From a virus (lineage: Duplodnaviria; Caudoviricetes): a DNA stretch of 64,000 bases. Positions 1-64,000 of this stretch are shown here, one piece after another (within the stretch, counting starts at the first letter, position 1; each line of letters begins with the position of its first letter). Below the pieces are notes generated by a model, which saw nothing but the letters and a program-made list of their open reading frames with translations, searched no databases and was not told where the DNA came from. The stretch is taken from the IMG/VR virus record IMGVR_UViG_3300033121_001593, positions 79,319 to 143,318 of that record; one strand, given 5' to 3'. A program made the position numbers and the translations under genes.

Positions 1-297
1 CAGGACCTTCATCCCGACCACCGCGCCGGTGGCGGTACACGCGCCCGCGCCGTTGCGCCCGTCGAAGGAGATCGTCTTGATCCCGGTCAGGACGGCGCGC
101 AAGTTTGCGGCGGTGATAGCGCGGGCGGTGTCAGTCCCGGTCTGCGCCTCAGCGTTCGTCGCAAGCTCGACCTTGCCCTTGGTTGTGGCGTCGGCATCGA
201 CCGTAGTGCCCAGGCTATCCACCAGATCGGTGTTGTGGTCAAACGGGTCGGTATGCCCGTGCTGCGCCTTGAGAGCCGCAGAAGATTTGTTAGCCAT
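1..297 (-). CDS. Virion structural protein (head fibre/decoration-like), 3' end runs off the window
   Basis: ATG at 297 with a purine-rich SD. Translation MANKSSAALK...DATTKGKVELATNAEAQTGTDTARAITAANL contains a phage fibre repeat-like motif. Lies directly downstream of the capsid gene. Confidence 0.6.
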   Translation of the reverse strand, partial: MANKSSAALKAQHGHTDPFDHNTDLVDSLGTTVDADATTKGKVELATNAEAQTGTDTARAITAANLRAVLTGIKTISFDGRNGAGACTATGAVVGMKVL

Positions 298-390
298 GAC
301 TTTTCCTTTCCCTTGAGAGGGTGCCGCCTACCGGGGGGATTAACGCCCCCCGGTCAGACCAGCTTAGGTAAGCGCCGCCTGGTCGGGAGC

Positions 391-1362
391 CTAAGCCCCG
401 GTGATATGGCAGACGCCCAGATTGCCCGCGTAGTCCTGCTTGAGCCGCGGGGCCATCACCATCATGACCTTGAAGAAAAGCTCCTCGCCGTCCGGGGCAA
501 CCCACTCGCGGTTTTCGACCGTGCCGGCCTGGACCAGATCGATCACGTCCGAAGTCATCTGCACCAGGACAATGACGCCATCGCTCAGGAAGTCGGAGGG
601 CTGGACGCTTGCGATCTGCGGCAGATCGAGCACGGCATCCAGCGCCTTCTGGCCGGAGCCGTCCGTGTAGCGGGCCAGCATCTGAATGTACTGGGTCCCG
701 GCTGCGTAGACGCTGAACGGGCCATGATAGCGGTTAGCCGCCATGGCGGAGATTGCGCCCAGGAACGTCGGCAGAATGTTCGAGATTGTGCCGAAGTCAC
801 CACCGCCGAAGTTGGCGGCGGTATCGGTCTTGCGCGCGCCGTGGGTGGTCAGGCCGTAGATGGTCGAACCGCTGACCACGATCCCGCTAGAGCCGTTGAA
901 GACCATGGTCTCGGCGCTCTCGATCACGGCGGAAGCAGCCGCGGCGGCCTCGGTCGTGTCCAGGCTCGCGCCCAGCGTGCGGCTGGCCAGCAGCTCGCGC
1001 CGGCCGATGGAGTAGGCGTCATGGATGATCGGCACAGGGACGCCAAACGTCTGCTTGTCGGTGCGGTCACGGTTCGACCGGGTCCGACCGTCCATCGAGA
1101 CGGTGGCAGCCGTGCGCTCGCTGGCCACACGCCACTGTGAGAGCATGTTAGCCAGGGTTGTTTCCTGCGTCAGGCCGGCGGCCCGCAGATCGGCAACGAT
1201 GTTCAGGCGCAGTTTTGCGCGCTGAATGACGGCGGCGTCCAGGACAGCCCACTCGGCTTGGGTTAGCTGCGAGTTGGTGATGAGGCCGGTGCGCTGATCG
1301 ATCAGGGGCCGCTTGGTGTTGGTGGAGAAAGCGAGGGCGTCCTCGCCCATCAAAATGGTCAT
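391..1362 (-). CDS. Major capsid protein (HK97 fold, Linocin_M18/encapsulin-like family)
   Basis: 323 aa; VPVPIIHDAYSIGRRELLASR, IYGLTTH and C-terminal MAPRLKQDYAGNLGVCH motifs; AAGGAG SD; follows the protease and decoration genes. Confidence 0.85.
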   Translation of the reverse strand: MTILMGEDALAFSTNTKRPLIDQRTGLITNSQLTQAEWAVLDAAVIQRAKLRLNIVADLRAAGLTQETTLANMLSQWRVASERTAATVSMDGRTRSNRDRTDKQTFGVPVPIIHDAYSIGRRELLASRTLGASLDTTEAAAAASAVIESAETMVFNGSSGIVVSGSTIYGLTTHGARKTDTAANFGGGDFGTISNILPTFLGAISAMAANRYHGPFSVYAAGTQYIQMLARYTDGSGQKALDAVLDLPQIASVQPSDFLSDGVIVLVQMTSDVIDLVQAGTVENREWVAPDGEELFFKVMMVMAPRLKQDYAGNLGVCHITGA

Positions 1363-1406
1363 AGTTGACTCCTTGTCAGATTAGAACGTAGGGCGTGACG
1401 CGCCTG

Positions 1407-1874
1407 CTAGGCGATCATGACACGGCAGCGATGCACGCTGCCGTCGCCGGTGACGGTGTCCAGGGCAACGCCCACGACCGCTCCGGTGACAATGGACGCG
1501 CCCATTGTGAGGGCTTTGAGCAGGCCGGCGGCGTTCGAGCCAAGCGGCGTGACTCCGGCGACGGTGCTCTCGCCGATCGCCAGAACCATGTAAAGCACGT
1601 CACCCGGCGCGGCGACCGTGTAGTACACAGTATCGCCGTTGGCATACGCCACGTCGATGGTCTTCGAAGACGCGCTATCAGCGGTCGGAGACTCGACGGC
1701 CACCAGGGTGGGCTTGGCAAGGCCGGAGTCGGTGTTGTGCGTCACGACCGCGCCGCTGCTGATCTCCAGGAGATAGCCGGGCAAGATCGAAGCCTCGCCG
1801 GCCAGGCGCTCCTGACGGTTGACGCCATCGAGAGCCGACTGGATCACGATGGTCTTGTAGGTAGTATCTGCCAT
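1407..1874 (-). CDS. Head decoration/cement protein
   Basis: 155 aa, beta-rich (ILPGYLLE...YANGDTV), between the protease/scaffold and capsid genes. Confidence 0.7.
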   Translation of the reverse strand: MADTTYKTIVIQSALDGVNRQERLAGEASILPGYLLEISSGAVVTHNTDSGLAKPTLVAVESPTADSASSKTIDVAYANGDTVYYTVAAPGDVLYMVLAIGESTVAGVTPLGSNAAGLLKALTMGASIVTGAVVGVALDTVTGDGSVHRCRVMIA

Positions 1875-1935
1875 GTTAAAAGCCTCCGGTGAAGTTGGCC
1901 GGCAATGCCGGCATCAAAAGAATGAGCCGGCCGGC

Positions 1936-4053
1936 CTACAGCGCCGGCATCGGAATTTCGACGATCATCGAGCCGCCCGCCGGCACCCGACCATTCGGCC
2001 GCGGCCGCCCGCCGAAATCGACGGACTCCAGCGAATCCTCCAACAGGCGCAGGTTCTCGGTCGAAAACGTCGCCAGTTGGTCGGGCGTAAAGGCGCAGCG
2101 GTGGTTTGCCGCCAGCGCCGCGATCAGGCTCGCCCGCTCGGCCTGGGCGTTGGCCTGGACGTTGTTCAAGGCCGCGATCAGGCCGGCCACCCCGCCGAAC
2201 TGACGGACAGCCGTCAGTAGCTCGGCAAGCTCGGACTCGTTGGTCGCTACGGGCGCTACGGCGGGCGCTACGGCCTCTTGGGCAGCCGGAACGGCTACGG
2301 GGGCCGGCACAGCCGTTTCGACCGGCACGGCGGGCGCTACGGCCTCTACGGGAACTTCGGTGACGTTGGAGACGGGGGCGGTGACTTCGCTCTCCATGCC
2401 GGGCATGAGCAGCACGTCGCCCGCCGCGGTCACTCCAAGATCGGCGGCCATCACCTTGAGATCGTCAAGCGTCATGGCCTCCAGGACGGCGCGCTCGCAC
2501 TGGCAGTCGGCATTTGCCAGCAGCGCCTCGATCAACTGGCGTCGGTCGTTCATGGTTTCGTCTTCTCCGTTTTCGGCGAGAACTCCCTCGCCAGGGGGTT
2601 GGGATTCGTCCGCCGATTCGGCGGCGGCTTCGAAGGCGGCGGGCACAGGCACAGGCTCCTCCGGGGGATCGGTGACGGGGGCCTCGGTGACGGGGGCCGG
2701 GTGCGCCTCGCGCGCCAGGGTCAACATTGCGGTGAGATCGGCATAGGTGATGAAACGCTCCGCCGTCACGGCGGACTCGTTGACGGCCTCGGCCAGCGGA
2801 TCGGCGGGGGCGGTGCGCATTTCGCCGGCCAGGTTGAAGACGATCTGATCCTGCCCGACCGTCACGCCCAGATGCGAGAAGGCCGCGCGGCCGGCCGGCG
2901 TGATCGCCGGGGTCGCCTCACCAGCCGGCAGATAGGCCAGGATCAGGTGCATGGCCTGAACGTCGATCTCCGGGGCTTCTTCCTCGTCCCCGCCATAGGC
3001 GAAGTAGCCCAGGTACTCGCCCAGGTCATAGGCCCAGCGTTGGATGGCCTGGCCGCCCAGCGTCAGGTAAAGCACGTCCATGGCCTCGCCGGTGATCAGC
3101 CGGCCAAAGCCGGTGATCTGCGCCGCCATAACGGCCGTCGAACGGGCGACATAGGCTAGCTCGCTCGAAAGGAACTGCAGGGCGTCGCTGCCGCGGTAGG
3201 TCAGAAGCGGCACGCTCAGGCCCGCCGGTTCCAGGACAATCGAGCCAGGGGGCAGGTCGCCCGGCGAAAGGGCCAGGGCGGCGGCGCTTTCGTCGGCAAG
3301 GAACAGGGCCACGGTGGCAAGGCGCTCGTCATTCGTCTCCACCACGTCGACGGCCTCAAGCTCCGCGACGGCCTCAAGCTCGGCCTCGTCCGGGGTGATA
3401 CCAAAGAAGTCGGCTAGCGCGGCCATCAGCCGCTGGCCAACCGACGCGTTTACCGCGGGCATAGGGCTTGTCGGTTTCGTCATACTTTTCTCCTGTCGAA
3501 AATTAGTTCGGGGGACACCGCAGCCGTCGGCCCAGTTGCAGGCTCCCTCAGCCGTAGGTAGCAGGGCCAGGTGATCGGGCCGAATATTGCGGGCGATAGT
3601 CTGATAGCGCCGGCCTTCGTGCGCCCCATTCGCCCGCTCGACATCCCGAAAGTAACCGGTCGATACTTCACAGCCGCCGCCGTCAACGATCTGGCTCAGG
3701 ACCATATCGCCCGCGTCGCCGAACTGCTCCAGCCGGTCCAGATCGATCCATACGTCACCCTTGAGTCGCCCATCCTCGAAGCGCACGTCGTACAGCCGAC
3801 CACAGGCGAAGGCGTCCAGCGCCTCAAGCGACCGGGCCGAAATGTACTCGCGCCCGTCGTGCGGGTGACCAATCGTAACCGGCGAGTCGTTCCAGACCGG
3901 CGTATAGCGGCCGATCTCGTCGGCAAGCACTAGCTCGCCGTTGAGCACGCCCGGCACCAGCGCCACAACAGGGGCCACCAGCCACTCGCGCCCGTCGCGC
4001 TCACAACGGGTGGCACCAGCAATATTCGTGCGTTGGACGGTGAGACCGATCAA
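1936..4053 (-). CDS. DUF2213 prohead protease/scaffold fusion with an internal degenerate 2H-phosphoesterase-like domain
   Basis: N-terminal PVTIGHP, EVSTGYF, RNIRPDHLALLP, GACNWADGCG motifs; acidic and Pro-Ala-Val-rich scaffold-like C-terminus; TTG start with GGAG SD. Confidence 0.8.
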   Translation of the reverse strand: MIGLTVQRTNIAGATRCERDGREWLVAPVVALVPGVLNGELVLADEIGRYTPVWNDSPVTIGHPHDGREYISARSLEALDAFACGRLYDVRFEDGRLKGDVWIDLDRLEQFGDAGDMVLSQIVDGGGCEVSTGYFRDVERANGAHEGRRYQTIARNIRPDHLALLPTAEGACNWADGCGVPRTNFRQEKSMTKPTSPMPAVNASVGQRLMAALADFFGITPDEAELEAVAELEAVDVVETNDERLATVALFLADESAAALALSPGDLPPGSIVLEPAGLSVPLLTYRGSDALQFLSSELAYVARSTAVMAAQITGFGRLITGEAMDVLYLTLGGQAIQRWAYDLGEYLGYFAYGGDEEEAPEIDVQAMHLILAYLPAGEATPAITPAGRAAFSHLGVTVGQDQIVFNLAGEMRTAPADPLAEAVNESAVTAERFITYADLTAMLTLAREAHPAPVTEAPVTDPPEEPVPVPAAFEAAAESADESQPPGEGVLAENGEDETMNDRRQLIEALLANADCQCERAVLEAMTLDDLKVMAADLGVTAAGDVLLMPGMESEVTAPVSNVTEVPVEAVAPAVPVETAVPAPVAVPAAQEAVAPAVAPVATNESELAELLTAVRQFGGVAGLIAALNNVQANAQAERASLIAALAANHRCAFTPDQLATFSTENLRLLEDSLESVDFGGRPRPNGRVPAGGSMIVEIPMPAL

Positions 4054-4071
4054 GGCGGTAACTCCGGGAAC

Positions 4072-4112
4072 AAAAAAGGCCGCTTACCGGGGGACGAATC
4101 CCGGTAAGCGGC
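4072..4112 (-). terminator. Intrinsic terminator in the head-operon leader
   Basis: GCCGCTTACCGGG stem and CCCGGTAAGCGGC followed by C and T6 on the minus strand, ~20 nt before the DUF2213 start. Confidence 0.75.
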
Positions 4113-4259
4113 ACTAAGGCACTATCCTCGTGAGCAGTCACCTCCCGTGGCCATTTAAGGCACTCCGGCTAGGCCGGCAGGGGTCACCGCTCACGTTTTG
4201 CTTTATAAGAGGCCACCTTCCCGCAGGGGGAAAGGCAGGAAGGCGGCCCGTTCGCGCTG

Positions 4260-4288
4260 ATACTAACAGATATCAGATAGCTTGTCAA
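4260..4288 (-). promoter_or_regulatory. sigma70-like promoter of the head operon
   Basis: TTGACA-17-TAGTAT on the minus strand. Confidence 0.55.
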
Positions 4289-4324
4289 GTTATAAACGAT
4301 AATCGGCGGGCGAATTCCGGCAGC

Positions 4325-4552
4325 CTATTCGCCTCCCCACGCGCCCGCGCTCTTGCCGGGCGGCCCGGTCGGCAGCGCCCCCAGGTCATCGGCCATCAGC
4401 GCCCACCAGTCGGCGATCGTGAACGGAACGTAGACGCTCCGCTTACGGTCATAGAACAGGATCACGCCATCCTTGAGCATGGCGACGAAAGCGCCATCGG
4501 GGGAAAGCAGCCGGCCCGCCTCGTCCACCCTCCAGCCGGTTCGGTGGGCCAT
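4325..4552 (-). CDS. Small hypothetical protein upstream of the head leader
   Basis: 75-aa ORF, co-oriented with the operon. Confidence 0.55.
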   Translation of the reverse strand: MAHRTGWRVDEAGRLLSPDGAFVAMLKDGVILFYDRKRSVYVPFTIADWWALMADDLGALPTGPPGKSAGAWGGE

Positions 4553-4562
4553 GCGTCACGGT

Positions 4563-4943
4563 CTACCGCCCTGGTGAATCGGCGATGGCGACGGAAGCGG
4601 CGGCGTTGATATCCTTGGCGATGGCGCGCGCCATACCCGCCACCATCACGGCGGGGAAGTAACGGGCGGCGTTTCCGCCATCATCGTCGGTCACCCGCTC
4701 CAGGTATCGCATGATCGATACCGCGACTTCCTCAGCCTCGACGTGGTACATCCGCTCGCCTTCTTCGGGGGCCGGCGTCCAAGTCAGGGTATTCGTGCCT
4801 GACGTACTGACGTGCCCGCTCGTGGCCGCCCGATACGCGGACGCCGCCGCATTATAGGCGTCGGACGTGCCGGGCCGCGCCTGACCGGATAGAATGCCGC
4901 CTATGACGGGGGCGTGCCCTTTGGGATCGGTGGAAGTAGTCAT
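4563..4943 (-). CDS. Hypothetical protein
   Basis: 126-aa ORF in the operon. Confidence 0.5.
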   Translation of the reverse strand: MTTSTDPKGHAPVIGGILSGQARPGTSDAYNAAASAYRAATSGHVSTSGTNTLTWTPAPEEGERMYHVEAEEVAVSIMRYLERVTDDDGGNAARYFPAVMVAGMARAIAKDINAAASVAIADSPGR

Positions 4944-4947
4944 TTCT

Positions 4948-5160
4948 TTAGCACCCGCAGGCTAGGTGGAATAGCCGGACACTAAGCCCGGCGGCGATGC
5001 CGACAATGGGCAGGAGCACCAGGATACCGACCGCCAGCACGGGGATACCCGCGCAGCCTGGTATGCTCGTGCGCTTCTCGGAGGGCGGTGATAGCGGTGC
5101 TAACGGCGCGCCCGAAGTCGTCTGCCATTGCACGGAGTCGTCGCTCGGTGGTTGCGTCAT
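4948..5160 (-). CDS. Small membrane protein
   Basis: 70 aa with a hydrophobic C-terminal helix (IPVLAVGILVLLPIVGIAAGLSV). Confidence 0.5.
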   Translation of the reverse strand: MTQPPSDDSVQWQTTSGAPLAPLSPPSEKRTSIPGCAGIPVLAVGILVLLPIVGIAAGLSVRLFHLACGC

Positions 5161-5345
5161 CGTTTTGGCCTTTCATCGTGAGGAGTATAAGCCCTTCCTC
5201 GATCTCGGCACGCTTTGCCGCGCGTGCCCGCTCCTGCTCGGCCTCGGCTAGAAGGGTGATTAGATGCCGGGCCTCCGGTATGCCGGCAGCCGCCGCGCCG
5301 GCCAGGATAGAGCCGGCCATTAGCTGCCGGCCGATTGGCGTCTCG

Positions 5346-6215
5346 TTAGGTTGCGATCTCATTTTGCCAGGTCTTCCCGGTGAAGCTCGACCGGTATTGT
5401 ATCTCGCAGGAGCAGGCGTTGAGGCATTGCCGGTCGCCTATGTCGATTAGCTCGCCCTGTGGCTGCCAGCCAAGCTCAGACATCCAAAGACAATCCTCGC
5501 AGTTTTCAGCGCCGCCCAGGATATTCATCTCCATGTCGTAGCCCCGCTTGAACATCTCACTCCCGGTAAGATGCCACCAAGCCTTGCGCAGGCTCTTTGG
5601 GTACTGGCCGACCCGCTGCCAGAAAAGGCCGTCGACCGGATACTCGGCGCTCTCCAGGGCCTGCGCGAAGCCGTCAAGGTACTCTAACTGAAAGTCTATG
5701 CCGACCTCGACCTCCGCCCAATCGCTGGCCTCCAGGGCGGCCCAGCCGCCCAGCACTAGCATAGCCGCCGTGCCGTGGCCCATCTTCACCGTTTCGGCCA
5801 TGGCCTCCTGCCACTGCCCGATGGTGATCTCGCCGGCCACCATGCGCTCGCTCTGCAGCCGGGCCTCAGCCTCCAAGGCCAGCCGCGCCGTATCCCGCGC
5901 GCCGTTCACCAGGCTCCACGATACGCCGCGGCCGTTTACGTCGAAATAGAAGCGGGTGGCGTCTGACCACGTAAACGGCGGGACCAGCGCCTGCTCGGCA
6001 AAGGCCGCCAGGGCGTCGTCGGCGACACTCGGCCCGCCTCGATTGGCGGCGGGTGCCGGCGTGCCCGGCAGCGCGCCAGAGGCGTGAATGAGCCAGGCCG
6101 GCGCGCCCGGTACATTCGCCGTATACCATTCGGTCAGGCGCACGATCTCCTGACCGTCGAACCTAGCCAGGCGCGTCCGATCAGCCGCGGCCCACCGACG
6201 CGCCCGGCCTTTCAT
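5346..6215 (-). CDS. Minor head morphogenesis protein (MuF/SPP1 gp7-like)
   Basis: Downstream of the portal; C-terminal CEDC...IGDRQCLNACSC motif. Confidence 0.65.
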   Translation of the reverse strand: MKGRARRWAAADRTRLARFDGQEIVRLTEWYTANVPGAPAWLIHASGALPGTPAPAANRGGPSVADDALAAFAEQALVPPFTWSDATRFYFDVNGRGVSWSLVNGARDTARLALEAEARLQSERMVAGEITIGQWQEAMAETVKMGHGTAAMLVLGGWAALEASDWAEVEVGIDFQLEYLDGFAQALESAEYPVDGLFWQRVGQYPKSLRKAWWHLTGSEMFKRGYDMEMNILGGAENCEDCLWMSELGWQPQGELIDIGDRQCLNACSCEIQYRSSFTGKTWQNEIAT

Positions 6216-6559
6216 GCGGCCTCGAAAGACCGCGTCCGTTCGTGCGGGGGCCGCCAGAGCGAACGCCAGACGCGCAGGCGCGAGAGGGTCGCCTCGCCGC
6301 CGCCGGCCCGAATACGGTCGATCAAGGCCGAGATAGCCTCAGCCTCCGTGTGGCCACGTACTGACATATTCTCCGCCAGCCGGGCCTCAACCATCGGGGC
6401 CTGGCCCGGCCTGGTGACAGGGGCCGCGATCAAAAGAACGTAGTACAGGCCCTTGCCCTTGTCCTCGCCGTCCTCGGCGACCGGCCTTTGAAAGGCGCTA
6501 GTATGGTGGGCGGATTGTCTGGACGGTGGGCGGTGGCCCGCTTGATTGGCTGTTCTCAT
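6212..6559 (-). CDS. Hypothetical protein
   Basis: Overlaps the portal end and is coupled to the MuF-like gene; start uncertain. Confidence 0.4.
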   Translation of the reverse strand: MRTANQAGHRPPSRQSAHHTSAFQRPVAEDGEDKGKGLYYVLLIAAPVTRPGQAPMVEARLAENMSVRGHTEAEAISALIDRIRAGGGEATLSRLRVWRSLWRPPHERTRSFEAA

Positions 6560-8093
6560 CGGTCTGCGCTTCTCCTTCAGGGGTTGGTGTCGTATCCGCC
6601 GGGGGGGGCGGTGGCTTGACGGGCGGCGGGGCCGCCCAGGCGGTGAGGGCCTTAGCCTCTTTCTCGGTAAAGCCGGCGACCAGGGCCGCGGCATAAAGCG
6701 ACGCGCCTGAGTCGGTCAGCGTCTTGGCGATACGCGCCAGCACGGAACGCAGGCCAAGCATCTCGACGGCGGCTTCCTTCGGCGCGCGCCCTTCGAGGCC
6801 CAGCCAGTCCCGGAACTCGGCCGGGCTGATATACACGTCGGGCGACGATCCGCTCGATACCGCCGATACAGCCCGCCCGCGGGCCTCGGCCAGGTCGGCG
6901 CGCTCAAGATCGGATAGCTCGATAATGGGCTTCCAGATTAGCTCGATCTCGTCAACATCAACCGCCGGCAGGATGCCATAGTCCACCAGGCGCTCGATCA
7001 TGGTACGCACCAGGGGGTCGGCGAACTGCCGGCGACGCTCCTTGATGACGCCCGCCCATTGGCGAGACTCCTCGGTCTTACCCACGTCGCCCCGGTCGCT
7101 GCCGATCAAGATCGAATAGGGGATTTGAGTCGTGGCGCAGATCAGCTTGACGGCGACGTTGAACAGAGCCGAAGGATCGATCACCTGCCCCGGTAGCTTT
7201 TCCAGATCGATCCCCTCGGTGCGGATCACGCGCCGCAGCCCGTTCAGGAAGTCGTCAATCGCCCCGGTTAGCTTCTCCTCGTCAGCGGTGGTAAGCTCGT
7301 AGCCTTCACGAACGTCGGCATGGAAGGTGCCGACCATATCATGCCAGACGGTTTCGGCCCCGCCGTGCACGACCTTCATTAGGGCCTCAAGCAGATTGTA
7401 ACATGCCTCCAGGCGGGGCGTCCCCATCACGTCGTCTTTCTCGCAGTCCTCGGCGACGTGGATCACGCGGGTCCAATGCGTCCGCATTTTCTCGCCCGCC
7501 GTATTGACCTCGTAGTATTCGGGCAGGTTATACCGCTCGCTCTCCCGGTTGGTGTCCAGCGCCTCGATCCTGGCGTCGATCTCATCATAGACCGCCAGAT
7601 AGACCAGATCGGCGGCAGTAGCATTCGCCGCCGCCTTGCGCTTCAGGGGTGACGGCCACGATCCCCGCCCCTTCATTCCCAGCACGATCACGGAGTACTG
7701 GCCCAGGCCGGCCCGCACGTCCGCCCGGCGCAGGCGCTCGTACAGGCGTACCCGTTTCGCCATCGAAGCCCAGGCCGCAAGGAAGGCGGCCTGCGCCGTC
7801 TCGCTCGTCGCGGCGTCTTCGACAAAGCGAAGCTCAGGATCATCCTTCCACGTCGCGCTCGGCTTGGCGGTGATGATCGGCCGGGCGATATCCTGCCGGC
7901 GATACTTGATCTCGAACTGTGCGAATGAGATATCGACCGGCAGGCCCAGGACGACGTTATAGTCTCTATCCCCGCCGAAAGCGGTCATCGACTGGCCGCC
8001 GCGCGACGTGAGTAACCGCCCCATCAGATCGGATAGGATGGCGATATCCTGCGGGGAATATCGGCCGCGCGGCGGCCTGGTATCAGCCGGCAT
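6498..8093 (-). CDS. Portal protein (DUF1073 family)
   Basis: 531 aa; YRRQDIARPII, HWTRVIH, GTPRLEACYN, TQIPYSILIG motifs; follows the terminase. Confidence 0.85.
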   Translation of the reverse strand: MPADTRPPRGRYSPQDIAILSDLMGRLLTSRGGQSMTAFGGDRDYNVVLGLPVDISFAQFEIKYRRQDIARPIITAKPSATWKDDPELRFVEDAATSETAQAAFLAAWASMAKRVRLYERLRRADVRAGLGQYSVIVLGMKGRGSWPSPLKRKAAANATAADLVYLAVYDEIDARIEALDTNRESERYNLPEYYEVNTAGEKMRTHWTRVIHVAEDCEKDDVMGTPRLEACYNLLEALMKVVHGGAETVWHDMVGTFHADVREGYELTTADEEKLTGAIDDFLNGLRRVIRTEGIDLEKLPGQVIDPSALFNVAVKLICATTQIPYSILIGSDRGDVGKTEESRQWAGVIKERRRQFADPLVRTMIERLVDYGILPAVDVDEIELIWKPIIELSDLERADLAEARGRAVSAVSSGSSPDVYISPAEFRDWLGLEGRAPKEAAVEMLGLRSVLARIAKTLTDSGASLYAAALVAGFTEKEAKALTAWAAPPPVKPPPPPADTTPTPEGEAQTDENSQSSGPPPTVQTIRPPY

Positions 8094-8335
8094 TAGGCCG
8101 CGTCCTCAGCCGCAGGCTCAGCGACCGCGGCCTGCTCGCCATCTGCGGCCAGGTCGATCAGCACACCGGCGGCCTTGGCGCGCTTCAAGCAGCGGTCAAG
8201 GATCACCATGGCCAGCTTGACATCGTCGTCCAGGTCAAGCTTGGCGAGCATCGCGCCGTCAACCTTCAGCGCCCGTGTCAGCAGGATCATCGCAACTTGT
8301 AAGCGCCACATCAGGAGTCTCTCCTTTAGCCCCAT
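8093..8335 (-). CDS. Hypothetical protein
   Basis: 80-aa ORF coupled between terL and the portal. Confidence 0.5.
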   Translation of the reverse strand: MGLKERLLMWRLQVAMILLTRALKVDGAMLAKLDLDDDVKLAMVILDRCLKRAKAAGVLIDLAADGEQAAVAEPAAEDAA

Positions 8336-9837
8336 GCGCCGGCCCGTTTCTTTTGAGCCGGCTTCTCTTGGGGGCAGAACACCATCACCACCGCGTCGCC
8401 CGCGTCCGGCGACCGCCCGATCCGCTTCTTGACTTCTTCCTTCTCCTCGATACGGATCAGCCCGCTCGAAGTGGTGCGCCACATCGGCGCAGTCAGGTCA
8501 CCGATCAGTTCGTCGTCGGGCGGGAGGGCGATATCCAGCCCCGTCTGCGGGTCCAGGGCCTCACGCATCGCCCACCAGGCCAGGCTGCGCCGGTTGAGAA
8601 AGCCTAGCTCGCCTGACTTGTCCTTAATGTCAGTGCGGGTTGAAGCGTTGAACGCATCGACCGTATAGCCTAGCTCACGCAGCCGATCTACCACGCCAGC
8701 GCCCATATTGAGCACGTCCACGACGGCGATACCGCGCTTCTGCGCCGTGAGCACACCGACCACGAAGCCGGTGGTTTGCATAGTATCCTGTTTTCGGAAA
8801 CGGCGCAACTCCGAAATAACGTTCTCGAAGCGTAGGGCTAGAATCGTGCTGTCCGCGCCATAGCGGGCCACGTCCACGCCCACGCCAAAGAACACCAGCA
8901 CGGGCTTCTCATCCTGCCAGGCGTACCACCGCTCGTTAGCCGCCTCGACCCAGGCCAGCGGGATCACGGCATCCTCCGAGCCTTCGCTGAAGTTGCCTAG
9001 CACGCGGTTCTGGAAGACGGGCGACGACTCGGTCCACTGCGTGCGGCGGGCCTCCACCCACTCGGCGCTGATCCGGCCGGCCGCCACCGCCTCCTCGACT
9101 TTGACGTGCCGCACCCACCAGTCACCATAGCCGGGCTTACGGGCCTGGATATCGTAGAAGCGGCCAGCCGGCCCGCCCGGCGTCGAGACGCACAGCCACC
9201 AGGCGTCGCCGGTGCTCATCGCGCCTTCGGCGGCGTCCCAGGTCTCAGAGGGTATCGTCTTGGACTCGTCAAAGATGTAGAGAATGTTATCGGCGTGCGC
9301 GCCTTCGATCAGGGCGGGCTGGTTCGAGGCCAGGGCGAACGCCTCGCCCGTCGCCAGCTTGAGCGAGAGCATCAGTAGCTCACGGCCTTCGGCCAGCGGG
9401 CCACGCCCGACCTTGGCCCAGTCCACGCGGCCGGCCCACTTGCGTATCTCCGGCCACAGGAACTTGGTTAGCTGCCGCCAGGCGCTCGCCGTGGTCGGCA
9501 CCTTCCAGTCCTCCCCGTCGCGCGTCAGGGCGAACCAGAGCACGATCCAGGCACAGAGGGACGACTTGCCGAGTCCATGGGGTCCGCGCACGGAGACGCG
9601 GCGGCGCTCCTGCAGCGCCGTCATGATCTCTAGCTGATAGGCGCTCGGCCCCTCGCCCTCGCCCCAGCGAAAGCAGTCGTGCACGAAGCCAGCGGGGTCA
9701 TTGCGATAGCGGGCCTTGAATTCGGCGCGCACCTCCTCATTCTGTGAGCCGGCCTTGGCGGTCTGGCGCTTGACGCGGCCCACTTGGGCGGGGGGCGCTT
9801 TGCGGTAAGCGGCGGCGACATGCTTATTCGTCGGCAT
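8326..9837 (-). CDS. terL: Terminase large subunit
   Basis: Walker A GPHGLGKS, Walker B YIFDES, STP coupling motif, RNase H-like GVDVARYGADST and SPDAGDA. Confidence 0.95.
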   Translation of the reverse strand: MPTNKHVAAAYRKAPPAQVGRVKRQTAKAGSQNEEVRAEFKARYRNDPAGFVHDCFRWGEGEGPSAYQLEIMTALQERRRVSVRGPHGLGKSSLCAWIVLWFALTRDGEDWKVPTTASAWRQLTKFLWPEIRKWAGRVDWAKVGRGPLAEGRELLMLSLKLATGEAFALASNQPALIEGAHADNILYIFDESKTIPSETWDAAEGAMSTGDAWWLCVSTPGGPAGRFYDIQARKPGYGDWWVRHVKVEEAVAAGRISAEWVEARRTQWTESSPVFQNRVLGNFSEGSEDAVIPLAWVEAANERWYAWQDEKPVLVFFGVGVDVARYGADSTILALRFENVISELRRFRKQDTMQTTGFVVGVLTAQKRGIAVVDVLNMGAGVVDRLRELGYTVDAFNASTRTDIKDKSGELGFLNRRSLAWWAMREALDPQTGLDIALPPDDELIGDLTAPMWRTTSSGLIRIEEKEEVKKRIGRSPDAGDAVVMVFCPQEKPAQKKRAGAWG

Positions 9838-10411
9838 CCAGATTCTTGAGTAGCCCTAATAGCTCATCCACCGCCAGGGCCTGCGCCTCAGCAGCCGAGG
9901 CGGCTTGGAACACGGCAGCCGCCGACCGGTACATCGCTGCCAGCGTCGACGGCCGCATAGGGGCCGCGGCGGGATTGGCGGCCTGGACCTTCTCGATCTG
10001 CTCGATCCCGACATTCGAGACTCGTAGCATACGCAGGCCGCCTTCCTGCAACGTCCGGGCCACGCGCAAAGAACGGGACCGGAACTGCTCCAGGTCGGCC
10101 ATGTGCTGCGCCTCCGCCTCACGGCGCGCCCGTAGCTCCAGGTAGGCGTCATACTGCCGCGAACGATTGAGCCAGTCGTGCTGAGCCGACCAAAGCGTCC
10201 AGCGCCCGGAGGGTAGCCTTTTTTCTCCGTCCGCAACATTGCCCTTGCCATGCTCTTTTGTTGCCGCGGTGAAGGCAATGGACAGGCTGCGAAAGGGGCC
10301 AAGGTCACGATAGACGCAGAAAGCGGCGAAGGCGGGGGCGGTTTCGCCGGCCAGCATATCCCAGGCGAAAAGGCCATCGGCGCGGCGGAAGCGGTCATCC
10401 CATTCGGCCAT
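9824..10411 (-). CDS. terS: Terminase small subunit (putative)
   Basis: GETAPAFAAFCVYRDLGPFRSL and W..WS..HDW.NR helical N-terminus; overlaps terL; AAGGAG SD at the ATG 10411. Confidence 0.7.
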   Translation of the reverse strand: MAEWDDRFRRADGLFAWDMLAGETAPAFAAFCVYRDLGPFRSLSIAFTAATKEHGKGNVADGEKRLPSGRWTLWSAQHDWLNRSRQYDAYLELRARREAEAQHMADLEQFRSRSLRVARTLQEGGLRMLRVSNVGIEQIEKVQAANPAAAPMRPSTLAAMYRSAAAVFQAASAAEAQALAVDELLGLLKNLDADE

Positions 10412-10413
10412 AG

Positions 10414-11157
10414 TCAGGCTCCTTTGCCCGCCAGCCATTGCTCGAAGCGGGCGGCGGCGGTCACGCCAGGATCGGCGGCCAGCGTCTCACGGTCTACGAT
10501 CACGGTGTAGCCGTCGAGGGCGGGGCCGATCTGGAGCAGGTCGGGGCGATAGAGGGCCGGCTGGTTGAGGGCCGGTTCCCAGGTCACCATGGCGGGGTCT
10601 TGCGGGATACGCACGATCTTGCGGTGGGCGATATCGGTGATGGTCTGCTGGAGCAGGCGCACGCCCATGGCTTGCAGGCGATCCTGCCAGAGCCGGGAAG
10701 CGTCCCAGGTAGGGGGGATAAAGCACCAGTCTTGGGCGGCGATGGGGCCGCCGTCGACGGTATCGTTCAGCCAGTAGACGGTGCCGCCCGTCACCCGTTC
10801 GCCGAGACGGATGGCCCACTTGATGGCGTCGCGGCCGCGGTGCAGGGGCAGGAGGGACGGGTGGAAGCCGATAGCGCCGAAGGTAGCCTTGTCGCGCGTC
10901 TTGCGCCCGATGAAGTCGTGAGAATGAGCCGCGACGATCAGATCGACGCCATCGGGCAGGGTGGCCTCGCGCAGGGAGCCGGCGGGAAGCAGGGGGATAT
11001 GGCGGTCGAGGGCCGCGCCATAAAGGCGGTCGATCTTGGAGAAGGCGTCTAGCGGGGCCGGCGCGGCGACGCCTACGACCGGGTGCCCGGTGTGCTCGAT
11101 GATCATATCGAGCACCAGCTTGCCAAAGTAGCCCTGGCCGGCGAGATAGATTTTCAT
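10414..11157 (-). CDS. Formyltransferase (Fmt/PurN fold)
   Basis: FHPSLLPLHRG and TVDGGPIAAQ 10-formyl-THF transferase motifs. Confidence 0.85.
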   Translation of the reverse strand: MKIYLAGQGYFGKLVLDMIIEHTGHPVVGVAAPAPLDAFSKIDRLYGAALDRHIPLLPAGSLREATLPDGVDLIVAAHSHDFIGRKTRDKATFGAIGFHPSLLPLHRGRDAIKWAIRLGERVTGGTVYWLNDTVDGGPIAAQDWCFIPPTWDASRLWQDRLQAMGVRLLQQTITDIAHRKIVRIPQDPAMVTWEPALNQPALYRPDLLQIGPALDGYTVIVDRETLAADPGVTAAARFEQWLAGKGA

Positions 11158-12335
11158 TTGGGCTTTGTAGTCCTTGCCTTGCGGGGCATCTGCTTGGGCT
11201 TTGCGCCGAAGCGAAAGCCCTGCACGGCCCTGAAGTGTCCGCCATAGCCGAGATTGGTAACGCTCACGCCCGGCTTGTTAGCGAGTGAGGCTATGAGGGT
11301 TGTCGCTGATCGTTTCTTGTTACCGCCGTAAAGGTTGGCGCTGACTTGCGCCCAGCGGGGGTCACGGCGCAGGGCGGCGCAGAGACCGGGGTGGGACGTA
11401 TGGAAGTAGACGACTTTGACGCGGTCGCCATAGCGGGAGTGCCCGTCGACGTGCCACTGGCATAGCTCATTAAGAAAGCGAATGCCGATGCCCGCGCCCT
11501 GCCATTCGGGCATCACAACCATACGGCAGGCGCGAACGCCCTGGACTTCCAGGCGGGGGGAGAAGGCCAGGTGAACGACTGGCTCGCCTTCGACCGTGCC
11601 GACGAAATAGGTGGCGGCGACCATCTTGGGCAGCTTCAGATAGTGATGCGGTTCAAAAATGTGCCAATAACGGGAGTCCGTCTGCCAAAACTCAAGATCG
11701 AATCGTGGCCTTCGCCAAAGGCCCCTCCCCGCGTACCTACCGGTTGCCGTGTCAAATACCCAGTCTGGCTCCAGCCATTCTATGATATCGTAGTGGCAAC
11801 TAAGCAGCACGCACTGGTTGCCGCTGGCTTTGGCCAGGCGCTTCCAGGACTTGGCGAAGGCCAGCGCGCCGAACTTGGCGATCTGGCGATCCACGACGGA
11901 CGTGAACTCGTCGATGACGATTTTGGCGGGGGCCTCGCAGATCACGCGGGCGAGATTGGCCCGGAACTTTTCACCGTTGGATAGGACGGGGAAGGGGCGG
12001 AGCCAGGTCGGGACGGTGCCGAGGCCGACCGCGGCAAGGGCGGCGGTCACTTCGTTGAAGTCGCCGGTCGGGGCGATAGCGTCCACGATGGGCCGGTCGG
12101 CGGGCCAGTTGTCGAAATCGGCGACGGCCTGCGGCCCCCACATCTGCCGGCCCATAGACGTCTTACCTGAGCCAGACGGGCCGACGATCAGGCCCAATGA
12201 CCAGCCGGGGTCATCGATGGGCAGGGTAGCCTCAAGATCGAAGTTAGCGCCCGACTCGGCGTTGAACAGGGATTTGACGCGGGCGGCGCGATAGGAGTCG
12301 AAGTCGGCGCAGTTGTTATGAACCGTGATTTTCAT
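11154..12335 (-). CDS. ABC-type ATPase fused to a GNAT/Mom-like acetyltransferase
   Basis: GPSGSGKT, LSNGEKFR signature, IVIDEFTS, SCH; C-terminal HHYL and RMVVMPEWQGAGIG acetyl-CoA motif. Confidence 0.85.
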   Translation of the reverse strand: MKITVHNNCADFDSYRAARVKSLFNAESGANFDLEATLPIDDPGWSLGLIVGPSGSGKTSMGRQMWGPQAVADFDNWPADRPIVDAIAPTGDFNEVTAALAAVGLGTVPTWLRPFPVLSNGEKFRANLARVICEAPAKIVIDEFTSVVDRQIAKFGALAFAKSWKRLAKASGNQCVLLSCHYDIIEWLEPDWVFDTATGRYAGRGLWRRPRFDLEFWQTDSRYWHIFEPHHYLKLPKMVAATYFVGTVEGEPVVHLAFSPRLEVQGVRACRMVVMPEWQGAGIGIRFLNELCQWHVDGHSRYGDRVKVVYFHTSHPGLCAALRRDPRWAQVSANLYGGNKKRSATTLIASLANKPGVSVTNLGYGGHFRAVQGFRFGAKPKQMPRKARTTKPK

Positions 12336-12922
12336 GTCACCACGACCTTGACCTCATAGCCGGCCTCCTTGAGATCGTTATAGACCTCCTCCTGGTGGGC
12401 GGCGTCCGTGCAGATGATAATGACGCCATACTGCTCCCGGTAGGTCGCCTCCTGCTGCTCGCCGGCCTCGCTTGAGCCGACTTCTTCCTCGATCTCGGTG
12501 AGAAGGCGCTCTAGCTCATCGCCTTCGAAGCCGGTGTAAGCTCCGCCGAATTCGGCGGCCTCGACGGCGGAGGCCAGGGCCTCAAGGTTCCAGGCCGAAA
12601 GGTCGCCGGTGCGATTGTCGGCTATGCCATAGCCGGCCGCCTTGGCGGGGTCATCCTCGACCCAGACGACGGCGATCTGCGTCCAGCCTAGCTGACGAGC
12701 GGCCTGCCACGTGCCGTTGCCTTTTTCGATCTTGTTGCCCTGTGACCGGTTGACGACCAGGGCGACGCGCTGGCCATACTCGGTTAGGCTGGCGGCGATC
12801 CGGTCGATGGCGTGCCCGGTGCGAGCGTTGGCGGGGTCCATGTGGACCGAGTCGATGGGGACTGCCAGGGGGCGCAGGTCCGGGATAATGTAGGGAATAG
12901 GGGCGGGTGCTGTATCTCCCAT
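12332..12922 (-). CDS. ParB/Srx N-terminal domain protein
   Basis: DPANARTGH, IAASLTEYG, KGNGTWQAA, IADNRT motifs; 4-nt overlap with the ABC-GNAT gene. Confidence 0.8.
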   Translation of the reverse strand: MGDTAPAPIPYIIPDLRPLAVPIDSVHMDPANARTGHAIDRIAASLTEYGQRVALVVNRSQGNKIEKGNGTWQAARQLGWTQIAVVWVEDDPAKAAGYGIADNRTGDLSAWNLEALASAVEAAEFGGAYTGFEGDELERLLTEIEEEVGSSEAGEQQEATYREQYGVIIICTDAAHQEEVYNDLKEAGYEVKVVVT

Positions 12923-12953
12923 GACTGGCTTTCTCCGAACGGGAAAGCGCACG

Positions 12954-13006
12954 AAAAAGTGCGCGGCTTATGGTAGGTGAATATCCTACCATAAGCCGCG
13001 CACTTT
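12954..13006 (-). terminator. 22-bp perfect hairpin/intrinsic terminator upstream of the packaging operon
   Basis: AAAGTGCGCGGCTTATGGTAGG-7-CCTACCATAAGCCGCGCACTTT with a T-run on the minus strand. Confidence 0.75.
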
Positions 13007-13031
13007 GAAAAGTAGACGATTGAGGGTTTAA

Positions 13032-13346
13032 CTAGTTGAGGGCGAGAATAACGCCCTCCAGGGCCGCCGAGGCGTCGGCGGCGGCCTCAGCGGTCACCCC
13101 CGATTCGTATTCCCCAGCGTCGATATCGGCCACGATAGTGGCCATGGCCTCTGCCACCGCCGCCTGAGTGGTGACGATGAAGCCGGGGAAGATCGGGCTG
13201 CCGTGCCATTCACCAAAGCGGCGGACGGCGCGGTTGACGATGAAGGTCTGACCGTTGACGGTTGCGAAGCCGGTCTCGGTGGTCCCGTCATTCGCAATGA
13301 CGGTAACCTCTCCATCGAATTGAACTGGTACGGTGATCTGAGACAT
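13032..13346 (-). CDS. Hypothetical protein
   Basis: 104 aa, AAAGGAG SD. Confidence 0.6.
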   Translation of the reverse strand: MSQITVPVQFDGEVTVIANDGTTETGFATVNGQTFIVNRAVRRFGEWHGSPIFPGFIVTTQAAVAEAMATIVADIDAGEYESGVTAEAAADASAALEGVILALN

Positions 13347-13468
13347 GGTGACTGGTGCTCCTTTGTGCTACTGCTGAAAGATGGTTAGATGCGGCCCGGC
13401 GTTCCGGCGCTCTTAGGTGGCTCGGTTAGGCGGAAGGCGATCAGCCCATCGCTTCCGAACCGAGCCAC

Positions 13469-13672
13469 TTAAGAGGGTCGGGACTTGGCGATATCGCTGG
13501 TGACTAGGTCCTTGGCGGCCTGGATGGCGGCGGCCCGTGAGGAGGCCCAAAAGTCGTGGGTCAGGACGTGGCGGCCGGCCTTCTCGATGACGGCCTGAGA
13601 GAGATCGTCGCTGCCCTTGAACGTTACCTTGATCGTGTAGCCCTGGAAAGGCCGGGTGTAAGTGCTGGTCAT
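13469..13672 (-). CDS. Hypothetical early protein
   Basis: First ORF behind the promoter at 13721-13791; AAAGGA SD. Confidence 0.6.
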   Translation of the reverse strand: MTSTYTRPFQGYTIKVTFKGSDDLSQAVIEKAGRHVLTHDFWASSRAAAIQAAKDLVTSDIAKSRPS

Positions 13673-13720
13673 GTCGGGGTCCTTTGCGCTCGCCGTTCCG
13701 AATTTCGATCCTATAGCTCT

Positions 13721-13791
13721 ATTATACTCCTATCGTTTAACTTGTCAAGCGGTTTATGGCCTTTTGGCGAAAACTCGTAAAATTTAAGGTT
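13721..13791 (-). promoter_or_regulatory. Early promoter (family, type A)
   Basis: AACCTTAAA box ... TTGACA-16-TATAAT. Confidence 0.8.
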
Positions 13792-13940
13792 GGGCGGCGA
13801 GGCGCGTTGGCCGGCCCGAAATCGCCTTGACGGGCCGGCCATTCGTGCCCGCTACGGCCCAAAAACGGGGGGTAGACGGGCTTTTAGGGAATAGCCGGCC
13901 CGGTAGTATCGGCGGGGGCGTTACAGGCCCCTTGGGGCGC

Positions 13941-14219
13941 TCACGGGCGGGGCGGGGGGCGCTTGATCGAGGCCCGGTACATACGCCAGGCCAGGAGCGA
14001 AAAGACAAGCTGGAAGATCATAGCGGCGGTGGCGATCATGGCGACGGCTAGCAGGGGCGGGCGGTCCACGTAGACGGCTCCGCCCGCGCAGACGATGCCG
14101 GCGATCACCATGCAGGCGCAGAGGATCATGTAATGAGCATAGTCGGCGTCCTTCCATTCCGCCAGGGGGCGGTCGCTGATACCGAGCAGGCGATGGCGCA
14201 CGAAGGGCCGGAGCTTCAT
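13941..14219 (-). CDS. Two-TM membrane protein
   Basis: Two hydrophobic helices. Confidence 0.55.
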   Translation of the reverse strand: MKLRPFVRHRLLGISDRPLAEWKDADYAHYMILCACMVIAGIVCAGGAVYVDRPPLLAVAMIATAAMIFQLVFSLLAWRMYRASIKRPPPRP

Positions 14220-14575
14220 CCGGCCTCCACGTAGAGATAGATGACGGCGACCGGCTCGTTGCGGGGCATCACGCCCGGAACCTCGACCGGGCGGGTGATG
14301 ATCAGGCCCAGGCGCTCGGCAGCCTCGGCGCGCTCGCCCATCAGGCAGGCGGTCAGATAGCCGGCCATGAAGCCGATATCGGGCAGGATGACGTGCGACG
14401 CGCCTAGCCCGTGGCGCACGAGCGTATCTAGCTGCGGGGTCAGGGGCTGGCTATAATCGAGGATGGCCGGCCGCGGACCCTCCCGGACCTCACAGTCGCC
14501 CAGTAGGGCGGTTAGGTTGGCGCGGTCCTTCATCGACAGGGGCCAGCCGTAGTTATAGACGACGGGGGTTGACAT
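14216..14575 (-). CDS. Hypothetical protein
   Basis: 119 aa, coupled to its neighbours. Confidence 0.55.
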   Translation of the reverse strand: MSTPVVYNYGWPLSMKDRANLTALLGDCEVREGPRPAILDYSQPLTPQLDTLVRHGLGASHVILPDIGFMAGYLTACLMGERAEAAERLGLIITRPVEVPGVMPRNEPVAVIYLYVEAG

Positions 14576-14581
14576 TGATCC

Positions 14582-15601
14582 TTAATTCTCCTTATTCGGG
14601 ACCGGGTGATAGCCTTTCTTGATCTCGCCAAGGTCGGCGCGCCCGCGCAGGCTCTGCGGGCGAAAAAACGTCCCGACCATACCGGGTCGACCAAACAGCG
14701 GGGCGTCGGCGTCATAGTGCGCCCAGTGAGCACGGACTTGGTGCAGCCGGCGCTTGTGGCCCGTCGCGCCAGACGCCGCGACGTCGTCATCGACCCGCTT
14801 CTGCAACTGCTTGATCCGCAGCCATTTGTAGGCGACCGGCTCCTGGCCGGCGCGCGCCATACGGCGGCGCTCGGCACGCTGGTGGCGGATCGGCTCAGGC
14901 TCCGAGAGCGTCACGTTACGGCAGTTCATGAGCGAAAGAACAAAGGCGAAAGGGGAGATTAGTTTCTGCGCGAGTATCTGGTTGAGGAGATGAATCTCCG
15001 GCCGCTCAGGGTCCTCGCCGGCAAGGGAAAACGCGAAAAACATGCGCGTACCTATATCCTTACCGGGAAACGCCCGCCCGTCCTCGGTTAGATAAAGCGC
15101 GGCGAACGCCTCGGCCTTGACCGCTCCCATCATCATGACATAGGCGCGAATCCCTAAAATAAAGCCGGGTACAATACCGTCCTCTAAGGCACGAGACCGG
15201 GCGGCCTGAAGCGTAGGTAGGCTCAAGTTGTCCTCTAGCGACTTCCGCGCGTCCTTTCTGTCGCCGCCCGTCAGAAGGTTAGAAAAAAATCGCTCTAACG
15301 TCTTCCTCCGCACCGCTCCCGCGCGCCGCTCGACAGGGATAGGCGTGCAGACAATATGTGCCCCTATGCGCTGAATACCGGCCGGCAGGCCGGGTCCCTC
15401 CGCCGCCATAGACGGCGGACACGCGAACTCGATCCATGTCTCCTCGCCGGGGGCGGTAAGCCGATGAAAGTCATCAGAAAGTGACCAAATCCACTGGTCA
15501 CTTTCCTCGAAAAACCAATATGCCGCCTCCGTGGCGTCAACCAGCGTCGCCTGGTCTTTGACCCAGGCCAGATCGGGGTCAAGCTCTAGAATTCCTAACA
15601 T
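14582..15601 (-). CDS. Conserved-type phage hypothetical protein
   Basis: 339 aa; C-terminal RRLHQVRAHW...PLFG...RG...IKKGY motif of the kind seen in many phage proteins. Confidence 0.65.
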   Translation of the reverse strand: MLGILELDPDLAWVKDQATLVDATEAAYWFFEESDQWIWSLSDDFHRLTAPGEETWIEFACPPSMAAEGPGLPAGIQRIGAHIVCTPIPVERRAGAVRRKTLERFFSNLLTGGDRKDARKSLEDNLSLPTLQAARSRALEDGIVPGFILGIRAYVMMMGAVKAEAFAALYLTEDGRAFPGKDIGTRMFFAFSLAGEDPERPEIHLLNQILAQKLISPFAFVLSLMNCRNVTLSEPEPIRHQRAERRRMARAGQEPVAYKWLRIKQLQKRVDDDVAASGATGHKRRLHQVRAHWAHYDADAPLFGRPGMVGTFFRPQSLRGRADLGEIKKGYHPVPNKEN

Positions 15602-15888
15602 CGCTGCTTCTCCTTGGGATAATTTGGGATAACGTGGGATACTGTGGGATATTCCGCCTCACAGGCCAGGCAGATATCGCCGGCCTTGCTCATGGCGTAG
15701 TGGCCGACCCAGCGGCCGCAATCGATGCAGCGCAGCACGCGGCGGGCGTCGACGGTTAGCTCCCAGGCCAGCCGCCATTCGACCAGGCCGGCCGCTTGGG
15801 CGGCGGCGAGGAAGCCCTGATCGCCGCCATCGGCCAGCGCGGTCATCAGGGCTTGCCTCTCGCCGATTGTGATAAAGCTAGTCACCAT
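15595..15888 (-). CDS. Small Zn-finger protein
   Basis: CIDC...CLAC; GAGGAGG SD; overlaps the TROVE stop. Confidence 0.55.
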   Translation of the reverse strand: MVTSFITIGERQALMTALADGGDQGFLAAAQAAGLVEWRLAWELTVDARRVLRCIDCGRWVGHYAMSKAGDICLACEAEYPTVSHVIPNYPKEKQRC

Positions 15889-17329
15889 CCTCCTCATTTG
15901 CGCCGGCCACGTTTGCGCCCTCGAAGGCCGCAATGAAGTGCATGAACTGAGACGACCAGCCGGTGACCTCAGCGGTCCAGACTCCCGCATAGCTCACGCC
16001 GCGGCTATGGCCCGAAATGTCGGTGATGTAGTTGCGGGCGGCCCATGGCTCCGGCATCCGTCCGCTATCATCCATATCCTGCGAGTCGCTGAAGACGATC
16101 AGCCGGTCAGCCGGGGCACCGCGCCGATCCGCCTTGATGAAGTCCAGGGCCTGGCGGGTGAAGATACCACCGCCGCCCAGACGCCCGGAGGCGCGCCTGA
16201 TCTCGTCCATCAGGGCAAAGCCGCGCCGACGCTTCAGTAGCTCGGTCTGGTGCGTCTGCCCCAAATCGCTGCCGGCAGTAGCATAGACCTGGACCTTGAC
16301 CGCCTGCTCGGCCGCCAGCATGGCCAGGGCCGCGGCGGCGTCCAGCCAGGAAAGGTCGCTCTGCCCGGAGAGCCTGCCGTGCTCCATCGATCCCGATACG
16401 TCAACAACGAGCACGGTCTCGCCGGCCAGCTTGGGGGCGGTCGCCAGCGCCCGGAACATCATAGCCTCGATCTCGCCCTGCCAGCGGGGCGCTGCCCGGC
16501 CGGCGGCGATGAAGTTGATCGGCAGCAGCCAGCGCGCCGGGGCCGTCTCGAAGTAGGCCGCGATGGCGGCCCGGTCCACGCCCTCCCGCTCCATCAGGGC
16601 CAGGTTACGCAGGAAGGCCAGGCCGGGCAGCCGGCGCTCGGCCATCAGGCGCTCGAACGTCTCACGCTTGTTCGCTCCGGCGCTCAGGGCCACCTCCCAG
16701 GTATCGGGGGGCGTAACATGGCCGGCCTTTAGCTCGGCCAGGGCGCGGGCGTTGCGCGGCGTCGGGACCGGGTGCAGCAGGCGCGCGGCGTCTCGCAGGG
16801 TGACGGCGTGCCCCTTGCCCTGGTACTTGGCCAGTTGATAGTCATCGAACTGAGCAAAGGCGTGAGCCAGCCCGGTCTTGAGTTGGCTGGCCAGCGGCGC
16901 GCGCGGCTTGCCGGCGGGGGTCGGGTTTTCCATGGCGTAGAGCGTGAGGGCCTCGGTGATGCCGTCGGCGCGCCCGACGATCACGGGTAACAGCTCGGCC
17001 ACCAGCGCCCGGTGGGCGGGGTACTTGAGCATCTGGATTGCCACGAACAGGGGAACGTGGCGCAGGCCCTGTTCGTTGCGCGCCTGCCAGGCCAGACGGG
17101 CGACGACCGCCGGCTCGACCTCAGGCACCAGCTTGCGGATCACGTCCGCGGTCACCGCGCCGCGCTCATAGAATTTGTCCTCCCAGAGCAGGTTAGAGAG
17201 GATCGCTCGCGCCAGCAGGGCGTCCGATCCCTGCAGGGCGGCCGGCGCGCCCGCGCCTCCGGCCACGCGCGCCTTGGGGTCCATCGCGCCCTTGCGGCTC
17301 GGCTTGGGGGTTGGCTTGTTGGTTCGCAT
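15878..17329 (-). CDS. Ro60/Rsr-like TROVE-vWA RNA-binding protein
   Basis: LLWEDKFYE, GLRHVPL, FDDYQLAKY, PDTWEVALS, AFLRNL, vWA MIDAS VDVSGSM, IVFSDSQ. Confidence 0.92.
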   Translation of the reverse strand: MRTNKPTPKPSRKGAMDPKARVAGGAGAPAALQGSDALLARAILSNLLWEDKFYERGAVTADVIRKLVPEVEPAVVARLAWQARNEQGLRHVPLFVAIQMLKYPAHRALVAELLPVIVGRADGITEALTLYAMENPTPAGKPRAPLASQLKTGLAHAFAQFDDYQLAKYQGKGHAVTLRDAARLLHPVPTPRNARALAELKAGHVTPPDTWEVALSAGANKRETFERLMAERRLPGLAFLRNLALMEREGVDRAAIAAYFETAPARWLLPINFIAAGRAAPRWQGEIEAMMFRALATAPKLAGETVLVVDVSGSMEHGRLSGQSDLSWLDAAAALAMLAAEQAVKVQVYATAGSDLGQTHQTELLKRRRGFALMDEIRRASGRLGGGGIFTRQALDFIKADRRGAPADRLIVFSDSQDMDDSGRMPEPWAARNYITDISGHSRGVSYAGVWTAEVTGWSSQFMHFIAAFEGANVAGANEEDGD

Positions 17330-17393
17330 CGCTGACTCCTTGGCAAAAAAATACGGCCCGCAGATAAATCCGGGGCCGTGCTGGATACTTGCT

Positions 17394-17488
17394 GCGGCAG
17401 GAACTTTCAGCCGATACGGGGAGACGGGTTTGATCCCGTCAGCGGTTGCCCGCCCTTGACCGAAGTAACCGTATCGTCACCATGCCGC
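17394..17488 (-). ncRNA. Y RNA-like (YrlA-type) RNA with T-arm-like hairpin
   Basis: GCGGCATGGTG...TTCCTGCCGC closing helix; CGATACGG/CCGTATCG stem; CGGTTACTTCG; GCGG-GCAA-CCGC and GACGGG-ATCAAA-CCCGTC hairpins; just upstream of the Ro60 gene. Confidence 0.65.
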
Positions 17489-17565
17489 GCGGCCCGTTGG
17501 GGCCGGCATACCGAAAGCGGGAATTTAGGGTGGCTCCTGGCCTACCCGCCGGCACGCGGCCGGGG

Positions 17566-17610
17566 GCGAGAATTTTTCAAGATTCGATGAACAGGAAACC
17601 TTCACCACGC
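17566..17610 (-). ncRNA. Minimal Y RNA-like element
   Basis: GCGTGGTG...AAATTCTCGC ends as in the neighbouring copies; inner AAGGTTTC/GAATCTT stem. Confidence 0.45.
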
Positions 17611-17621
17611 TTCGGGATAGC

Positions 17622-17689
17622 CAGCCGGGAACTTTGAGACTGTGACGGGAACACTCAAAGGCGAAGTAACCGCCACAACACCACGACTA
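17622..17689 (-). ncRNA. Y RNA-like element
   Basis: TAGTCGTGGTG...AAAGTTCCCGGCTG; TGTGGCGG/CCGTCACA stem; shared CGGTTACTTCG motif. Confidence 0.55.
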
Positions 17690-17698
17690 ACTGACCTA

Positions 17699-17726
17699 AT
17701 GATACCACAACCATTCGACTTGTCAA
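17699..17726 (-). promoter_or_regulatory. Promoter of the Y RNA-Ro60 unit
   Basis: TTGACA-16-TATCAT ending ~10 nt before the first Y-like element. Confidence 0.65.
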
Positions 17727-17735
17727 GGGCCAGTT

Positions 17736-18857
17736 TTAGCCGACTTCTAGCGCCCGATCCCATTCATAGACCAGGGCCTCCCAGTCGATATCGGCCTCGG
17801 TTGCGCCGATCTCCTTTAGCGCCTGACGCATCTGATCCTCGATCATGGTGACCTGACAAAAGAGCCAGAAGTACTCACGCAGCCTGATCGACCGGGTCCG
17901 GCTCGTGCCCTTGAAGCTGGGTATGAGGCACCGCATCGCTTCATTGGACAGCCGATGCTGATCGACGATTGTGTGTGCATACCACGTCGCAAAATTACGA
18001 AAGCCTTGAAAGCCCTCCTCTGACCAGGCGATATCCATCTGCCTTGGGGGTGCCGTCAGGCGGTCGATGATCCGGTCGACAGCGCGTAGACTTCGCGTTA
18101 GGTTACGCGCAATCAAGGCCGGGTCGGTGACGACCTCCGGGATGGGCGGCTCGGTCGGCTCGTCGGCCGCGCTCCGGGCGGCCCTCAGCCTGGGCGTCAG
18201 GCTTTGATCGGGGCTATACCAGGCCAGGAGCGTGTTTGCGCCCGTCCCGCTTTCCCTGAATGAGTCTGGCGGAAGCTCGGACGTCTTGAACGCTGCCCGA
18301 AGCTCGGCTATGGCCCGCTCCTTGCGAAAGGCCAGCCCGGCCGGCGCGATCATCATCATTTGACCGCGCGGCGTGAGCAGGCTCTTGGCATGAGCGAGAT
18401 GCTTCGCCCAGGCCAGCTTGTCGCTTTCGTCGCCAAAGGGCGGGTTGCCTACGATCAGATCGTACTGGTGATCGGGGCGATATCTCAGGAAGTCGTCGGC
18501 GACTAGATTGACGCCGCGATCCTTCAAGGCTAGCCGGTTCAGCGGATTCTTTTCGGCCACATCCACGCGCGCCGCCGGCCAGCGCCGCCCGATCTCGTTT
18601 AGCCAGGCTCCGGTGCCGCAACTTGGCTCCAGGATCGTCTCAGGCTCATAATCGGTGACGGCCAGGGCATCCAGGGCCTGCGTAATGACCGCGTCCGGCG
18701 TCGGGTAGAAGTCGTACCGGTTAAGGGTCACCGCCGCCCCGCCGGCCAGGACTCGCCCGACCAGGGCCTCGACTTGCGCCAGGATTTCGGGGTCGCGTTC
18801 GGCCTCGCCGGCGGCCGCCAAGGCTTGTAAGTGGGTCAGGTCAATCGTCGTCGCCAT
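17736..18857 (-). CDS. Solitary amino (N6A/N4C) DNA methyltransferase
   Basis: DFYPTP, motif I LEPSCGTG, motif IV IVGNPPF, LPPDSFRESGT. Confidence 0.85.
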   Translation of the reverse strand: MATTIDLTHLQALAAAGEAERDPEILAQVEALVGRVLAGGAAVTLNRYDFYPTPDAVITQALDALAVTDYEPETILEPSCGTGAWLNEIGRRWPAARVDVAEKNPLNRLALKDRGVNLVADDFLRYRPDHQYDLIVGNPPFGDESDKLAWAKHLAHAKSLLTPRGQMMMIAPAGLAFRKERAIAELRAAFKTSELPPDSFRESGTGANTLLAWYSPDQSLTPRLRAARSAADEPTEPPIPEVVTDPALIARNLTRSLRAVDRIIDRLTAPPRQMDIAWSEEGFQGFRNFATWYAHTIVDQHRLSNEAMRCLIPSFKGTSRTRSIRLREYFWLFCQVTMIEDQMRQALKEIGATEADIDWEALVYEWDRALEVG

Positions 18858-19167
18858 CGCCGTCCCGCGTCCTTTCGCGCCATATTCGCTTTAGCTCGTC
18901 CTGCCAGCCGGCCAGCAACGATACGCCCTCGCTCGTATCGCGCCGGGCCAGCTTGGTCCCGTTAGCCGCGTGGGCGGTGAGCACTTGCCCGTATAGGGCG
19001 AGCCAATCTCGCTTACCGGCGATTTGCTGGCAAGCAGCGACCAGGGCATACCATCCGACCTTGGTATATACCGGCTCGAATTTTGTACCCGTGGCGATGC
19101 GCGCCAGGCGTTCTGTCCGGCGATTGACGCCGCGGCTTTCGCCTTTTTGGCCGGTCGGTTGGGTCAT
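18841..19167 (-). CDS. Hypothetical protein
   Basis: Coupled ORF. Confidence 0.5.
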   Translation of the reverse strand: MTQPTGQKGESRGVNRRTERLARIATGTKFEPVYTKVGWYALVAACQQIAGKRDWLALYGQVLTAHAANGTKLARRDTSEGVSLLAGWQDELKRIWRERTRDGDGDDD

Positions 19168-19682
19168 AGGACCGACTCCGCAGTGAACGCCTGAAGCTCG
19201 TCAGCGGCCCGCCAGTAGCTCTCCAGGACCTGGCTCACGAGCGAGTATTCGTCGTGAGCCTTGCCCAGGATATTGCCCTCCTCGGCTCGGACCAGGAACG
19301 TTAGGCGGGTGACAGTGAGCAGATGGACCTCGCCGCCCGGCGCGTCGGCCAGCGCCTGCAGCCGGTTTAGTTCGCGCCGGCAGGCAAAGAGCACCTGCTG
19401 GTAAAAGACGCGCCGGCACTGAGCGTCCGAAATTCCGAACTCGGTGGCGACGGCGCGCACGGACTTGCCCTCAAGGCAGGCCCGCACAGCGTCGCGGGTA
19501 ACGCTGGCCAGCTTGCCGTTATCGGCGGCCTTGCGCCGCGGCGGGGGGGCGGCCCGTACCTTCAGGGACCGTATCTCCGCCAGGATGGCAAGCTCACGCG
19601 CTGAGACCGTCGCGCCCTCCGGGGCGGGCTTGCCCAGGGCCTTTTCGATCTGTGTCAGTAGGTCATCCAGATTCACGGTCAC
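19164..19682 (-). CDS. HTH DNA-binding protein (paralog of 60225-60722)
   Basis: LEGKSVRAVATEFGISDAQCRRVFY helix-turn-helix. Confidence 0.6.
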   Translation of the reverse strand: MTVNLDDLLTQIEKALGKPAPEGATVSARELAILAEIRSLKVRAAPPPRRKAADNGKLASVTRDAVRACLEGKSVRAVATEFGISDAQCRRVFYQQVLFACRRELNRLQALADAPGGEVHLLTVTRLTFLVRAEEGNILGKAHDEYSLVSQVLESYWRAADELQAFTAESVL

Positions 19683-19863
19683 CCTCCGGCGCGCGCTCGA
19701 TATCCTCGGCTAGCTCAAACCTGATCCAGCCGGCCGCGCCGTCATCCCATTTGATGCGTGCGGCGTTCGCCTCTACCTCGGTGACCGTCCCCAGATCGGC
19801 GGGGTTGCCCTGCCACGTCACGCGGTCACCGACCTTCAGGCCGGCCGCCTCGGTATACGTCAT
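19663..19863 (-). CDS. Small SH3/KOW-like protein
   Basis: LKVGDRVTW...GTVTEV...IKWDDG. Confidence 0.55.
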   Translation of the reverse strand: MTYTEAAGLKVGDRVTWQGNPADLGTVTEVEANAARIKWDDGAAGWIRFELAEDIERAPEGDRESG

Positions 19864-20396
19864 CCTGTTACCTCCTGTGTCATGGCCGCCCGTAGGCGCT
19901 CGATTAGCTCGTCAACGACGGTCCCGGCCGCCTGGCGGTCAGCGATGGCTTGGTGCTGCCCGTTCGGGTGGTGAATGATCAGGCCGGCCAGGTCAAGCTC
20001 GCTCAGTAGCTCGGTCACCTGATCGCCGACCGTGTCGAATTGGACGTCCTTTGGCCAGGCCGCGCCGTGCAGGGTCCGCATGGCGCGCACGGCGTCCTCC
20101 ATGTCCCACATCGTAACGGTGCCGGCGTATGGCTCGAAGTAGGGGGCGAGTAGCGAGTCGTCCTCAGAATCGGCGGGGTCAACGGTGCCCTGAAGATGGA
20201 CGCCCTTAATGAAGCCGGTCACGGCCTTGGCGGCGTTGTATGCCTTGGTCGGGCGCGACGCGTCACGATAGGCCGGCACGGCGTCGGCGGCGGGGGGCGT
20301 AATACCGTCCCAGGCGCAGACGCACAGATTGACGGCGGCTTTGCCCGAAGTCGTCCGGGCGGTGGTCAGTTCGATCCAGCGGGAAAGATGAGACAT
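19860..20396 (-). CDS. Hypothetical protein
   Basis: 178 aa, AAAGGAG SD. Confidence 0.55.
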   Translation of the reverse strand: MSHLSRWIELTTARTTSGKAAVNLCVCAWDGITPPAADAVPAYRDASRPTKAYNAAKAVTGFIKGVHLQGTVDPADSEDDSLLAPYFEPYAGTVTMWDMEDAVRAMRTLHGAAWPKDVQFDTVGDQVTELLSELDLAGLIIHHPNGQHQAIADRQAAGTVVDELIERLRAAMTQEVTG

Positions 20397-20407
20397 AGAT
20401 AGCTCCT

Positions 20408-20659
20408 TTAGTAGCTAGTCCAGCGGGCAAACTCGGCCCGCAGGCCAGGTAGGCGGCCCTCGAAATAGGCGGCCCGGTCACGCTCGACTTGGGCCAGGTG
20501 ATGCAGGCCGGCGGCGATGCCGGGGTCGGCATCGCCCACTTGGGCGGCGAGCGTGAGGCAGTCCTGCACCCTGGCGGTCGCCCGGCCGATAGTCTCCAAG
20601 TAGGCGTCGATGTCTGCCTGAATGGTTGCGGCAATCGCCGCGTTCGAGACGTTTGTCAT
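20408..20659 (-). CDS. Hypothetical helical protein
   Basis: ATG 20659 overlaps the upstream stop. Confidence 0.5.
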   Translation of the reverse strand: MTNVSNAAIAATIQADIDAYLETIGRATARVQDCLTLAAQVGDADPGIAAGLHHLAQVERDRAAYFEGRLPGLRAEFARWTSY

Positions 20660-21132
20660 TTTGTCGCCGAGGCCCGCAGGCCGGTTACTAGCTCGTTGAT
20701 AGCCAAGGCGGCCTCGGTCATGTCGATAGTTTCCAGGACCCTGCCGTCGATATCCCGAACGGCGACTTTGACGCAGCCGGTGACTATGGCGAAACGGACG
20801 CACTGGACCCCGAACGAGACCGGCTCGCCGTTGGCATTGGCCAGGCGTTGCAGGCCGACCGTGAGGCGCTTTAACTCGCTGCGCATATCCTCGGCTAGCT
20901 CCAGCGTGATATCGGCCTCGACCAAGTGAACCTTGATCTCGCCTTCACGCGGCTGCGTGTGCTCGGTGATGAAACCGGTCAGGGCTGTGCCGGCAATGAC
21001 GCCTGTCAGGGCACGAGAGACAAGGGGGGTTGGTAGGCCGGCCTCGTTGGGGTCGATGGCGACAACTCGCGCCTCGATATTGGCCCATCGCTCGCGGCCG
21101 TAGTGCGATACGTCAAGTCGGCGGTAAGTCAT
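20656..21132 (-). CDS. Hypothetical protein
   Basis: Coupled ORF. Confidence 0.55.
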   Translation of the reverse strand: MTYRRLDVSHYGRERWANIEARVVAIDPNEAGLPTPLVSRALTGVIAGTALTGFITEHTQPREGEIKVHLVEADITLELAEDMRSELKRLTVGLQRLANANGEPVSFGVQCVRFAIVTGCVKVAVRDIDGRVLETIDMTEAALAINELVTGLRASATK

Positions 21133-21443
21133 GAGGCCCTCCGGGCTGGTGACGGAATAGCCGGCAAGGCCGGCAGGGTGTACTGGTAGGCGGCGGCGAT
21201 CTTGCGGGCGTGTTCGGCCAGATCGACCGCCTCACGCGCGCTGTTCAAATGACGGGCGTCCCTGGTCCGCTTGTAGGCGACCAGGCCCTTGATAGCCTCG
21301 GCCTTCATACGCTGATAGCTATTCAGCGCCAGGGCTAGCTGGCGTTCGGCGGCCAGCGCCTCGGCCTTGACCCGCTCCTCTTCGATGTAGGCCGGGTCCG
21401 CCCGGCGCTCTAACGTCGCTTGAGAGAGAAATCCTCTAGGCAT
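21129..21443 (-). CDS. Hypothetical protein
   Basis: Coupled ORF. Confidence 0.55.
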   Translation of the reverse strand: MPRGFLSQATLERRADPAYIEEERVKAEALAAERQLALALNSYQRMKAEAIKGLVAYKRTRDARHLNSAREAVDLAEHARKIAAAYQYTLPALPAIPSPARRAS

Positions 21444-21597
21444 GATCGGCCCCTTTCTTCAGCGCCAGCTTCTGCGTCCGGCGAACCTCCCGCCGGAGCA
21501 GGGCCTTGCGGCCTCTCTTGCCCTTGTTGCAGCACGAGCACTTGACGCCACCCGCTCCGCAGCGGGCGTCCATCGTCTTACGAAAAGTGTCAGCCAT
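21436..21597 (-). CDS. Small basic Cys-containing protein (not in the ORF track)
   Basis: MADTFRKTMDARCGAGGVKCSCCNKGKRGRK..., AAAGGA SD. Confidence 0.5.
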   Translation of the reverse strand: MADTFRKTMDARCGAGGVKCSCCNKGKRGRKALLRREVRRTQKLALKKGADHA

Positions 21598-21630
21598 GGT
21601 CGGTGAGTCCTTTCGGAAAAAGGGGCTTGC

Positions 21631-21900
21631 TTACTCGCAGGCTCCCTTGATGTAACGGGTATCGGCGGGCAGCGCCCAGACCGGGATGGTTGAGGGGGTG
21701 GGCCGGGCGATGGCGGCGAAGCCGTCGATACCCTGCTCGTCAGTGGTGGCCTCGTCGGCAATCTCGTACCAGATCGCTGCGGCTGCCCAGTCGGTGTAGG
21801 TGGCGACCGTCTCGGTGCCGGTGACGATGACGATCCGGCGCTCGAAGGGGTTGTCTAGGGCGGTATAGGTGGGGGCGGTTGCGGTGGTCTGGGTGGTCAT
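21631..21900 (-). CDS. Hypothetical early protein
   Basis: First ORF behind a family promoter. Confidence 0.6.
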   Translation of the reverse strand: MTTQTTATAPTYTALDNPFERRIVIVTGTETVATYTDWAAAAIWYEIADEATTDEQGIDGFAAIARPTPSTIPVWALPADTRYIKGACE

Positions 21901-21945
21901 TTCGGCTGGTCCTTTGGGTTTCGCTTCGCTTATCTAACTATAAGA

Positions 21946-21998
21946 ATTATACTCCTATTCGTTCAGAATGTCAAGCAAAAATGAGAATTTTTAAGGTT
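21946..21998 (-). promoter_or_regulatory. Early promoter (family)
   Basis: AACCTTAAA box, TTGACA-17-TATAAT, ATAGTTAGATA leader. Confidence 0.8.
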
Positions 21999-22037
21999 GG
22001 ACGCAAAACTCGTTTTTTTTCTCCCCCCAGGCGCGCG

Positions 22038-22376
22038 CTACTTCGGCTCGTAGCCGATCAGGCTGGCGATCTGGCGTATCAGATCGTAGCCTTCCTCGGA
22101 GTAGACGTTGACCCGGCGCACGGCGTCGCCGATCCCGTGGACGTTGGCGCGCATCCACATCACGCGCTCGACGCCGGCGGCATCCAGGACGGCGTCGCCG
22201 GGGGTCTTCTTGTTGACCTTGACGCCATTCTCCAGGACCCAGCTTATCTTAGTTTCGGCGACGACCTTCAGCGGGGCGTAGCACTCGCGCTCGATGATGC
22301 GGCCGCGCTCGTCATAGCGGCGGCGGTTCCCGTCATAGATATAGACCGTTTCGCCCAGGCCGATTTGCAGTGTCAT
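22038..22376 (-). CDS. Hypothetical protein
   Basis: AAGGAG SD at the ATG 22376. Confidence 0.55.
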   Translation of the reverse strand: MTLQIGLGETVYIYDGNRRRYDERGRIIERECYAPLKVVAETKISWVLENGVKVNKKTPGDAVLDAAGVERVMWMRANVHGIGDAVRRVNVYSEEGYDLIRQIASLIGYEPK

Positions 22377-22438
22377 AGGGTAGCTCCTTGTAGGCTTGCG
22401 GGCCGGCCTCATTCTAGCCGGCCCGGTGGATTGATTGA

Positions 22439-23110
22439 CTAGCCGACCTTGATCTTGGCTGCGCCGTGGGGGAGGCCCCAGTTCTTAGCGCAGACCGGCC
22501 CATAGCCGTGGGTGGTCGATGCCTCGTCGGTCAGGGCCTTACCGCAAAAGCAGCACTCGCCCTGAGCCTTGCCCAGGCGGCCCAGCGCCTCAGCGGGGTC
22601 GGCGGCGATTTCGGCCAGGACCTTGGTCACCGCCCCGCTGAAGTCGCGGCCGGGGTGAAAAGCGCCGGCCTTGTCGATGCGCCCGTAAAAGCGGCTCTGG
22701 CTGTAGCCCTGGCCGTCCGTCACCATCAGGTCGCCGGCATAGCGGCTGGCCTGGCCGGCTCGCTGGATACGCACGGTGCCGGCGCTCGTTGCGAAGGTCA
22801 CCCGCGGGTATTGCAGGCTGCTCGATGCGTGAGCGAATAGCTCAACGATTGCGCCCATGCCGGCGGACTGCTCGACCTTGGGCTGCTCGACCTTGGGCTG
22901 CTCGTCAACGATCCGGCCCTCGGCCTTCTCGACCATGTAACGCGCCCAGTCCTCCTGAGCCTTGGTCCAGACACGCGTCCGGCGCAGGCTGAGGGCGAAG
23001 TCGCCGGGGACTTTCTTCAGGCCGTTGACAACCTCGACCTCGCTTAGGTTGCTGGTGAATTCTACTACCCGATTATTGTCTCGCTTGAGGGTGACTGAGT
23101 AAGTGCCCAT
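22439..23110 (-). CDS. DUF6011-type Zn-finger protein
   Basis: C-terminal CCFCGKALTDEASTTHGYGPVCA. Confidence 0.75.
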   Translation of the reverse strand: MGTYSVTLKRDNNRVVEFTSNLSEVEVVNGLKKVPGDFALSLRRTRVWTKAQEDWARYMVEKAEGRIVDEQPKVEQPKVEQSAGMGAIVELFAHASSSLQYPRVTFATSAGTVRIQRAGQASRYAGDLMVTDGQGYSQSRFYGRIDKAGAFHPGRDFSGAVTKVLAEIAADPAEALGRLGKAQGECCFCGKALTDEASTTHGYGPVCAKNWGLPHGAAKIKVG

Positions 23111-23137
23111 TTTTGCTGCTCCTTTGTCCGGTCGCTA

Positions 23138-23302
23138 CTAGCCGATGATGCTCTGGACCAGGCCGGCCTTCGGCCCGTTCTCTACGATGAATTCCATAAC
23201 CTCGTCGTCGCTGCAGGCCATAACGTCGAAGCTATGCTGGCGTCCGTTGCTGGTCATTACTACCTTGAAGGTCCTGAGGCTGCGGTTGCTGGTGGGGGTC
23301 AT
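23138..23302 (-). CDS. Small early protein (54 aa, not in the ORF track)
   Basis: MTPTSNRSLRTFKVV...; AAAAGGA SD; first ORF behind a promoter. Confidence 0.55.
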   Translation of the reverse strand: MTPTSNRSLRTFKVVMTSNGRQHSFDVMACSDDEVMEFIVENGPKAGLVQSIIG

Positions 23303-23348
23303 TTCGGCTGGTCCTTTTGGTCTCTAACTCTTTCGCTTCGTTGATCTC

Positions 23349-23416
23349 ATTTTACTCCTATTCGTTCACTTTGTCAAGGTATTCAACCTTAAACTTTGGG
23401 GCTTTTTCAAAACTCG
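23349..23416 (-). promoter_or_regulatory. Early promoter (type B, inverted upstream box)
   Basis: CGAGTTTT...TTTAAGGTT-7-TTGACA-17-TAAAAT. Confidence 0.8.
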
Positions 23417-23475
23417 TCGAACGCCAAAAAGCCCGCGCTCAGGCGGGCCTCCGGGGGTGATCGGGCGGGAATAAC

Positions 23476-23841
23476 TCAGGCGGGCGGGGGGATCATACCC
23501 GCGCCCAGGACGGCGGCGCGGACGGCAGGCACCCTGCGCGTCAGATGGACCTCGACGGCGGTAAGCTGGCCGGCGTCGAACATGGCCAGGATCAGCGCCT
23601 CCTCACACTCGGCAATCTGCGGGGTGACCTGCTCGATCCCAAAATAGGCGACGGCTAGCTCGCGGGCCTGAAGCTGGTCCTCAAGATTAAAGGTGATTCC
23701 TGTCTTGCGCGCCATGTCCTCGATCCCATAGACGGCGCTATTGGCCCGCTCGATGATCCCGGCTTCTAGCCGGCGCGCCTCGGCTAGCGCGCTCCGTGCC
23801 TGGACCAGCCGTACTGATGCGGATACTACTAGCTCATTCAC
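23476..23841 (-). CDS. Hypothetical protein
   Basis: Coupled ORF. Confidence 0.5.
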   Translation of the reverse strand: MNELVVSASVRLVQARSALAEARRLEAGIIERANSAVYGIEDMARKTGITFNLEDQLQARELAVAYFGIEQVTPQIAECEEALILAMFDAGQLTAVEVHLTRRVPAVRAAVLGAGMIPPPA

Positions 23842-24058
23842 TTGGGGCCTCCCCGGTCGGCACGGTCGCGCCGATCTTGTTCAGTAGGTGAACGATCAGA
23901 TTGATCGTTCCGGCCGTGAGCAGGGGTTCGCTCACCGTCTGGCCGGCGTGAATACCGCTGCGGGCGACACGCTGCGTCGGCAGGGACGCTTCCAGCAGCG
24001 TCCGCGCCATCGCGCCGGCGGCTTTGATCTCGGCGGCGTCGAAGGTTCCTGTGGTCAT
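23834..24058 (-). CDS. Hypothetical protein
   Basis: Coupled ORF. Confidence 0.5.
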   Translation of the reverse strand: MTTGTFDAAEIKAAGAMARTLLEASLPTQRVARSGIHAGQTVSEPLLTAGTINLIVHLLNKIGATVPTGEAPSE

Positions 24059-24291
24059 GATTCTCTCCGGGTGGTGAACTCGAAACTGATCGCCCAGCCC
24101 GTCTCGGCCTCGTCTACATAGACCTGGGCAAAGGCGCGGCGGCCGTCGACCATATCCACACTGACGCCAGCCACGTCGCCCTCGGTCCAGGTTACGGCGG
24201 CGCTCACGGCTCCGCCATGATCGACGGCGGCCTCGAAGGCCCCTGCACAGGCGGCCTCCCGCTCGGTGACTGTCATTGTATCGGTGGTCAT
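24055..24291 (-). CDS. Hypothetical protein (Leu-free)
   Basis: 78 aa, no Leu. Confidence 0.55.
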   Translation of the reverse strand: MTTDTMTVTEREAACAGAFEAAVDHGGAVSAAVTWTEGDVAGVSVDMVDGRRAFAQVYVDEAETGWAISFEFTTRRES

Positions 24292-24345
24292 TTAGATAGG
24301 CCCTTTCACGCTGTCCGGGCGGGGAATTCCCCGCCCGGTGATTGA

Positions 24346-24546
24346 CTAGAAACGATGGCTGCGCTCGAAGTGGCGCTCGGCCATCCCGGCCTCGTGGGCG
24401 GCGGCGGCAGCGGCTTCGTAAGCGGCGAAGGCGGCGGCGGCCTCAGGGGACTCAGGCCCGAAGGCGGCGGCGGCTCGGCTGTGGGCGGCGGCGGCGCTTA
24501 TGGCGGCCCCTTCGGCAAAACTGGCTCGGCGGCTGTAGCTCGTCAT
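24346..24546 (-). CDS. Ala-rich early protein (Leu- and Val-free)
   Basis: First ORF behind a promoter; AAAGGA SD. Confidence 0.6.
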   Translation of the reverse strand: MTSYSRRASFAEGAAISAAAAHSRAAAAFGPESPEAAAAFAAYEAAAAAAHEAGMAERHFERSHRF

Positions 24547-24597
24547 GTTCGGGTGGTCCTTTCCTGGTCGCTGCGGCTGACTTACTTCACTATAGCC

Positions 24598-24671
24598 ATT
24601 CTACTATAGGTCGTTTAGTTTGTCAAGCAAAAAAGGCCCTTTTGGCAAAAAGTCGTAAAGTTTTAAGGTTG
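24598..24671 (-). promoter_or_regulatory. Early promoter (type A)
   Basis: AACCTTAAA box, TTGACA-17-TAGAAT. Confidence 0.8.
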
Positions 24672-24722
24672 ACGCAAAAAGGACGCCGCGCGGCGTCCTT
24701 TTCATGGTTCCGGGGGTCCGGC

Positions 24723-25352
24723 TCAGGCGAACAGGTAAACGTCGCCCCCGTCCGCCAGGACGCCCTCGCGCCGCCAGGAATTCGGCCAGGGGGTAGGCTC
24801 GGCGGCGGGCGGCTCATCGATCATGATATGCACCTCCGGGGCTAAGGCCAGCGTCATGTCCAGATCGCCGGCCTCGTGCAGGAGCTTGGCGGCATCATAC
24901 CAGCGGTGGCGTAGCTCCTTCCAGTCGATAGTGTCCAGGCTCCAGCCGGCATCGGCGACGGCGGCCTCGATCTCTACCAGGATATCGGCCGTCGTGACGA
25001 TCTCGGTCCAGATCGCGCGCAGGCCCGGCAGGCTGCCGGAGCGAACCGTCCTCAGCACCCAGCAGGCGTTGATCAGCGCCCGGCCGGCGGTCGGGTGCTC
25101 CATCGTCAGCTTGTCCACCAGCCACTCGGCGGCCGTGGGGAAGTCCTCACGCTCGCACCACTCGCAGCAGGCCGCGCAGGCGACCAGGGCGCACTCGCAG
25201 CCCGTCTCCGGGACGCTGCACCATCGCTCGTGATCGGGGTGGACCTCGCCCACGATTATCTGACCGCAGGCGTGGCAGATATCATTCGTGGCGCTCAGCA
25301 CGGGCGGTAGATCAGCCGGCCCGGCGTCCCATCCGTTTGTGTTTGTGTTCAT
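24723..25352 (-). CDS. Cys-rich hypothetical protein
   Basis: 209 aa, multiple CxxC motifs. Confidence 0.55.
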   Translation of the reverse strand: MNTNTNGWDAGPADLPPVLSATNDICHACGQIIVGEVHPDHERWCSVPETGCECALVACAACCEWCEREDFPTAAEWLVDKLTMEHPTAGRALINACWVLRTVRSGSLPGLRAIWTEIVTTADILVEIEAAVADAGWSLDTIDWKELRHRWYDAAKLLHEAGDLDMTLALAPEVHIMIDEPPAAEPTPWPNSWRREGVLADGGDVYLFA

Positions 25353-25376
25353 CGGTGTATCCTCTCACAGAATAGG

Positions 25377-25922
25377 CTAGGCGCGCGCAGCGGCGGCCTC
25401 GTCCTGGGGCGTTGTATCGCCCATGGTAAAAACCTCGTCGCCCTCCGGCAGGACGCGCTGATAGATCAGCAGGCCGGCGTACCTTCGCGGGTTGGCAAAG
25501 AAGCGCAGGCCGGCCCGATCCGGCGCGGTGACGATCCTCGACGGCGGGTCGGTGATTCCGCTGGCCCAGCCGCGAAAGATCGCCCATTCGCCGATCTCGG
25601 CGTCGGCGTGATCCGTCAGGACTACTAAGGCGCTAGGCGGCCCGTCCGGCGCTCTTAGCACCGTATAGGCTACACCAGGCCGTAGCTCGGCTAAAAGCCC
25701 GTCCAGCGGCCTACGGTGGGCGCTAGCGGCCCCTACGACGTGCACCGACCGGGCGATTTCGGCGTCGATACTGAGAGCCTCCGCGCTCAGTTCGGCCAGG
25801 ATCGCCCGCAGGCTCGCGGCCCGCTCCGGCTCGGTCATATCCGGCCAGGGCACGGCAAACGTGAAGTTCAGGGCCAGGATCAGGGGCGTCCTCATTCGGG
25901 ACGCGATGATCGGCCCGCTCAC
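25377..25922 (-). CDS. Hypothetical protein
   Basis: Coupled ORF. Confidence 0.5.
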   Translation of the reverse strand: MSGPIIASRMRTPLILALNFTFAVPWPDMTEPERAASLRAILAELSAEALSIDAEIARSVHVVGAASAHRRPLDGLLAELRPGVAYTVLRAPDGPPSALVVLTDHADAEIGEWAIFRGWASGITDPPSRIVTAPDRAGLRFFANPRRYAGLLIYQRVLPEGDEVFTMGDTTPQDEAAAARA

Positions 25923-26290
25923 TTGCGGGCTTGCGGGTTGACGGTCAGGCCGCCATCGTTGACCGCCAGCGCCAGGCGCTTTCTGCCTATCGCCAGCCGC
26001 GTCGCCTCAAGCCGGTCGGCGGCGTCGGTATCACCGACCGCCAGGGCCTGCCGCTTCAGACGCAGGCAGGAGGCCTCGGCCTCCAGCAGGCCGACCTCGT
26101 CATCGGGCGCGGGCGCGTCGCCGCGGGCGACGGCGTCAGCCGCGACGCGCGCCACGACCACGGCGCGCACAGCGGCGGCCCGTGACGGGGCGACGGTCGC
26201 GCGCAAGTGCTCGGCCTCGCCGACCGAAAGCATCAGGGGCACCGAGACGGTCTCGGTGCCGGTGGGGTATACAGCGTGTCTACCGGGCAT
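25919..26290 (-). CDS. Hypothetical protein (possible ribbon-helix-helix N-terminus)
   Basis: TVSVPLMLS...SRAAAVRAVV. Confidence 0.45.
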   Translation of the reverse strand: MPGRHAVYPTGTETVSVPLMLSVGEAEHLRATVAPSRAAAVRAVVVARVAADAVARGDAPAPDDEVGLLEAEASCLRLKRQALAVGDTDAADRLEATRLAIGRKRLALAVNDGGLTVNPQARK

Positions 26291-26645
26291 TCTCTTTCAT
26301 CCTTTCCTTCTGTTCCGCCTGCCGGATATCCTCCTGGACCTCCGGCGCTAGCCAGACGAGTCTGGTGCCCAAGGGGGCGTCGATTTCGGCCTCGAAGCGC
26401 GCCAGCGCGCCCGTGCCGGCCGTACTGCGTAGCTCGCCGTTCACAAGGCGCAGCGGGTGCTCCGGCTTGAGCCAGGGCTTCCAGTTGACCGTGAAACCAT
26501 GCGCCGCCAAGAAGGCGGCCATCTCATGATTGCGCGTGTAGACCGTGACCAGGCCGCCCGGCACAACCAGCGGGTCGGGGCCGGCCAGATCGACCACCAG
26601 CCGGTGGACGTTGCGCGCAATCGAATAAACCGCTTGTGGCTCCAT
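26280..26645 (-). CDS. Hypothetical protein
   Basis: Behind TTGACA(26674-26679)-16-TAAAAT; possibly leaderless. Confidence 0.5.
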   Translation of the reverse strand: MEPQAVYSIARNVHRLVVDLAGPDPLVVPGGLVTVYTRNHEMAAFLAAHGFTVNWKPWLKPEHPLRLVNGELRSTAGTGALARFEAEIDAPLGTRLVWLAPEVQEDIRQAEQKERMKENAR

Positions 26646-26689
26646 AGCTTAATTTTACCACCCTCATTCATCCTGTCAATAGGCAGTTT

Positions 26690-26875
26690 TTAACCGCGCC
26701 GCTCGGCCTCGATGGCGGCTAGCTCGGCCTGATAGCCCCGCTCCGCCAGCCACTGCTCGACGGGCATCCGCCGGCCGCCGGCCCGCACATAGGCGGCATA
26801 CTCGAACAGCCAGTCAGGGACGTTGGTCACCACCACAGACTCGCCGTCCGTGGTGGTTAGGATCACGTCTTTCAT
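26690..26875 (-). CDS. Hypothetical protein
   Basis: Coupled ORF. Confidence 0.5.
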   Translation of the reverse strand: MKDVILTTTDGESVVVTNVPDWLFEYAAYVRAGGRRMPVEQWLAERGYQAELAAIEAERRG

Positions 26876-27423
26876 TTAGTCACCTTGGCGACCAGATCGG
26901 CGGCGTTGATATCGCTCAGGGCCAGCGTGAGACCGACGATTGTGTCCAGGATGCCCCGGCGGATTTCCATGTTATAGACTTCCATCAGGTCGACCAGGGC
27001 ATGGCCAGCCTTGATGCACACGGCGTCGAAGATATACTGGCCGGCCTTCAGCACCGCCCACTCGGCCTTGATCTGACCGTATTCGGCGACCAGCAGCGGG
27101 CACTCGTCCTTCTTGACCTTGAAGCCGGCCTCGGCCTGCGCCCGGCGTAACTCCGCCAGGTAGGACCGAAAGTCGCGCTTGGTCATCATGTAGGACTCTT
27201 TCGGGTCCGCAACGTAGGCCGGCACAACTCCGCCGCGCTTGATGTAACGCTGCGCAATCGCCCGCGAATAGGGGAACCGGCGGCGCTCCAGGATGGCGGT
27301 CTGATAGCCGACCACGGTCGGCCGGATGGCCTCGGTGTATGCCTTGGCGATAACCAGGGCCTCGACGGCGGCTTTCAGTTCGGGGGTGATCTCAGGCTTG
27401 GCAAAGCGGGGGGTGCGGGTCAT
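26872..27423 (-). CDS. Hypothetical protein
   Basis: 183 aa, AAAGGA SD. Confidence 0.6.
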   Translation of the reverse strand: MTRTPRFAKPEITPELKAAVEALVIAKAYTEAIRPTVVGYQTAILERRRFPYSRAIAQRYIKRGGVVPAYVADPKESYMMTKRDFRSYLAELRRAQAEAGFKVKKDECPLLVAEYGQIKAEWAVLKAGQYIFDAVCIKAGHALVDLMEVYNMEIRRGILDTIVGLTLALSDINAADLVAKVTK

Positions 27424-27446
27424 GATGGGAGTCCTTTCTATCGCTA

Positions 27447-27492
27447 GCCCGGCTGGTCGGCCTCGTGATGAGGAGCTTGCACCAGTCCGGGC
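27447..27492 (-). ncRNA. Intergenic structured RNA motif, copy 1
   Basis: CCCGGACTGG-TGCAAGCT-CCTC-ATCAC-GAGG-CCGA-CCAGCCGGG; second copy at 35071-35119. Confidence 0.45.
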
Positions 27493-27507
27493 GTTTGGTT
27501 GTTGGCT

Positions 27508-27756
27508 TTAGACGCCTTCGCCCTCGAAGCGCATTCGGGCATCTGCGACTGCCTGATTGGCGGCGGCCTGGTTCCGGCTGGCGGCCTGCCAGGCGGCCTC
27601 GGCGGCGTTGACCTTTGCGTCGTCGTCGGCGTTGCTTGGGTTACGCTGCATCCGGGCCTGCGCCCAAACCTTCCAGGCTGCGTCGGCGGCCTGATTGGCC
27701 TCGAAGCGTGCCTGCCGTGCTGCTCTTACCTGGGGGTGCTGGTTCTTGGCTGCCAT
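27508..27756 (-). CDS. Ala-rich early protein (Leu-free)
   Basis: First ORF behind a promoter. Confidence 0.6.
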   Translation of the reverse strand: MAAKNQHPQVRAARQARFEANQAADAAWKVWAQARMQRNPSNADDDAKVNAAEAAWQAASRNQAAANQAVADARMRFEGEGV

Positions 27757-27806
27757 GTTCGGGGGTCCTTTTCGCTCGCTGCTGAATGACTTACTTCACT
27801 ATGACC

Positions 27807-27880
27807 ATTTTACTACAGGTCGTTTAGTTTGTCAAGCAAAAAAGGGCCTTTTGCCAAAAACTCGCAAAGTTTTAAGGTTG
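27807..27880 (-). promoter_or_regulatory. Early promoter (type A)
   Basis: Near-identical to 24598-24671; TTGACA-17-TAAAAT. Confidence 0.8.
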
Positions 27881-28657
27881 GGCCTCATTCAGGCGAATTC
27901 GAGCCACGACGGCGGTGACGTGTCCCTGATAGCGGGCATAGACGGCGGCCAGGCGCTTGGCTTGTTCGGCGGCGTCCTTGGCTATGCCGGCCAGCCAAAA
28001 GGCATCCTCGCGGCCCGGCGTCGGGCCTTCGCCCTTGGTCTGCTCGGCCAGGGCGACCGTCGTCGCGCCCATGTTGGACAGGATGAGGCCGGCGCTGAGT
28101 AGCGCCTCCAGGGCGGCGGCGATATCGCGGGTATCGTTCACCGCCCGCTCGGCGTCCGTTTCGTCGGGGTGCCGGAAGGACCGCGCCAGGCGCTCGGCCT
28201 CGGCCTGCATCCACTGCGTCTCCAGGGCGGCGATGGCGTCCCGGCGGCGGCGCTGGAAGTCGTACACGGCACGGCGCGAGACCGGCGCGCCGGCCCGGCT
28301 CAGGGCCGCGACGGCTGAAGCGCCGGCCCGCTCATAATCCAGCGGGCAGCGCAGGGCGCGATCCGTGAAGCGGTGCTCCCGGCCGACCGCCCACTCCCGG
28401 CTGGCCAGAAACTCGGCGGTGAGGGTGGCGGGGTCCGTATCGGGCGGCAAGACGCAACTGGCCTCGTAGCCTTCTTTACCGGCCGGCCAGGTCGCAAAGA
28501 CCAAGGCCGGCACAAGCACGTCGTCATAGATCGGCGGCTCGAAGATCAGATCGACCAGGCGGGCGTCCGGCACCGTCTTGACCTGGCGCAAGGACCGCCA
28601 GACGCGCAGGGGCACGGTTAGCTCAAAGGGCAGCGGGGTAGCATAAATGTTATTCAT
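27872..28657 (-). CDS. Hypothetical protein
   Basis: 261 aa, GAGAGG SD. Confidence 0.55.
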   Translation of the reverse strand: MNNIYATPLPFELTVPLRVWRSLRQVKTVPDARLVDLIFEPPIYDDVLVPALVFATWPAGKEGYEASCVLPPDTDPATLTAEFLASREWAVGREHRFTDRALRCPLDYERAGASAVAALSRAGAPVSRRAVYDFQRRRRDAIAALETQWMQAEAERLARSFRHPDETDAERAVNDTRDIAAALEALLSAGLILSNMGATTVALAEQTKGEGPTPGREDAFWLAGIAKDAAEQAKRLAAVYARYQGHVTAVVARIRLNEAQP

Positions 28658-28919
28658 AGGGGGTTATACCTCTCACACAGCAAAAGCCCGGCACGGGCCG
28701 CCTACGGCCTTGACGGGGCAACGTAGGCCCCCTCCCCCGATAGCCCACCGGCGCGGGCCAAGGGGGAGGCTTCCGTTCAATCCGTTGCTTCGTCGTTGAC
28801 ACAATCCGCCTACAAACCGCTCGACCGTCGTCACCCGACCAGCCGGCTCACTGCCGGGGATCATGCGCCGGGGCGCGCCTCACGGTTACATTCAAACGCC
28901 GCGCCGGCGGCGTAGATGC

Positions 28920-29429
28920 CTAATAGACCGGGGGTGGGTCAGGGGTGATCTGCTCCAAGGCACGGCAGAGCTTATCGCCGGCCTCCTCGATATCCCGGCG
29001 CAGCGTCTTCTCGGTGGCCGGAGCGAACAGGTCCACGTTGTCCAGGACTTCGACCGCGGCGTGCACCGCCAGCTTGAGAATAGCCAGGTCGCTCCAGGCC
29101 CGCGATAGCTGCGCCTCGATGGCCAGGCGCTCGTCATTGGAAGCCGGCAGCGGGGCGTCGTCGGGCAGGAGGACCGCCTCGTCTAAAAGCTCGATGGCCC
29201 TGCGCACAAGCCGCGCGTCGCTCATATCCCGGATATGATACTCCGCCTTTTGATCCGGCCGGCCGGCAAAGCGGCTGACGCGCCTAACCTCGATCACGGC
29301 GTCGCTGGTCACGTCCACGGCAGCGGCCCGCGTCCAAACCCGCGCCTCGACCGTGACCGTGTACCGGTCGCCCGGCTGGCTCTCACGAAAGAGGACCGAC
29401 AAGACGGCGTCGGGGTGAATGGCGATCAT
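28920..29429 (-). CDS. Hypothetical protein
   Basis: ATGA overlap with the upstream ORF. Confidence 0.5.
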   Translation of the reverse strand: MIAIHPDAVLSVLFRESQPGDRYTVTVEARVWTRAAAVDVTSDAVIEVRRVSRFAGRPDQKAEYHIRDMSDARLVRRAIELLDEAVLLPDDAPLPASNDERLAIEAQLSRAWSDLAILKLAVHAAVEVLDNVDLFAPATEKTLRRDIEEAGDKLCRALEQITPDPPPVY

Positions 29430-29665
29430 ACGGGCACCGCCTGCCAGGGTGCCTGCTCCAGGGCGACGCGCGCCACGTACCGCCCAACCACACAAGCCTC
29501 CGGCCCCTTCCAGTTATCGGCGTTGGCGTATTCCGCCAGGGCCGCGCGTAAGATCGCCTCGCGCTCCTGCGCGGCCTGCAAAGCCGCCTGCAAGGTCGCC
29601 TCACGGCCCGCCGCCGCCTGCAAAGCCGCCTTCAATCCGTTGATAATACCTTCTGAAGTTGCCAT
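29426..29665 (-). CDS. Hypothetical coiled-coil protein
   Basis: GAGGAG SD; LRAALAEYANADNW. Confidence 0.5.
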   Translation of the reverse strand: MATSEGIINGLKAALQAAAGREATLQAALQAAQEREAILRAALAEYANADNWKGPEACVVGRYVARVALEQAPWQAVPV

Positions 29666-29720
29666 CGTCGTGTCTCCTCGGAGAATGGGGCGGGGCAATT
29701 GCCCCGCCCGGTTGAATGCT

Positions 29721-30125
29721 CTAGCGCGGGCTGGCCCAGACACCGTCGCCAATGTAGGCCACCGCCCGGTGACTGCGGCCGGCGCTCGACGGGCTATTGT
29801 ACAGCTTGATCCGCCCGCCCAGGTGCCGGGCGACCGCTGCAATCGTGTGGCTGCAGGCGCAGCCCTCGCCGATGTTCTGGCCGTATTCACAGGTGCAGGT
29901 ACAGACCAGCGTCGGGCGGGTCGCGCCTTCCATCACGCTGCTGATCTGGCTGACCGTCACCTCGTAGATTTCGCCGGAGTGGCCGGACCCAACTACGAAG
30001 TCGCCGTCGCCGACCATATCCACAACGTGGGTGGCGGCCTTGGCGCTCATGCGGGCGACGTCGCGCTCGATCTCGGTGCCTTTGCGGTTAGTTCGGGGGG
30101 TGAAAACTGTCTTGATGCTGGCCAT
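29721..30125 (-). CDS. SWIM zinc-finger protein
   Basis: YEVTV...CTCTC...CSHTIAAV. Confidence 0.7.
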   Translation of the reverse strand: MASIKTVFTPRTNRKGTEIERDVARMSAKAATHVVDMVGDGDFVVGSGHSGEIYEVTVSQISSVMEGATRPTLVCTCTCEYGQNIGEGCACSHTIAAVARHLGGRIKLYNSPSSAGRSHRAVAYIGDGVWASPR

Positions 30126-30180
30126 GTTCGGGGGTCCTTTGTGCTAACGGGGCCGGAAAGTCCGGCCCCTGATTATCTGT

Positions 30181-30399
30181 CTAGTAGCGAATGCTCGCCT
30201 CGTTGCGGGTCTCAGGCTCGTCGCCGTTGTCGAAAATGATACCGCTGCCGTCGCAGTCGTAGCACCAGTTGTAACCGCTGGCTGCCGGGGCCTGTCCGTC
30301 TCGGCTGCCGCAGCCGCCGCAAGTCTCGCAGATCGGGCTGTCGCCTTCGGCTGCGTCGGGGGTCATTTCGGTCGTCTCGGTCCAGATTGTGCGGGTCAT
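30181..30399 (-). CDS. DnaJ-type Zn-finger early protein (Leu- and Val-free)
   Basis: CETCGGCG...CYDCDGSG; first ORF behind a promoter. Confidence 0.65.
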   Translation of the reverse strand: MTRTIWTETTEMTPDAAEGDSPICETCGGCGSRDGQAPAASGYNWCYDCDGSGIIFDNGDEPETRNEASIRY

Positions 30400-30453
30400 T
30401 TTCGGTGTCCTTTGCGTTCGCTGCGGCTGAATTAACGTATCTAACTATAAATC

Positions 30454-30525
30454 ATTTTACTCCTAGTCATTCAATTTGTCAAGGGGCTGAACCTTAAAAG
30501 ATTCGCATTTTTCAAAACTCGTTTG
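30454..30525 (-). promoter_or_regulatory. Early promoter (type B)
   Basis: TTTAAGGTT-7-TTGACA-17-TAAAAT. Confidence 0.8.
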
Positions 30526-30543
30526 AGCCAGGCCGGGCGGCCC

Positions 30544-31737
30544 TCATTCATAGTCGCCGGCCCGCCCGACCAACTCGACCAGAAAGGCGATGGTGGCCTG
30601 AGCGTCATTGTAGACGGTGAACTCGTCGCGCCGCGGCCAGGAGATCGGGTTAGGCGGGGCGACCGCGTGCATCGAGTCGTACAGGCCCTGGGCGGCCCCG
30701 TGGTGCCCGTCGTCCTGGCGGACGGTGACCTTTTTCTCCCGGCCCAGCTTGACCGAGAATACCGCCATGCAGGCCGGATCATCGCTGCTACCGCCGCCCC
30801 AGCGTGCGCCCTTCAGGCTCGTGTAGCTGATCGACTTATGCGCCCAGTCGGCAAAGTACAGGCCCTTGCCCAAGGCCCAGCCGTTTGAGTATGACGGGCG
30901 GATAACTAAGCCCTGCGTCATGATCGACCAGAAGTTCGGCGTCTTGCTACCGTGAAAGAGCAGCCGGCCTTTTTCGCCGGGCTTCCAGGCGTCATACTTG
31001 GCCTGCGTGGCGAAGTGGATCACCCGCCAAATCCGGCCGATGTTCGGCTTGCTCTGAGCCTCGACCAAGGCCAGGACTTGCGCCCGCTCAGCCGGCGTCG
31101 CCTCCCGGATATCGAGGCCGATGGCGTCCAGCACCGTTTGATCGGCGGCGGTAGGCTGCGGGCGTGCCCTCAGGCTGGCGCGTAGCTGATCGACTAAGGC
31201 TTGCTCGTCGGCGAGCTTTGCGCCGATCACATGCCGCGCCGCGCCGGCCGGCAGTAGCTCGTCGGCGACCTTGCGCATCTTACGGGGCAAGACCCGCCAT
31301 AGCTCGACCAGGCCGGCGTTGACGGCGCTGACCGTCATCTGCCCGTTGAGGCCGCCGATCCGGTCCAGGATGCGCTGCGCCTCGACTAGCTGCGCCTCGG
31401 TGATGCTCTCAGCGTCCGAGTAGCTGGCGGCGATTGAGACGCCCGCCTTTTGCTGCAGCCAGTCCACCAGCCAGCCGACCGAGCCGGCCAGGGGCTTGAA
31501 AGCGACCGCGTCCAGCGTGCGCTTTTGCGCCGTCATATCCCGATAATCGTGCTTCTCCCGCGTCCGAATCGTCGGGTTCCACTCCGACATAGGGAATACC
31601 TTTGACTGGCCCGCCGTGCCCACCCGGCCCCAGCGCGCCGTGAAGGTCGATCCCGCGGGGTCGGCCTTCATCTCGTAGAATTTATTGGCGTTGGCGTCCG
31701 CCGCCACCTTGATCCCGTACCAGAAATCTGTCGTCAT
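30544..31737 (-). CDS. PARP-family ADP-ribosyltransferase with WGR and regulatory domains
   Basis: NANKFYEM...RWGRVG (WGR); LLFHGS, GKGLYFAD.A.KSISY and DEFTVY give the H-Y-E triad. Confidence 0.9.
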   Translation of the reverse strand: MTTDFWYGIKVAADANANKFYEMKADPAGSTFTARWGRVGTAGQSKVFPMSEWNPTIRTREKHDYRDMTAQKRTLDAVAFKPLAGSVGWLVDWLQQKAGVSIAASYSDAESITEAQLVEAQRILDRIGGLNGQMTVSAVNAGLVELWRVLPRKMRKVADELLPAGAARHVIGAKLADEQALVDQLRASLRARPQPTAADQTVLDAIGLDIREATPAERAQVLALVEAQSKPNIGRIWRVIHFATQAKYDAWKPGEKGRLLFHGSKTPNFWSIMTQGLVIRPSYSNGWALGKGLYFADWAHKSISYTSLKGARWGGGSSDDPACMAVFSVKLGREKKVTVRQDDGHHGAAQGLYDSMHAVAPPNPISWPRRDEFTVYNDAQATIAFLVELVGRAGDYE

Positions 31738-31738
31738 G

Positions 31739-31966
31739 TTACGCTCCGAACTCGGCGGCCATCCGGGCGGCCCATGGCTTTGCAGCGGCGCACTTCGGCA
31801 TCTTGGCTGTGGCGCTCGCCACCGTCATCCGCCCGCCGCGCACCTTGTAGTACAGGCCCTGCGCCTTCAGTTCGGCGGGGCTGATCGTGGCAGCCGGGCC
31901 GGTCTGCTCGAACATTCCGAATATTTCCTGCTCGGTCATGGGGGCGCTGGTGGTCTGGGTGGTCAT
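31739..31966 (-). CDS. Hypothetical early protein
   Basis: First ORF behind a promoter, abuts the PARP gene. Confidence 0.6.
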   Translation of the reverse strand: MTTQTTSAPMTEQEIFGMFEQTGPAATISPAELKAQGLYYKVRGGRMTVASATAKMPKCAAAKPWAARMAAEFGA

Positions 31967-32023
31967 GGCTTGGGTGTCCTTTTCGCTCGCTGCGGGTGAA
32001 TTTGTGCTATCTAACTATAAACC

Positions 32024-32097
32024 ATTTTACTCCTACTTGTTCAAAATGTCAAGCATTTTCAGGGCCTCTTTTGGCCTTCTTGGAAAGTTTTAAGGTT
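32024..32097 (-). promoter_or_regulatory. Early promoter (type A)
   Basis: AACCTTAAA box, TTGACA-17-TAAAAT. Confidence 0.8.
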
Positions 32098-32111
32098 CGG
32101 AAAGCGCGCCC

Positions 32112-32170
32112 AAAAAGAAGCCCCGCCCCTATTTCTCGTTTGAGTAAAACCGACGCGCTTCTCTTTTTTG
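32112..32170. terminator. Hairpin with conserved loop (inverted copy at 55117-55169)
   Basis: GAAGC...TTTCTCGTTTGAGTAAAACCG...GCTTC flanked by A- and T-runs. Confidence 0.5.
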
Positions 32171-32190
32171 ATCGAGAAGCGCGTCGGACC

Positions 32191-32526
32191 CTAGCGCAGC
32201 AGCAGCAGGATCGTCACCACCAGGCCGGCGATAGCCAGCAGGGCCAGGCCCTCACGCGCCCTCAGGCGCAGCAGCAGGCGGGCCGCGCCCTCGGCGGCCT
32301 CCGCCTCCGCAAAGCTCGGACCCGGCGCGTCGATTAGCTCCTCGGCGCGCGGGAAGGTGAAGGCGATCACCTCCTCAAGCTCCACCCTCGAAGGCGGGCG
32401 GCTATACCGCTCCATGTATAGCCCGATCACGTCCTCGAAAGCCTTACCCATCACGTCCCAGGGGCCGTCGCCTACGCGGTAGCCCGTATCCCTGCCCTGC
32501 TCATCAATCAAGGCTTGCCAGCCCAT
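32191..32526 (-). CDS. Hypothetical protein with C-terminal TM helix
   Basis: GDGPWDVM; hydrophobic tail. Confidence 0.55.
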   Translation of the reverse strand: MGWQALIDEQGRDTGYRVGDGPWDVMGKAFEDVIGLYMERYSRPPSRVELEEVIAFTFPRAEELIDAPGPSFAEAEAAEGAARLLLRLRAREGLALLAIAGLVVTILLLLR

Positions 32527-32538
32527 AGCCTGCCTCCT

Positions 32539-33345
32539 TTAGCGCCAGCCGGCGCTCGCTCGGTCGGTGATTTGCTCGATGGCGACACGTAGATTGTCGC
32601 TGATTTTTTCGGGCGGCAGATCGAACGTCTTTGACCGTTCCACGTACTGCGCCGCCCAGGCCGTCAGGGCGGCGACCTCGCCGGCCTCCACCACGCGCCC
32701 GCCAAAGCCAAGGCGCTTGGCCGTCGCCAGATTCGTCGCCTCACGCATACACTCGACCGGCCAGGCGGGGTTCCAGGTCAGGGCGTCGAAGTCCAGCGAC
32801 GGGGGATTGCCCGATGACAGGCTCTCCAGCGATGATAGCGCCGGCACCAAGAACATCAGCCAGTCCTTGACCGTCGCGCCCTCCGGCCAGCCCTGCCGTG
32901 CCTGGTTGCGCGCCTGGCTGGCGTAAGCCTGCACCAGGGCCGACCGGCGGTGGATCATGTACCAAAGATGAGCCACCGACTGGCCCAGCGGGGTCGTTAC
33001 GTAGAGCAAGGGGCTGGCCAGCCATTCCAGGGCGGTCGGGTTGGACCGCAAGACCAGGCCCAGGAACTTGGTTAATTCCATGCCGGCGGCGTCGATTGTC
33101 GCCGGCACGCTCAGGCCCAGGACCGCCCAGTCCAGCTTGTCCAGGACCTCACGCGTCGCCGTCCGGTCAACCCGGAAGTACCAGGCGGTCGGGGGAACGT
33201 ACACGAAGCGCAGATCGTGGTCGCTCGTCTCCGCGCCCAGGCCGCGCGCCCGTGAGCCGGCGTCTACCGCATAGATCACGGTGTAGCCCGTCGCCTGCTC
33301 GATGGCCTGTAAAAGGCCCTTGATTTCGTCTCGATATGTCGTCAT
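32539..33345 (-). CDS. DNA pol-beta superfamily nucleotidyltransferase (YcgL/RlaP-like)
   Basis: AVDAGSRARGLGAETSDHDLRFVY, ELTKFLGLVLRSNPTALEWLASP. Confidence 0.85.
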   Translation of the reverse strand: MTTYRDEIKGLLQAIEQATGYTVIYAVDAGSRARGLGAETSDHDLRFVYVPPTAWYFRVDRTATREVLDKLDWAVLGLSVPATIDAAGMELTKFLGLVLRSNPTALEWLASPLLYVTTPLGQSVAHLWYMIHRRSALVQAYASQARNQARQGWPEGATVKDWLMFLVPALSSLESLSSGNPPSLDFDALTWNPAWPVECMREATNLATAKRLGFGGRVVEAGEVAALTAWAAQYVERSKTFDLPPEKISDNLRVAIEQITDRASAGWR

Positions 33346-33388
33346 AGCCTACTCCTTTCTAAAAGCCCGTAGCGGCCCGCCTAGCGCC

Positions 33389-33820
33389 TCACAAGCCCGC
33401 TAGCGCGTCCCTTGCCCGATTGATTGCCCAGGTTAGCCAGGCGTCAGCGTCGGCCTTGCTGACCGCGCCTAGCCCGCCGTGAGACGCCAAAGCGATGGCG
33501 TCGTCGTAGAGCGTGCGGGTCTTGGTTGCCCGCACCAGGATATCTCCGACCGACCGGTTAGCCGAGTCGGCGTAGAAGTCCCAAAGCGTCACGAACCAGC
33601 CAGGCGGGGCCAGCCGGTCGTCAGCGTTCATCGCCTCGACCTCGATCTGGTATCGGGCGAATACGATGGCGGCGGCGACTTCGCCGGCCCGCAGCGGCGA
33701 GAGCTTGGGATCACGCTGGCCAATCGACACGGCGAGCAGGGTGGTCACCGCCTCGATCAGGCCGTCAGCGTAGGCCGCCAGGATTGGATAATCGGCGGGG
33801 GTCGTGTTCGTGGTATTCAT
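33389..33820 (-). CDS. Hypothetical protein
   Basis: GGAGG SD. Confidence 0.55.
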   Translation of the reverse strand: MNTTNTTPADYPILAAYADGLIEAVTTLLAVSIGQRDPKLSPLRAGEVAAAIVFARYQIEVEAMNADDRLAPPGWFVTLWDFYADSANRSVGDILVRATKTRTLYDDAIALASHGGLGAVSKADADAWLTWAINRARDALAGL

Positions 33821-34404
33821 TTTACCTCCAGATCGATCCGGGCGAGCAAGTCCTGCACGCTCGAAGCGTTCATCCAGAACACAAAGCGGTCACTGCCGGT
33901 CCAGGCGTCGAAGTAGACGACGCGCCCGTTTGAGTCAACCTTGATCCACCAGCCCTCGGTGAATAGAACCGCGAAAGGTTCCAGGCTACGACCGCGGGGA
34001 GCGAGGCCTCGAAAGCAGCCGGTGGCCCGATCCGCTGCGCCCAGGATAACGTCGCGCCAGTCGGAAGCCGGCCCGGAGTCGGCGTTCACGTCCCTGCCCC
34101 GCAGCCGGCCCCAAGGCTCGGTGACCGAAGCGGGCGGGATCACGGCGTCGGGGAAGCGAGCCGGCGGCGGTGCCATGAGAGGATCGACCAGCGGCCGGAA
34201 CTGGTCAGCGTGGCCCCAGCGGTCCAGGCCCATGACAGGCCGGCCGCCTACGCTTGCGCCCTGATCGAGACGAACGTCGAAGATCGGCCGGCCGTCGTCA
34301 AAGTCACCCGTGCCCGTGATCGTGCCGGGCAGCCAGTGTTTGCTGTATCCGCTGTTCTTGTATTCCACGCGGTCCCCAAGTTGGGGGGTGTAGCTGTCGC
34401 TCAT
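33817..34404 (-). CDS. Hypothetical protein with N-terminal SH3-like domain
   Basis: LGDRVEY...WLPGTI...RWGHADQFRP, paralogous to 34428-34649. Confidence 0.55.
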   Translation of the reverse strand: MSDSYTPQLGDRVEYKNSGYSKHWLPGTITGTGDFDDGRPIFDVRLDQGASVGGRPVMGLDRWGHADQFRPLVDPLMAPPPARFPDAVIPPASVTEPWGRLRGRDVNADSGPASDWRDVILGAADRATGCFRGLAPRGRSLEPFAVLFTEGWWIKVDSNGRVVYFDAWTGSDRFVFWMNASSVQDLLARIDLEVK

Positions 34405-34427
34405 AATCTGATCCTTTCGTCTGTAGC

Positions 34428-34649
34428 CTACGCGGCCGGGGCCGGGCGGAACTGATCGTCGTAGCCCCACCTGGAGTCGCCGGAGTCCAGGGTGACGGTG
34501 TAGCAGCGATAGCCGCGGTGCTCGAAGGCGTCGGCGCTGACCGTGCCTGGCTCCCAGGCGTGGGTCTTCCGGTTCAGGTACTCGCAGCGGTCGCCTTTGT
34601 GAAGCTCGGCCGGTTCGGCTTGGTCGGTGGTAGGGTAACGGTCATACAT
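34428..34649 (-). CDS. Small SH3-like protein
   Basis: KGDRCEY...WEPGTV...RWGYDDQFRP. Confidence 0.6.
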   Translation of the reverse strand: MYDRYPTTDQAEPAELHKGDRCEYLNRKTHAWEPGTVSADAFEHRGYRCYTVTLDSGDSRWGYDDQFRPAPAA

Positions 34650-34673
34650 CGTCTGGAGTCCTTTGGCCAGCCC

Positions 34674-35045
34674 TCAGGCGACCGGCGCTGCGATCATCTT
34701 GGGAGCCAGGTCGGGGTGAACGTAGATGCGGATACCGTGATCCTTACCGCAGAAGGTGATGTGCTCTACCACAAAAACGGTTTTTGACAGTTCGACCGTC
34801 CGGCCCTCGTCACCCTTGCGGCCGGGTGCGAAGGGGCGTGACGTTTCGACATAGACGCCGTCGGCCTCGGCCTCGATGACCTTGTAAATCGACCTCGTGC
34901 CGTCGCCGAAGCCGGTGTCCCACATCTGCATCGTGGGCCGGACCTCGGCCCTGATCGTGCGGCCCTTGTACTCCGGGAAGGTCGCCGCCAGGATGGCCTT
35001 GACGGCTTTGTTAGTCTTGCTCAGGGGAATGGCTGGGGTCAACAT
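34674..35045 (-). CDS. Hypothetical protein
   Basis: ATFPEYKGR...FCGKDHGIRIYVHP. Confidence 0.6.
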   Translation of the reverse strand: MLTPAIPLSKTNKAVKAILAATFPEYKGRTIRAEVRPTMQMWDTGFGDGTRSIYKVIEAEADGVYVETSRPFAPGRKGDEGRTVELSKTVFVVEHITFCGKDHGIRIYVHPDLAPKMIAAPVA

Positions 35046-35070
35046 AGTGGGGGTGCCCTTTCGTAAAATT

Positions 35071-35119
35071 CCGCCTGCCGGTCGGCCTCGGTGATTGAGG
35101 AGCTTGCCCGGTCAGGCGG
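35071..35119 (-). ncRNA. Intergenic structured RNA motif, copy 2
   Basis: CCGCCTGACCGG-GCAAGCT-CCTC-AATCACC-GAGG-CCGA-CCGGCAGGCGG. Confidence 0.45.
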
Positions 35120-35133
35120 CTGGTTTTGAGTGA

Positions 35134-35451
35134 CTAGAAGCTGGCGAAACCGTTGCTGCAGTCGGTCATCCAGCGGCTGGTGGCCTCGGCGCTGAATGCC
35201 TGCGCCTGTGCCTCGGCGTCGGCCTCGAAGGTGCCCTCGGTGCCGAATTCTGCGAACATGGCCGCCATACGGGCCATCTCGGCCTCGATGACTTCGGTCT
35301 GCTCGGCGTCGGCCTCGGTGGCGATACCGCTCTCGATGATGAACCAGCCGGTGGCGGTCTGGAAGGTCTGCTCGGTGCGGGCAGCTTGGCGGGCTGCCTG
35401 GCGGGTGGCGATGATTGCGGTCCAGTCCTGGGTGGTGGTTTGGGTGGTCAT
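35134..35451 (-). CDS. Acidic early protein (Leu-free)
   Basis: 105 aa, no Leu; first ORF behind a promoter divergent from the CCA-type gene. Confidence 0.65.
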   Translation of the reverse strand: MTTQTTTQDWTAIIATRQAARQAARTEQTFQTATGWFIIESGIATEADAEQTEVIEAEMARMAAMFAEFGTEGTFEADAEAQAQAFSAEATSRWMTDCSNGFASF

Positions 35452-35510
35452 GTTCGGCGGTTCCTTTCGAGAGTTTCGCTGCGGCTGAATTAACTATCTA
35501 ACTATAAATC

Positions 35511-35582
35511 ATTTTACTCCTACTTGTTCAATTTGTCAAGGGGTTGAACCTTAAAACTTTGCCTTTTTTCAAAACTCGTTTG
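35511..35582 (-). promoter_or_regulatory. Early promoter (type B)
   Basis: TTTAAGGTT-7-TTGACA-17-TAAAAT. Confidence 0.8.
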
Positions 35583-35619
35583 AGCCGGCCCGGCCCGAAA
35601 AGTAACCCCCAAAAAGGCT

Positions 35620-35659
35620 ATATTGCTACTTGACAAACTGAATGATATCATGATATAAT
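35620..35659 (+). promoter_or_regulatory. Promoter of the CCA-type gene (subtype shared with rtcB)
   Basis: ATATTGCTAC-TTGACA-18-TATAAT with TGn extension. Confidence 0.75.
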
Positions 35660-35706
35660 GGGCTTAGTTAGATAAGCCAAGCCGAACCGAAAGGACGCCC
35701 GCCGAA

Positions 35707-37029
35707 ATGAAGATCAGCCCCGCAGCAGAGACCATCAGCCGAATAATCGAGACCGCAGGCGGAAGCGCCTGGATCACGGGCGGGGCCTGCCGCGACGAGA
35801 TCATGGGCCGGACGCCTCGCGACTTCGACATCGAGGCTTTCGGGATCACGAAGGAAGCGGCCTGTGAGGCTATCCGGGCCGCAGGCTTCGCCTGCAAGAT
35901 CGCCGGAGCCGCCTACAGCATTATCATCGCCACGGTGGACGGCGAGGATATCGAGATTAGCATCAGCGCCGGCACGATTGCCGAGGCTGCCGCCCGGCGC
36001 GACTTCACCGCCAACGCCATCTACTTCCGCCCGGCCACCGGCGAGTGGGCCGACTCCTTCGGCGGCCGCGCCGATATCGAGGCCGGCATCATTCGAGCCA
36101 CGCCCGGCTTCGCTCAGGACCCCGGCCGCATGATGCGGGCCGCCCGCTTCGCCGCCCGCTTCGGCTGGACCATCGAGCCGGCGACGCGTGACATGATCCG
36201 GGCCATGGCCGGTCGTATGAGCGAAGTGGCCACGGAGCGCATCTGGCCGGAATTCGCCAAGGCTTTCGAGGCCGACCGCCCCGGCGACTTCATCCGGGCC
36301 ATGGCCGAGATCGGCATCATGGGCCACTTCCCCGAAATCGCCGCCATCTGGGACTGCCCGCAGGACCCGGCTTGGCACCCTGAGGGACCGACCGGCCCCC
36401 ACTCCGCTCACACGATGGACGCCGCCGCCGCCATCTGCCGGCGCGACGGTATCACAGGCGAGGATCGGATCGCCTTCATCGCCGGAGCCATGGTGCACGA
36501 CTTCGGCAAGGCTACGACGACGGTGACGCGGGAAGACGGGCGCATCGCCAGCCCCGGACACGCCGAGGCCGGTATCGAGATCGCCGCCCGCTTTTTCGCC
36601 CGCTGCGGCATCGCCGGCAGCCCGGTGGCCGAGCGAGCCATCGCCATGACGGCTGAGCACATGAGCCACACGGGCGAGATCAGCCCCCGCACGGTGCGCC
36701 GGATCGCCGCCCGCATCGCCCGCCATGGCGCGACGATCAGCGACATCGCCCGGATCATCGAGGCCGACGCCTCCGGCCGCCCGCCCATCCCGGCGGGGAT
36801 GCCTGAGGGTGGCCGGCGCATGATCGAGATCGCCGCCTCCATGGCGATTGTGGACGCCGCCCCCGTGGCCATCATCATGGGCCGGCACTGCATCGCCGCC
36901 GGCATGGCCCCCGGTCCCCGCATGGGCCGGATCGTGCGAGCCGCCTTCGAGGCTCAAATCGACGGGGCCTTCGAGGACGAGGCCGGCGGGATCGCCTGGA
37001 TCGCCGAACACGCCGCCGAAATCGCATAG
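35707..37029 (+). CDS. cca: Class II tRNA nucleotidyltransferase (CCA/CC-adding) fused to an HD phosphohydrolase; leucine-free
   Basis: GGACRD...DFDIE (motif A), RRDFTANA, QDPGRMMRAARF, ERIWPE; HD domain HPEG..GPH, VHDFGK, GHAEAG, ADASGR; C-terminal GRH...PGPRMG. Confidence 0.92.
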   Translation: MKISPAAETISRIIETAGGSAWITGGACRDEIMGRTPRDFDIEAFGITKEAACEAIRAAGFACKIAGAAYSIIIATVDGEDIEISISAGTIAEAAARRDFTANAIYFRPATGEWADSFGGRADIEAGIIRATPGFAQDPGRMMRAARFAARFGWTIEPATRDMIRAMAGRMSEVATERIWPEFAKAFEADRPGDFIRAMAEIGIMGHFPEIAAIWDCPQDPAWHPEGPTGPHSAHTMDAAAAICRRDGITGEDRIAFIAGAMVHDFGKATTTVTREDGRIASPGHAEAGIEIAARFFARCGIAGSPVAERAIAMTAEHMSHTGEISPRTVRRIAARIARHGATISDIARIIEADASGRPPIPAGMPEGGRRMIEIAASMAIVDAAPVAIIMGRHCIAAGMAPGPRMGRIVRAAFEAQIDGAFEDEAGGIAWIAEHAAEIA

Positions 37030-37056
37030 GGCAGCCGCAAGGCTGGGGGGAGGCCC

Positions 37057-37129
37057 AACCTTAAATTTTTTGAATATCCCCAAAGAGGCCCCTTTTTTGC
37101 TTGACAAATTGAACGACCTGATATATAAT
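37057..37129 (+). promoter_or_regulatory. Early promoter (type A)
   Basis: AACCTTAAA box, TTGACA-17-TATAAT. Confidence 0.8.
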
Positions 37130-37177
37130 GACTATAGTGAAGTAGATCAAACGCAGCGAGCGAAAAGGACCCCTAAA

Positions 37178-37366
37178 ATGTTCAACGACAATGCAATCAT
37201 CGACAGCCTGACCAAGGGACAAGAAATCGAAGTTATCAACCCCGACACCGGCCGCCGGGAAACCGCCACGGTCACGGGAACGAGCGAGCACAAAGGCAAC
37301 CCGATTGCATACGTCATATTCGCAAACGGCGACGAAAAATACATCTTCGCCTCCCAAATCTGCTAA
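37178..37366 (+). CDS. Small SH3-like early protein
   Basis: ATG 37178 with AAAAGGA SD; LTKGQEIEV...ATVTG...YVIFANG. Confidence 0.6.
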   Translation: MFNDNAIIDSLTKGQEIEVINPDTGRRETATVTGTSEHKGNPIAYVIFANGDEKYIFASQIC

Positions 37367-37393
37367 GACCTCAGCGCAAAGGACCGCCCGACA

Positions 37394-37645
37394 ATGACCA
37401 TCACCAAGAGCATCTTCAGCGAAATGGCAAGCGACGATCAGCGCAGCGCCTGGGACGCCATCGACTCCCTGTACCCCGGCACCGAAGGCGACTATGACTT
37501 CGGCAGCAAAATCCTGACGATCACCCTCTACGCCCCGGTGGCTACGGTCACCGATATCGAGACCGACCTCAAGGCCGCCAAGGTCGAATGGACCAGCTAC
37601 ACGGTCAAAGAATACGGCGGCTTTTTCACTATCACGGTTCAATAA
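37394..37645 (+). CDS. Hypothetical protein
   Basis: AAAGGA SD. Confidence 0.6.
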   Translation: MTITKSIFSEMASDDQRSAWDAIDSLYPGTEGDYDFGSKILTITLYAPVATVTDIETDLKAAKVEWTSYTVKEYGGFFTITVQ

Positions 37646-37656
37646 GGACGCCCGCT

Positions 37657-37941
37657 ATGAACGACTCCCTTCTAAGTGCCGCCGATCTTCTCAAACTACA
37701 ATACGCCCGCGCCGAATATCTCCCTGAGCCGGTTACGCTCGACTTCGCCGCCGTGCTACGCCTGGTCGAAAACCATCTCGACTTCGGGCGCGAGGCCGAG
37801 GCCCGCGAACTGCTCAACCTGGCCGACTCCGAGCTAGCCACGCTTGAGGCCGAGGACGACGGCCGGCGCGCCAATATCGAGGCCCGGCTAGAGCAAGCCT
37901 GGCAGCGCCTGAACGGCGACTATTCCGAACTTGAGGACTGA
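37657..37941 (+). CDS. Hypothetical protein
   Basis: AAGGA SD. Confidence 0.55.
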   Translation: MNDSLLSAADLLKLQYARAEYLPEPVTLDFAAVLRLVENHLDFGREAEARELLNLADSELATLEAEDDGRRANIEARLEQAWQRLNGDYSELED

Positions 37942-37945
37942 CCCC

Positions 37946-38371
37946 ATGAACGCACAAGAAGCCCATATCAGCCTGCTCCGCGAGGCCCTAGACGAAATCC
38001 TGGGCCAGTTAGACGATATCGACCTAAAGCAATTCGGGATCGCCCGGACACGCTCCGCCGAAATTCGCGCCCTGGTCAACGAAGGCCCGACCGCCGAACA
38101 GATCGCCGCGCGCCGGGCCGAATTCAGCCCGGACGGTGCGCTGGAGCCGGACTTGCCCCTGGTCGAATTCCTGCCCGGCAACGGCACCGGCGGGATCATG
38201 CTGCCCGTGAGCTACATCGCCGACTTCCCCATCGGCCGGCACCACCGCTGCGCCTTTTGCCAGGGCGACCCCTGCGCCGAGGCTAGCCCGCCCGACGCGC
38301 CGATCAGCCTATATTTTCAAGCCAGCCCGCGCGCCGAAGCCTGCCCGTTCTGCCTGGGCCGCGCATCATAA
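37946..38371 (+). CDS. Hypothetical Zn-finger protein
   Basis: CAFCQGDPC...CPFCLG. Confidence 0.55.
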   Translation: MNAQEAHISLLREALDEILGQLDDIDLKQFGIARTRSAEIRALVNEGPTAEQIAARRAEFSPDGALEPDLPLVEFLPGNGTGGIMLPVSYIADFPIGRHHRCAFCQGDPCAEASPPDAPISLYFQASPRAEACPFCLGRAS

Positions 38372-38381
38372 AGGAGCCGAA

Positions 38382-38684
38382 ATGACTAACCACGAACACG
38401 ACCCGCGCGGCGGGTATCACCAGGAGATCATCGCCCTCATGGGCATTGTCGCCCGTGCCGAGGAGCTGACCGGGCCGGCCACGATCTGGACCGACCCAGC
38501 CCTTCGGCTATACCTGGAGCGACTTGAGCCAGGAGACGACTTCGAGATTGTCGAGGCCCGCCGCCGTTACGTGCTGGCGCGCGGCATGATCGAGGAAAAG
38601 CTGCGCAATGCCGCCCGCGCCTCTCTACGTATGGCCGGCTTGCCCTCCTCACTGGACGCCGACGAATTGCTACCGCGGCCCTAA
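38382..38684 (+). CDS. Hypothetical protein
   Basis: AAAGGAG SD. Confidence 0.55.
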   Translation: MTNHEHDPRGGYHQEIIALMGIVARAEELTGPATIWTDPALRLYLERLEPGDDFEIVEARRRYVLARGMIEEKLRNAARASLRMAGLPSSLDADELLPRP

Positions 38685-38789
38685 ACCCGCCGCAGCATAA
38701 GGTCATACCGGGCCGCGGCACAAAAGCCCGCTACGGCCCGCCTAGCGCCCCACGCGGGCAACGTGCCCGCCCCTTACAAGGAGCCAACC

Positions 38790-39122
38790 ATGCCGAATAT
38801 CACCGTCGCCATCGTCAACGGCAAGCACTACTTTGATGACTGCGACGAGGCCCAAGCCCGCCTCGCCTGCCGGATACACAAGATCGAGATCGTAACCCTG
38901 GAGGTCAAGGTCATGGCGAAGCTGCAAGCCTACGGCCTGGCCGATACCAAGCCGGCGACCGAGTTCGCCCCCGGCGACGTGCGCCTGTTCAACTATGGCC
39001 AGCGCGCGACGGTCAAGGCGGTGCGCCGCGCCTCCCCCCGCTTCCTCGAATTCGAGTATGATAACGGCAGCACGCAGCGTTTTCGCGACGACGTGCGCCT
39101 GGCCTGGGCCGCGCCGGCCTGA
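38790..39122 (+). CDS. Hypothetical protein
   Basis: AAGGAG SD at the ATG 38790. Confidence 0.55.
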   Translation: MPNITVAIVNGKHYFDDCDEAQARLACRIHKIEIVTLEVKVMAKLQAYGLADTKPATEFAPGDVRLFNYGQRATVKAVRRASPRFLEFEYDNGSTQRFRDDVRLAWAAPA

Positions 39123-39192
39123 AACGAGTTTTAGAAAAAGGCCAAAGTTTAAGGTTGTATATCTTGACATTCTGAACGAATAGGAGTAAAAT
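39122..39192 (+). promoter_or_regulatory. Early promoter (type B)
   Basis: AAACGAGTTTT...TTTAAGGTT-7-TTGACA-17-TAAAAT. Confidence 0.8.
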
Positions 39193-39249
39193 GATTTATA
39201 GTTAGATAACGAAATTCAGCCGCAGCCAAAGCCCAAAGGAACCCCGAAC

Positions 39250-39459
39250 ATGACCACCCAGACCAACACCACCTACCTGAGCAACGAAGAGATCACCGAA
39301 CTGGCCGAAATGACCGGAGCCTCCTTCGAGGTAGTATTGAAGGTCACGAAGCAGGTCGAGGCGGGCTGGAATTTCGACGTAGAGCCGGATTATGCAATGG
39401 TCACCGACCGGATCATCGAGGACGTTACCTACGAAATCTCGATGGGCCGCGGCCAGTAG
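39250..39459 (+). CDS. Acidic early protein
   Basis: First ORF behind a promoter. Confidence 0.6.
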   Translation: MTTQTNTTYLSNEEITELAEMTGASFEVVLKVTKQVEAGWNFDVEPDYAMVTDRIIEDVTYEISMGRGQ

Positions 39460-39525
39460 ACCACAGACGAAAATCACAAGGGGCCGGCCTTCCGGCCCTC
39501 ACAGCAGCGAAAGGGCACCCCTGAC

Positions 39526-39756
39526 ATGACCACCCGAACTTATGCCGAACAAGCCGAAAACGCCGAAGACCTGGGAGCGATATGGGTCGAGCGCGAGACG
39601 GAAGTCATGAATTTACAGGCGGCCGCCGACGAGATCGGCCTGAGCAAGGCCGAGTGGCTGTACCGCCAAGGGCTGGTCGACCAGGCCAAGGCCGCCAGCG
39701 AGGCCGCCTGGACCGCCTTTGACGCCGCAATGATCGAAGCCAGCCCCGACCGGTAA
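39526..39756 (+). CDS. Hypothetical protein
   Basis: GCAGCGAAAGGG leader. Confidence 0.55.
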   Translation: MTTRTYAEQAENAEDLGAIWVERETEVMNLQAAADEIGLSKAEWLYRQGLVDQAKAASEAAWTAFDAAMIEASPDR

Positions 39757-39901
39757 GACCCCCGGTCGGCCCGACAAGGAGGCCCCTATGAAAGCCTAAG
39801 CCCCGAAGGGGGACGCCATGAGCGGCGACGGCTCCGCAAACAAGACCAGCGGAGCGCCGCCGCCTGTTTGAATGACCAACCGCAGCGAAAGGACAGAAAC
39901 G

Positions 39902-40162
39902 ATGGCCCGCCAAAAGCGCCAGCTAACAAGCGAACAGTTACTCGAAATACTTGACCAGGCCCGGATCAACCTGGAGAACGCCGAACGAACGAACCAGACG
40001 CTAGCCGATCAGCTAACCGGCGCGGTCGCTCACAACCGCGCCCTGAGCGCCGGCCTTGAGGCCGCCCTGCGTCACTTCCGCCTGGCCCCGTTTGCCTACG
40101 ACTCGGCGGACGGCTGGGCGTCCCACGCCCGCCTGCTGAAGGAACTGGAGAGCCTGCTATGA
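39902..40162 (+). CDS. Hypothetical coiled-coil protein
   Basis: GCAGCGAAAGGA leader. Confidence 0.55.
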   Translation: MARQKRQLTSEQLLEILDQARINLENAERTNQTLADQLTGAVAHNRALSAGLEAALRHFRLAPFAYDSADGWASHARLLKELESLL

Positions 40163-40680
40163 AAGAAACGTCCGTATCGATCACCGCCACCGGCCGGACG
40201 GTCTGGCGCGTCAAAGCTAGCCGCGCCGGGCTGCGGCCGACCTTCCGCTACTTCACGACGACGGGCGCAGCGGTGAAGTTCGCGGCCTGGGAGATCGTCT
40301 CTGCCCGTTACCCGATCTACGACTGGAGCTATACGGTGCGCGGGATCGCCTGCGAATGTCACGACCCCGAAAGCGGCCCCGGCTACTACAGCGCAGGCTG
40401 GGAAGGCTGCCCCCTGCACGATCACCGGGACGGCTACTATGCCCGCCTGCATCGCAAGATCGCCGCCCGCCTGCGCCGTGAGATCGAACGCCCGCCCGCG
40501 CCGCCATCGCTGCTCGATATGGAGCGCCAGGTCCTTGGGAGCCTGGGCGACGCTATGGAGATTCTGAACGTCAGCCAAATGGAAAGCCCCAACCTTGTAG
40601 AGGCCGCGTCCCTCCTGGGCAGGGCTATAACGCAGGTCGAGTGGGCTATTCGCCAGGCCGAGCAGGGCGGTGCCGTATGA
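40159..40680 (+). CDS. Hypothetical protein
   Basis: CEC...CPLH; coupled ORF. Confidence 0.55.
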   Translation: MKETSVSITATGRTVWRVKASRAGLRPTFRYFTTTGAAVKFAAWEIVSARYPIYDWSYTVRGIACECHDPESGPGYYSAGWEGCPLHDHRDGYYARLHRKIAARLRREIERPPAPPSLLDMERQVLGSLGDAMEILNVSQMESPNLVEAASLLGRAITQVEWAIRQAEQGGAV

Positions 40681-41096
40681 CGACGATCACCGAGGATCAG
40701 CGCCGGCAGATCGCCGGCCTGCCGCAGATGTTTGTCTATGGCCGGCCGCGCTGGCCAGTCGGGATCGGCCCCGACTGGATCATCCTGAACGGCCCCGGCT
40801 TTCTCTATGGCCAGCGCGTCTGGGAAGGCGACGGCGCTTTCGGCCGCTGCTTTGCAGCCCTCGATCCTGAGGACCGCGACACGCCCGACTCCCTGGCCGC
40901 CAATCTGGCCGGCCGGCCGGCGCGGGTGACGGTCGTCAGCGAGGCCGCCGCTGCCGAGGATTATGACCGCTGGCGGGCCGCCAAGACCGCCCGTTATGCT
41001 ACCGCCGCCGCCATGCCGGAAGATGCCCTCCGGCGGGCTTGGATTGACGAAAGGCAGGAATCGGAATGCCGCAAATGGCGCAACCAACCGACCTAA
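40677..41096 (+). CDS. Hypothetical protein
   Basis: Coupled ORF. Confidence 0.5.
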   Translation: MTTITEDQRRQIAGLPQMFVYGRPRWPVGIGPDWIILNGPGFLYGQRVWEGDGAFGRCFAALDPEDRDTPDSLAANLAGRPARVTVVSEAAAAEDYDRWRAAKTARYATAAAMPEDALRRAWIDERQESECRKWRNQPT

Positions 41097-41722
41097 CCCC
41101 CACCGGCTGGCGGCCCTCACCGACCGACTGGGATATGATCCCCGGCAACGAACACGTCCGACGCGCTATCGAGATCGCCTTCATTGGCGGGCACTCGATC
41201 TTTATCGTCGGGCCGCGCGGGTCATACGCTGAGGACATGGCCCACTTTGCGCGCGGCCGCGGGATGCGGGCCTACGCCGCCTGGCCCTGCGCCTGCGGCC
41301 GGTCGACCGGCGAGTTCTGCGATACGTGCGGAACTAACACGCAGGACGAGTATATTCGCTCGCACTATCCACCCGCCGGCGCGGTGGATATCTACATCGA
41401 GGCCCGCGCCGAAGTAGGACCGCGCGGCCCCGGCGAGGCCTGGCGCAACGCGGTACACCGCGCCAATGACGCCGCGCCCTGGATGAATGAGGACGGCGCA
41501 AAGATGGAGCTTGATGCCGCCGGCGTCTCCCTCCTGCGAGCCGCCACGGCGATGCTGGCGCTAGACGAGGACGCCTGCAGCCGGATCAAGCACGTCGCCC
41601 GCACGATTGCCTGCGCCGCCCACTCCGAGTTTATTCGCACTCCGCACCTGGCGGAGGCTATTCAGTACAGACCGCCGGCCTATGTAGTGACCGTCACCAC
41701 GCCGGCCAAGGAGGACGACTAA
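41066..41722 (+). CDS. Internally deleted ComM/YifB (Mg-chelatase-like AAA+) homolog
   Basis: GNEHVRRAIEIAFIGGHSIFIVGPRGS, PCACG, VDIYIE, RIKHVARTIA, HLAEAIQYR; Walker A lacks GKT. Confidence 0.75.
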   Translation: MPQMAQPTDLTPTGWRPSPTDWDMIPGNEHVRRAIEIAFIGGHSIFIVGPRGSYAEDMAHFARGRGMRAYAAWPCACGRSTGEFCDTCGTNTQDEYIRSHYPPAGAVDIYIEARAEVGPRGPGEAWRNAVHRANDAAPWMNEDGAKMELDAAGVSLLRAATAMLALDEDACSRIKHVARTIACAAHSEFIRTPHLAEAIQYRPPAYVVTVTTPAKEDD

Positions 41723-42168
41723 TGCCACGCTTTGCCGCCCCTGTTAGCCAGGAGACGCTGCTCGATTGGGTCCGTGACTTCGTGACCCGCCCGCAAGTCG
41801 AGAGCGACCGCCGCGGCGGATGGGCACCGGTCAGCGACGCCGATCTGGGCCTGCTGGACCGGATCATCGAGAATATGATCTGCATTCACTGGGCACCGGA
41901 CGCGGACGGCGACCGGCCCATCGAGTCCTATCTGAATGACCGGACGCAGTTCGAGCCATGGCCCTGGGTGCCCGTGCCCTACTGGCACGGGGCCGGCGAC
42001 ATAGAGGAATTCGTGACGGCCACGATGCGCAACGCGCAGGCCGCCACCGCCCGCTTTGCCCTGGCCCTGGAGTTTGCCGAGAGCCGGCGCGAGGCCGCCG
42101 CCAAGGCCGACCGTGAGGCCGCCGCCGCCCTGGCCCTCGCCGACATAACCGACGCTTCCCTGCCCTGA
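41722..42168 (+). CDS. Hypothetical protein
   Basis: Coupled ORF. Confidence 0.5.
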   Translation: MPRFAAPVSQETLLDWVRDFVTRPQVESDRRGGWAPVSDADLGLLDRIIENMICIHWAPDADGDRPIESYLNDRTQFEPWPWVPVPYWHGAGDIEEFVTATMRNAQAATARFALALEFAESRREAAAKADREAAAALALADITDASLP

Positions 42169-42196
42169 GAGACCCCGGCCGCCGGCCCCGCCTCAA

Positions 42197-42226
42197 AAAG
42201 CCCGCTTGACAAGAGCGGGCTTTTTC
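42197..42226 (+). terminator. Intrinsic terminator
   Basis: AAAGCCCGCTTGACAAGAGCGGGCTTTTT. Confidence 0.65.
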
Positions 42227-42230
42227 GCGC

Positions 42231-42304
42231 CAACCTTAAAAGTTTGCGACTTTTTGTCAAAAGGCCCAAAACCGCTTGACAAACTAAACGACCTGTAGTA
42301 GAAT
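42231..42304 (+). promoter_or_regulatory. Early promoter (type A) driving the ncRNA candidate
   Basis: AACCTTAAA box, TTGACA-17-TAGAAT. Confidence 0.8.
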
Positions 42305-42310
42305 GACTAT

Positions 42311-42662
42311 AGGATAAAGAAAGGCATTAACAACCGCATAGGGAAAGGCCCACGGGGCTGCAAGGCCCCACTCGCTAAGTAGGCTGCTAGGACAACACAA
42401 GCCATAAGCACTCGAAGCCCGGCAACGGGCGGCCCTCTCAGGGTAAGTCAGACAAACGGCGGCTAGGCCCGGAAGACCTCACAAAAGGCAGGGTATCGGC
42501 AGGCAGGCACTGAGAGTTCGGGAAGGCGGGATGAAGATACTAGCGGAGACGTTGACCGGATAAGAAGCTGAGCGCCAGGGGACGAACCGGGCGAAGGTGA
42601 AGGACCAACAGCGGAAAACCAAGGCAAGGCGAGAGGCACCCCTAAGCGGCGGTTAAGGCCCC
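42311..42662 (+). ncRNA. Large structured ncRNA candidate (~340 nt)
   Basis: No ORF >=60 aa; closing helix 42323-42343/42640-42660; nested helices; two GCAA tetraloop hairpins; purine-rich loops. Confidence 0.65.
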
Positions 42663-42687
42663 AAGGATCAGCGTAAGGACCAAACCA

Positions 42688-43014
42688 ATGACCACCGACC
42701 CCAGCAATATCTACACGCAGACCCCGCCAAACGCGACGACGCTCGGCTACTGGATGCGCCAGGCCGCTAATGACTATCCACGCGTCACGCGCCAGATCAT
42801 TCAGGCCGGGGTCGACGCCGTCGACGCGGTGGCCGCTCAGGGCGCGGATGCAGCGCCGGCAATCATAGCCGCCGCCTGGCGTAAGATCGTGGAGGCCATT
42901 GACGAGTATCGCGGGAACACCTGCACGAGCTGCCGAGGGCGCGGGCGTTCCGAAAACGTCGAAGCCTTTTGGCCCTGCCAGGATTGCGCCCCATTCGCAG
43001 ACGAGATGAACTAG
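42688..43014 (+). CDS. Hypothetical Zn-finger protein (1 Leu in 108 aa)
   Basis: CTSCRGRG...WPCQDC. Confidence 0.6.
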   Translation: MTTDPSNIYTQTPPNATTLGYWMRQAANDYPRVTRQIIQAGVDAVDAVAAQGADAAPAIIAAAWRKIVEAIDEYRGNTCTSCRGRGRSENVEAFWPCQDCAPFADEMN

Positions 43015-43029
43015 GAAGGACCCCCGACC

Positions 43030-43179
43030 ATGACAGACCTACTCCCGATCGGCCGACTACATGAGCTTTTGATTATCAAGAATGCGTTTGACGCTGTGCC
43101 GCTTTCGCCTGCACAGCAAAGGCTCCACGACGCGATGAAGGCCCGCCAGGCCGCCAGCACAACTAGCCAGGCTCGCTGA
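43030..43179 (+). CDS. Small hypothetical protein
   Basis: 49 aa, AAGGA SD. Confidence 0.4.
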   Translation: MTDLLPIGRLHELLIIKNAFDAVPLSPAQQRLHDAMKARQAASTTSQAR

Positions 43180-43206
43180 CGACGATCACAAAGGACCCCC
43201 GTCCCC

Positions 43207-43479
43207 ATGCCGCTCACGCTAACAAAGACGATCACCGTAACCCTCACCGCCGAGTGGTGTAGATACGAATTCCTCCCGATGACGCCGGAGTTCAGACGCC
43301 AACGCCGCGGCCTGGACGATCCAATGGATAAGTGCTTTTTCTGCGGCCATCGGTTCAAAGATGGCGAGATGATGTCACTGGCCAGGATCATCGGCCAAGG
43401 CGGCAACAGGATTCTTTGTCAGGAATGCGCGGGTGAATTACTCGCCAGCCAGGAAGTTACCGAAGGAGCGATAGAATGA
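43207..43479 (+). CDS. Zn-finger protein
   Basis: CFFCGH...LCQEC. Confidence 0.6.
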   Translation: MPLTLTKTITVTLTAEWCRYEFLPMTPEFRRQRRGLDDPMDKCFFCGHRFKDGEMMSLARIIGQGGNRILCQECAGELLASQEVTEGAIE

Positions 43480-43778
43480 CCAGAGCAGACACGTTAGCTA
43501 CCCCCGCCCGGATCGACCAGGCCGCCGCCCAGGAACTGATCGACGCCATCGAGGCGTATACCGCAGCCGCGGAGCGTATGGTGCTGGCCAACGGAGAGGA
43601 CGACGAAGCCGTCGATACAACCAACCGCGAATGTCTGACGGCGCAGCGCCGGCTAGAGGCCGCGTTCGTCGCCGCCACCGGCTGGACCGTAACGTTTCAC
43701 CCCGCCGAGTATGGACGCAGGGAGAGTGAGCCAGTCACCGCCCGACCAAGCGTCCCGCCCTACTGGACTATCGCATAA
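43476..43778 (+). CDS. Hypothetical protein
   Basis: Coupled ORF. Confidence 0.55.
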   Translation: MTRADTLATPARIDQAAAQELIDAIEAYTAAAERMVLANGEDDEAVDTTNRECLTAQRRLEAAFVAATGWTVTFHPAEYGRRESEPVTARPSVPPYWTIA

Positions 43779-43799
43779 CGCCCAAGGAGAAGCAATACC

Positions 43800-43985
43800 A
43801 TGGCCAGAACTAACATGCAGACCGGGACCGTCGCGGAAGATGTAACCGTTAAGCTCGATCAGGGCGGCGGAGTATCCTACTCGATCAACCTTACAAAGGG
43901 CAGCCCGATCACCCTGATCGTCATCGACAATTCGCCGCGCGGCTATCGCCAACCGGCCGCGCCCAAGGAGGATACCCCATTTTGA
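43800..43985 (+). CDS. Hypothetical protein
   Basis: AAGGAG SD; ends in EDTPF (SSB-tail-like). Confidence 0.5.
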   Translation: MARTNMQTGTVAEDVTVKLDQGGGVSYSINLTKGSPITLIVIDNSPRGYRQPAAPKEDTPF

Positions 43986-44173
43986 AGTCCGAATACAAAG
44001 CCCTACTGTCAGACGTTCGGAGCGCCTACGCCGAAACCACCGAAACCGCCCTGGCCCTGTCCAGAGCACAAGACGCTTATGCCCGCGCGGCCGCGCGGGC
44101 GGACGTCGCCGTCCAGGCCCTCACACGGTACGTCGAAAGCCTGGAAGTCCAGATCGAGGACCCGCCGTCATGA
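43982..44173 (+). CDS. Hypothetical protein
   Basis: Coupled ORF. Confidence 0.5.
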   Translation: MKSEYKALLSDVRSAYAETTETALALSRAQDAYARAAARADVAVQALTRYVESLEVQIEDPPS

Positions 44174-44565
44174 ACGAACAGGAAGCCGCCGCCTGGGGCC
44201 GCCTAGAGAACGCCCTGCGCCTGCGCGACATGGCCGGCATCACGAGCCAAGCCGGAGTGATGGTCGCTCAAAAGCGCGCCTACAAGCGCCGCACGCTGGC
44301 CGGCCTCACGCCGAACGAGGCCGCCAGCCTGGTACGCGAGGCGCAGGCCGCCGAGGACCGCATGATCCGCAACCTGACGCCGGAGGACTATGTAGCCTCC
44401 GACAAGGCCGCCCGGACGCTGGTCCAGGAAGGCGTCTGCGTCTACTACGCCGGCAAGGCCGACCTACTGAGCGCGGTCTTGCGCCGGCAAGGCGAAGTTA
44501 CCCGGCACGCCGTCGGCGACTCGCTGCTTGGGATCACCTACCGCCTGGAGGCGCTTGAAGGATGA
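44170..44565 (+). CDS. Hypothetical protein
   Basis: Coupled ORF. Confidence 0.55.
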   Translation: MNEQEAAAWGRLENALRLRDMAGITSQAGVMVAQKRAYKRRTLAGLTPNEAASLVREAQAAEDRMIRNLTPEDYVASDKAARTLVQEGVCVYYAGKADLLSAVLRRQGEVTRHAVGDSLLGITYRLEALEG

Positions 44566-45395
44566 ACGATAAGCTGAACGATCATATGATCGTTGCCGTC
44601 TTTTATCAGCGCGGGGCGAGTGGCTTCTATAAGCCCTACTCGATCTGGCGGATCGATCAAATGGGCCGGCCGGCCGGCCTGTGGACCGTCGACTCGACGT
44701 GGAGCGACGCGACGACCAGTGACTATTACCGCGGCTATCTAAATCCTGGCCCGCAGACATACTCCCGCCGGGCGGAGGCCATCAAAGAGGCCCGCCGCGC
44801 CGCCAAGCTTTCTGGCCTGGCCGTCGACGTAAATGACCGCCTGTACAGCGACCTGTTCGGGCCGGCTGTCGTCTGCGCGATTTGTGGCGCGCAGCTACCT
44901 AGCCGCGGCTGGGAGCCAAAAATCTGTAAAGGCTGCCAGGTGATCCACGAGCACGGACTGCGCGCCCTGGGCGACAAGCAGGCGTATATGGTCGGCCCTC
45001 ACCCCGGCAACGGGCGCGCCATGGAAGGGCACAGAGTCCTCTACCCCCTGCCCGATCTATTGGCCGCCCTCACCGGGTCCATCGTGCGAGAAAAGCGCAG
45101 CGAACGCGCCGAGAGGTTCGGTGATTCTCCGAAGAAAGAAGGCCCTAAGCAGACGGTCGGCTATCGCAGAGAAGACTCTTACTGGGGCGGCGACATGGTG
45201 GTCGATCTGACGCCCGCTCAGGCCGCGGCATGGACCGCGGCCGTCGAATGGATACAGGCCGAGATCGATAGGACCGAACGAGTCGCCCTCGATCAGGGCA
45301 CCCGCCTGCTGACCGGCCTGGCGGCCGGCACGCTATCGCCTGAGGACTTCGAGCCTCAAATCATCCAACTGAGAAAAGGACGCCCGCTGCGATGA
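44562..45395 (+). CDS. Hypothetical protein with Zn ribbon
   Basis: 277 aa, CAICG...CKGC. Confidence 0.6.
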   Translation: MNDKLNDHMIVAVFYQRGASGFYKPYSIWRIDQMGRPAGLWTVDSTWSDATTSDYYRGYLNPGPQTYSRRAEAIKEARRAAKLSGLAVDVNDRLYSDLFGPAVVCAICGAQLPSRGWEPKICKGCQVIHEHGLRALGDKQAYMVGPHPGNGRAMEGHRVLYPLPDLLAALTGSIVREKRSERAERFGDSPKKEGPKQTVGYRREDSYWGGDMVVDLTPAQAAAWTAAVEWIQAEIDRTERVALDQGTRLLTGLAAGTLSPEDFEPQIIQLRKGRPLR

Positions 45396-45790
45396 CACAA
45401 CCAACCCCCGGCCCGCATAGCGCCGGCACACAAGACACCAAGATTGCCGACTGCATCCTGGCCCCCGGCGCGCTGCTGCTGGGTATGGCCTTCTTTGACG
45501 GCGACCCCGACGAGAACCCCAAAGACGAGCCGGGCGTGCGCTGGATCACCAGGGAGGAGGCCGTTGCCAACGCTCGCCTCTGGTCAGCGGCCGGCGACCT
45601 GTTGGCCGTCGCCCTGGATCAAACCGCCGTCGAGGCACGCGTCCGCGCCCTCACTGAGGTGATCGAGGACTGGACGCAGGCGACCCCCGATCAAGTCACC
45701 GAGATCAAGGTCATTGGCGAGGAGGTCAGACGCTTGAAAGATGCCCGCGCGGCCGCTATCGCCAAGGCTATAGGAGGCGCTGAACTATGA
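45392..45790 (+). CDS. Phage TPGP...ANARL...AIAKA-family protein
   Basis: PTPGP, ANARLWSAAGDLL, AAIAKA; paralog 46269-46637. Confidence 0.6.
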   Translation: MTQPTPGPHSAGTQDTKIADCILAPGALLLGMAFFDGDPDENPKDEPGVRWITREEAVANARLWSAAGDLLAVALDQTAVEARVRALTEVIEDWTQATPDQVTEIKVIGEEVRRLKDARAAAIAKAIGGAEL

Positions 45791-46272
45791 CCCGCAAGAA
45801 CGCCGCAACGAGGTTTGTATTCGGGATCGCCCTGGTGACAATCCTTGCCATCGCCGGCCATGGAGTCGCCTTTGCGCAGCAAGGCCCGGACACGGAAACG
45901 CCGGCCGGGAGCCGCATCTACATGCCTCTCGCGCAGATTGGGCCATCGGGATGCGGCAGCGCCGGCGGAAACGGAAAGCCCATCTGGACATACGTCACGG
46001 GGCAAGGGATCGACGTCTGGATCACCAGCCGCTGCCCGGCGCACGTTCACATCTGGGTAAGGGTTTGGTACTCAGGCCCGTCCTGCCTGCAAGGATATTG
46101 CCAAACGTCCTGGGCCTGGATGACGGAGGACTGGGTGATAATCCCGAAGGTTGTCACGGTCGAGGCAACGAACGAAATTCATATCAACGAGTTTGTCGAG
46201 TTCGTCTCGGTCATGAATATACCCTTCAGCCTAGACGTGTACCCCTGGCCTCCAACGGAGAACGTAAAATGA
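45787..46272 (+). CDS. Secreted/membrane protein
   Basis: Signal peptide ending AFA, followed by SRIYMPLAQ. Confidence 0.6.
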   Translation: MTRKNAATRFVFGIALVTILAIAGHGVAFAQQGPDTETPAGSRIYMPLAQIGPSGCGSAGGNGKPIWTYVTGQGIDVWITSRCPAHVHIWVRVWYSGPSCLQGYCQTSWAWMTEDWVIIPKVVTVEATNEIHINEFVEFVSVMNIPFSLDVYPWPPTENVK

Positions 46273-46637
46273 CGGCTGGCCAACCGCTCCCCGGCCCGTA
46301 TCGGCCGGACGGGAATTACATCCACTTTGACACGCCAGACGCCGGCCTACCGACGCTGCTGGCCCGGCTTTACGACACGTCAGACCGCAGCCCGGAGGCG
46401 CTTGTCGCCACCACGCGTCTGATGGCCGCGTCCTGGGAGATGTACCAGGCCCTGCTAGCCGAGGACGACTTTAACATGCGCGTCGCCGCCGTTACGAGTA
46501 GCATGGACGCGGGCGACCCCGCTTCATCCTGGCAGCCCGCCCTGGATGAGCTGACCGCTTTGGCGAGGCGCGTCACCCGCCTACGCCGGGACGCCCTGGC
46601 CAAGGCACAAGGCCGCCCGGTCAATATTGCTACTTGA
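46269..46637 (+). CDS. Phage TPGP...AKA-family protein
   Basis: PLPGPY, ATTRLMAASWEMYQAL, DALAKAQG. Confidence 0.55.
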   Translation: MTAGQPLPGPYRPDGNYIHFDTPDAGLPTLLARLYDTSDRSPEALVATTRLMAASWEMYQALLAEDDFNMRVAAVTSSMDAGDPASSWQPALDELTALARRVTRLRRDALAKAQGRPVNIAT

Positions 46638-46661
46638 CAATCTGAATGAGTAATATATAAT
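46624..46661 (+). promoter_or_regulatory. Promoter of rtcB (subtype shared with the CCA-type gene)
   Basis: ATATTGCTAC-TTGACA-16-TATAAT. Confidence 0.75.
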
Positions 46662-46704
46662 AGGTGTATTGAGCAAGTTATCCGCAGCGAAAGGAACCGA
46701 CCCA

Positions 46705-48024
46705 ATGAATACCCATCTTCTGCTTAACCGATACCGAGGCCAGGCGAACTATGGCGAAATCGCCAAGGACGCGGCGAAGGCCGCCCAAGCCAATCCCGCC
46801 ATGACCGAGGCTGAGTTACTGGCCTACATCGAGTCGCGCTACGCGCCGGCCACCCTACTGCAGCCGATGAAGCAGGCCGCGCCGCTGGCGGTATTCGGCG
46901 CTGACCTGATCGACCCCGGCGCGTTTGCGCAGATGTACTCCGTCTTGCGCCTGCCCGTGGCGGTACGCGGGGCCTTGATGCCGGACGGGCACCAAGGGTA
47001 CGCGATGCCCATAGGCGGGGTGGCGATCCTACGGGACGCCGTCTCGCCCTCATTCGTTGGCTATGACATCGGCTGCATGATGATGGTCTCGACCTTCGAG
47101 ATCACGCCGCAAGACTTCGCCGGCAGCCGCCCGGCGCTGGCCGCGGCCCTGCGTAACGTTACGTCGTTCGGCCTGGGCGCGATGACGCCGGCTGCACAAG
47201 GCCGGTTCGATCACCCGGTCATGGACGATCCCCGCTGGTCGGAGACGGCCATCTTACGCTCGCTGAAGCCCCTGGCCCGTGAGCAGTTAGGCAGTTCGGG
47301 CGGTGGCAATCATTTCGCCGATCTGTGCGAGGTGACCTGGGCGACAGGGCGCGACGCGCAGATTGCCCTCATGACGCACTCCGGCAGCCGGGCCGCCGGT
47401 CATAAGCTGGCGACGCACTATGTCTCTGTTGCCCGGAGAGAGACGGCCGCCATCGCCCGTGGGATCGAGCCAGGCTACGAGTGGCTGCCCGACTCCAGCG
47501 AGGCCGGCCAGGAATATCTGGCCGCCATGCAGTTGATGGGCGACTACGCGCGGGCCAATCACGAATGTATCCACGCCGCCTATGCCGAGGCCATCGGAGT
47601 CCGACCGGACTGGACGGTCTGGAACCGGCACAACTTCGCCTGGGTCGAGGAAGAAGGGATCGTACACCGCAAGGGCGCAACGCCGGCCCGCGCTGGCGAT
47701 ATCGGGATCATCCCCGGCAGCAGCGGAACCCCGTCCTATATTGTCCGAGGCAAGGGCAACGTCGCGTCGATCAATTCGTCTTCTCACGGCGCAGGCCGGC
47801 CCTTCTCACGCAGTGAGGCCAAGCGCCGGCACAACGCCGGCCAAGTCGACGGCTGGATGACCGAGCACGACGTTCTGAGCTTCGGCCTGGCCCCCGACGA
47901 GACCTATGCCGCCTACAAGGATATCGCGGCCGTCATGGCGGCGCAGACCGATCTGGTCGATATCGTCGCCACGCTCATCCCGCGCGTCGTCGTCATGGGC
48001 GGGCCGGCCGACGACGGCGATTGA
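46705..48024 (+). CDS. rtcB: RtcB RNA 2',3'-cyclic/3'-phosphate-5'-OH ligase
   Basis: MPDGHQGYAMPIGG, VGYDIGC, LGSSGGGNHF, THSGSR, HNF, VHRKGAT, SSHGAGR, DETYAAYK. Confidence 0.95.
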   Translation: MNTHLLLNRYRGQANYGEIAKDAAKAAQANPAMTEAELLAYIESRYAPATLLQPMKQAAPLAVFGADLIDPGAFAQMYSVLRLPVAVRGALMPDGHQGYAMPIGGVAILRDAVSPSFVGYDIGCMMMVSTFEITPQDFAGSRPALAAALRNVTSFGLGAMTPAAQGRFDHPVMDDPRWSETAILRSLKPLAREQLGSSGGGNHFADLCEVTWATGRDAQIALMTHSGSRAAGHKLATHYVSVARRETAAIARGIEPGYEWLPDSSEAGQEYLAAMQLMGDYARANHECIHAAYAEAIGVRPDWTVWNRHNFAWVEEEGIVHRKGATPARAGDIGIIPGSSGTPSYIVRGKGNVASINSSSHGAGRPFSRSEAKRRHNAGQVDGWMTEHDVLSFGLAPDETYAAYKDIAAVMAAQTDLVDIVATLIPRVVVMGGPADDGD

Positions 48025-48133
48025 AGCCCCTGAACGGGCCGGCCTGGATAGATGGCCGGCCCGGCTAGGAAAAGCCCGTAGACCCCCCGTTTTTTGGCTT
48101 TGGGGGGCAACCAACGGATACGGAGAAACGATC

Positions 48134-48412
48134 ATGCCCGACCTACCTACTCTCGCCGCCGCCGTCACGGCTTTCGCTCTTGGCTTCCTGGTGCGGCACG
48201 CCATCCCGGAATATCGGATCGCTCACTGGCGACTATGGATCGGGCGGCGCACGCCCCACCGCTGCTCTCAGTGCGGATCATGGCACCAGATGCGGCACCT
48301 GAAAGGCGAGCGACTCACTACGGGTGCCTGGATACTACTCTGCGCGGCCTGCCGCGCCAAAGCCTTCACCCCGTTCGAGACCGCCGCACGCGGCAGGAAG
48401 GGCGACAAATGA
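48134..48412 (+). CDS. Membrane-anchored Zn-finger protein
   Basis: N-terminal TM helix, CSQC...CAAC. Confidence 0.5.
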   Translation: MPDLPTLAAAVTAFALGFLVRHAIPEYRIAHWRLWIGRRTPHRCSQCGSWHQMRHLKGERLTTGAWILLCAACRAKAFTPFETAARGRKGDK

Positions 48413-48756
48413 GCATCGACCATCGCGCCCTGGTCAATACCGCCTGGGAGGCCGCCACTCAGGCCGGCGATGGTCAGACCGAAGAACGGTTCTATGAGCT
48501 AGAGAAGGAGCACCGCTGTTACGTGGTCGACTGGCGACGCGTCGCTATCGAGGCCGGCCTGTGTGAGCCGGATTCCGGCCAACCCTGGACCGAGGCCGAG
48601 CAGCTAATCGCCGGCCTGAGCGACAAGGTCGCCTGGCTCGAACACGAGCGCGAGCACCGCCTGCCGCGCTACGCCGCCGCCCTTGAGGAGATCACCGCCC
48701 TGCGCGCCGAGATCGGGCGCGTCTATGATATCGTGAGGCCCATCGCCCAACCTTAA
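48409..48756 (+). CDS. Hypothetical protein
   Basis: Coupled ORF. Confidence 0.5.
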   Translation: MSIDHRALVNTAWEAATQAGDGQTEERFYELEKEHRCYVVDWRRVAIEAGLCEPDSGQPWTEAEQLIAGLSDKVAWLEHEREHRLPRYAAALEEITALRAEIGRVYDIVRPIAQP

Positions 48757-48819
48757 ATTTTTTGAATTTGGTCAAAAAGGCCCTTTTGCGCTTGACAATC
48801 TGAACGATCTGAATATAAT
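48748..48819 (+). promoter_or_regulatory. Early promoter (type A)
   Basis: AACCTTAAA box, TTGACA-16-TATAAT. Confidence 0.8.
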
Positions 48820-48867
48820 AGAATCATCGAAGCAATAGTCAAGCCAGCCAGCGAAAGGACCCCGATC

Positions 48868-49185
48868 ATGACCAGCACACAGACCGCCAGCGTAGAGAGC
48901 CGAATGGCCCCGACCACCCCCAACGCCCCCAGGGTCACGCAGATCAGCAAGACCGATACCGTCATCACCTACCGGGTCGAATTCCTGGGCGAAGTCCTGG
49001 GCGAGATCGAGCGCACCGTATGGGCCGAGCGCCGCCGCTTCCCCGGCCAGATGTACGGCTACGATATGGCCCGCAAGCCGCACTTTCGCATCAGCAAGGT
49101 CGGCACCGAGCGCAGCGGTTTCGTGAGCTATCACGACCAGCGCCAGAACTGCGTCAACTGGCTGTTCAACATGGTTAAGCATTAG
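48868..49185 (+). CDS. Hypothetical early protein
   Basis: First ORF behind a promoter. Confidence 0.6.
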   Translation: MTSTQTASVESRMAPTTPNAPRVTQISKTDTVITYRVEFLGEVLGEIERTVWAERRRFPGQMYGYDMARKPHFRISKVGTERSGFVSYHDQRQNCVNWLFNMVKH

Positions 49186-49237
49186 GGATAGACGGAGGCC
49201 CCGCGGGGCCTCCGATTTTGGTTAGAGGAGTAAGCCC

Positions 49238-49834
49238 ATGACTTCCCTGAACGTCACCCCCGGCCAGCCCGTCGTCAAGGTAAGCGACAGCGCGACCGAG
49301 CTACCCGCCGTCGTGAAGTCCGTCTGGGTCAACGGCGTTTTTACGCTGGAGGACGACGGCCGGAACACCTACGCCCCGGACGGTATGCAGCGCGGCGGTA
49401 GTTATCACAGCGCCATCGTGCGCCTGTACAAGCCGGGCGAAACCGCCGAGTCCATCTTTGCCAACGCCCGCGCCAGGGAGCAGGCCGCCGCCGACACGCG
49501 GGCCGCGCGCGAGGCCGCTATCGAGCAGAACGCCGCCGCCGCCCTGAGCCGCAACCCCTACTTCAAGAAGGACCTCGTTCGTATTCCGGCGACGATGGTC
49601 TACGCCGGCACAGCCCTCGACGCCGCACAGCAAAGGTTCGCCCTCACATTCTCCACCGAGGAGCGTATCGAGACCGGTTATGAGGCCATCGACAAGCCGC
49701 GCACCGTCTACGAGATACGCTTCGCCTACGCCCGCCTGCAGCGCGACGGCGAGATCACCGGCTGGTCGTCCACCGCCGTTAAAGGATACTCGCTCGACAG
49801 CGCCCTGGGCCGGATGCTCGCTAGCCTGGGCTAA
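49238..49834 (+). CDS. Hypothetical protein
   Basis: GAGGAG SD. Confidence 0.6.
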   Translation: MTSLNVTPGQPVVKVSDSATELPAVVKSVWVNGVFTLEDDGRNTYAPDGMQRGGSYHSAIVRLYKPGETAESIFANARAREQAAADTRAAREAAIEQNAAAALSRNPYFKKDLVRIPATMVYAGTALDAAQQRFALTFSTEERIETGYEAIDKPRTVYEIRFAYARLQRDGEITGWSSTAVKGYSLDSALGRMLASLG

Positions 49835-49843
49835 AGGAGGATC

Positions 49844-50260
49844 ATGCAGCAAGATCAAGTCACCGAGCTATTCGACGGGATTATCGCCGCCCTCGACGGC
49901 GATACCCGTGAGAAGGTCACCGTCACCCCGCGCGGCCGGCTGCTTATCGCCGGCCTCGACACGTTAGGGGCCAACGCCGCCAGAGCCGCCGCTGTGCGCG
50001 TCGCCGTCGAGCGCGGCTATATCCTGGCCTTCAAGTTCGAGCCATGGGAAGGCGTCCCCGCCTTCGACGTGACGATCACCGTCGCCATGACCCGCGAGGA
50101 GCTTCTGGCGCGTTTCGCCGCGCTATCGCCCGCCGGCAAGCAGATCGTACTGCGGGCCGCCGAGATCGCCCGACTGTCCGTCGAGGCCGGCGACCGGCGA
50201 CCGATCCTTGAGATCACCGCCGACGCCGTGCGTGAGATCATACGAGGAGTCGCGCAGTGA
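49844..50260 (+). CDS. Hypothetical protein
   Basis: AAAGGAGG SD. Confidence 0.6.
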   Translation: MQQDQVTELFDGIIAALDGDTREKVTVTPRGRLLIAGLDTLGANAARAAAVRVAVERGYILAFKFEPWEGVPAFDVTITVAMTREELLARFAALSPAGKQIVLRAAEIARLSVEAGDRRPILEITADAVREIIRGVAQ

Positions 50261-50574
50261 GCTACGCCTTCCGGCACCCCCTACGCTGGCTCTTTGTCAA
50301 TCTGCTAGCCCTCACCTTCCGGCGATACGAGTACTACTACCATACCCGGCGCTGGCAGAAAATACGCGCCTACTGCATAGACCGGGACGCCCACCGCTGC
50401 CGGCAGTGCAACCGGCCCATGGGCAACCGCCTCGACGTTCACCACAAGCGCCCGGTCTCGAAGGGCGGTTCCTGGCATACCAGGAACCTGACCAGCCTCT
50501 GCGCCGCCGATCACGCCGCGCGGCACCCTGGCAACCGGACGCTTGAGGAGCACGCGCGCAAATTCGCCCGTTGA
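50257..50574 (+). CDS. HNH endonuclease
   Basis: RWQKIR...RDAHRCRQC...DVHHKRP..GG...NLTSLCAADH. Confidence 0.85.
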   Translation: MSYAFRHPLRWLFVNLLALTFRRYEYYYHTRRWQKIRAYCIDRDAHRCRQCNRPMGNRLDVHHKRPVSKGGSWHTRNLTSLCAADHAARHPGNRTLEEHARKFAR

Positions 50575-50675
50575 CAAAACGAAAGGCTGCTGTAGAATGA
50601 TGATAACGCCCGGTCGCTTAGTAGCGCCCAACTCTAAGCGACCGAGCGCCTACTCCGAAAGGCAGGCGCTATCAT

Positions 50676-51467
50676 CTGAACACACCACACAGCGCGGCAG
50701 AAATTGCCGCCGAGCTAACCAAGCACACCCCGCCCTCCTGGCGGCTTTCCTGGACCGGCGACGGAGACGCAATCTCCGCCGTCGACCGCGACGGCCTGGT
50801 GATCCTGATGACCCTGGCCGAGATCGTGGGCCAGGCCGATCTTGGCTCGATTGTCCCGCGCCTGATCGACGCCGCCGCCGAGCGACGCGCCTGGTGCGAA
50901 AACTGGCAATCGCTCAAGGGCCGCCTGATGATATCCGCCCGGCCCCTTACCGGCGAGGAGCCGATTTACTGCGACCGCTGGATCGCCGGCAGCGTCTTGG
51001 CCGTCCTATCCGCCGGCCTCGACTCGCATAGCGCCCTGCTCCCGCTGGCCACGGCGCAGCGCCTGGGCGTCCCGCCCGAAACGCTCTGGCGGGCAGCCGA
51101 GGCCAATGTCACCCGCTGGTTCTACCGCCGTAACTGGAGCCTGCAAGGTAACGACGACCCCGCGCACGATGATAACGTCGTGCTGGCCATGACCGACGAC
51201 GAAAGCCGGTCGAGCGGCATCGTCGCCGTGCCGGCCTTGATCGAGGCCTTGGCGCGCGAGACCGGTATCGCCGCCCCCGCCTTCGCCGTGCCCATCGACG
51301 GCATCTTTATTTTCGGCCGGGATAACCCAACCGCGCGGCGGGCCATCGCCGCCCGTGCCGGCACGGTACTGCGAATGACCCCGCCCGAAATCGGAGTCCC
51401 CGCCGTGAGTAACGAAGTATTCAGGCTAGACAATGGCCGAGTCGTATCGGCCGCAATCATCCACTAA
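50676..51467 (+). CDS. Hypothetical protein (DUF1444-like C-terminus); start uncertain (CTG 50676 or GTG 50799)
   Basis: LWRAAEANV...FAVP...VSNEVF; frame is open upstream to 50676; TTGACA-16-TAGAAT at 50571-50598. Confidence 0.55.
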   Translation: MNTPHSAAEIAAELTKHTPPSWRLSWTGDGDAISAVDRDGLVILMTLAEIVGQADLGSIVPRLIDAAAERRAWCENWQSLKGRLMISARPLTGEEPIYCDRWIAGSVLAVLSAGLDSHSALLPLATAQRLGVPPETLWRAAEANVTRWFYRRNWSLQGNDDPAHDDNVVLAMTDDESRSSGIVAVPALIEALARETGIAAPAFAVPIDGIFIFGRDNPTARRAIAARAGTVLRMTPPEIGVPAVSNEVFRLDNGRVVSAAIIH

Positions 51468-51480
51468 GGAAGGACGTTTT

Positions 51481-52005
51481 ATGCTGTTACCTGATAACTG
51501 GCAAGAAGTCATTGTAGAGACCCGCCTGCGCGTCGAGCACCGCTGGTCAACCCCGCCGCTAGGCGCGACGAGCCGCTTCGTTGCCGAGGAGGCCGGCGAG
51601 GGTCTGTCGATCCTCAACCGCCTGGCCAACCCAGAGCTACTGAGATCGACCCCGCTGCAGGAGAAAGACCTACCGCAGCGCGAGCTGGGCCAAACGCTCT
51701 GCATGGCCGGAACGCTCGCCACCAAGCTCGGCCTGCGCCTGCACGCGATCCAGGTCACCAAATGCCAGACCGAAATGATGTCCGCGGCCTATATCAATCT
51801 CAGGGCCGCCGAAGTGGCGTACACCGTCACGGTCGCCGAATTCTACGGCGACCGCGTTAGCGCGATCATAATCGGGCGCATCCTGGAGGAGATCGTCGCC
51901 CATATCCTGATCCTGGCCGAGCAGATCGGAGTCGATCCGTACCAGGGCATGATCGACTTTCTAGCCGATATCGAGGCCAAGGTGAAGGATGAAGCGACGC
52001 AGTAG
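51481..52005 (+). CDS. Hypothetical helical protein
   Basis: AAGGA SD. Confidence 0.55.
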   Translation: MLLPDNWQEVIVETRLRVEHRWSTPPLGATSRFVAEEAGEGLSILNRLANPELLRSTPLQEKDLPQRELGQTLCMAGTLATKLGLRLHAIQVTKCQTEMMSAAYINLRAAEVAYTVTVAEFYGDRVSAIIIGRILEEIVAHILILAEQIGVDPYQGMIDFLADIEAKVKDEATQ

Positions 52006-52414
52006 CCCCGCCCGGCCCAAGCCGCCCCCCCGCGAGAAGGCCGCCGAAAACAAGTACTCCGCCCGCAAGACCACGGTCGACGGGATCGAATTTGATTCCG
52101 ACGCCGAGGCCCGCCGCTATCGTGAGCTTTGCCTCCTGGAGCGGGCCGGCGAAATCGCCGATCTTGAGATGCAGGTGCCCTATGAGCTACAGCCTCGCTT
52201 CAAGGCCGGCCGGCGGGTGATCCGCCCCATCACCTACATTGCCGACTTCCGGTATACGGATACCCGCACCGGCGAGCAAGTTGTGGAGGACGTTAAGGGC
52301 GTCGAGACCGAGGTCTTCAGGATCAAGGCCAAAATGATGCTCTACGTTCACGGGATCACCGTGCGCAAAGTGAAGATGCCCCGCCAAGCTAGGAAGGCCC
52401 GCCGCAAGGAGTGA
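51989..52414 (+). CDS. DUF1064 PD-(D/E)xK endonuclease-like protein
   Basis: NKYSARKTTVDGIEFDS.AEARRY, YIADFRY, VEDVKG. Confidence 0.85.
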   Translation: MKRRSSPARPKPPPREKAAENKYSARKTTVDGIEFDSDAEARRYRELCLLERAGEIADLEMQVPYELQPRFKAGRRVIRPITYIADFRYTDTRTGEQVVEDVKGVETEVFRIKAKMMLYVHGITVRKVKMPRQARKARRKE

Positions 52415-52418
52415 CCCT

Positions 52419-52949
52419 ATGCAATCAGGTATTGACCTAATCGCCGCCGAACGACGCCGGCAGATCGAGAAGGGCTGGACCGCCGAACATGACGACCAGC
52501 ACGACGACCGCGAGCTACTCTATGCGGCCGAAGCCTATATGTTCGGTGACCCCGACTCCTGGCCCTGGGAGGAGGACGGATTCAAGCCCAAGGATATCAT
52601 TCACGATCTAGCCCGTGCCGGCGCTTTTGTCGCCGCCGCCCTAGACCGCCAGCTACGCCTGCACCCTCCCCGGCCTGAGGACACCCCGTCGCCGGGCTGC
52701 TGCCCGAACTGCGGCAGCGCCTGGGCGCGCGGTATCGAGATGGGCGTCTCAAGCTATCTCTGGTTCCCGACCTGTGGCTGCTCGGTCGTCGCCGGCCCCG
52801 GCACGATCCGCTTCGACCCCGTGCCCTGTGACGACCCCGGCCTGCTACTGAGGACCGCCCTGGCCGAGGCTATCGCCGCCGGTAACAAGACCGCCGCCGA
52901 CCTACAGGCCGAGGTCGATCTGTTTCTGCGCCGCGGCCCGTACAGATGA
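52419..52949 (+). CDS. Conserved-type phage protein
   Basis: IAAERRRQIEKGWTAEHDDQH...WPW...LARAGAFVAAALDR. Confidence 0.65.
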   Translation: MQSGIDLIAAERRRQIEKGWTAEHDDQHDDRELLYAAEAYMFGDPDSWPWEEDGFKPKDIIHDLARAGAFVAAALDRQLRLHPPRPEDTPSPGCCPNCGSAWARGIEMGVSSYLWFPTCGCSVVAGPGTIRFDPVPCDDPGLLLRTALAEAIAAGNKTAADLQAEVDLFLRRGPYR

Positions 52950-52962
52950 GGACGCTTTAACC

Positions 52963-53340
52963 ATGAACTTTCACTACAGCACCGCGGGCGGCACACGAAC
53001 GGCCTGCGGGCTGACTATCGCCCCCTACCCGCAGGCCCCCGGCCTGGCCCTCTCCCGCGTCTATACGGCCTGGGAAAACGTGACCTGTCAGAAGTGCCTG
53101 CTGGAGCATCCCCCCGTCCTGTTTGATATACCCGGCATCGATCCCCGTTACAAGGTGCTGCGCGTCTTTGGCGTCCAAGGCACGGCCTTCCCGTTCTTTG
53201 TGATCGATACCGCCGCCGAGTCTTACGATCCAGCGTTCCCCTGGTTCGGGTCAATCAGCGGCAGCTTTTCGAGCCGCGGCGGGGCCGAGCGATGGGCCGC
53301 CGCCAACTGCGGGCCGGCCGCTGCCGGGAGCGCCTCATGA
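52963..53340 (+). CDS. Hypothetical protein
   Basis: TACG...VTCQKC. Confidence 0.5.
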   Translation: MNFHYSTAGGTRTACGLTIAPYPQAPGLALSRVYTAWENVTCQKCLLEHPPVLFDIPGIDPRYKVLRVFGVQGTAFPFFVIDTAAESYDPAFPWFGSISGSFSSRGGAERWAAANCGPAAAGSAS

Positions 53341-53531
53341 CCGACCACGGTCTGGTCGAGGTGTACTTCAGCCGAAACGTATATTTTAGAGAGCGCCTCG
53401 ACCGGCTAACCTTTGTTACCTGGGACGACGCGATGGTCGCCCAGTTGATCGAGGCCATCGCGCCGAACGACACCTGGAAGCAGGCCGCATATCGAATCGC
53501 GCTTGAGTACAGGCTAAGGCTTGGAAGGTAG
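53337..53531 (+). CDS. Hypothetical protein
   Basis: Coupled ORF. Confidence 0.45.
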   Translation: MTDHGLVEVYFSRNVYFRERLDRLTFVTWDDAMVAQLIEAIAPNDTWKQAAYRIALEYRLRLGR

Positions 53532-53543
53532 AAGGGACCCCTT

Positions 53544-53744
53544 ATGACCAATCCCGATCCTATCGCCGCCTGGGTGGCCCGTATCCGCCTGGCCGGCGAC
53601 GAAATGGACGCCTGGGCCGCCAGCCTCCACCCGTCCGCCTGGGACGAGGCCCTCGCCGATCGGCGCGCGGCGTTCGCCAAGCTCTGCGCCAACGGGCCGG
53701 CTAGCCCACAGGCCGCTTTCGTGTTCGAGGAGAAACCACAGTGA
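53544..53744 (+). CDS. Hypothetical protein
   Basis: SD present. Confidence 0.45.
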   Translation: MTNPDPIAAWVARIRLAGDEMDAWAASLHPSAWDEALADRRAAFAKLCANGPASPQAAFVFEEKPQ

Positions 53745-53932
53745 GAATTGACGCCGTGTATTGCACTTGCGGCTGCCAGATGGAATGGGCGGGGACCGCT
53801 GTTACCTGTCCAGAATGCGGTTTATCCGACGATCTCTCGACATTCACGGTTGAAGACGAGGAAGCCGCATTAGGCCCGCGCCGGCTAGCCCGGCCAACCC
53901 CAAAGGAGACACCGACCGATGAACCATCTTAG
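53741..53932 (+). CDS. Zn-ribbon protein
   Basis: CTCG...CPECG. Confidence 0.5.
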   Translation: MRIDAVYCTCGCQMEWAGTAVTCPECGLSDDLSTFTVEDEEAALGPRRLARPTPKETPTDEPS

Positions 53933-54065
53933 ACGCTTCCTTTGCCGGATCGGATGGCACAAGATCGACTATACCGGTTCGACCTTCGACGGCGCGTCTA
54001 TTCACGCCCGCTGCGCCTGGTGCGGTTACGCCGGCATGATCGACAGCCAGGGCAATCTATTCTAG
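53919..54065 (+). CDS. Small protein (not in the ORF track)
   Basis: MNHLRRFLCRIGWHK...CAWCG...DSQGNLF; AAAGGAG SD. Confidence 0.55.
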   Translation: MNHLRRFLCRIGWHKIDYTGSTFDGASIHARCAWCGYAGMIDSQGNLF

Positions 54066-54098
54066 CCGGACTACCCGGCCTACCCAAAGGAGGCACCG

Positions 54099-54548
54099 AT
54101 GAACTTCACCCTTACCCTTGAGACCAACGACGCCACAATACTGCGAGCGATATCGACCGCCGCCGCGATGATCGAATACGGCAGCGACGCGTCCAGCGAC
54201 TGGCCGAGATTCGCCCTTACCGACGCCCTTACGACCACGGCAATAATCGTGGACGCCCTTGAGGAGACGCTGGACGATCACGCCGCCGTCGGCTTCGATC
54301 TGCGCGAAGTCGTGCCCGACAACCTACGGGAGCGCCTGGCGCGCCGGCTAGGCGTGCTGGCCGCTATCCTCCTAGCCCCGCCCCCGACCGAGGCGGAAAA
54401 GGCCGAGCGCATGGCCAGCCTACTGTCCGAGGTAGACAAGTTTCTGGCGATGGGCTACAGCCCTGCCATCATTTATCCGCCGTTTGACGACTCCGCCGAA
54501 CCGGACGGTGACGACGACGATCTATTCGGCGACGCAATCCCCGCCTGA
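54099..54548 (+). CDS. Hypothetical acidic protein
   Basis: AAAGGAGG SD. Confidence 0.55.
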   Translation: MNFTLTLETNDATILRAISTAAAMIEYGSDASSDWPRFALTDALTTTAIIVDALEETLDDHAAVGFDLREVVPDNLRERLARRLGVLAAILLAPPPTEAEKAERMASLLSEVDKFLAMGYSPAIIYPPFDDSAEPDGDDDDLFGDAIPA

Positions 54549-54557
54549 GGACCGACA

Positions 54558-55094
54558 ATGACCGACCAAAAGCCCTCCCCCGAACCGGAGTACACCCCGC
54601 CGGACGACGCCGGCAACGCCCGGAGCTTCACGGTCGAAGTGGGCCGAATCGACCCCGACGCCGTCCCCTTGAGCGAAATACTCAAGCTCGGACCCAACGC
54701 CGGCCTGCTAGCCGATCTGGTCGACAGCCTCTGTGCCGGCCCGGACGACGAGGTCGATCTTGGCGTCACCGCGACAGACGAGGACCGGCTCCGCTTCTCG
54801 ATCATGGAAAGCCGGCAGGCGGGAATTCGTCAATCGAGAAGCGCCGGCCCGGACCCGGAAGGATCAAAGATGACACCACAGAACCTTCAAGCCGCCTTCC
54901 CCGCCGCGACAGGGCGAGACGAGGACACCGGCTGGATCATCGACCGCCGCTTCCTGTCAGACGTCACTGAACGCGTTTGGAGGGCCGGCAGCCGAGTATC
55001 CGTCACGTCAGTTGACGTTCAGACGATCCTGCTGGCCGCTATCGAGCTAGCCAGCGTGGACCCCGCAATGACCGGGCCGCCGCCCACCGCCTAG
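54558..55094 (+). CDS. Hypothetical protein
   Basis: GAGGA SD. Confidence 0.5.
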   Translation: MTDQKPSPEPEYTPPDDAGNARSFTVEVGRIDPDAVPLSEILKLGPNAGLLADLVDSLCAGPDDEVDLGVTATDEDRLRFSIMESRQAGIRQSRSAGPDPEGSKMTPQNLQAAFPAATGRDEDTGWIIDRRFLSDVTERVWRAGSRVSVTSVDVQTILLAAIELASVDPAMTGPPPTA

Positions 55095-55116
55095 CGCCCG
55101 CCTCATTCTCGACCGG

Positions 55117-55169
55117 AAAAGAGAAGCCCCGCGGTTTTACTCAAACGAGAAACCGCGGGGCTTCTCTCG
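55117..55169. terminator. Bidirectional hairpin with conserved loop
   Basis: GAGAAGCCCCGCGGTTT...AAACCGCGGGGCTTCTC; loop shared with 32112-32170. Confidence 0.6.
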
Positions 55170-55223
55170 TTCACCGAATTCCCGTCGACGGGAATTGAGC
55201 GCGCGAGAACGGCCCGGCCGCCG

Positions 55224-55804
55224 TCCTTGATTTTCAAGATGCCCCGCCGGCGATCTTGGGCAGCGAGATGGCCCACCCGGCGATCTTGCGTTTCAAGATG
55301 CCCCGCCGGCCGCCTTGAATGACAAGATGGCCGGCGCGGGATGCTTGCCGGCCAAGGTCGCCCGCCCGCCGCCTTGGGCGACAAGATGCCGCGACCGTCG
55401 CCGGTCGCTCACGAGACGCCGGCATGGGCGATCTTGTTTTTCAAGATGCCACCCCGGCCGATCTTGCGCGCAAGCGCCGCCGCCCGCCCGCCTTGCAACA
55501 CGAGATAGCCCGCCCCCGATCTGGCGCGACAAGATAGCCGCCGCGGCCGCCTCGCCTCACAAGATGACCGGGCCGGTCCCCTTGGTCACAAGATGACCGC
55601 CCGCCGCTATCTTGCTCACAAGGGGGCGTGGGCCGGCGGCCTTGCCCGCAAGACGCCCGTCGCCGCTGATCTTGTGAGCGAGACGCCCGGCCCCGTTATC
55701 TTGCGGAGCAAGATAGCCCGGCCGCCGTTCGCTTGGCGCAAGATCAGCCCGGCGGCTATCTCGGACGCCAAGATGCCCGCCCGCCCGGCCTTGCGATTCG
55801 AGAT
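55224..55804. repeat. Array of ~20 palindromic sites (consensus ATCTTG-N4/5-CAAGAT) at ~29.7-bp period
   Basis: Right half-sites at 55235, 55264, 55294, 55323, 55353, 55382, 55412, 55442, 55471, 55501, 55530, 55560, 55589, 55619, 55649, 55679, 55709, 55739, 55769, 55799. Confidence 0.85.
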
Positions 55805-55870
55805 AGCCGCCCGCCCAGCCTTCCCCGGCTTCTACCCGCCCGCGGCGACGCGCCCCCTGTTCAACTTGTC

Positions 55871-55898
55871 AGGATACTTACCCCGTTCAATCCGTCAA
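55871..55898 (-). promoter_or_regulatory. Putative promoter pointing into the array
   Basis: TTGACG-16-TATCCT with the family TGAACG spacer; overlaps CAGGAT/CAAGAT half-sites. Confidence 0.4.
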
Positions 55899-56040
55899 GA
55901 TACTTTTGGGCCGGCGACGCATACCGCGCGCGATGCGGGCCTTTTTTTTCTCTCCCCGGAGCCGCCCCGCCGCGCGCGTTTCAAGTGGGTTAATCTTCCC
56001 CGGTTGCCGCTTCCGTCCCCCGGCCCGCCCTTTTCCGCCC

Positions 56041-56630
56041 CCGGCTGCGGGGTTAGATCGGGGCTGAAGGAAGACGCGATAAGCCCTACCCGCGGCGCGC
56101 CAGTGAAGCCTGACGAGCTACGAATAGGACTTATCACGACGGTCTGCGTGAGTTGAGTCGGTGCAGTTTTGTTCGTCGCGGGAATCGGCAGCGGGGCGTT
56201 TGTTTAGCCGCCACCGATCCGCAAGGTCTTGCGCGCGCCCAGGTCTGTCGTATTTACCGCGCGGCGGTTACGTCTCACGACGCCCCGCTCTCCTTGCATA
56301 AGCCCAGCGGATCGCTCCGCTACAGGACGGGCTATTGACTTGGGCCGAATACGCCACCGGCCCAAGCCGTCTGGGAGTCTGGCTCACGCCCTGGCCGATG
56401 TCCCCTGTGGGGGGTCGCATCGCCCGACGTGCCAGGCGGTCCTATTTCGCCCCTCCTGTCGCCGCGGTCACCGACCGCAAAACAACAGGCCCAGGCGATT
56501 GTCGATCTATATGGTCACCAGGATGCTACGGAGTAGGACGCTCCGCCGCTACGGAGTAGGACGTTCCGCCTGGATATGGCCCGGAGTTGCGCAGGCACTT
56601 CAACGCTGCGCCCGGACGCGACAAAGCCGA
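56041..56630 (+). other. Long structured non-coding block (ncRNA or ssDNA origin element)
   Basis: Nested inverted repeats with G.T wobbles on the + strand; 23-bp tandem repeat at 56525-56570. Confidence 0.45.
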
Positions 56631-56635
56631 GTCGG

Positions 56636-56872
56636 TTAGGACTCGGCTTTGTCGTCTTGCAAGGCATCGGCCGCCTTGCGGAGTTGCTTCGGTGTGATCC
56701 CTAGCGCCCGGCAGAATTCGACCAGCGTGATCGAGCCGCCCTCGATACCTACAAAGGTATCGAACCAGCCGCCGAAGTCGAGCCGGGATGCCGACGGCGT
56801 CCAGGTGACACTGAGGCCGGAGGACTCGTGACCACTTGCTTTCTCGTGGGGGAGGTAGATCGTTTTCGGCAT
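56636..56872 (-). CDS. Hypothetical protein (lone minus-strand gene in the right arm)
   Basis: MPKTIYLPHE..., behind TTGACA(57057-57062)-17-TATGAT. Confidence 0.55.
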   Translation of the reverse strand: MPKTIYLPHEKASGHESSGLSVTWTPSASRLDFGGWFDTFVGIEGGSITLVEFCRALGITPKQLRKAADALQDDKAES

Positions 56873-57080
56873 AGGGCAAAAAGAAATCGCTGCTTTCTCG
56901 TGGGCTTGAGCCGATTGCAATTAGTGCGCAGACAACACTAGCGGCAACAAGCTCACGAGAAAGAAGCGATTCGGTTGTGTGTCTGCGTAACCTGTAACGC
57001 TTTGGCTTGCAATGGCCCTCGCGCTACACGGACATCATACACTACCCGCTTCTCCCTGTCAAGGGGGTAAAATCGAATCT

Positions 57081-57152
57081 CAACCTTAAATTTTTTGAAT
57101 ATCGTCAAAAGCGCCCTTTTTCGCTTGACAAACTGAATGATCGGAGTATAAT
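57081..57152 (+). promoter_or_regulatory. Early promoter (type A)
   Basis: AACCTTAAA box, TTGACA-16-TATAAT. Confidence 0.8.
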
Positions 57153-57204
57153 AGAATCATAGGATTGAAACACGGCAGAGACCGAAGCAAAGGACCGCCC
57201 GACA

Positions 57205-57537
57205 ATGACCACCGCCACCCGCACCGAACTGACCAAGAAAATTCGCTGGACGACCGGTCACCAAATGACGATCAGGGACTTTGCAACGATCTGCGGTAAC
57301 AGCGATCACGCCGGCCTGAACGCTATCAGCGCCGGGATCAAGTTCGGGATCGAGACGGGCCGCCTGCCGAACTGGATGAGCCTGGGCAGCGACAAGTTTT
57401 TCACGATCAATCACAGCCGGGCGACCAACACCGAAGCCCGCGAGCGGATCATCACCGCCGCCCTGAGCCTGACCGACAACAGCACCGCCAGCGCCTGCAA
57501 AGCCCTGCAGGCCGCCTTCGGGATCACCACCCGCTAG
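57205..57537 (+). CDS. Hypothetical early protein
   Basis: First ORF behind a promoter. Confidence 0.6.
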   Translation: MTTATRTELTKKIRWTTGHQMTIRDFATICGNSDHAGLNAISAGIKFGIETGRLPNWMSLGSDKFFTINHSRATNTEARERIITAALSLTDNSTASACKALQAAFGITTR

Positions 57538-57558
57538 CCGTAGGAAAGGACACCGACC

Positions 57559-57930
57559 ATGTCAGCACTAACCGATCTTCTTCACCAATCAGCCTGGCGC
57601 GACGAATTGGCCGAGGCCGCCTGTGACACCCGCGACGGCGGCGGATTTTACAACGAGCTTGAGATGCTCCTGGCCGCGGTAGGCGACGTACAGGCTGCCG
57701 GCGGCGACGAGCGATATGCTCACACCGACCCCGAAGTGCAGCGCCTGATGGCCGTTTGTGACCCCCTGGACTTTGTGCACTTCGACCTGGCTCAGGCCGA
57801 GGACGCATACACGGCTTGCTGGGACCGCCTAACCGGGATGCTCAAGGCCGCCGTCCGCCGAAGCCTGGCCGAGCGCGGCCGCGTGAACGCCGAAGACACC
57901 CGCGGCTATCTGGCCACGAGGGTACAATGA
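57559..57930 (+). CDS. Hypothetical protein
   Basis: AAAGGA SD. Confidence 0.55.
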   Translation: MSALTDLLHQSAWRDELAEAACDTRDGGGFYNELEMLLAAVGDVQAAGGDERYAHTDPEVQRLMAVCDPLDFVHFDLAQAEDAYTACWDRLTGMLKAAVRRSLAERGRVNAEDTRGYLATRVQ

Positions 57931-58217
57931 CCCAGGCCACGCCCGACGAAATCATGCGCCGGCTGGAGCTAGCCTACGAGCAAGCCGAGGCCGCCCTGGA
58001 GTCGATCAGGGATGAAACGGCACAGGCCCTGGACGCCTATCGGGGCCTGTGCCGGCGAGCCGCAAGCGCCCCGGACCCGGACGCCGCCGACGCTGAGGCC
58101 GGCCAAGCCTACAGCGACTATCTGGAGCTACGCCGGCAAATCGCCGGCTACGAGCGGGCCGCCGAGGAAGCCCTGGCCCGCCTGGAATACGCCCGCCAAG
58201 AGGAGCGAGACGAATGA
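57927..58217 (+). CDS. Hypothetical coiled-coil protein
   Basis: Coupled ORF. Confidence 0.5.
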   Translation: MTQATPDEIMRRLELAYEQAEAALESIRDETAQALDAYRGLCRRAASAPDPDAADAEAGQAYSDYLELRRQIAGYERAAEEALARLEYARQEERDE

Positions 58218-58474
58218 CCGCTATCGACGTGACCATCTCCGAGCTTGAGGCCGCCTGGGTCAGCCTCTCGATTGCCACCGCCCAGGCTTGGCGAGCCTCC
58301 CGCACCGCCAAGCACAATATCAGGAACGCGCAGAGCGAGGCTGACGCCGCCGCCCTGACCGCCGAATACGAGCGCCTGCACCGGGCATACGAGCGGGCGT
58401 CAGCGGCGGAAGACGAAGCCTACCTAAAGGTCGAGGCCGCCCGCGTCGAGAAGGACGCCGCCGAAGGCTGGTGA
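58214..58474 (+). CDS. Hypothetical coiled-coil protein
   Basis: Coupled ORF. Confidence 0.5.
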   Translation: MTAIDVTISELEAAWVSLSIATAQAWRASRTAKHNIRNAQSEADAAALTAEYERLHRAYERASAAEDEAYLKVEAARVEKDAAEGW

Positions 58475-58485
58475 TCCCCGGCCCG

Positions 58486-58554
58486 AACGAGTTTTGGAAA
58501 ATGCGAATCTTTTAAGGTTAAATGCTTGACAAATTGAACGAATAGGAGTAAAAT
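58486..58554 (+). promoter_or_regulatory. Early promoter (type B)
   Basis: AACGAGTTTT...TTTAAGGTT-6-TTGACA-17-TAAAAT. Confidence 0.8.
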
Positions 58555-58602
58555 GATTATAGTTAGATAAGCGAAGCGAAACTCTCAAAAGGAACCCCGA
58601 AC

Positions 58603-58917
58603 ATGACCACCCTAACCGCAGCCACCACCAACGAAATCGACCAGGCAGCCCATGACGCGGCGAACGCTGCAAGCCGAGAGCGTTTCGCCCGCCATTGCAC
58701 CCTGGCCATCTTGGAAAACGGCGCAGGCGAAGTCATGGCAGCCCGCCGACGTTTCGCAGGGACCCCTAACGCAGTATGGGCCGCCGACGTAGAGCGAAAC
58801 GAAGCGAAATTCAAGAAGGCCCTGCGGGAAGCCAACGACCGCTTCGAGGGTATGACCGAGAGCAAGAAATACGCCAAGGCCGCCGCAGAGGCCGCCGAAC
58901 TGGGCATCGAATTCTAA
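58603..58917 (+). CDS. Hypothetical early protein
   Basis: First ORF behind a promoter. Confidence 0.6.
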   Translation: MTTLTAATTNEIDQAAHDAANAASRERFARHCTLAILENGAGEVMAARRRFAGTPNAVWAADVERNEAKFKKALREANDRFEGMTESKKYAKAAAEAAELGIEF

Positions 58918-58945
58918 GCAGCAGCAGCGAAAAGGACACCTAGCC

Positions 58946-59158
58946 ATGACCACCAAAACCGCCCCCGCCACCCTCTACAGCCGGATCAGCGCCGGCCGGC
59001 AAGTTACCATCGTCACCCCCCGCAACCAAACGCTCAAGGGCCGCGCGGTTATGCACGGGCCGGCCGGCTGGGTCCTGAACACGGGCGGGCGCTACGGCAA
59101 CGTCGCCATCGCCTCCGAGGCCAACGTGGTCGCAGTCAGCGGAGGCCGCCGGTCATGA
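58946..59158 (+). CDS. Hypothetical protein
   Basis: GRAVMHGPAGWVLNTGGRYG. Confidence 0.6.
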   Translation: MTTKTAPATLYSRISAGRQVTIVTPRNQTLKGRAVMHGPAGWVLNTGGRYGNVAIASEANVVAVSGGRRS

Positions 59159-59409
59159 AGACTCAAAAAGGGATGGCCCCTACCCCGGTCGACCGGGGAT
59201 ACATGCAGGACCCCGCTTACATGCAGCACGCCGCCGAATTCAAGACGGCCCTGGACGAGTACAAGGCCGCCAGCGCCGCCCTGGCTCAAGCCGACACGCC
59301 GGCTACATGGTCGGCCTTCAACGTGGCCCGGAGCGCCGTCGCCCTGGCCTCCGCCAAGCGTAACACCGCCCGGCTGGCCTGGCTGGCCGCACAGAAGGAG
59401 CAAGCCTAA
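59155..59409 (+). CDS. Hypothetical protein
   Basis: Coupled ORF. Confidence 0.5.
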   Translation: MKTQKGMAPTPVDRGYMQDPAYMQHAAEFKTALDEYKAASAALAQADTPATWSAFNVARSAVALASAKRNTARLAWLAAQKEQA

Positions 59410-59768
59410 TGTCACGCAGCGACCCCAAACTTTGGATGACCGGGACGGCCTATGACGGCCTGAAAGCCGCCTGCCGATACATCGCCCAAATCGAGAAGCG
59501 CGGCCAGGAGTTGGCCGCAGAGGCAGAGACGGCCCGCAGGCGATTGCGGGAATGGCGCAAGGAGTCCGAGCGCAGCGACGCCGAGGCCCTCAAGGCGAAG
59601 GCCGCGACGATAGAGCTAGCCTCGATCTTGGGCAAGGTCACGGAAGACTGGACCGTCGAGCAATGGAAACTCTACACCGGCCTGAACGTTCGTGAGATCG
59701 CCGAAGCCCAAGGCTGGATCGCACTGGCCAGGTGGGAGGCCGGCATCGAAACGGAGGATCAGTCATGA
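59409..59768 (+). CDS. Hypothetical protein
   Basis: AAGGAG SD. Confidence 0.55.
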   Translation: MSRSDPKLWMTGTAYDGLKAACRYIAQIEKRGQELAAEAETARRRLREWRKESERSDAEALKAKAATIELASILGKVTEDWTVEQWKLYTGLNVREIAEAQGWIALARWEAGIETEDQS

Positions 59769-59920
59769 CCCCCTGGCAAGCCCTCACGCCCGCACAGCGC
59801 GACGCTATCGTAATCAAGGCCATGGCCGCCAACGCGGTGCAGATCGTCAAGCTAGCCGAGCTACGCCGGTCCATGGCCGCCCGTAAGAAGACCAACGCCA
59901 AGAAGGGAAAACGCCGATGA
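59765..59920 (+). CDS. Small basic protein
   Basis: GGAGG SD. Confidence 0.45.
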   Translation: MTPWQALTPAQRDAIVIKAMAANAVQIVKLAELRRSMAARKKTNAKKGKRR

Positions 59921-60228
59921 GCACCACGATTGCTATTCTCAAGTTCGACCCCCTCACCCTGGAGATACCCAACGTCCCCATGATCGAGGACGAGGTTGTT
60001 ATCCAGTTACCCCCGGTCCATCTGACGATCCTCGATCTGAGTATGGGCGGGGCCATCGACGGGCACCCGCATATCGGAACCGACGCCCCGCTGATCAACG
60101 TGACGATCAAGCTGACCGCCCCCCTGGCCCTGGGCACGGTGGTGGACATGATCGTCGGGGGGCTTGACCTGTGGCGCGACGCCTGGCAGGCCGGGCAGGA
60201 CGCCGTGAAGGGCAAGGCCCTGCTATGA
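59917..60228 (+). CDS. Hypothetical protein
   Basis: Coupled ORF. Confidence 0.5.
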   Translation: MSTTIAILKFDPLTLEIPNVPMIEDEVVIQLPPVHLTILDLSMGGAIDGHPHIGTDAPLINVTIKLTAPLALGTVVDMIVGGLDLWRDAWQAGQDAVKGKALL

Positions 60229-60722
60229 CCGATTATCCGCGCGAGGTAAGCTACACCGTCACCCGCTGGGAATGCGGCTGGTCGAATCCAGGCGGCACGC
60301 CCTGCCGGCACCTGACCTTTGAGCGCGCCGCCGAATGCGCCGCCGATCATGCAACCCGCGAGAAGATGCTGGCCGAACGTGACCGCCTACTGGCGTCCGT
60401 CAACGCCGGCCTGGCCCGCGACGAGGCCCGACACATCGTCGCCGATCTGCTCGACGGGCAATCGGTCAGCGCCGTCGCCGAGGCTCACGGCAAGACGCCG
60501 GCCAGAGTGCGCAGCCTGTTCTATTACTGCATCCACCGCGCCATGGCCGATTATACCCGGACCCGCGCCGAGGCCGGCGCTGATCGGGCCGAGCTTCAGA
60601 GCCTGCGCCGTTTCCGCCTGGTATCGGCGATCCTTACCCATGCCCGCCAAAACCGCGCCCTCGTCGGCAAGGCCCTGACCGCCTGGTGGCCGACCGCCAA
60701 GCTACCGATGGAGCTATGGTAA
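60225..60722 (+). CDS. HTH DNA-binding protein (paralog of 19164-19682)
   Basis: LLDGQSVSAVAEAHGKTPARVRSLFY. Confidence 0.6.
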   Translation: MTDYPREVSYTVTRWECGWSNPGGTPCRHLTFERAAECAADHATREKMLAERDRLLASVNAGLARDEARHIVADLLDGQSVSAVAEAHGKTPARVRSLFYYCIHRAMADYTRTRAEAGADRAELQSLRRFRLVSAILTHARQNRALVGKALTAWWPTAKLPMELW

Positions 60723-60884
60723 CGGCCCTACGAGCGCCCTCACGCAGGGCGGCCATATAATCTAACGGCCCCTAACCGCAAAAGCCCGTAGACCCCCCGT
60801 TTTTTGACTTGAGCGGGCTGCTAGCCCCCGGTCCAGAAGCATACCCAAAGGCCCGACTCGGTAAGAGTCGGGCCTTTGCGCGCC

Positions 60885-60958
60885 CAACCTTAAAAGTTTG
60901 CGACTTTTTGGCAAAAGGCTATTTTTCGCTTGACAAACTAAACGATCTGATATACAAT
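60885..60958 (+). promoter_or_regulatory. Early promoter (type A)
   Basis: AACCTTAAA box, TTGACA-17-TACAAT. Confidence 0.8.
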
Positions 60959-61005
60959 GGCTATAGTGAAGTAACACAGACGCAGGCACAAAGGACCGCC
61001 CGACA

Positions 61006-61227
61006 ATGACCAGCACCAGCAGCTACCCAACCCCAAAGACCGGCGAATACGCCGGCAGCCTGAGCGGCACCGAGCGCGATGATACACAGCACGCACAGTG
61101 GTGCAGCGGCTGGGACCGCACGAAGGCATGGGCCGCGGGTAAGGGCGCTACACCGGTCGGGGATCACGAGCCGGCCGCAACCGTCAGAGGACGCAACGAT
61201 TTTCTGCGAGGACCCTATGTCGAATAG
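61006..61227 (+). CDS. Hypothetical early protein
   Basis: First ORF behind a promoter. Confidence 0.5.
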   Translation: MTSTSSYPTPKTGEYAGSLSGTERDDTQHAQWCSGWDRTKAWAAGKGATPVGDHEPAATVRGRNDFLRGPYVE

Positions 61228-61495
61228 TACCATTGCCAAGACGGCGACGCGGGCTAACAAGGCCCTGGCGAAGTTGGAGACCTACACGGCGAGCTTTGAC
61301 GGCTGGCTGGACAAGGCCAAAGCCGCCCTGGCGGAAGCCGGCCTCACGGTCGATATGAGCGGTATCTACTGCGGCGAGGACGGTCGGGCCGATTATGAGA
61401 CGACGCAGGCCGACGGCAAACCGGGCCGGGCGCTGCATTTTTCCTGGCACAAGATGCCAAGCGGCCGTTACGAAATGACGGCCTATCTAGCCTAG
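61217..61495 (+). CDS. Conserved-type phage protein
   Basis: GIYCGEDGRA...SWHKMPSGRYEMTAYL. Confidence 0.65.
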   Translation: MSNSTIAKTATRANKALAKLETYTASFDGWLDKAKAALAEAGLTVDMSGIYCGEDGRADYETTQADGKPGRALHFSWHKMPSGRYEMTAYLA

Positions 61496-61507
61496 AAGGA
61501 GCCTCCC

Positions 61508-61714
61508 ATGACTTACGATCTGGTTCTTGACTTCTCCACCGTTGCGACCCGCGTCGCCGGCAGCCCACAGGACGCCGAGGCCGAGTGCCTGCGCCTGGTA
61601 AGCACCGTCAGCGGCCGGCACGCCAAGGCCGTGAACTGCCAGACCGGCTTCGAAGTCGCCCGCGCCGACTTCGACAGCAAGACCGGCCAGGTTACAAGCA
61701 AGGTGGCGGCCTGA
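61508..61714 (+). CDS. Hypothetical protein
   Basis: AAGGAG SD. Confidence 0.5.
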   Translation: MTYDLVLDFSTVATRVAGSPQDAEAECLRLVSTVSGRHAKAVNCQTGFEVARADFDSKTGQVTSKVAA

Positions 61715-61890
61715 TGACCGCAAGCATACAAATGACCCAAGAGGCCATCGCTATTCGCAGTCACATGCTCAGGCGGTGGGGCTATGAGGTCGGGCGCGAA
61801 ACGCTCAAGGAGTGGGCCGCCGATCCCTTGAAAGTTCGGATCATCAACGCCATGGCGCAGATGACCGCCGACGCCGAGGCGCGTACCTGA
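61714..61890 (+). CDS. Hypothetical protein
   Basis: TGATG coupling. Confidence 0.45.
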   Translation: MTASIQMTQEAIAIRSHMLRRWGYEVGRETLKEWAADPLKVRIINAMAQMTADAEART

Positions 61891-62276
61891 TGCCTCAAGT
61901 GCTCGATCTGGCCAGCCTGTTCAACTTTGGCGAGGACGGGCCGGCCGGCCTCTACCCCTTCCACGCCCGCGCCCTGGCCGCCAAGTTTCACCCGGAGATG
62001 TTCGCCGAGCTTCTCTACCTGGGCAAGGCGACCATCGACTTCGTCTACAGCCGGCCCGGTTCGGTCAAGCGGCCCTCACGCCAGGTAAGAGCCGGATACG
62101 TCACCCTCTACTTCCCGGAGCGGTGGCTTTCGCTCCGAGAGACGCAAGGGCTGATGGCGGCCATGGTCGACGTCCATCTGGACTATCCCCTGAAGGAGGT
62201 CCATATCATCACGGGATCGCCCGTCATCCTGACCGACTTCGTGCATACGAGCGTCGGCATTCTGGAGGTATCGTGA
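61890..62276 (+). CDS. Hypothetical protein resembling an isolated ABC/AAA ATPase C-terminal fragment
   Basis: LYFPERWLS..ETQ...VHIITGSPVILTD resembles the D-loop/H-loop region; no Walker A. Confidence 0.5.
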   Translation: MPQVLDLASLFNFGEDGPAGLYPFHARALAAKFHPEMFAELLYLGKATIDFVYSRPGSVKRPSRQVRAGYVTLYFPERWLSLRETQGLMAAMVDVHLDYPLKEVHIITGSPVILTDFVHTSVGILEVS

Positions 62277-62701
62277 AAGCAGACCCGGCAAAAACGGACC
62301 TGGCATTCAGGCAAGCCGCCGAACGGCGCATGGTGACTATTCGCCTGGGCGTGCGCCTGGGCCTTGACCTGAGCCGCCCGCTGGCCGCTATCGAGGTCGC
62401 CGGCAATTGGATAGCCGCCGGTGACGGGATCGTCGTCGCGGCCGCAGACGAGGCTGACGCCCGCGCGATTGTCGCCGCCCTGGCGTCCCTGAGGACACGT
62501 CACCCGCTGATCGTACCGGAGCCGCAGCTTGTCACCGGTTACTTTGCCTCTGTGGCCAGCCCGAAACGGCGCGGCATGGTGCACGCCTGCATCGCCGGCC
62601 GGCCGATCTGTGGCGCTGGCGTCAAGTCCGAATTTCAGTGGACCGGCAGCGCGGTCGAATGTAACCGCTGCCGCCGGATCATGGAGGCCGCCGGTGGATA
62701 G
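62273..62701 (+). CDS. Hypothetical protein
   Basis: VH...ICG...CNRC. Confidence 0.5.
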   Translation: MKADPAKTDLAFRQAAERRMVTIRLGVRLGLDLSRPLAAIEVAGNWIAAGDGIVVAAADEADARAIVAALASLRTRHPLIVPEPQLVTGYFASVASPKRRGMVHACIAGRPICGAGVKSEFQWTGSAVECNRCRRIMEAAGG

Positions 62702-63158
62702 AGCACGCGCCGAAGCCTACGCCGCCGCCCTGGCCCTCACGGCAGACGGCCCTTTCAGCGTCGCCCTCCTCGTAGGCGACGTCGGCCAGCCCGCCGTAAG
62801 CAGCGTCACCTGCTCGAACGATCCGCCCTGCGCCCCGCTGGTCTATGTCGCCAATCGAAAGCGGGACGGCGGGGCCTGGCTGGTGAGCTTCGCCTTCCGA
62901 GACCTTGAGCTTGAATTCGACCGCGACCCATGGGCCAAACGTTACGAGATCGAGGCCCTCGACCGCCGCCGCGGCACGCACGGCATCTATCGCTTTATGG
63001 GCATCGAGCGCGTCTGGCTCACGCCGGAGCGCCAAATCTGCGCCCGGCTGCAGGCCCTGCGCGGTGTCTATCGCACGTTTGAGATCACCCCTCACGCCCC
63101 CGCCCCGCTAACCCGCTGGGCCGTTGTCGCCGCCGCTATCGCCAAATTGACCCCTTGA
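62694..63158 (+). CDS. Hypothetical protein
   Basis: GTG start with GGAGG SD. Confidence 0.45.
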   Translation: MDRARAEAYAAALALTADGPFSVALLVGDVGQPAVSSVTCSNDPPCAPLVYVANRKRDGGAWLVSFAFRDLELEFDRDPWAKRYEIEALDRRRGTHGIYRFMGIERVWLTPERQICARLQALRGVYRTFEITPHAPAPLTRWAVVAAAIAKLTP

Positions 63159-63182
63159 CATTCTGAACGTCTGTGGTAGGAT
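63155..63182 (+). promoter_or_regulatory. Promoter (family core, no upstream box)
   Basis: TTGACA-TTCTGAACG...-TAGGAT, 16-bp spacer. Confidence 0.6.
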
Positions 63183-63235
63183 GGTAGTAACGATAACAAG
63201 CGCCGGCACGCCGGCCAACGAAAGGACCACCCCAA

Positions 63236-64000
63236 ATGACCATCGAATGGACCGCCGAAGCTACCCCCGTATCAGGCTGGACCCGGAAGGCCGAAGGCCG
63301 CGAGCGCAATCGCAAGCTAACAATTTCGTGCGCCTGCCCGGTCGAATGCCCGCTGCTGGCGGACGGCCTGTGCATCCATCGCGCCTGGCTGGGCGCGCTC
63401 CTAAGCCCGCGGTCCTGCGCCTTTGGCCGGCACCATTGGACGACCGGCCTGACGGCGCGTTCCAAGGGGGCCTACGACGAGAACCAAAAGCACCGCGAGC
63501 AGATCGCCGCCCTACGTGACGGGCAAGGCCCGGCCGGCGAATTCGACCCCCGGAGTATGATAATCATCGGGGGATGGGTTATGCTGCCCTATTCCCATAT
63601 GACCCAAATTTCGGGCGTCCCGTGGCTGGAGGCCGGGCACGTCCTAAGCCCCGGCAAGTGCTGGATCAAGTTGGAGGACTTTACGCCCGCCGTCGTTGTC
63701 GCCCTGACCGCCAGCGAGCCGCTGGCCCTCATGGGCGGAACGATCAAAGACTATCGGGCGAAGTCGGTGCCCCGCTTCCTCTACGATCTCAAGCACTGGC
63801 TGCCTGAGGTCTACGCCGCGGCCTGTGAGCTAGCGCCGGCCCTCGGTCCTATGACCGCCGGCCCGGAGTTCTTCGAGAGCGAGCTAATCTCGGTCTCCGC
63901 CCTGAATAGCCCGGACAAGATCGATCAGATCGGCAACGCCAAGATCAGCGGTATGGTTTACGCCCGGCACAATGGCTGGGAGCTAGCGACGGATCACGCC
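63236..64000 (+). CDS. Hypothetical protein, runs off the window
   Basis: MTIEWTAEATPVSGW...; open to the window end; AAAGGA SD. Confidence 0.6.
   Translation, partial: MTIEWTAEATPVSGWTRKAEGRERNRKLTISCACPVECPLLADGLCIHRAWLGALLSPRSCAFGRHHWTTGLTARSKGAYDENQKHREQIAALRDGQGPAGEFDPRSMIIIGGWVMLPYSHMTQISGVPWLEAGHVLSPGKCWIKLEDFTPAVVVALTASEPLALMGGTIKDYRAKSVPRFLYDLKHWLPEVYAAACELAPALGPMTAGPEFFESELISVSALNSPDKIDQIGNAKISGMVYARHNGWELATDHA

Follow-up and report, generated by a model that had tools for sequence, protein, structure and literature searches.

Why do the ORFs that lie first behind the early promoters of a phage contain so little leucine? The question is raised by the early region of an uncultured phage of 143 kb, whose host affinity is weak and to Chloroflexota. 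The window analysed here is a stretch of 64,000 nucleotides of its DNA.

Leucine in promoter-proximal ORFs

The early promoters share the AACCTTAAA word, which occurs 17 times with at most one mismatch (2.9 expected) and forms the upstream element of sigma70 promoters of the form TTGACA-N17-TAnAAT. One promoter serves as an example, and 14 others of the class are given by their -35 boxes:

35511..35539, minus strand: example of a AACCTTAAA-class early promoter, driving 35134..35451
13748, 21974, 23377, 24626, 27835, 30482 and 32052, minus strand: further AACCTTAAA-class promoters
37101, 39164, 42276, 48792, 57125, 58526 and 60930, plus strand: further AACCTTAAA-class promoters

In the example, an inverted AACCTTAAA element abuts TTGACA on its upstream side, followed by an N17 spacer that includes AGGAG and by TAAAAT. 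The 15 first ORFs behind promoters of this type are 13469-13672, 21631-21900, 23138-23302, 24346-24546, 27508-27756, 30181-30399, 31739-31966, 35134-35451, 37178-37366, 39250-39459, 42688-43014, 48868-49185, 57205-57537, 58603-58917 and 61006-61227. Together they contain 31 Leu in 1,241 aa (2.5%), while the capsid gene (391-1362) has 9.0%. The recount agrees with the original prediction, which had put the capsid at ~9% and had named the ORFs below with zero Leu, zero Val or a single Leu, all of them as found here:

13469..13672, minus strand: first ORF of 67 aa with 3 Leu, left limit of the Leu-poor set
24055..24291, minus strand: second gene in the operon of 24346..24546, 78 aa, zero Leu
24346..24546, minus strand: first ORF of 66 aa, zero Leu and zero Val, 39% Ala
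27508..27756, minus strand: first ORF of 82 aa, zero Leu, Ala-rich
30181..30399, minus strand: first ORF of 72 aa, zero Leu and zero Val, with two CxxCxGxG motifs
35134..35451, minus strand: acidic first ORF of 105 aa, zero Leu (binomial P=8e-5), divergent from the enzyme gene described below
37178..37366, plus strand: first ORF of 62 aa, one Leu
42688..43014, plus strand: first ORF of 108 aa, one Leu; its promoter (42276) is followed by 384 nt without an ORF
61006..61227, plus strand: first ORF of 73 aa with 2 Leu, right limit of the Leu-poor set

None of the small ORFs has a match in Pfam or PHROGs, and 35134..35451 has none in Atlas either; as originally proposed, they may be anti-defence or take-over proteins.

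The Leu depletion of the first ORFs is real, Leu-specific and conserved, and chance is excluded. Among 41 other ORFs of 50-115 aa in the same region, Leu stands at 8.6% (Mann-Whitney p=3e-7), and in 100,000 permutation draws of 15 from these 41 none fell below 5.4% (p<1e-5). The first ORFs are short and T-poor (12.9% T vs 15.7% in the other small ORFs), as would be required if the depletion were a by-product of base composition, of short length or of mis-called ORFs. This explanation was tested and is unsupported: the length-matched ORFs just cited have normal Leu, and a two-fold, Leu-specific deficit persists when the expectation is derived from the nucleotide content of each gene at every codon position. 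With this control, the observed/expected ratios in first ORFs and other small ORFs, respectively, are 0.61 and 1.23 for Leu, 1.16 and 1.24 for Ile, 1.48 and 1.00 for Met, 3.04 and 1.58 for Phe, and 0.60 and 0.61 for Val. Thus Ile, Met and Phe are enriched over expectation. The first ORFs are also maximal, so that the choice of start codon is irrelevant to the zero-Leu result, their codon scores are positive, and several are conserved in relatives. The probability left to a by-product is negligible. A second alternative, that selection favours U-poor mRNA or Ala/Thr-rich proteins, had been raised with the original prediction and is rejected, as TTC, ATC and ATG are normal or enriched and all six Leu codons are depleted.

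The Leu content per gene rises with operon rank, from 3.5% at rank 1 to 6.7% at rank 2 and ~9% at ranks of at least 3 (Spearman rho 0.47, p=5e-7). This gradient is in line with a pressure of supply and demand, in which the most heavily and rapidly translated promoter-proximal ORFs avoid Leu queues or starvation with no absolute block. In the same direction, the first ORFs have the kind of codon bias seen in highly expressed genes (ACC, AGC, TTC, AAC and GCC enriched; NCG and GTG depleted) and ACC-rich N-termini of the form MT(T/S)QTT, and many of them keep 1-7 Leu, 74% of the remaining Leu codons being CTG. Other amino acids, however, show no comparable depletion, and a soft preference of this kind must also account for the proteins considered next.

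A Leu-free nucleotidyltransferase/HD enzyme and its relatives

The divergent partner of 35134..35451 is an enzyme gene with a promoter of its own:

35630..35659, plus strand: sigma70-type promoter of the enzyme gene, TTGACA-N18-TATAAT
35707..37029, plus strand: class II tRNA nucleotidyltransferase with HD domain (CCA-adding enzyme family), first gene behind promoter 35630

The start codon lies 48 nt downstream of the promoter, and the divergent arrangement with the minus-strand promoter at 35511-35539 is common to the relatives L004, L005 and L057. The enzyme has 440 aa, matches Pfam PolyA_pol, PolyA_pol_RNAbd and HD, and contains 13% Ile, 9 Val (all GTG) and no Leu (P=7e-18 at the Leu rate of the genome). 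The gene contains none of the six Leu codons, which fall into two codon boxes, but uses TTC, ATC, ATG and GCT freely; what is constrained is thus the amino acid or the tRNA identity rather than a nucleotide motif.

The enzyme looks functional, judging from its conserved motifs (GGxxRD, DxD, RRDFTxNA, DPxR and the HD residues) and from an AF2 model (pLDDT 93.5, pTM 0.87). The best fold matches of the model are CC-/CCA-adding enzymes, the top ones being the A. aeolicus entries 3wfo-3wfs, which we take to be the CC-adding enzyme of that species. Between motifs A and B, a deletion shortens the flexible-loop region by ~19 aa relative to the nearest homologues and ~29 aa relative to E. coli poly(A) polymerase. 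Because of this deletion and the CC-adding fold matches, the enzyme alone may lack terminal-A addition.

At 44 alignment columns that hold Leu in normal homologues, the phage enzyme has Ile (20), Met (8), Ala (4), Phe (3) and others. A constraint on the amino acid would also arise if Leu had been removed at the protein level, to evade a host protease, chaperone or immune sensor of Leu-containing segments. Yet Ile, Met and Phe, which are just as hydrophobic, take the place of Leu in the buried core, the predicted fold stays the same, and the trait is common to unrelated proteins solely by their position behind promoters. To our knowledge, no recognition system discriminates Leu from Ile, and evasion of this type is highly improbable.

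The absence of Leu is conserved. A protein search gave eight close homologues (P0001-P0008, 70-98% identity), whose called sequences contain 0-1 Leu each; in the five of them read at the DNA level (L001, L003-L006), the true ORF is free of Leu codons. The single Leu of P0006 sits in a mis-called N-terminal extension; that of P0007, which is outside the five genes read at the DNA level, is in the protein as called. By contrast, 94 full-length next-closest homologues (~33-46% identity) contain 11.4 +/- 1.6% Leu (minimum 7.6%, upper end ~14%), and 12 further metagenome homologues 10.6-13.2%. Of at least 354 substitution events recorded in the alignment of the enzyme clade, 150 fall in I/V/M/F columns and none produced Leu (naive P about 1e-16), and phages whose GC content spans 58-65% all retain the zero-Leu state. 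On this alignment, selection against Leu in the enzyme is ongoing. Val usage follows no consistent pattern: GTG is the only Val codon in the enzyme gene of this phage and of L004, the genes of L005 and L006 have 0-1 Val codon, and those of L001 and L003 use GTC normally, while the small first ORFs of the window favour GTC, unlike the enzyme gene beside them.

Several small ORFs behave similarly. All eight homologues of 35134..35451 (65-96% identity) lack Leu in the true ORF, as do the L004 orthologue of 30181..30399 and the diverged homologues of 27508..27756 in L004 and L057 (66 aa each). The slot of 30181..30399 in L057 is occupied by a non-homologous ORF of 69 aa that likewise has no Leu. 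The orthologues of 24055..24291 have 1 Leu in 73 aa (L003) and 2 Leu in 63 aa (L001). Depletion of the first ORFs as a set recurs in two related contigs, with 4.0% Leu vs 7.1% in other ORFs in L001 (p=4e-4) and 2.6% vs 8.1% in L057 (p=9e-4). The first ORFs of L005, the enzyme aside, are not depleted; as several first ORFs of the window also retain 2-7 Leu, the first wave is only partly Leu-independent.

A soft preference fails to explain zero Leu in a 440-aa enzyme over so many substitutions or in eight homologues of a 105-aa family, and the enzyme gene lacks the codon preferences of the first ORFs, favouring ACG over ACC and GTG over GTC. Supply and demand is therefore an improbable cause. 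The part of the original prediction by which the first wave can be made without Leu decoding is strongly supported by the Leu-free enzyme, its conservation, the rank gradient and the recurrence in relatives, including that of a non-homologous ORF; that tRNA-Leu itself fails, rather than LeuRS or free leucine, we still infer.

Leucine decoding at the onset of infection

Leu is probably undecodable early in infection, whatever the cause. In the proposed sequence of events, Leu codons could not be read at the onset of infection, most likely because a host toxin or defence nuclease had disabled the 3' end of tRNA-Leu. In adapting, the lineage would have purged Leu from the proteins needed first, namely the promoter-proximal ORFs of strong sigma70 early operons and, above all, the nucleotidyltransferase/HD enzyme, which could then be translated without any Leu-tRNA. 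Alone or with host enzymes, it would rebuild or unblock tRNA 3' ends, and the return of Leu decoding would permit translation of operon ranks of at least 2, RtcB, RlaP, Ro60 and all virion genes. A host-imposed block lifted by the enzyme in this way is a tentative reading, and we know of no Leu-specific tRNA 3'-end toxin. The strict absence of Leu at 58-65% GC suggests pressure in nearly every infection, for which a core host trait or a block imposed by the phage is a better fit than an accessory defence.

Three further genes belong to the RNA-repair kit of the phage:

15878..17329, minus strand: Ro60-like TROVE-vWA protein, 10.1% Leu
32539..33345, minus strand: RlaP nucleotidyltransferase (RNA-repair pathway), 11.6% Leu
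46705..48024, plus strand: RtcB RNA ligase, 6.8% Leu (Pfam RtcB 1.5e-74), first behind its own promoter

RtcB of L005 and L006 has 7.8-8.2% Leu. The nucleotidyltransferase/HD enzyme is thus the sole Leu-free member of the kit, as expected if it is needed before Leu decoding returns. The phage has about 10 tRNAs (Ala, Ile, Phe, Glu, Asp, Trp, Tyr and Arg). It has no tRNA-Leu, and no aaRS was found, so its late proteins (8-10% Leu) depend on Leu decoding by the host.

The phage could also impose the block itself. A virion-delivered or Leu-free immediate-early effector would shut off tRNA-Leu or LeuRS, arresting host translation since every host protein needs Leu; the Leu-free first wave would run meanwhile, and the Leu-free nucleotidyltransferase would then restore decoding for middle and late phage genes. 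Zero Leu in every lineage is suggestive of a block in every infection, the zero-Leu ORFs are expressed first and from the strongest promoters, and the phage carries tRNAs for eight amino acids, which match 55% of the codons of the enzyme gene, the highest share among genes of at least 150 aa (mean 38.8 +/- 4.6%). T-even phages, which cleave host tRNA-Leu within minutes of infection (literature of the 1960s-70s), offer a parallel both in the amino acid family concerned and in the timing at the outset of infection. T4, however, has its own tRNA-Leu, and its early proteins are not known to be Leu-free, while the present phage lacks a tRNA-Leu and a LeuRS and avoids Leu in its early proteins. Moreover, ~220 phage genes need Leu, some of them separated from the first ORF of their operon by only 1-2 positions; only a very short block would thus be feasible, and translation of host mRNA would resume as well. 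No candidate effector was identified with Pfam or PHROGs. A block imposed by the phage is considered unlikely.

Comparison with known systems

RNA-repair kits of phages, including CCA-adding enzymes, are interpreted as counters to tRNA-directed host RNases; their components are RtcB or Rnl ligases, RlaP, a CCA-adding enzyme and Ro60/Y RNA, and the classic case is T4 Pnkp/Rnl1 against PrrC (PMC7824862). The early region described here is similar in encoding RtcB, RlaP, a Ro60-like TROVE-vWA protein and a CCA-family nucleotidyltransferase/HD enzyme. By contrast, no described kit is reported with a repair enzyme from which one amino acid has been removed, or with a temporal gene class missing that amino acid. 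That only the 3'-end enzyme is Leu-free here implies an order of events.

Phage tRNAs are known to replace host tRNAs cleaved by defence systems or to evade the cleavage (PMC10264068), and Retron-Eco7 with tRNA-Tyr is a related case (PMC12673091). The present phage, with its own tRNA set, likewise appears adapted to the loss of a specific tRNA function; unlike in those cases, no tRNA-Leu is supplied, and the first proteins are instead freed of the need for Leu. According to its abstract, PMC12851939 describes Cas12a3 as a defence nuclease that cuts tRNA 3' CCA tails as antiviral immunity. Damage of this kind could be reversed by a nucleotidyltransferase/HD enzyme; the abstract speaks of preferential tRNA cleavage and does not state Leu specificity. 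Were all tRNAs attacked alike, there would be no selection for Leu-free proteins.

No published description of Leu-free first-wave phage proteins was found in the literature. Related principles operate elsewhere. In stop-codon-recoded phages, the recoded codon is kept out of early genes and appears in late ones, and here too a codon class is absent from the earliest genes and normal later in the same genome. The difference is that six sense codons of one amino acid are concerned and their meaning is constant; neither a tRNA switch nor a release-factor switch was found in this phage. In cells arrested by MazF, mRNAs that lack ACA stay translatable, so that, as proposed here, a gene without the attacked element can still be expressed while a global block is in force. 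The target of MazF is an RNA triplet irrespective of reading frame, whereas this phage excludes codons in frame and according to the amino acid they encode.

Leucine depletion in the first ORFs of the early operons

The window is the final 64 kb of a single-contig virus record (143,318 bp, 63.6% GC), for which codon usage learned from the genome's long ORFs gives 228 gene calls. Early operons occupy 13-64 kb of the window in two divergent arms and include ~35 sigma70-type promoters with the consensus TTGACA-A.CTGAACGA..-TAnAAT. An upstream element, AACCTTAAA, is present at 15 of these promoters, either ~36 nt upstream of the -35 box or inverted and directly adjoining it, and is found 17 times at one mismatch or fewer (2.9 expected).

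The 15 promoter-proximal ORFs behind promoters with this element (first ORFs) contain 31 Leu in 1,241 residues (2.5%), which agrees exactly with the hand count of the original prediction (~31 in ~1,240 aa), and the capsid protein contains 9.0%, as against the ~9% that had been stated. The ORFs singled out by that count are also borne out: four first ORFs have no Leu, two of these have no Val either, two ORFs have a single Leu each, and one second gene is Leu-free. The zero-Leu small ORFs are:

24346-24546: first ORF, also zero Val
27508-27756: first ORF
30181-30399 (-): first ORF, 72 aa, also zero Val
35134-35451: first ORF, 105 aa, divergent from the enzyme gene described below
24055-24291: second gene

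Several other first ORFs retain some Leu. The depletion is specific to leucine and not an effect of composition or length, as judged from length-matched ORFs, a codon-position control and the behavior of all six codons. The 41 other ORFs of matching length in the same region (50-115 aa) contain 8.6% Leu (Mann-Whitney p=3e-7 against the first ORFs), and none of 100,000 random draws of 15 ORFs from these 41 falls below 5.4%. When the Leu expected of each gene is derived from the base composition of that gene at the three codon positions, the observed/expected ratio is 0.61 for the first ORFs and 1.23 for the other small ORFs; under the same control, Ile, Met and Phe do not fall below expectation and Val is the same as in the control ORFs. 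All six Leu codons are depleted in the first ORFs, while TTC, ATC and ATG are enriched, which refutes the alternative of selection for U-poor mRNA that accompanied the original prediction. A comparison of Leu content with operon rank, suggested at the same time, gives 3.5% (median 2.7) at rank 1, 6.7% at rank 2 and ~9% at rank 3 or later (Spearman rho 0.47, p=5e-7). An early/late partition is present, with zero-Leu or Leu-poor first ORFs and one Leu-free enzyme on one side and 8-10% Leu elsewhere.

Four other causes are ruled out. Leu does not cluster at ORF ends, since its positions are uniform along the first ORFs. Avoidance of alternative start codons does not apply, as CTC, CTT and CTA are depleted equally and GTG occurs in the enzyme gene. 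An mRNA endonuclease specific for a codon or motif is rejected because GCT and TTC occur and no motif common to the two Leu codon boxes would exclude Phe, and intrinsic disorder because Phe, Trp, Ile and Cys are undepleted.

Most first ORFs begin MT(T/S)(Q/T)T.. in ACC-rich codons (at 21900, 31966, 35451, 39250, 48868, 57205, 58603 and 61006, among others), and ACC reaches 84 per 1000 codons in first ORFs vs 30 elsewhere. Such starts probably reflect efficient initiation and high expression.

A leucine-free enzyme of the CCA-adding family and its relatives

The largest Leu-free protein is encoded in the early region together with an RNA-repair kit:

35707-37029 (+): class II tRNA nucleotidyltransferase-family protein with HD domain, first gene behind its own promoter at 35630; 440 aa, zero Leu
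46705-48024: RtcB; early region, normal Leu
32539-33345: RlaP; early region, normal Leu
15878-17329: Ro60-like TROVE-vWA protein; early region, normal Leu
30544-31737 (-): PARP-WGR protein; early region, normal Leu

At the genome's Leu rate, zero Leu in 440 aa has a probability of 7e-18. The domain order of the enzyme is that of the class II family, with a PolyA_pol head (PF01743, 8e-15), an RNA-binding neck (PolyA_pol_RNAbd, PF12627, 8e-12) and a C-terminal HD domain (PF01966, 7e-7), all above gathering scores. It carries the GGxxRD, DxD, RRDxTxNA, motif-D D..R and HD-domain H..HD..D residues. Invariant with respect to homologues of normal Leu content are G25, G26, R29, D30, D41, E43, R97, R98, D99, T101, N103, D138, R141, H232, H264, D265 and D354, while D39 is conservatively changed to E in one homologue. 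The AlphaFold (AF2) model (pLDDT 93.5, pTM 0.87) has the predicted overall fold of solved CC- and CCA-adding enzymes, with Foldseek matches to 3wfo-3wfs, 1miv and 5hc9 at E ~1e-15 and TM 0.6-0.7. From its motifs and predicted fold, the enzyme is very probably folded and active.

The best of the Foldseek matches are 3wfo-3wfs, entries for the Aquifex aeolicus CC-adding enzyme. The Leu-free clade has a deletion at residues ~86-89, between the motif A strand and RRDFT (motif B), that amounts to ~19 aa relative to the nearest homologues and ~29 aa relative to E. coli poly(A) polymerase. This is the region of the flexible loop between motifs A and B that is needed for addition of the terminal A and, thus, for full CCA rather than CC addition. 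On the loop deletion and the best fold matches, the Leu-free enzyme may stop at CC instead of completing CCA.

Among 5.8 billion proteins searched, eight are close homologues (70-98% identity), each with 0-1 Leu as called. Of the single Leu residues, that of P0006 lies in a mis-called N-terminal extension and that of P0007 stands as called, at the protein level. When the enzyme gene is read as DNA in the window and in five related loci (L001, L003, L004, L005 and L006), the true ORF has Leu codons in 0 of 6, and the homologue on a further related contig (L057) has zero Leu. The next homologues (~33-46% identity, several bearing Chloroflexota names) have 7.6-14.3% Leu. A metagenome scan adds twelve more with 10.6-13.2% Leu and no new member of the Leu-free clade, the one clade member that it recovers being already in the set. 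Neither the enzyme nor the capsid protein finds a relative in IMG/VR scans, and a megablast of 10 kb against INPHARED returns no near-identical phage. Contigs of the Leu-free clade come from JGI samples 3300035675 and 3300033521, from the runs SRR21010549, SRR29748436, SRR28382717 and SRR21705850, and from NCBI GCA_038152965.1.

Of the substitution events in the clade alignment, which number at least 354 (150 in I/V/M/F columns), none leads to Leu. Where normal homologues have Leu (44 columns), the residue in the phage enzyme is Ile at 20 positions, Met at 8, Ala at 4, Phe at 3, and Trp and Val at 2 each. The enzyme is held Leu-free by continuing selection.

Conservation of the small ORFs is less even. 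The eight homologues of 35134-35451 (65-96% identity) all have zero Leu in the true ORF, as do the diverged homologues of 27508-27756 in L004 and L057. In the slot of 30181-30399, L057 has an unrelated 69-aa ORF that is likewise Leu-free. Orthologues of 24055-24291 contain 1 Leu in 73 aa and 2 Leu in 63 aa. The depletion as a whole recurs in only some related phages: first ORFs have 4.0% Leu vs 7.1% in other ORFs of L001 (p=4e-4) and 2.6 vs 8.1% in L057 (p=9e-4), but in L005 the other first ORFs are undepleted, although its enzyme has neither Leu nor Val. Therefore, the enzyme is the universal core of the phenomenon, and depletion of the small ORFs is common but not universal.

Other codon habits of the enzyme gene vary. 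Val is encoded by GTG only in the window (9/9) and in L004 (7/7), is absent from L005, occurs once in L006 and shows normal GTC use in L001 and L003. ACG is preferred to ACC in all six enzyme genes, the opposite of the small first ORFs. The enzyme gene and the small ORFs do not follow one Val-codon rule, as usage is inconsistent between lineages and gene classes.

Readings of a probable early leucine block

The six Leu codons fall in two boxes that share only the amino acid and tRNA identity, and TTC, ATC, ATG, GTG and GCT are free; the constraint thus lies at tRNA-Leu, LeuRS or leucine rather than at an RNA motif. Because one undecodable codon prevents synthesis, an exact zero without exception among lineages marks a hard block; a soft preference would leave a few Leu. 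Leu is, on this evidence, probably undecodable early in infection. The original prediction that a first wave of proteins can be made without functional tRNA-Leu is partly supported, its compositional alternative being refuted, and the tRNA-Leu mechanism itself is one that we infer.

The phage encodes ~10 tRNA genes (two Ala, Ile, Phe, Glu, Asp, Trp, Tyr, Arg and one with an odd anticodon loop), located outside the window at G000:C1 32004-38290 (L007). No tRNA-Leu is found by ARAGORN (relaxed thresholds, introns allowed) or Rfam, and no aminoacyl-tRNA synthetase, including LeuRS, among the large phage proteins scanned, so a phage-borne tRNA-Leu or LeuRS is rejected. Late genes are 8-10% Leu and depend on decoding that the phage does not itself provide, so any block would have to be confined to the onset of infection. 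Among the enzyme's substitutes for Leu are Ile, Ala and Phe, for which the phage carries tRNAs, and 55% of the enzyme gene's codons match these tRNAs, the highest value among genes of at least 150 aa (mean 38.8 +/- 4.6%). No complete CCA end is encoded by the phage tRNA genes, which finish with discriminator-C(C)-T.

RtcB, RlaP and the CCA-family/HD enzyme are putative tRNA-healing and -sealing enzymes, and RtcB has normal Leu in two relatives as well. The sole Leu-free repair enzyme is predicted to act on tRNA 3' ends, and Leu is needed to make the other repair proteins. The simplest model is damage at the 3' end of tRNA-Leu that the Leu-free enzyme would repair. By this model, tRNA-Leu would be disabled at its 3' end as infection starts, the Leu-free enzyme and a few Leu-free small proteins would be made despite the block, and the enzyme would then restore Leu decoding.

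Given an early block, a host-imposed cause (a toxin or defence nuclease) is the likeliest, though at less than even odds. Shut-off of Leu decoding by the phage is unlikely, but is kept alive by the strict zero-Leu conservation over phages of 58-65% GC, which favors a pressure met in almost every infection. Also unlikely is a programmed 'leucine blackout', in which the phage lineage itself would stop Leu decoding at the start of every infection, freezing all host translation while a Leu-free first-wave proteome runs, and the Leu-free tRNA nucleotidyltransferase would then switch decoding back on for later genes. Such a blackout, if true, would be a new mode of host shut-off and of temporal gene control via amino-acid exclusion.

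The host affinity of the phage, from its RtcB and CCA-enzyme homologues, points weakly to Chloroflexota. The closest genomic homologues of RtcB are in Chloroflexota or Caldilineaceae MAGs (53-57% identity; L032, L033 and L034). A 20-kb DNA search of 401 Chloroflexota genomes returns only short GC-rich noise (G041 and G230 included) and no spacer-like exact match.

RNA-repair kits with CCA-adding enzymes are on record in phages and have been interpreted as counter-defence (PMC7824862), and tRNA-directed defences and the phage tRNAs that evade them are well documented (PMC10264068, PMC12673091 and PMC12851939). None of these four sources reports the purging of one amino acid from a repair enzyme or from a temporal class. 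A full-text literature search on Leu-free phage proteins, tRNA-Leu-directed defence and codon avoidance returns no description, a preprint on bacterial Schlafen proteins mentions neither Leu nor the acceptor end, and no published precedent was found for amino-acid purging of early phage proteins. The phage resembles the T4 Pnkp/Rnl1-versus-PrrC type in having predicted tRNA-repair enzymes (RtcB, RlaP and the CCA-family/HD protein). The ACA-less mRNAs of MazF-arrested cells are a conceptual analogue, but exclusion there is based on an RNA motif. In stop-codon-recoded phages, codons are partitioned in time by a phage tRNA that alters what a codon means; as in the phage described here, a codon class is missing early and used late, but the defining feature is absent, as this phage has no tRNA-Leu.

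If an early Leu block is real, the phage would have freed its earliest proteins and a translation-repair enzyme from a damaged component by purging one amino acid. This would point to a Leu-specific attack still to be discovered, mounted by host or phage against tRNA-Leu, LeuRS or the supply of leucine. Early proteins free of one amino acid would then provide a simple sequence signature for like conflicts in other viruses. A 440-residue enzyme that can do entirely without leucine would also be of interest for protein engineering and reduced-alphabet studies.

Small Leu-free proteins and minor features of the early region

The zero-Leu small ORFs are priority candidates for anti-defence or take-over functions. 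They have no match in Pfam, PHROGs or Atlas apart from weak PHROGs hits of 30181-30399, to proteins of unknown function. The translation of this ORF has two CxxCxGxG motifs that resemble a DnaJ-type zinc finger. The AF2 model of the 35134 family (pLDDT 54.7) is too poor for a fold search. The PARP-WGR protein, with a phage PARP catalytic domain and a WGR domain, comes second, after a Leu-poor first ORF, and is conserved in L001, L004 and L057.

Two copies of one three-tier hairpin (27440-27500 (-) and 35062-35125 (-)) lie directly 3' of the zero-Leu ORFs 27508-27756 and 35134-35451, ahead of the next gene's RBS. Their core, GCAAGCTCCTCA..CAC.GAGGCCGACC, is conserved, the outer stems have diverged yet are still paired, and neither has a U-tract; pairing was judged by eye, the register having been missed by automatic two-sequence alignment. 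A GC-rich stem-loop separates most first ORFs from the next RBS (24292-24345, 30126-30180, 39460-39525, 13347-13468 and 49186-49237), and only the one after 48868-49185 has a U-tract. The arrangement suggests that each first ORF is its own mini-unit, via attenuation or a 3'-end-stabilizing hairpin.

Rfam reports no family at gathering score across the whole window. The ~2 kb at 55095-57204 has no confident codon-model gene, only weak ORFs of 30-78 aa and a 187-aa ORF (55593-56156) without a Pfam match. Between a strong early promoter at 42276 and the one-Leu ORF 42688-43014, ~384 nt (42305-42687 (+)) are free of ORFs and are a candidate structured RNA or long leader.

Follow-up and report, generated by a model that had tools for sequence, protein, structure and literature searches.

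A leucine-free tRNA nucleotidyltransferase gene in a phage and the tRNA-directed host defence it may reflect

Why would a phage enzyme of 440 residues contain no leucine at all? The gene that raises this question occupies positions 35707..37029 (+) of the window, by which we mean the whole 64,000-nucleotide stretch of viral DNA analysed here. It encodes a predicted class II tRNA nucleotidyltransferase of the CCA-adding type that also carries an HD phosphohydrolase domain. We examined its composition, its relatives and its genomic setting, and weighed the circumstances under which a message free of Leu codons would be of use.

Composition and predicted function of the enzyme

An earlier note on this DNA had described a CCA-type/HD protein of 440 aa with no Leu and with Val encoded by GTG only, and a recount confirmed this: the ORF has 0 Leu, 57 Ile, 92 Ala and 19 Met, and its Val codons are GTG in 9/9 cases. 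Across the 182 called ORFs of the phage genome Leu makes up 8.4% of residues, giving P = 2e-17 for 0/440. At the 10% Leu assumed in the earlier note, which put the chance at about 1e-20, the recomputed value is 7e-21, and the capsid gene (391-1362, -) indeed has 29 Leu in 323 aa. GTC, said there to be common elsewhere in the window, accounts for 49% of the genome's Val codons and GTG for 31%, so that P(9/9 GTG) is 2.6e-5. The gene's two other frames together contain 51 Leu triplets and its own frame none, which bears out the argument that the constraint acts on codons or amino acids and rules out a nucleotide-motif cause such as restriction-site avoidance. An altered genetic code is also ruled out, as CTG is heavily used by other genes and makes up 51% of the phage's Leu codons. 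A 479-aa antisense ORF (35668-37107, -) is open because the sense strand lacks CTA, TTA and TCA codons, and was dismissed as a by-product. Depletion of GCG and TCG was likewise set aside as a special signal, since a bias for GCC over GCG is common to other early genes and therefore reflects ordinary expression bias.

Profile matches to PolyA_pol head (PF01743; 8e-15, 55.7 bits against a curated cut-off of 23), PolyA_pol_RNAbd (PF12627; 8e-12, 45.1 bits against 22) and HD (PF01966; 7e-7, 29.9 bits against 22) agree with a match to PHROG 2244, tRNA nucleotidyltransferase (6e-55). The nucleotidyltransferase head domain (35767..36096, +; aa 21-130) carries GGxxRD, DxD and RRD motifs, and motif A (G25, G26, R29, D30), D39/D41 and motif B (R97/R98/D99) are conserved, with few or no exceptions, in relatives both with and without Leu. 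Motif D ((E/D)DxxR) reads QDPGR, with D138 and R141 conserved and Q in place of the usual E; the nearest outgroups read EDPLR. In the HD domain (36400..36672, +; aa 232-322) and beyond it, H232, H264-D265, H285, H318 and D354 are invariant, conforming to the H...HD...D metal-binding pattern. Aligned with its relatives, the Leu-free enzyme thus retains the GGxxRD, DxD, RRD, DxxR and HD catalytic residues intact.

The AlphaFold model (pLDDT 93.9) has the seahorse-shaped head-neck-body-tail fold, and its best Foldseek match is the Aquifex aeolicus (A. aeolicus) CC-adding enzyme (E 3e-16, TM 0.63), with B. stearothermophilus, T. maritima and human CCA-adding enzymes among the further top matches. 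On the evidence of this model, the intact motifs and dN/dS values of 0.14-0.36, the gene is predicted to encode a functional, active enzyme. Template-independent addition of the full CCA to tRNA 3' ends, rather than of CC alone, A alone or a poly(A) tail, is putative; the nearest solved fold belongs to a CC-adding enzyme. In E. coli Cca, the HD domain works as a phosphatase and as a 2',3'-cyclic phosphodiesterase, both of use in healing RNA ends, and the phage domain may similarly have one or other of these activities on RNA ends. By eye, at least the terminal A appears to be missing from most of the phage's own tRNA genes.

Compared with the nearest Leu-containing relatives, RD(L/A)L(L/M)G has become RDEIMG, DPLRVLR has become DPGRMMR and GRHL has become GRHC, in keeping with three of the motif replacements listed in the earlier note; HDLGK has further become HDFGK. 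The listed change of DLxRRD to AAARRD does not count as a loss of Leu, since AA(A/S)RRD is also what the nearest outgroups have. Conserved Leu columns are replaced in the window protein at 26/26 positions, buried and exposed alike, and the core Leu-free clade lacks a 19-residue loop found in its nearest relatives.

Relatives, selection and repeated origin

Eight homologs at 69-98% identity carry 0-1 Leu each, and the neighbouring genes on their contigs all have normal Leu content. When evolution was simulated on the clade tree from a Leu-free root (LG+G4, 200 runs), neutral regain amounted to 8-12 Leu per tip, or 77.5 in sum with a minimum of 50 in 200 runs, against 1 observed. The Leu-free state is held by purifying selection that is near-absolute. 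Among homologs at 40-50% identity, P0129 and P0278 (the latter on a contig of 46% GC) also have 0 Leu, while P0211, P0140 and P0271 have 2, 8 and 12, and contigs with the Leu-free trait span 46% to 65% GC. Intermediate members with 8, 12 and 19-20 Leu indicate a constraint that is graded rather than all-or-none, which counts against a simple block.

When L/I/M/V were masked for tree building, the Leu-free members came out interspersed with relatives of 23-49 Leu, requiring 4 state changes, and their monophyly is rejected (delta lnL 127, AU p=0.0002). The Leu-free or Leu-poor state reflects at least 3-4 transitions in several separate lineages, and the window protein and P0129 have different replacements at 16/26 conserved Leu columns.

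The earlier note had proposed a check of cellular orthologs, which might have been equally Leu-free; all 77 cellular homologs contain 8.1-14.9% Leu. Viral homologs from IMG/VR have at least 3.9% Leu (n=65), none of the 80 viral loci from the IMG/VR alignment search is Leu-free, and an IMG/VR search with the single window protein yielded no relatives. The four phage-database enzymes, from three cultured phages and one faecal-metagenome contig, have 8-10% Leu. No close cultured relatives were found among phages, where megablast of the locus gave no match and best identities were at most 31% for the CCA protein (tblastn) and at most 33% for the capsid. Leu stands out among the amino acids avoided by homologs, the others being Val in one subclade and Ile in one protein that lacks it. 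None of the other repair proteins of the phage that were checked lacks an amino acid, and a literature search returned no report of Leu-free repair enzymes. Taken as a whole, the results support a Leu-free state that is adaptive, gene-specific and in-frame.

The few Leu codons that remain are mostly TTA/TTG: TTA in L006, two TTA in L011 and 6/8 TTR in L012, a bias drawn from no more than 11 codons. Together with codon-specific Val use, this points to the level of tRNA or decoding as the probable site of the constraint. Val is encoded by GTG only in the window gene and in L008 and is absent or nearly so in L004 and L005, and one subclade is losing it altogether (0, 1, 7, 9 and 9 Val). In other Leu-free members GTC is common (18/34 Val codons in L001, 14/22 in L003, 19/42 in L010), and this absence of GTC avoidance from several Leu-free lineages counts against the Val part of a tRNA-block reading. 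The interpretation first given to this locus therefore stands in part: the state is adaptive, selected, recurrent and absent from cellular orthologs, but the involvement of tRNA-Val(GAC) holds only for the lineages with GTG-only or purged Val.

Genomic setting and competing explanations

A near-consensus sigma-70-type promoter (TTGACA-N18-TATAAT; 35630..35659, +) lies 48 nt upstream of the CCA gene, and a consensus promoter stands directly upstream of the cca gene in 8/12 loci checked. The upstream flank of the window's cca promoter, ATATTGCTAC, is common to the promoter of rtcB (46634-46661; 25/26 identical to the cca promoter flank), whose product is an RtcB RNA ligase of 451 aa (46669..48024, +). 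The window also encodes RlaP, a pol-beta-type nucleotidyltransferase of the RNA-repair pathway (32539..33345, -), a protein with WGR and PARP catalytic domains (30544..31737, -), homologs of which are also found close to the Leu-poor or Leu-free cca genes of L001, L008 and the more remote L012, and a Ro60-like (TROVE + vWA) protein that belongs to the phage's RNA-repair and quality-control set (15878..17329, -). RtcB, RlaP, PARP-WGR and Ro60 all have normal Leu content, and that RtcB is not Leu-free in the same phages would fit, if indirectly, a lesion at the 3' end. Neither ARAGORN (default or relaxed) nor Rfam detected a phage tRNA-Leu or tRNA-Val, and the idea that the CCA enzyme matures a phage tRNA-Leu was dropped, the phage having no such gene.

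Several small ORFs of the window are Leu-free as well. A divergently transcribed ORF of 105 aa (35134..35451, -) has 0 Leu and 1 Val and is the first gene behind a leftward promoter at 35511-35539; promoter-proximal ORFs of 72 aa (30181..30399, -; 0 Leu, 0 Val) and 82 aa (27508..27756, -; 0 Leu) and two consecutive ORFs of 66 and 78 aa (24055..24546, -; 0 Leu each) complete the set. All lie at 24-36 kb of the window, close to divergent early promoters, and none matches a Pfam or PHROG family. Small first genes behind early promoters have a Leu content of 3.1%, compared with 7.7% for other genes of matching size; 4/14 of them are Leu-free, as are 1/50 of the others.

We tentatively propose, at a little short of an even chance, that a host defence disables tRNA-Leu and that the Leu-free CCA enzyme stays translatable and restores the damaged ends. 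Hosts would, as an immune or abortive-infection response, disable the acceptor end of tRNA-Leu by removing or modifying its CCA tail, which we infer to be the most likely cause, with tRNA-Val also struck in one subclade. An enzyme that restores tRNA-Leu could not itself rely on tRNA-Leu, and repeated and continuous selection against Leu codons would allow it to be made while such codons are unreadable. The cca gene would be transcribed first in the rightward block from its own strong host-type promoter, its product would rebuild tRNA ends, and only afterwards would the Leu-containing proteome, RtcB and capsid included, be made. Damage to tRNA-Leu, its location at the 3' end and the host as its agent are all three inferred from composition. 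It counts against this model that a host CCA enzyme is normally there already, so that the phage enzyme would need to contribute extra activity or amount. The missing amino acid might then serve as a 'bootstrap signature' that names the tRNA or tRNAs disabled by an undescribed immunity, here all tRNA-Leu isoacceptors at the acceptor end and, in a subclade, tRNA-Val, the signature having arisen convergently in several phage lineages with different hosts; we regard this broader claim as a real possibility that falls well short of probable. PrrC cleaves tRNA-Lys, yet avoidance of Lys is not known from the T4 repair enzymes Pnk and Rnl1, so the principle may not be general.

The same signature would result from a shortage of charged Leu or Val, or from a block inflicted by the phage itself. 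During infection Leu-tRNA, joined in some hosts by Val-tRNA, might become scarce through starvation for amino acids derived from 2-ketoisovalerate, or because a toxin of the host or an antibiotic from a competitor inhibits LeuRS or ValRS; the enzyme would be Leu-free in order to be made at that time, perhaps for the upkeep of uncharged tRNAs with nibbled ends. Leu and Val share a biosynthetic precursor that is not used by Ile, and the joint loss of Leu and Val in one subclade, with Ile increased to 13-16%, is compatible with a supply problem and with tRNA damage alike. Codons also differ in their sensitivity to Leu limitation, in line with the prevalence of TTA and TTG among residual Leu codons, and the graded Leu counts of relatives (0, 2, 8, 12, 20, 23-35) resemble a quantitative cost. 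However, near-absolute selection (1 Leu against ~78 expected) fits a complete block better, charging shortages are usually relieved by protein turnover, and a supply problem would neither be curable by restoring CCA ends nor explain why the CCA enzyme alone, and not other early or repair genes of the relatives, is affected. We judge such a shortage unlikely. Quite unlikely, in our estimate, is that the phage transiently disables host tRNA-Leu to halt host translation, inducible defences included, making Leu-poor first-wave proteins meanwhile, and that the Leu-free CCA enzyme afterwards restores tRNA-Leu so that middle and late genes can be translated. A host tRNA-Leu is cleaved in T4 infection, and the low Leu content of first genes and the clustering of Leu-free small ORFs beside divergent early promoters speak for such a sequence of events. 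Set against it, no candidate nuclease was found, and the Leu-free small ORFs belong to no recognised family. Some Leu remains in most first-wave proteins. The phage lacks a tRNA-Leu gene, and CTG accounts for 51% of its Leu codons. In related contigs the early genes adjoining the Leu-free cca gene have an ordinary Leu content, so that first-wave depletion is not conserved with the trait.

Causes that lie outside translation fare worse. A reason at the level of the protein, such as escape from a protease, degron or inhibitor of the host directed at Leu-containing surfaces, or a preference for beta-branched and Met cores, is very improbable: the confident fold of the model, in which Leu gives way to Ile, Met and Ala, suggests that such a core is viable, but replacement extends to every conserved Leu column, buried or exposed, no known protease demands removal of every Leu, and a protein-level cause cannot explain GTG-only Val or the TTA bias of residual Leu. 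Chance, or mutational or compositional drift in a GC-rich phage gene, has a negligible probability and is ruled out; beyond the general Ala and Arg richness of GC-rich genes nothing favours it, and the genome-based P value, the normal neighbours, the range of contig GC content, the simulation and the AU test all reject it.

Significance and comparison with known systems

If the proposed tRNA-Leu damage by host defence is correct, a widespread, undescribed tRNA-Leu-directed and partly tRNA-Val-directed block would operate in uncultured hosts, and phage CCA/HD enzymes would gain a counter-defence role beyond maturation of phage tRNAs. Targets of tRNA-directed immunity, a fast-growing field, have so far been found system by system and by experiment; scanning viral repair genes for amino-acid-free enzymes would offer a general and purely computational screen for what unknown defences attack. 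Were a charging shortage the cause, a natural Leu-free enzyme of 440 residues, nearly Val-free too in one subclade, would still be a notable proteome-level adaptation, and it is a case of protein design with a reduced alphabet.

The enzyme shares Pfam architecture, catalytic motifs and predicted fold with class II CCA-adding enzymes, but has 0 Leu where 77 cellular homologs have 8-15%, and its gene is phage-borne and driven by an early promoter. Biosynthetic enzymes can be biased against their cognate amino acid, and sulfur- and carbon-sparing isozymes are depleted in the missing building block; those biases are modest and belong to cellular metabolism, whereas here the absence is total and the enzyme is one of viral RNA repair. 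T4 Pnk and Rnl1, which act on PrrC-cleaved tRNA-Lys, and phage RtcB-type repair are likewise phage enzymes that undo host tRNA damage, and the window phage has RtcB, RlaP and Ro60. Their site is the anticodon loop, however, whereas the repair proposed for the window enzyme is at the 3' end, and its composition avoids its presumed target; we know of no report of an amino-acid-free composition for T4 Pnk/Rnl1 or phage RtcB-type repair.

Acceptor-end effectors such as Cas12a3, the toxSAS enzymes FaRel2 and CapRel, and MenT/AbiEii disable CCA ends, often of selected tRNAs, a kind of lesion that a CCA/HD enzyme might reverse. Cas12a3 cuts the CCA tails of a tRNA subset (PMC12851939), FaRel2 pyrophosphorylates the CCA of tRNA-Gly and tRNA-Thr (PMC11559606), MenT3 targets tRNA-Ser and weakly tRNA-Leu5 (PMC7450476), and MenT1 is cited as acting on tRNA-Leu-3 (10.64898/2026.01.19.700257). 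None of these effectors is known to hit all tRNA-Leu isoacceptors, and the analysis neither found one nor linked one to these phages. The closest parallels in principle are the transcripts that lack a given codon and so escape a tRNA-cleaving toxin, as with MazF-mt9 and tRNA-Lys (PMC6620280), and the avoidance by phages of codons read by nuclease-targeted tRNAs (PMC10264068): in each case a codon-free message is translated when a tRNA is inactivated. In both of those cases the bias is statistical and spread over a whole proteome, that of the toxin's own host or that of a phage, whereas the window enzyme dispenses with all six Leu codons, belongs to a state of several origins and could itself reverse the lesion.

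A leucine-free tRNA nucleotidyltransferase

The virus record (143,318 bp, 63.6% GC, about 97% complete by CheckV), whose right-hand 64 kb make up the window, carries a cca gene of 440 codons at 35707-37029 (+), assigned from Pfam and PHROGs. Its product has a PolyA_pol nucleotidyltransferase head, a PolyA_pol RNA-binding domain and an HD domain, each above the Pfam cut-off, and PHROGs labels it a tRNA nucleotidyltransferase. As the earlier note reported, the enzyme contains no leucine at all, alongside 57 Ile, 92 Ala, 19 Met and 9 Val residues (P = 2e-17, given a mean of 8.4% Leu over the 182 called ORFs of the genome). Its observation that Val is encoded only by GTG also holds (nine of nine codons; P = 2.6e-5, given genome Val usage of 49% GTC and 31% GTG), as does the persistence of CTG/CTT-type Leu triplets out of frame: 51 occur in the two other frames and none in frame, so the constraint acts on the codons read by ribosomes and not on the DNA. 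Its reading of AAARRD as a Leu replacement within DLxRRD has to be dropped, since the nearest relatives likewise have AA(A/S)RRD. The absence of CTA, TTA and TCA codons from the sense strand of cca leaves open a 479-aa antisense ORF at 35668-37107 (-), codon-aligned exactly with cca; this ORF is thus a by-product rather than a gene.

Motifs, dN/dS and predicted fold all argue that this is a real, working protein. The GGxxRD, DxD, RRD and DxxR motifs, together with the histidines and aspartates of the HD domain, do not vary between Leu-free and Leu-containing relatives, and dN/dS among its closest homologs, the core clade described below, is 0.14-0.36. AlphaFold, given a 12-row alignment, modelled the protein with a mean pLDDT of 93.9. 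Among PDB structures the model comes closest to the CC-adding enzyme of Aquifex and to the CCA-adding enzymes of Bacillus, Thermotoga and human, and comparison at the sequence level gave matches as well. At 26 columns that are Leu in Leu-normal relatives, the Leu-free proteins mostly carry Ile or Met, then Val, Phe and Cys. The nearest Leu-containing relatives have a loop of 19 residues (RRESKxGxGHRGF...) that is missing from the core clade; it falls at about columns 115-133 of alignment A1, between residues 86 and 87 of the window protein.

Conservation and repeated origin

A search covering 5.8 billion proteins placed the window protein in a tight core clade with eight metagenomic homologs (P0003-P0010; 69-98% identical, several metagenomes), each with 0-1 Leu; the single Leu of P0008 lies within a mis-called N-terminal extension and that of P0009 is a TTA codon. 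The next relatives are 43% identical or less and have 35-65 Leu. Neighbouring genes are normal in Leu on every core-clade contig recovered, including an RtcB gene directly downstream of cca in two of them. When we simulated evolution from a Leu-free root along the core-clade tree (LG+G4, 1.3 substitutions per site, 200 runs), 8-12 Leu were regained per tip; the total came to 77.5 and never fell below 50, against an observed total of 1. Selection therefore removes new Leu codons. The Leu-free state is thus conserved, gene-specific and under continuing selection.

Cellular copies are not equally Leu-free, so the first outcome that the earlier note had named as refuting its idea does not arise: 77 homologs from bacterial genomes and MAGs contain 8.1-14.9% Leu. 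The 65 homologs taken from IMG/VR viral contigs contain 3.9-14%, and the enzymes of phages 4MG, D181 and pEp_SNUABM_01 and of a gut phage contig 8-10%; our searches found no cultured relatives of the window phage itself.

Two more searches, one an exhaustive HMMER scan over 1.84 billion representatives and the other word-based, added relatives at 40-50% identity that are Leu-free or Leu-poor: P0129 and P0278 (0 Leu each), P0211 (2), P0140 (8), P0271 (12), P0255 (19) and P0190 (20). The contigs that carry them span 46% to 61% GC, and the neighbouring genes are again Leu-normal. On a tree built with every L, I, M and V masked, so that composition does not drive topology, Leu-free proteins occupy three or more separate positions amid relatives with 23-49 Leu, and at least 4 state changes are needed. 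A tree constrained to a single Leu-free clade, a group named after the unconstrained tree had been seen, is worse by 127 log-likelihood units (AU p=0.0002). Of 26 conserved Leu columns, just 10 carry the same replacement in the window protein and in P0129. These comparisons indicate that the Leu-free state arose more than once. Another CCA-enzyme homolog, P0209 (442 aa, on a contig of up to 19 kb), has no Ile where about 20 would be expected, with 63 Leu and 54 Val, and P0144 has 2 Ile; P0209 could be an Ile-free counterpart or simply an effect of extreme GC.

The few residual Leu codons in the Leu-depleted genes are TTA in locus L006, two TTA in L011, and three TTA, three TTG and two CTG in L012 (small numbers throughout); TTA makes up 0-4% of Leu codons among neighbours on the L006 and L011 contigs. 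Val counts in the window protein's subclade are 9, 7, 9, 0 and 1, all readable residual codons being GTG, and the absence of Val from P0005 has P of about 1e-13 against the family norm. L006 has 15 GTG, 10 GTT and no GTC, which is weakly significant. The codon record suggests a second, younger purge of Val confined to one subclade. The earlier proposal that tRNA-Val(GAC) is also inactivated is therefore lineage-specific at best, as other Leu-free lineages (L001, L003, L010, L015) use GTC freely. The preference of cca for GCC over GCG recurs in other early genes, so it probably reflects ordinary expression bias.

Genomic setting of cca

The cca gene is the first of a rightward block, with a near-consensus promoter 48 nt upstream; of 12 loci checked, 8 have a consensus-like promoter immediately before cca, independent Leu-free lineages included. 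A stretch of 26 nt, identical at 25 positions, is common to the promoters of cca and rtcB (35620-35645 and 46624-46649); it includes an upstream ATATTGCTAC absent from two other promoters aligned and hints at co-regulation of two tRNA-repair genes. About 10-11 kb separate cca and RtcB in the window phage, whereas in the Leu-/Val-free subclade (L004:3819-4976 and L005:2942-4078) RtcB follows one or two small genes downstream of cca. The phage's RtcB, RlaP, WGR-PARP and Ro60-like proteins are all normal in Leu. Genes with WGR and PARP catalytic domains (window 30544-31737 (-); L001:4097-5257; L012:2042-3229) lie a few kb from Leu-depleted cca in both the core clade and the distant P0140 lineage (L012), and may encode a conserved partner in RNA-end chemistry.

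Outside the window, the phage carries a cluster of 8-10 tRNA genes (G000:C1:32004-38290, locus L009) for Tyr, Ala (two), Trp, Arg, Phe, Ile, Glu and Asp and one of undetermined type, with none for Leu or Val among them. Inspection by eye suggests that most do not encode at least the final A of CCA; several read N73-CC and then T, which leaves that A unencoded.

Five small ORFs on the minus strand are Leu-free: two within 24055-24546, and one each at 27508-27756, 30181-30399 and 35134-35451, the last a 105-aa ORF divergent from cca behind a matching promoter. Two also lack Val, most are first genes behind early promoters, and no family match was found for any. Small first genes behind early promoters average 3.1% Leu (4 of 14 Leu-free), against 7.7% (1 of 50) in size-matched genes; Leu-poor small first genes were not seen around cca in related contigs. 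Elsewhere in the genome, a 3,621-aa protein (G000:C1:64661-75526 (-), outside the window) that is probably a giant component of the tail or another structure has no Cys (39 expected) and is strongly depleted in Arg, His and Tyr. At 10414-12335 (-), amid structural genes, a formyltransferase-domain gene adjoins one with weak ABC-ATPase and GNAT matches.

A possible need for translation without leucine codons

The ban on Leu codons acts in frame, is specific to this gene, recurs and is nearly absolute, and the simplest explanation is that the enzyme has to be made while Leu codons cannot be decoded. Of the phage's genes it is the one for rebuilding tRNA 3' ends that is affected, and RtcB, which reseals anticodon loops, is not; this points to an acceptor-end lesion of tRNA-Leu that the Leu-free enzyme would reverse. 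A host defence is the likeliest, though still tentative, candidate for the agent behind the ban. The simulation and the homolog comparisons rule out drift, and causes at the protein level leave the synonymous codon effects unaccounted for.

A shortage of charged Leu and Val would fit the common precursor of the two amino acids, the graded depletion and the tolerance of TTR codons; it is nonetheless unlikely, explaining neither why the CCA enzyme alone is affected nor why selection is near-absolute. We consider it rather improbable that the phage itself inflicts a transient block and passes through it with a Leu-poor first wave: the Leu-poor small first genes would suit this, but they are seen in this genome only, and no nuclease candidate was found.

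The CCA enzyme family is well known; for the Leu-free state, its convergence and the logic that it implies we found no report in the literature searched. Decoding under tRNA loss has established parallels in messages that escape a tRNA-cleaving toxin by lacking its codon (PMC6620280) and in codon avoidance by phages (PMC10264068). The lesion that we propose for tRNA-Leu likewise has established precedent in immune effectors that attack the acceptor ends of selected tRNAs: Cas12a3 cuts the CCA tails of about half of tRNAs (PMC12851939), FaRel2 pyrophosphorylates tRNA-Gly and tRNA-Thr (PMC11559606), and, among MenT enzymes, MenT3 extends tRNA-Ser and, weakly, tRNA-Leu5 (PMC7450476), while MenT1 has tRNA-Leu-3 as its cited target (10.64898/2026.01.19.700257).

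What the first reader, a model, noticed from the sequence alone, without database searches (positions are those of the whole stretch)
42311..42662. Candidate large, multi-branched ncRNA directly behind a strong early promoter
Seen: ~375 nt without an ORF in a gene-dense region, between a terminator/promoter and the next SD. The ends pair: GGC-A-TTAAC-AA-CCGC-A-TAGGG (42323-42343) with CCCTA-A-GCGG-CG-GTTAA-G-GCC (42640-42660). Nested helices are CTGCTAG/CTAGCGG (42374-80/42540-46) and CTCTCAG/CTGAGAG (42435-41/42510-16). There are GNRA hairpins GGGGCT-GCAA-GGCCCC and GCCCG-GCAA-CGGGC, and the linkers are A/G-rich. Inference: a folded RNA in the style of large phage RNAs such as ROOL/GOLLD but shorter; it could be a scaffold, decoy or ribozyme. 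I do not recognise the family.
Basis: partly seen in the sequence, partly recalled or inferred. Interest (0 to 1): 0.8.

Follow-up and report, generated by a model that had tools for sequence, protein, structure and literature searches.

The report
New structured RNA gene in phage
A roughly 340-base stretch behind a strong early promoter of an uncultivated 143-kb phage is a real, conserved, folded non-coding RNA that matches no described RNA family, and its function is still unknown.

Summary
Window 42311-42687 (+) has no conserved ORF. It lies between a terminator plus a near-consensus sigma-70 promoter and the next gene.

About 10 metagenomic relatives carry the same RNA, at 84-99% nucleotide identity. 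In most of them it is better conserved than the downstream gene (74-86% nt).

A 15-helix model has 94.7% of cells paired. Twelve base pairs changed on both sides (0 of 500 shuffles reach this; 0-4 in slid controls). CTCTCAG/CTGAGAG is not kept in relatives.

The RNA is a discrete ~338-nt cassette set inside this phage's standard ~45-nt early leader. One divergent relative has it with its own promoter, followed by a second promoter and an unrelated gene. Two lineages have the downstream gene without the RNA. It therefore behaves as an independent RNA gene rather than a dedicated leader.

Rfam 15 gives no match, even at E<=10. It fails tests for tmRNA and CsrB-type sponge, and comparison by eye and recall argues against Y RNA and RNase P. 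Function is inferred only: most likely a stable trans-acting scaffold or decoy RNA. Another first-stage note in this scan describes the same stretch; no look-alike was noted on other DNA.

The parts
42195..42225 (.). Bidirectional intrinsic terminator hairpin (A-tract, GCCCGCT/AGCGGGC stem, T-tract) that ends the upstream operon
   Evidence: Sequence; terminator scan; weak terminator-type Rfam hits on both strands
42232..42275 (+). Conserved upstream box (AACCTTAAAAGTTTG...) that precedes many promoters of this phage
   Evidence: Sequence. The same box precedes the promoter in relatives L005, L013 and L152
42276..42304 (+). Sigma-70-type promoter TTGACA-17-TAGAAT; transcription start inferred near 42311
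   Evidence: 11 of 12 matches. It is one of about 30 near-identical promoters in the genome
42311..42322 (+). 5' piece of the standard early leader (AGGATAAAGAAA), upstream of the RNA cassette
   Evidence: Comparison with about 20 other leaders of the same promoter family
42323..42660 (+). The structured RNA proper (~338 nt), closed by the P1-P2 stalk
   Evidence: Conserved in 8 full-length distinct variants and several partial ones; pair counts
42323..42343 (+). 5' strand of closing stalk P1a/P1b/P1c/P2; pairs with 42640-42660
   Evidence: P1c CCGC/GCGG becomes CCGA/UCGG in L026 (read by eye)
42354..42369 (+). P3 hairpin GGGGCU-GCAA-GGCCCC
   Evidence: 2 pairs changed on both sides (helix 2)
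42371..42375 (+). P4 5' strand CUCGC; pairs with 42629-42633 GCGAG
   Evidence: Becomes CUCGG/CCGAG in group B and GUCGU/GCGAU in L026 (read by eye because of an alignment offset)
42383..42390 (+). P5 5' strand (GGCUGCUAG region); pairs with 42540-42547 and closes the central domain
   Evidence: 5 of 8 pairs changed on both sides, three different helix sequences (helix 4)
42411..42416 (+). P6 5' strand CUCGAA; pairs with 42517-42522 UUCGGG
   Evidence: 100% paired; pair 102:211 is UG, CG or UA (helix 5)
42417..42430 (+). P7 hairpin GCCCG-GCAA-CGGGC
   Evidence: 2 pairs changed on both sides, three pair types at the closing pair, 100% paired (helix 6)
42432..42444 (+).
   Evidence: 100% paired with two one-sided changes (helix 7). 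The alternative helix has 6 of 10 non-canonical cells at 129:202
42467..42494 (+). P9/P10 arm (P9 42467-70/42491-94; P10 42477-80/42485-88), a variable arm and site of expansion segments
   Evidence: C-G to G-C swap in L013; variable tetraloops ACAA, UCAG and GAAA; 39-nt insertion in L026 and 65-nt insertion beside it in L013
42558..42615 (+). Dispensable 3' domain (P11 42567-70/42609-12; P12 42573-79/42587-93; P13 42596-98/42604-06)
   Evidence: The whole domain is absent in L026; P12 has a G-C to C-G swap
42661..42687 (+). 3' piece of the standard leader, with SD AAGGA (42675-42679)
   Evidence: Matches the consensus tail of the other early leaders (...TCAGC..AAAGGACC..ATG)
42688..43014 (+). 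Downstream gene: 108-aa protein, a three-helix bundle plus a CxxCxGxG...CxxC zinc knuckle. It is the usual but not obligatory neighbour of the RNA
   Evidence: No Pfam, PHROG or PDB relative

Best explanation
This is the gene of a previously undescribed ~340-nt structured non-coding RNA, carried by a small clade of uncultivated high-G+C phages. It is a discrete cassette set inside the phage's standard short early leader, so the host sigma-70 polymerase makes it at the very start of infection. It folds into a stalk (P1-P2) that joins its two ends. A central domain (P5-P10) has two GCAA-capped hairpins and long, invariant purine-rich junction strands. A detachable 3' domain (P11-P13) completes the fold. 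Shown here: the conservation, the fold, the strand, the non-coding nature and the independence from the neighbouring gene. Inferred: the RNA is released from the read-through transcript by cleavage at the base of the stalk. It then acts in trans as a stable, compact RNA whose invariant unpaired purines form a binding surface. That would make it a scaffold or decoy for a protein, in a phage that is heavily invested in RNA repair (Ro60, RtcB, a CCA-adding enzyme, tRNA arrays).
For: Conservation: the RNA is found upstream of homologues of the 108-aa gene in 8 of the 10 lineages sampled, and in a JGI contig found by motif scan. RNA identity to the window is 84-99%, against 74-86% nt and 64-83% aa for the downstream gene. 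The exception is the mosaic L013 (74%), which has an insertion.

Structure: on A3, 94.7% of cells pair, against 27-47% when partners are slid. Twelve pairs changed on both sides (0 of 500 shuffles; slid controls 0-4). The covariation score is 0.134 against at most 0.039; A1 gives the same picture. The model is energetically sound: the constrained fold is -117.5 against an MFE of -119.8 kcal/mol, and 55 of 71 pairs are in the MFE. Insertions (65 nt in L013, 39 nt in L026) and the ~57-nt deletion in L026 fall in peripheral arms.

Strand: several conserved G-U pairs exist only on the + strand, and the + strand folds better relative to shuffles than the - strand (z -0.22 against +1.70).

Not coding: there is no start in frame 0. 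The single ATG heads a 10-codon frame that a 1-nt indel breaks in relatives. Minus-strand ORFs change frame and sequence between lineages.

Independent gene: in L026 the RNA has its own promoter and is followed by a second promoter and an unrelated 78-aa gene. L018 has an extra 88-aa gene between the RNA and the 109-aa gene. L002-4 and L152 have the gene behind the same promoter type with only a ~40-45-nt leader. The flanks of the cassette match the two halves of the standard leader. It is single-copy in the genome.

Context: TROVE/Ro60, RtcB and a CCA-adding enzyme lie in the window, and 10 tRNAs elsewhere in the genome.
Against: The transcript, its ends and any processing are therefore unproven. 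There is no terminator after the RNA, so in most lineages it is physically the 5' UTR of the next gene, and a cis role cannot be excluded. No partner was identified. The 108-aa neighbour has no recognisable RNA-binding fold. The single-sequence folding energy is not exceptional. Only about 6 independent sequence lineages are available. About 60% of the RNA is unpaired in the model, and its invariance gives no covariation information. The scaffold or decoy role is inference from anatomy and genomic company only.
Confidence: 0.6

Rival explanations
1. It is a cis-acting regulatory leader (riboswitch-like or protein-responsive) that controls translation or read-through of the downstream 108-aa gene.
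For: It lies between promoter and SD, with no terminator, in 8 of 9 RNA-bearing lineages. The 3' strand of P1a (GCC, 42658-42660) could alternatively pair with the SD region (RNAalifold pairs).
Against: In L026 it is followed by a fresh promoter and an unrelated gene. In L018 another gene is interposed. Two lineages of the gene family lack it altogether. The tail after P1 is simply the standard leader found at about 20 other genes. At 338 nt with a detachable domain, it is larger than riboswitch aptamers as I recall them. No known riboswitch matched in Rfam.
Confidence: 0.15
2. It is a ribozyme, or the RNA subunit of a catalytic RNP. For example it might be self-processing, or act on the phage's many tRNA-like RNAs.
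For: There are long invariant junction strands, two invariant GNRA loops, a closing stalk and a size close to RNase P RNA.
Against: No match to RNase P, group I or II introns or any small ribozyme model, even at E<=10. By eye, the RNase P P4 strand order and complementarity (recalled from memory) are absent, and the RNA is too U-poor to form them. No cleavage data exist.
Confidence: 0.08
3. It is the Y-RNA-like partner of the phage's Ro60 (TROVE) protein.
For: The phage encodes a TROVE+VWA protein. The RNA ends pair into a long stem, as in Y RNAs. No YrlA-type RNA was found in the window by Rfam.
Against: According to PMC4201824, Y RNAs are 80-130 nt, lie within 4 kb of rsr on the same strand, and carry a GNCGAA(N)G motif and, in YrlA, a tRNA-like domain. 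This RNA is ~340 nt, lies 25 kb away on the opposite strand, and has CUCGAAG (CCCGAAA in L026) instead of the motif. ARAGORN finds nothing tRNA-like here.
Confidence: 0.07
4. It is a selfish DNA insertion (MITE-like, with terminal inverted repeats) that has no function as an RNA.
For: It is a discrete insertion into a standard leader, with imperfect 21-nt inverted ends and patchy presence among relatives.
Against: It is single-copy in the genome and I saw no target-site duplication by eye. Compensatory changes occur in internal helices far from the ends. G-U pairs are valid only on the + strand. Base composition is strongly strand-asymmetric. The sequence is better conserved than the adjacent coding gene.
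Confidence: 0.03
5. It encodes one or more small proteins.
For: There is a 10-codon ORF with an SD-like GGAAGG upstream (42532-42564), and open frames of 47-110 codons on the minus strand.
Against: The uORF frame is broken by a 1-nt indel in group B. Minus-strand frames differ in frame and in peptide sequence between lineages, and are expected from the A-poor minus strand. Indels are of 1, 2, 39, 57 and 65 nt.
Confidence: 0.02

Closest known systems
ROOL and GOLLD RNAs (large ornate ncRNAs, often phage- or prophage-borne; they form RNA-only multimers according to the abstract of bioRxiv 10.1101/2024.12.08.627333, listed)
   Same: It is a large multi-helix phage-encoded RNA with GNRA loops and conserved junctions and no known function, in a genome rich in tRNA genes.
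   Different: It is ~340 nt, shorter than ROOL or GOLLD as I recall them (about 580 and 800 nt). No covariance-model match to either, even at E<=10. It is nested in an early mRNA leader. Multimerisation is untested.
Bacterial and phage Y RNAs (YrlA/Yrn1), partners of Ro60
   Same: The 5' and 3' ends pair into a long stem, and the phage encodes Ro60, RtcB and a CCA-adding enzyme.
   Different: It is three times too long, lies 25 kb from the TROVE gene on the other strand, and has no GNCGAA(N)G motif, no tRNA-like module and no Rfam hit.
Bacterial RNase P RNA
   Same: Similar size, a closing helix, a hairpin near the 5' end and purine-rich invariant joining regions. Short look-alike strings (GGGAAAGGCC, GUAGGCUGCU) resemble E. 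coli M1 RNA as I recall it.
   Different: By eye, the order of elements differs, and no P4 pseudoknot partner exists. No match to any RNase P model at E<=10. The look-alike strings are recalled from memory and are only a lead.
Stable RNAs excised from longer transcripts through a stalk formed by their flanks (rRNA precursor stalks cut by RNase III; the small stable RNAs of the T4 tRNA cluster)
   Same: A long interrupted helix joins the two ends of the RNA inside a read-through transcript that has no terminator of its own.
   Different: Processing here is only inferred. No cleavage site is known and the host is unknown.
CsrB/RsmZ-type protein-sponge RNAs
   Same: Similar length, purine-rich, with many GGA and AAGG strings.
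   Different: GGA is not enriched (13 observed, 11.9 expected). GGA-bearing loops are not conserved: GGUGAAGGACC becomes GGUCAGAGACC. No Rfam hit.

Membership tests
Any Rfam 15 family (4227 models, including ROOL, GOLLD, OLE, raiA, HEARO, RNase P, tmRNA, 6S, SRP, group I/II introns, YrlA, riboswitches) | Covariance-model score at or above the family's gathering threshold | tested here: not met
   0 hits in the whole window at gathering thresholds. At E<=10 on 42100-42800 there are only terminator-type and chance hits outside or marginal to the RNA. The divergent homologue L026 gives the same result.
Y RNA / YrlA | Length 80-130 nt with a Ro60-binding stem formed by the two ends | tested here: not met
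   The RNA core is ~338 nt (290 nt in L026). A terminal stem exists, but the size is about 3 times too large (criteria from PMC4201824).
Y RNA / YrlA | Encoded within about 4 kb of the Ro60 gene on the same strand | tested here: not met
   The TROVE gene is at 15878-17329 (-), and the RNA at 42323-42660 (+).
Y RNA / YrlA | GNCGAA(N0-1)G motif and a tRNA-like D/T module | tested here: not met
   The nearest string is CUCGAAG (CCCGAAA in L026). ARAGORN finds no tRNA-like gene in the window.
Y RNA / YrlA | Binding to Ro60 | not testable with these tools
   Needs co-immunoprecipitation or EMSA with the phage TROVE protein.
Bacterial RNase P RNA | Conserved regions CR-I and CR-V forming the P4 helix, in the canonical order P1-P2-P3-P4...P4'-P2'-P1' | tested here: not met
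   No RNase P model matches at E<=10. By eye, GGGAAAGGCC lies before the P3-like hairpin and has no complementary 3' strand. The consensus used for this comparison was recalled from memory.
tmRNA | tRNA-like domain with a G3:U70 acceptor end plus a tag reading frame | tested here: not met
   ARAGORN finds no tmRNA in the window or in the whole genome.
CsrA/RsmA sponge RNA | Many GGA motifs, enriched and displayed in hairpin loops | tested here: not met
   GGA 13 observed against 11.9 expected (P = 0.42). GGA loops are not conserved across relatives.
Riboswitch / cis-regulatory leader | Constant association with the regulated gene, and an expression platform overlapping the SD or a terminator | tested here: not met
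   The RNA occurs without the gene (L026), and the gene occurs without the RNA (L002-4, L152). The sequence after P1 is the generic leader tail of this phage. Ligand binding was not testable.
MITE-like mobile DNA | Multiple copies, terminal inverted repeats and target-site duplication | tested here: not met
   Single copy. Inverted ends are present, but I saw no duplication at the flanks by eye (AAAGAAA|...|CCAAGG). Internal compensatory changes point to selection on the RNA fold.
ROOL/GOLLD-type RNA-only assemblies | Homo-oligomeric quaternary structure | not testable with these tools
   Needs native gel, SEC-MALS or cryo-EM of the transcript.

The most novel reading that the evidence does not exclude
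The RNA is the catalytic or architectural core of a new phage machine. It could be a ribozyme or RNP enzyme that acts on tRNA-like or damaged RNAs during the phage's RNA-repair conflict with its host. Alternatively it could be a self-assembling RNA-only particle of a new type. In either case its invariant purine-rich junctions would form the active or assembly surface.
Probability: 0.12. Interest if true: 0.9.

Novelty: new variant of a known kind. Interest (0 to 1): 0.66.

Why it matters
Large, intricately folded non-coding RNAs are rare, and almost every class whose function is known turned out to do something fundamental. This one is supported by covariation and has long invariant unpaired strands that call for an explanation. 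It is made first in infection from a consensus promoter. It sits in a phage that also carries Ro60, RtcB, a CCA-adding enzyme and arrays of tRNAs and tRNA-like RNAs. Its size (~340 nt; 290 nt in the natural minimal form, L026) is convenient for probing and cryo-EM. Natural deletion and insertion variants already mark which parts are core and which are peripheral. If it proves to be a decoy, scaffold or ribozyme in RNA-level phage-host conflict, it would add a new player to a field that so far knows mostly protein effectors.

Tried and rejected
- **Known RNA families.** Rfam at gathering thresholds on the window, and at E<=10 on the locus and on L026, gave nothing relevant.
- **tRNA or tmRNA.** ARAGORN found none in the window.
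- **Cultured phages.** blastn of the locus against 50,697 phage records gave no match. tblastn with the 108-aa protein gave none. The portal protein is at most 33% identical to any cultured phage, so the host stays unknown.
- **IMG/VR through proteins.** Searches with flanking proteins and the portal found no relatives.
- **Motif scans.**
  - GTDB species genomes gave one chance hit, inside a long open reading frame of a SAR324 MAG.
  - JGI metagenomes gave one true divergent homologue, L026.
- **More L026-like lineages.**
  - P0013's contig has only 71 nt upstream of the gene.
  - The other three fetched contigs carrying P0012 (one of them L026's own record) hold an identical RNA.
  - The upstream 169-aa protein has no other homologues.
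- **Paralogues.** nhmmer found none in the genome.
- **CsrA-sponge idea.** GGA is not enriched.
- **AGGC and AAGGC.** AGGC is enriched (13 observed against 4.9 expected) and stays at 9-12 copies in relatives. AAGGC falls from 8 copies to 2-3 in group B. This is probably a by-product of A-rich linkers running into GGCC-type stems, and I left it unexplained.
It is exact in the window but broken in most relatives.
- **The 108-aa neighbour.** The AlphaFold model (pLDDT 79) has no PDB match at E<=0.001.
- **Covariance model.** I did not attempt a full-length model, because the stated calibration times made 340 positions impractical.
- **Complementarity to the tRNA array.** Short reverse-complement matches of 13-14 nt to the tRNA-array region are at chance level (E 0.2-0.8) and lie partly in non-conserved positions. 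I did not pursue them.

Full report
**What is there.** The window is the last 64 kb of a 143,318-bp, ~97% complete IMG/VR virus record with about 65-70% G+C.
- Between the stop of a 148-aa ORF (42168) and the ATG of a 108-aa ORF (42688) lie 520 nt.
- These contain a bidirectional terminator hairpin (42195-42225) and a conserved upstream box.
- A TTGACA-17-TAGAAT promoter follows (42276-42304, 11 of 12 matches).
- Then come 377 nt with no credible ORF.
- This stretch is G125 A119 C97 T36, with an AT skew of about +0.5.
- Folding the single sequence is unremarkable (MFE -119.8 kcal/mol, z = -0.22). The minus strand is worse (z = +1.70).

**The promoter and the leader.**
- The genome holds about 30 near-identical promoters of the type TTGACAAACTGAACGA...TAnAAT.
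- About 20 of them are followed by a stereotyped 40-50-nt leader, roughly ..TATAGTTAGATAAG....TCAGCCGCAGCGAnCGAAAGGACC....ATG.
- At this locus the 5' piece (GACTATAGGATAAAGAAA) and the 3' piece (CCAAGGATCAGCGTAAGGACCAAACCAATG) of such a leader are separated by about 338 nt.
- The feature is therefore a cassette inserted into a standard early leader, and its borders coincide with the P1 stem (42323 and 42660).

**Relatives.**
- The downstream protein has 11 homologues at 61-98% identity in a 5.8-billion-protein collection, and essentially none beyond that.
- Their contigs were fetched. Eight lineages carry the RNA directly upstream: L005-8, L009-12, L013-14, L015-17, L018-21, L022-23, L024 and L025.
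- A scan of JGI metagenomes with an invariant 22-mer found one more, L026, which is much more divergent. The same RNA occurs in two further samples.
- RNA identity to the window is 84-99%, while the adjacent gene is 74-86% identical in nucleotides and 64-83% in amino acids.
- L013 is a mosaic. Its flanking genes are 98% identical to the window, but its RNA has a group-B-like middle and a 65-nt insertion.
- Nothing similar exists in cultured phages, in IMG/VR, or in one genome per GTDB species, by the searches I could run.

**It is a folded RNA on the + strand.** The alignments are A1 and A3, and an E-INS-i alignment made in the script box. From these I derived 15 helices:
- P1a-c and P2, the closing stalk
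- P3, a GCAA hairpin
- P4
- P5, which closes the central domain
- P6
- P7, a GCAA hairpin
- P8
- P9 and P10, a variable arm
- P11 to P13, the 3' domain

The pair counts on A3 (9 distinct sequences, 73 pairs) are:

| Measure | Model | Slid partners |
|---|---|---|
| Cells paired | 94.7% | 27-47% |
| Pairs changed on both sides | 12 (0 of 500 shuffles reach this) | 0-4 |
| Covariation score | 0.134 | 0.039 or less |

- P5 alone shows three different helix sequences: GCUGCUAG/CUAGCGG, CGGUUAG/CUAACUG and GCUUUCAG/CUGAAAGC.
- P7 has G-C, C-G and A-U at its loop-closing pair.
- P3, P9 and P12 each have swaps in the pair counts.
- Read by eye, P4 changes from CUCGC/GCGAG to CUCGG/CCGAG and GUCGU/GCGAU. 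P1c changes from CCGC/GCGG to CCGA/UCGG in L026.
The local hairpin P8 fits all sequences.
- The model costs only 2.3 kcal/mol relative to the MFE, and 55 of its 71 pairs are in the MFE.
- Length changes fall in peripheral arms. There is a 65-nt extra arm in L013, a 39-nt insertion in the P9/P10 arm of L026, and loss of the whole P11-P13 domain in L026.
- Only about 38% of the nucleotides are in helices. Long purine-rich strands are invariant even in L026. Examples are CACAAGCCAUAAGCAC, GGGUAAGUnAGACAAACGGCGGC, CGGCAGGCAGGC and GUUCGGGAAGGCGGGAUGAA.

**It is not coding.**
- Frame 0 has no start codon and four different stops.
- The only ATG heads a 10-codon frame, which a 1-nt indel breaks in group B.
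- The minus-strand ORFs (47-110 codons) are a by-product of an A-poor strand. They change frame and peptide sequence between lineages.

**It is an independent gene.**
- In L026 the RNA has its own promoter of the same family. It is followed by a second such promoter and an unrelated 78-aa gene, and the 108-aa gene is not on that contig.
- In L018-21 an 88-aa gene sits between the RNA and the 109-aa gene.
- In L002-4 (72% identical protein) and in L152 (a distant homologue), the gene follows the same promoter type with only a ~40-45-nt leader and no RNA.
- This argues against a dedicated riboswitch-like leader. It fits a cassette that rides in early transcripts.
- There is no terminator after it. 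I therefore infer release by cleavage at the P1-P2 stalk, as happens for other stable RNAs embedded in longer transcripts. This step is not shown.

**What it is not.**
- No Rfam 15 family matches the window or L026, even at E<=10.
- ARAGORN finds no tRNA or tmRNA in the window.
- It fails the Y RNA criteria taken from PMC4201824 on size, distance and strand relative to the TROVE gene, and the GNCGAA(N)G motif, although the phage does encode a TROVE+VWA protein.
- The superficial RNase P-like strings that I recalled do not stand in the right order, and there is no P4 partner.
- GGA motifs are not enriched, so it is not a CsrB-type sponge.
- It is single-copy, I saw no target-site duplication by eye, and it shows RNA-level compensatory change, so it is not a MITE.

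**Mechanism.**
- Shown: an early-promoter-driven, conserved, + strand, non-coding, multi-domain fold with invariant unpaired purine tracts and a detachable 3' domain.
- Inferred: it is a stable trans-acting RNA that presents those tracts as a binding surface, as a scaffold or decoy.
- The genomic company makes RNA-damage and repair conflict the most plausible arena. The window holds Ro60, RtcB at 46669-48024 and a CCA-adding enzyme at 35707-37029. A WGR-PARP protein is at 30544-31737, and in the L026 lineage a WGR-PARP gene lies 1 kb downstream of the RNA.
- The usual neighbour is a three-helix protein with a CxxCxGxG...CxxC knuckle. It has no known relatives and is a candidate partner, but nothing shows that it binds the RNA.
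- Expression could not be checked.

**Verdict.** This is a real RNA family, undescribed as far as these tools can tell, with a narrow distribution. Its structure is well supported and its function is open. Another first-stage note of this scan (e1-5824516) describes the same stretch, and no look-alike was noted on other DNA.

Noticed in passing
window 15878-17329 (-): The phage encodes a TROVE + VWA protein (Ro60/Rsr-like). No YrlA or other Y RNA reaches Rfam thresholds anywhere in the window, so its RNA partner is unidentified.
   Followed up: partly
window 46669-48024 (+), 35707-37029 (+), 30544-31737 (-): Three genes for enzymes that act on RNA or on ADP-ribose: RtcB RNA ligase, a CCA-adding or poly(A)-polymerase-type enzyme with an HD domain, and a WGR + PARP-catalytic-domain protein. 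In the L026/L149 lineage, a WGR-PARP gene lies about 1 kb downstream of the RNA.
   Followed up: partly
whole genome; in the window for example 13748(-), 21974(-), 24626(-), 27835(-), 35630(+), 37101(+), 39164(+), 46634(+), 48792(+), 57125(+), 58526(+), 60930(+): About 30 near-identical consensus sigma-70 promoters (TTGACAAAcTGAAcGA..TAnAAT). Most are followed by a stereotyped 40-50-nt leader ending in ..CAGCCGCAGCGAnCGAAAGGACC..ATG, which looks like a standardised early expression cassette.
   Followed up: partly
window 56895-57035 (-): The promoter at 57062 (-) is followed by about 170 nt without an ORF. This stretch folds into two long hairpins (MFE -48.4, z -1.9), the second followed by a U-run, so it is a probable small RNA gene.
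   Followed up: partly
window 50606-50670 (+): The promoter at 50571 (+) is followed at once by two very stable hairpins (MFE -34.1, z -5.4; 0 of 200 shuffles fold as well), before any start codon. This may be a structured leader or a small RNA.
   Followed up: partly
L013:3564-4000: This relative's RNA is a recombinant. Its ends are window-like, its middle is group-B-like, and it has a 65-nt extra arm that partly duplicates the P10 hairpin, while both flanking genes are 98% identical to the window. RNA modules therefore appear to be exchanged between related phages.
   Followed up: partly
window 41066-41722 (+): A 218-aa protein matches only the first ~33 and the last ~58 positions of the Mg-chelatase/ComM-type AAA+ profiles. 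It looks like a truncated or internally deleted AAA+ protein, and it is conserved two genes upstream of the RNA in L005 and L013.
   Followed up: no
genome 32004-38290 (outside the window): ARAGORN finds 10 tRNA genes, one with an odd 2-base anticodon call, in a 6-kb array. Earlier notes of the scan describe many tRNA-like and stem-closed RNA modules there, and a 2.4-kb ORF-free promoter-driven array at about 29.1-31.5 kb.
   Followed up: no
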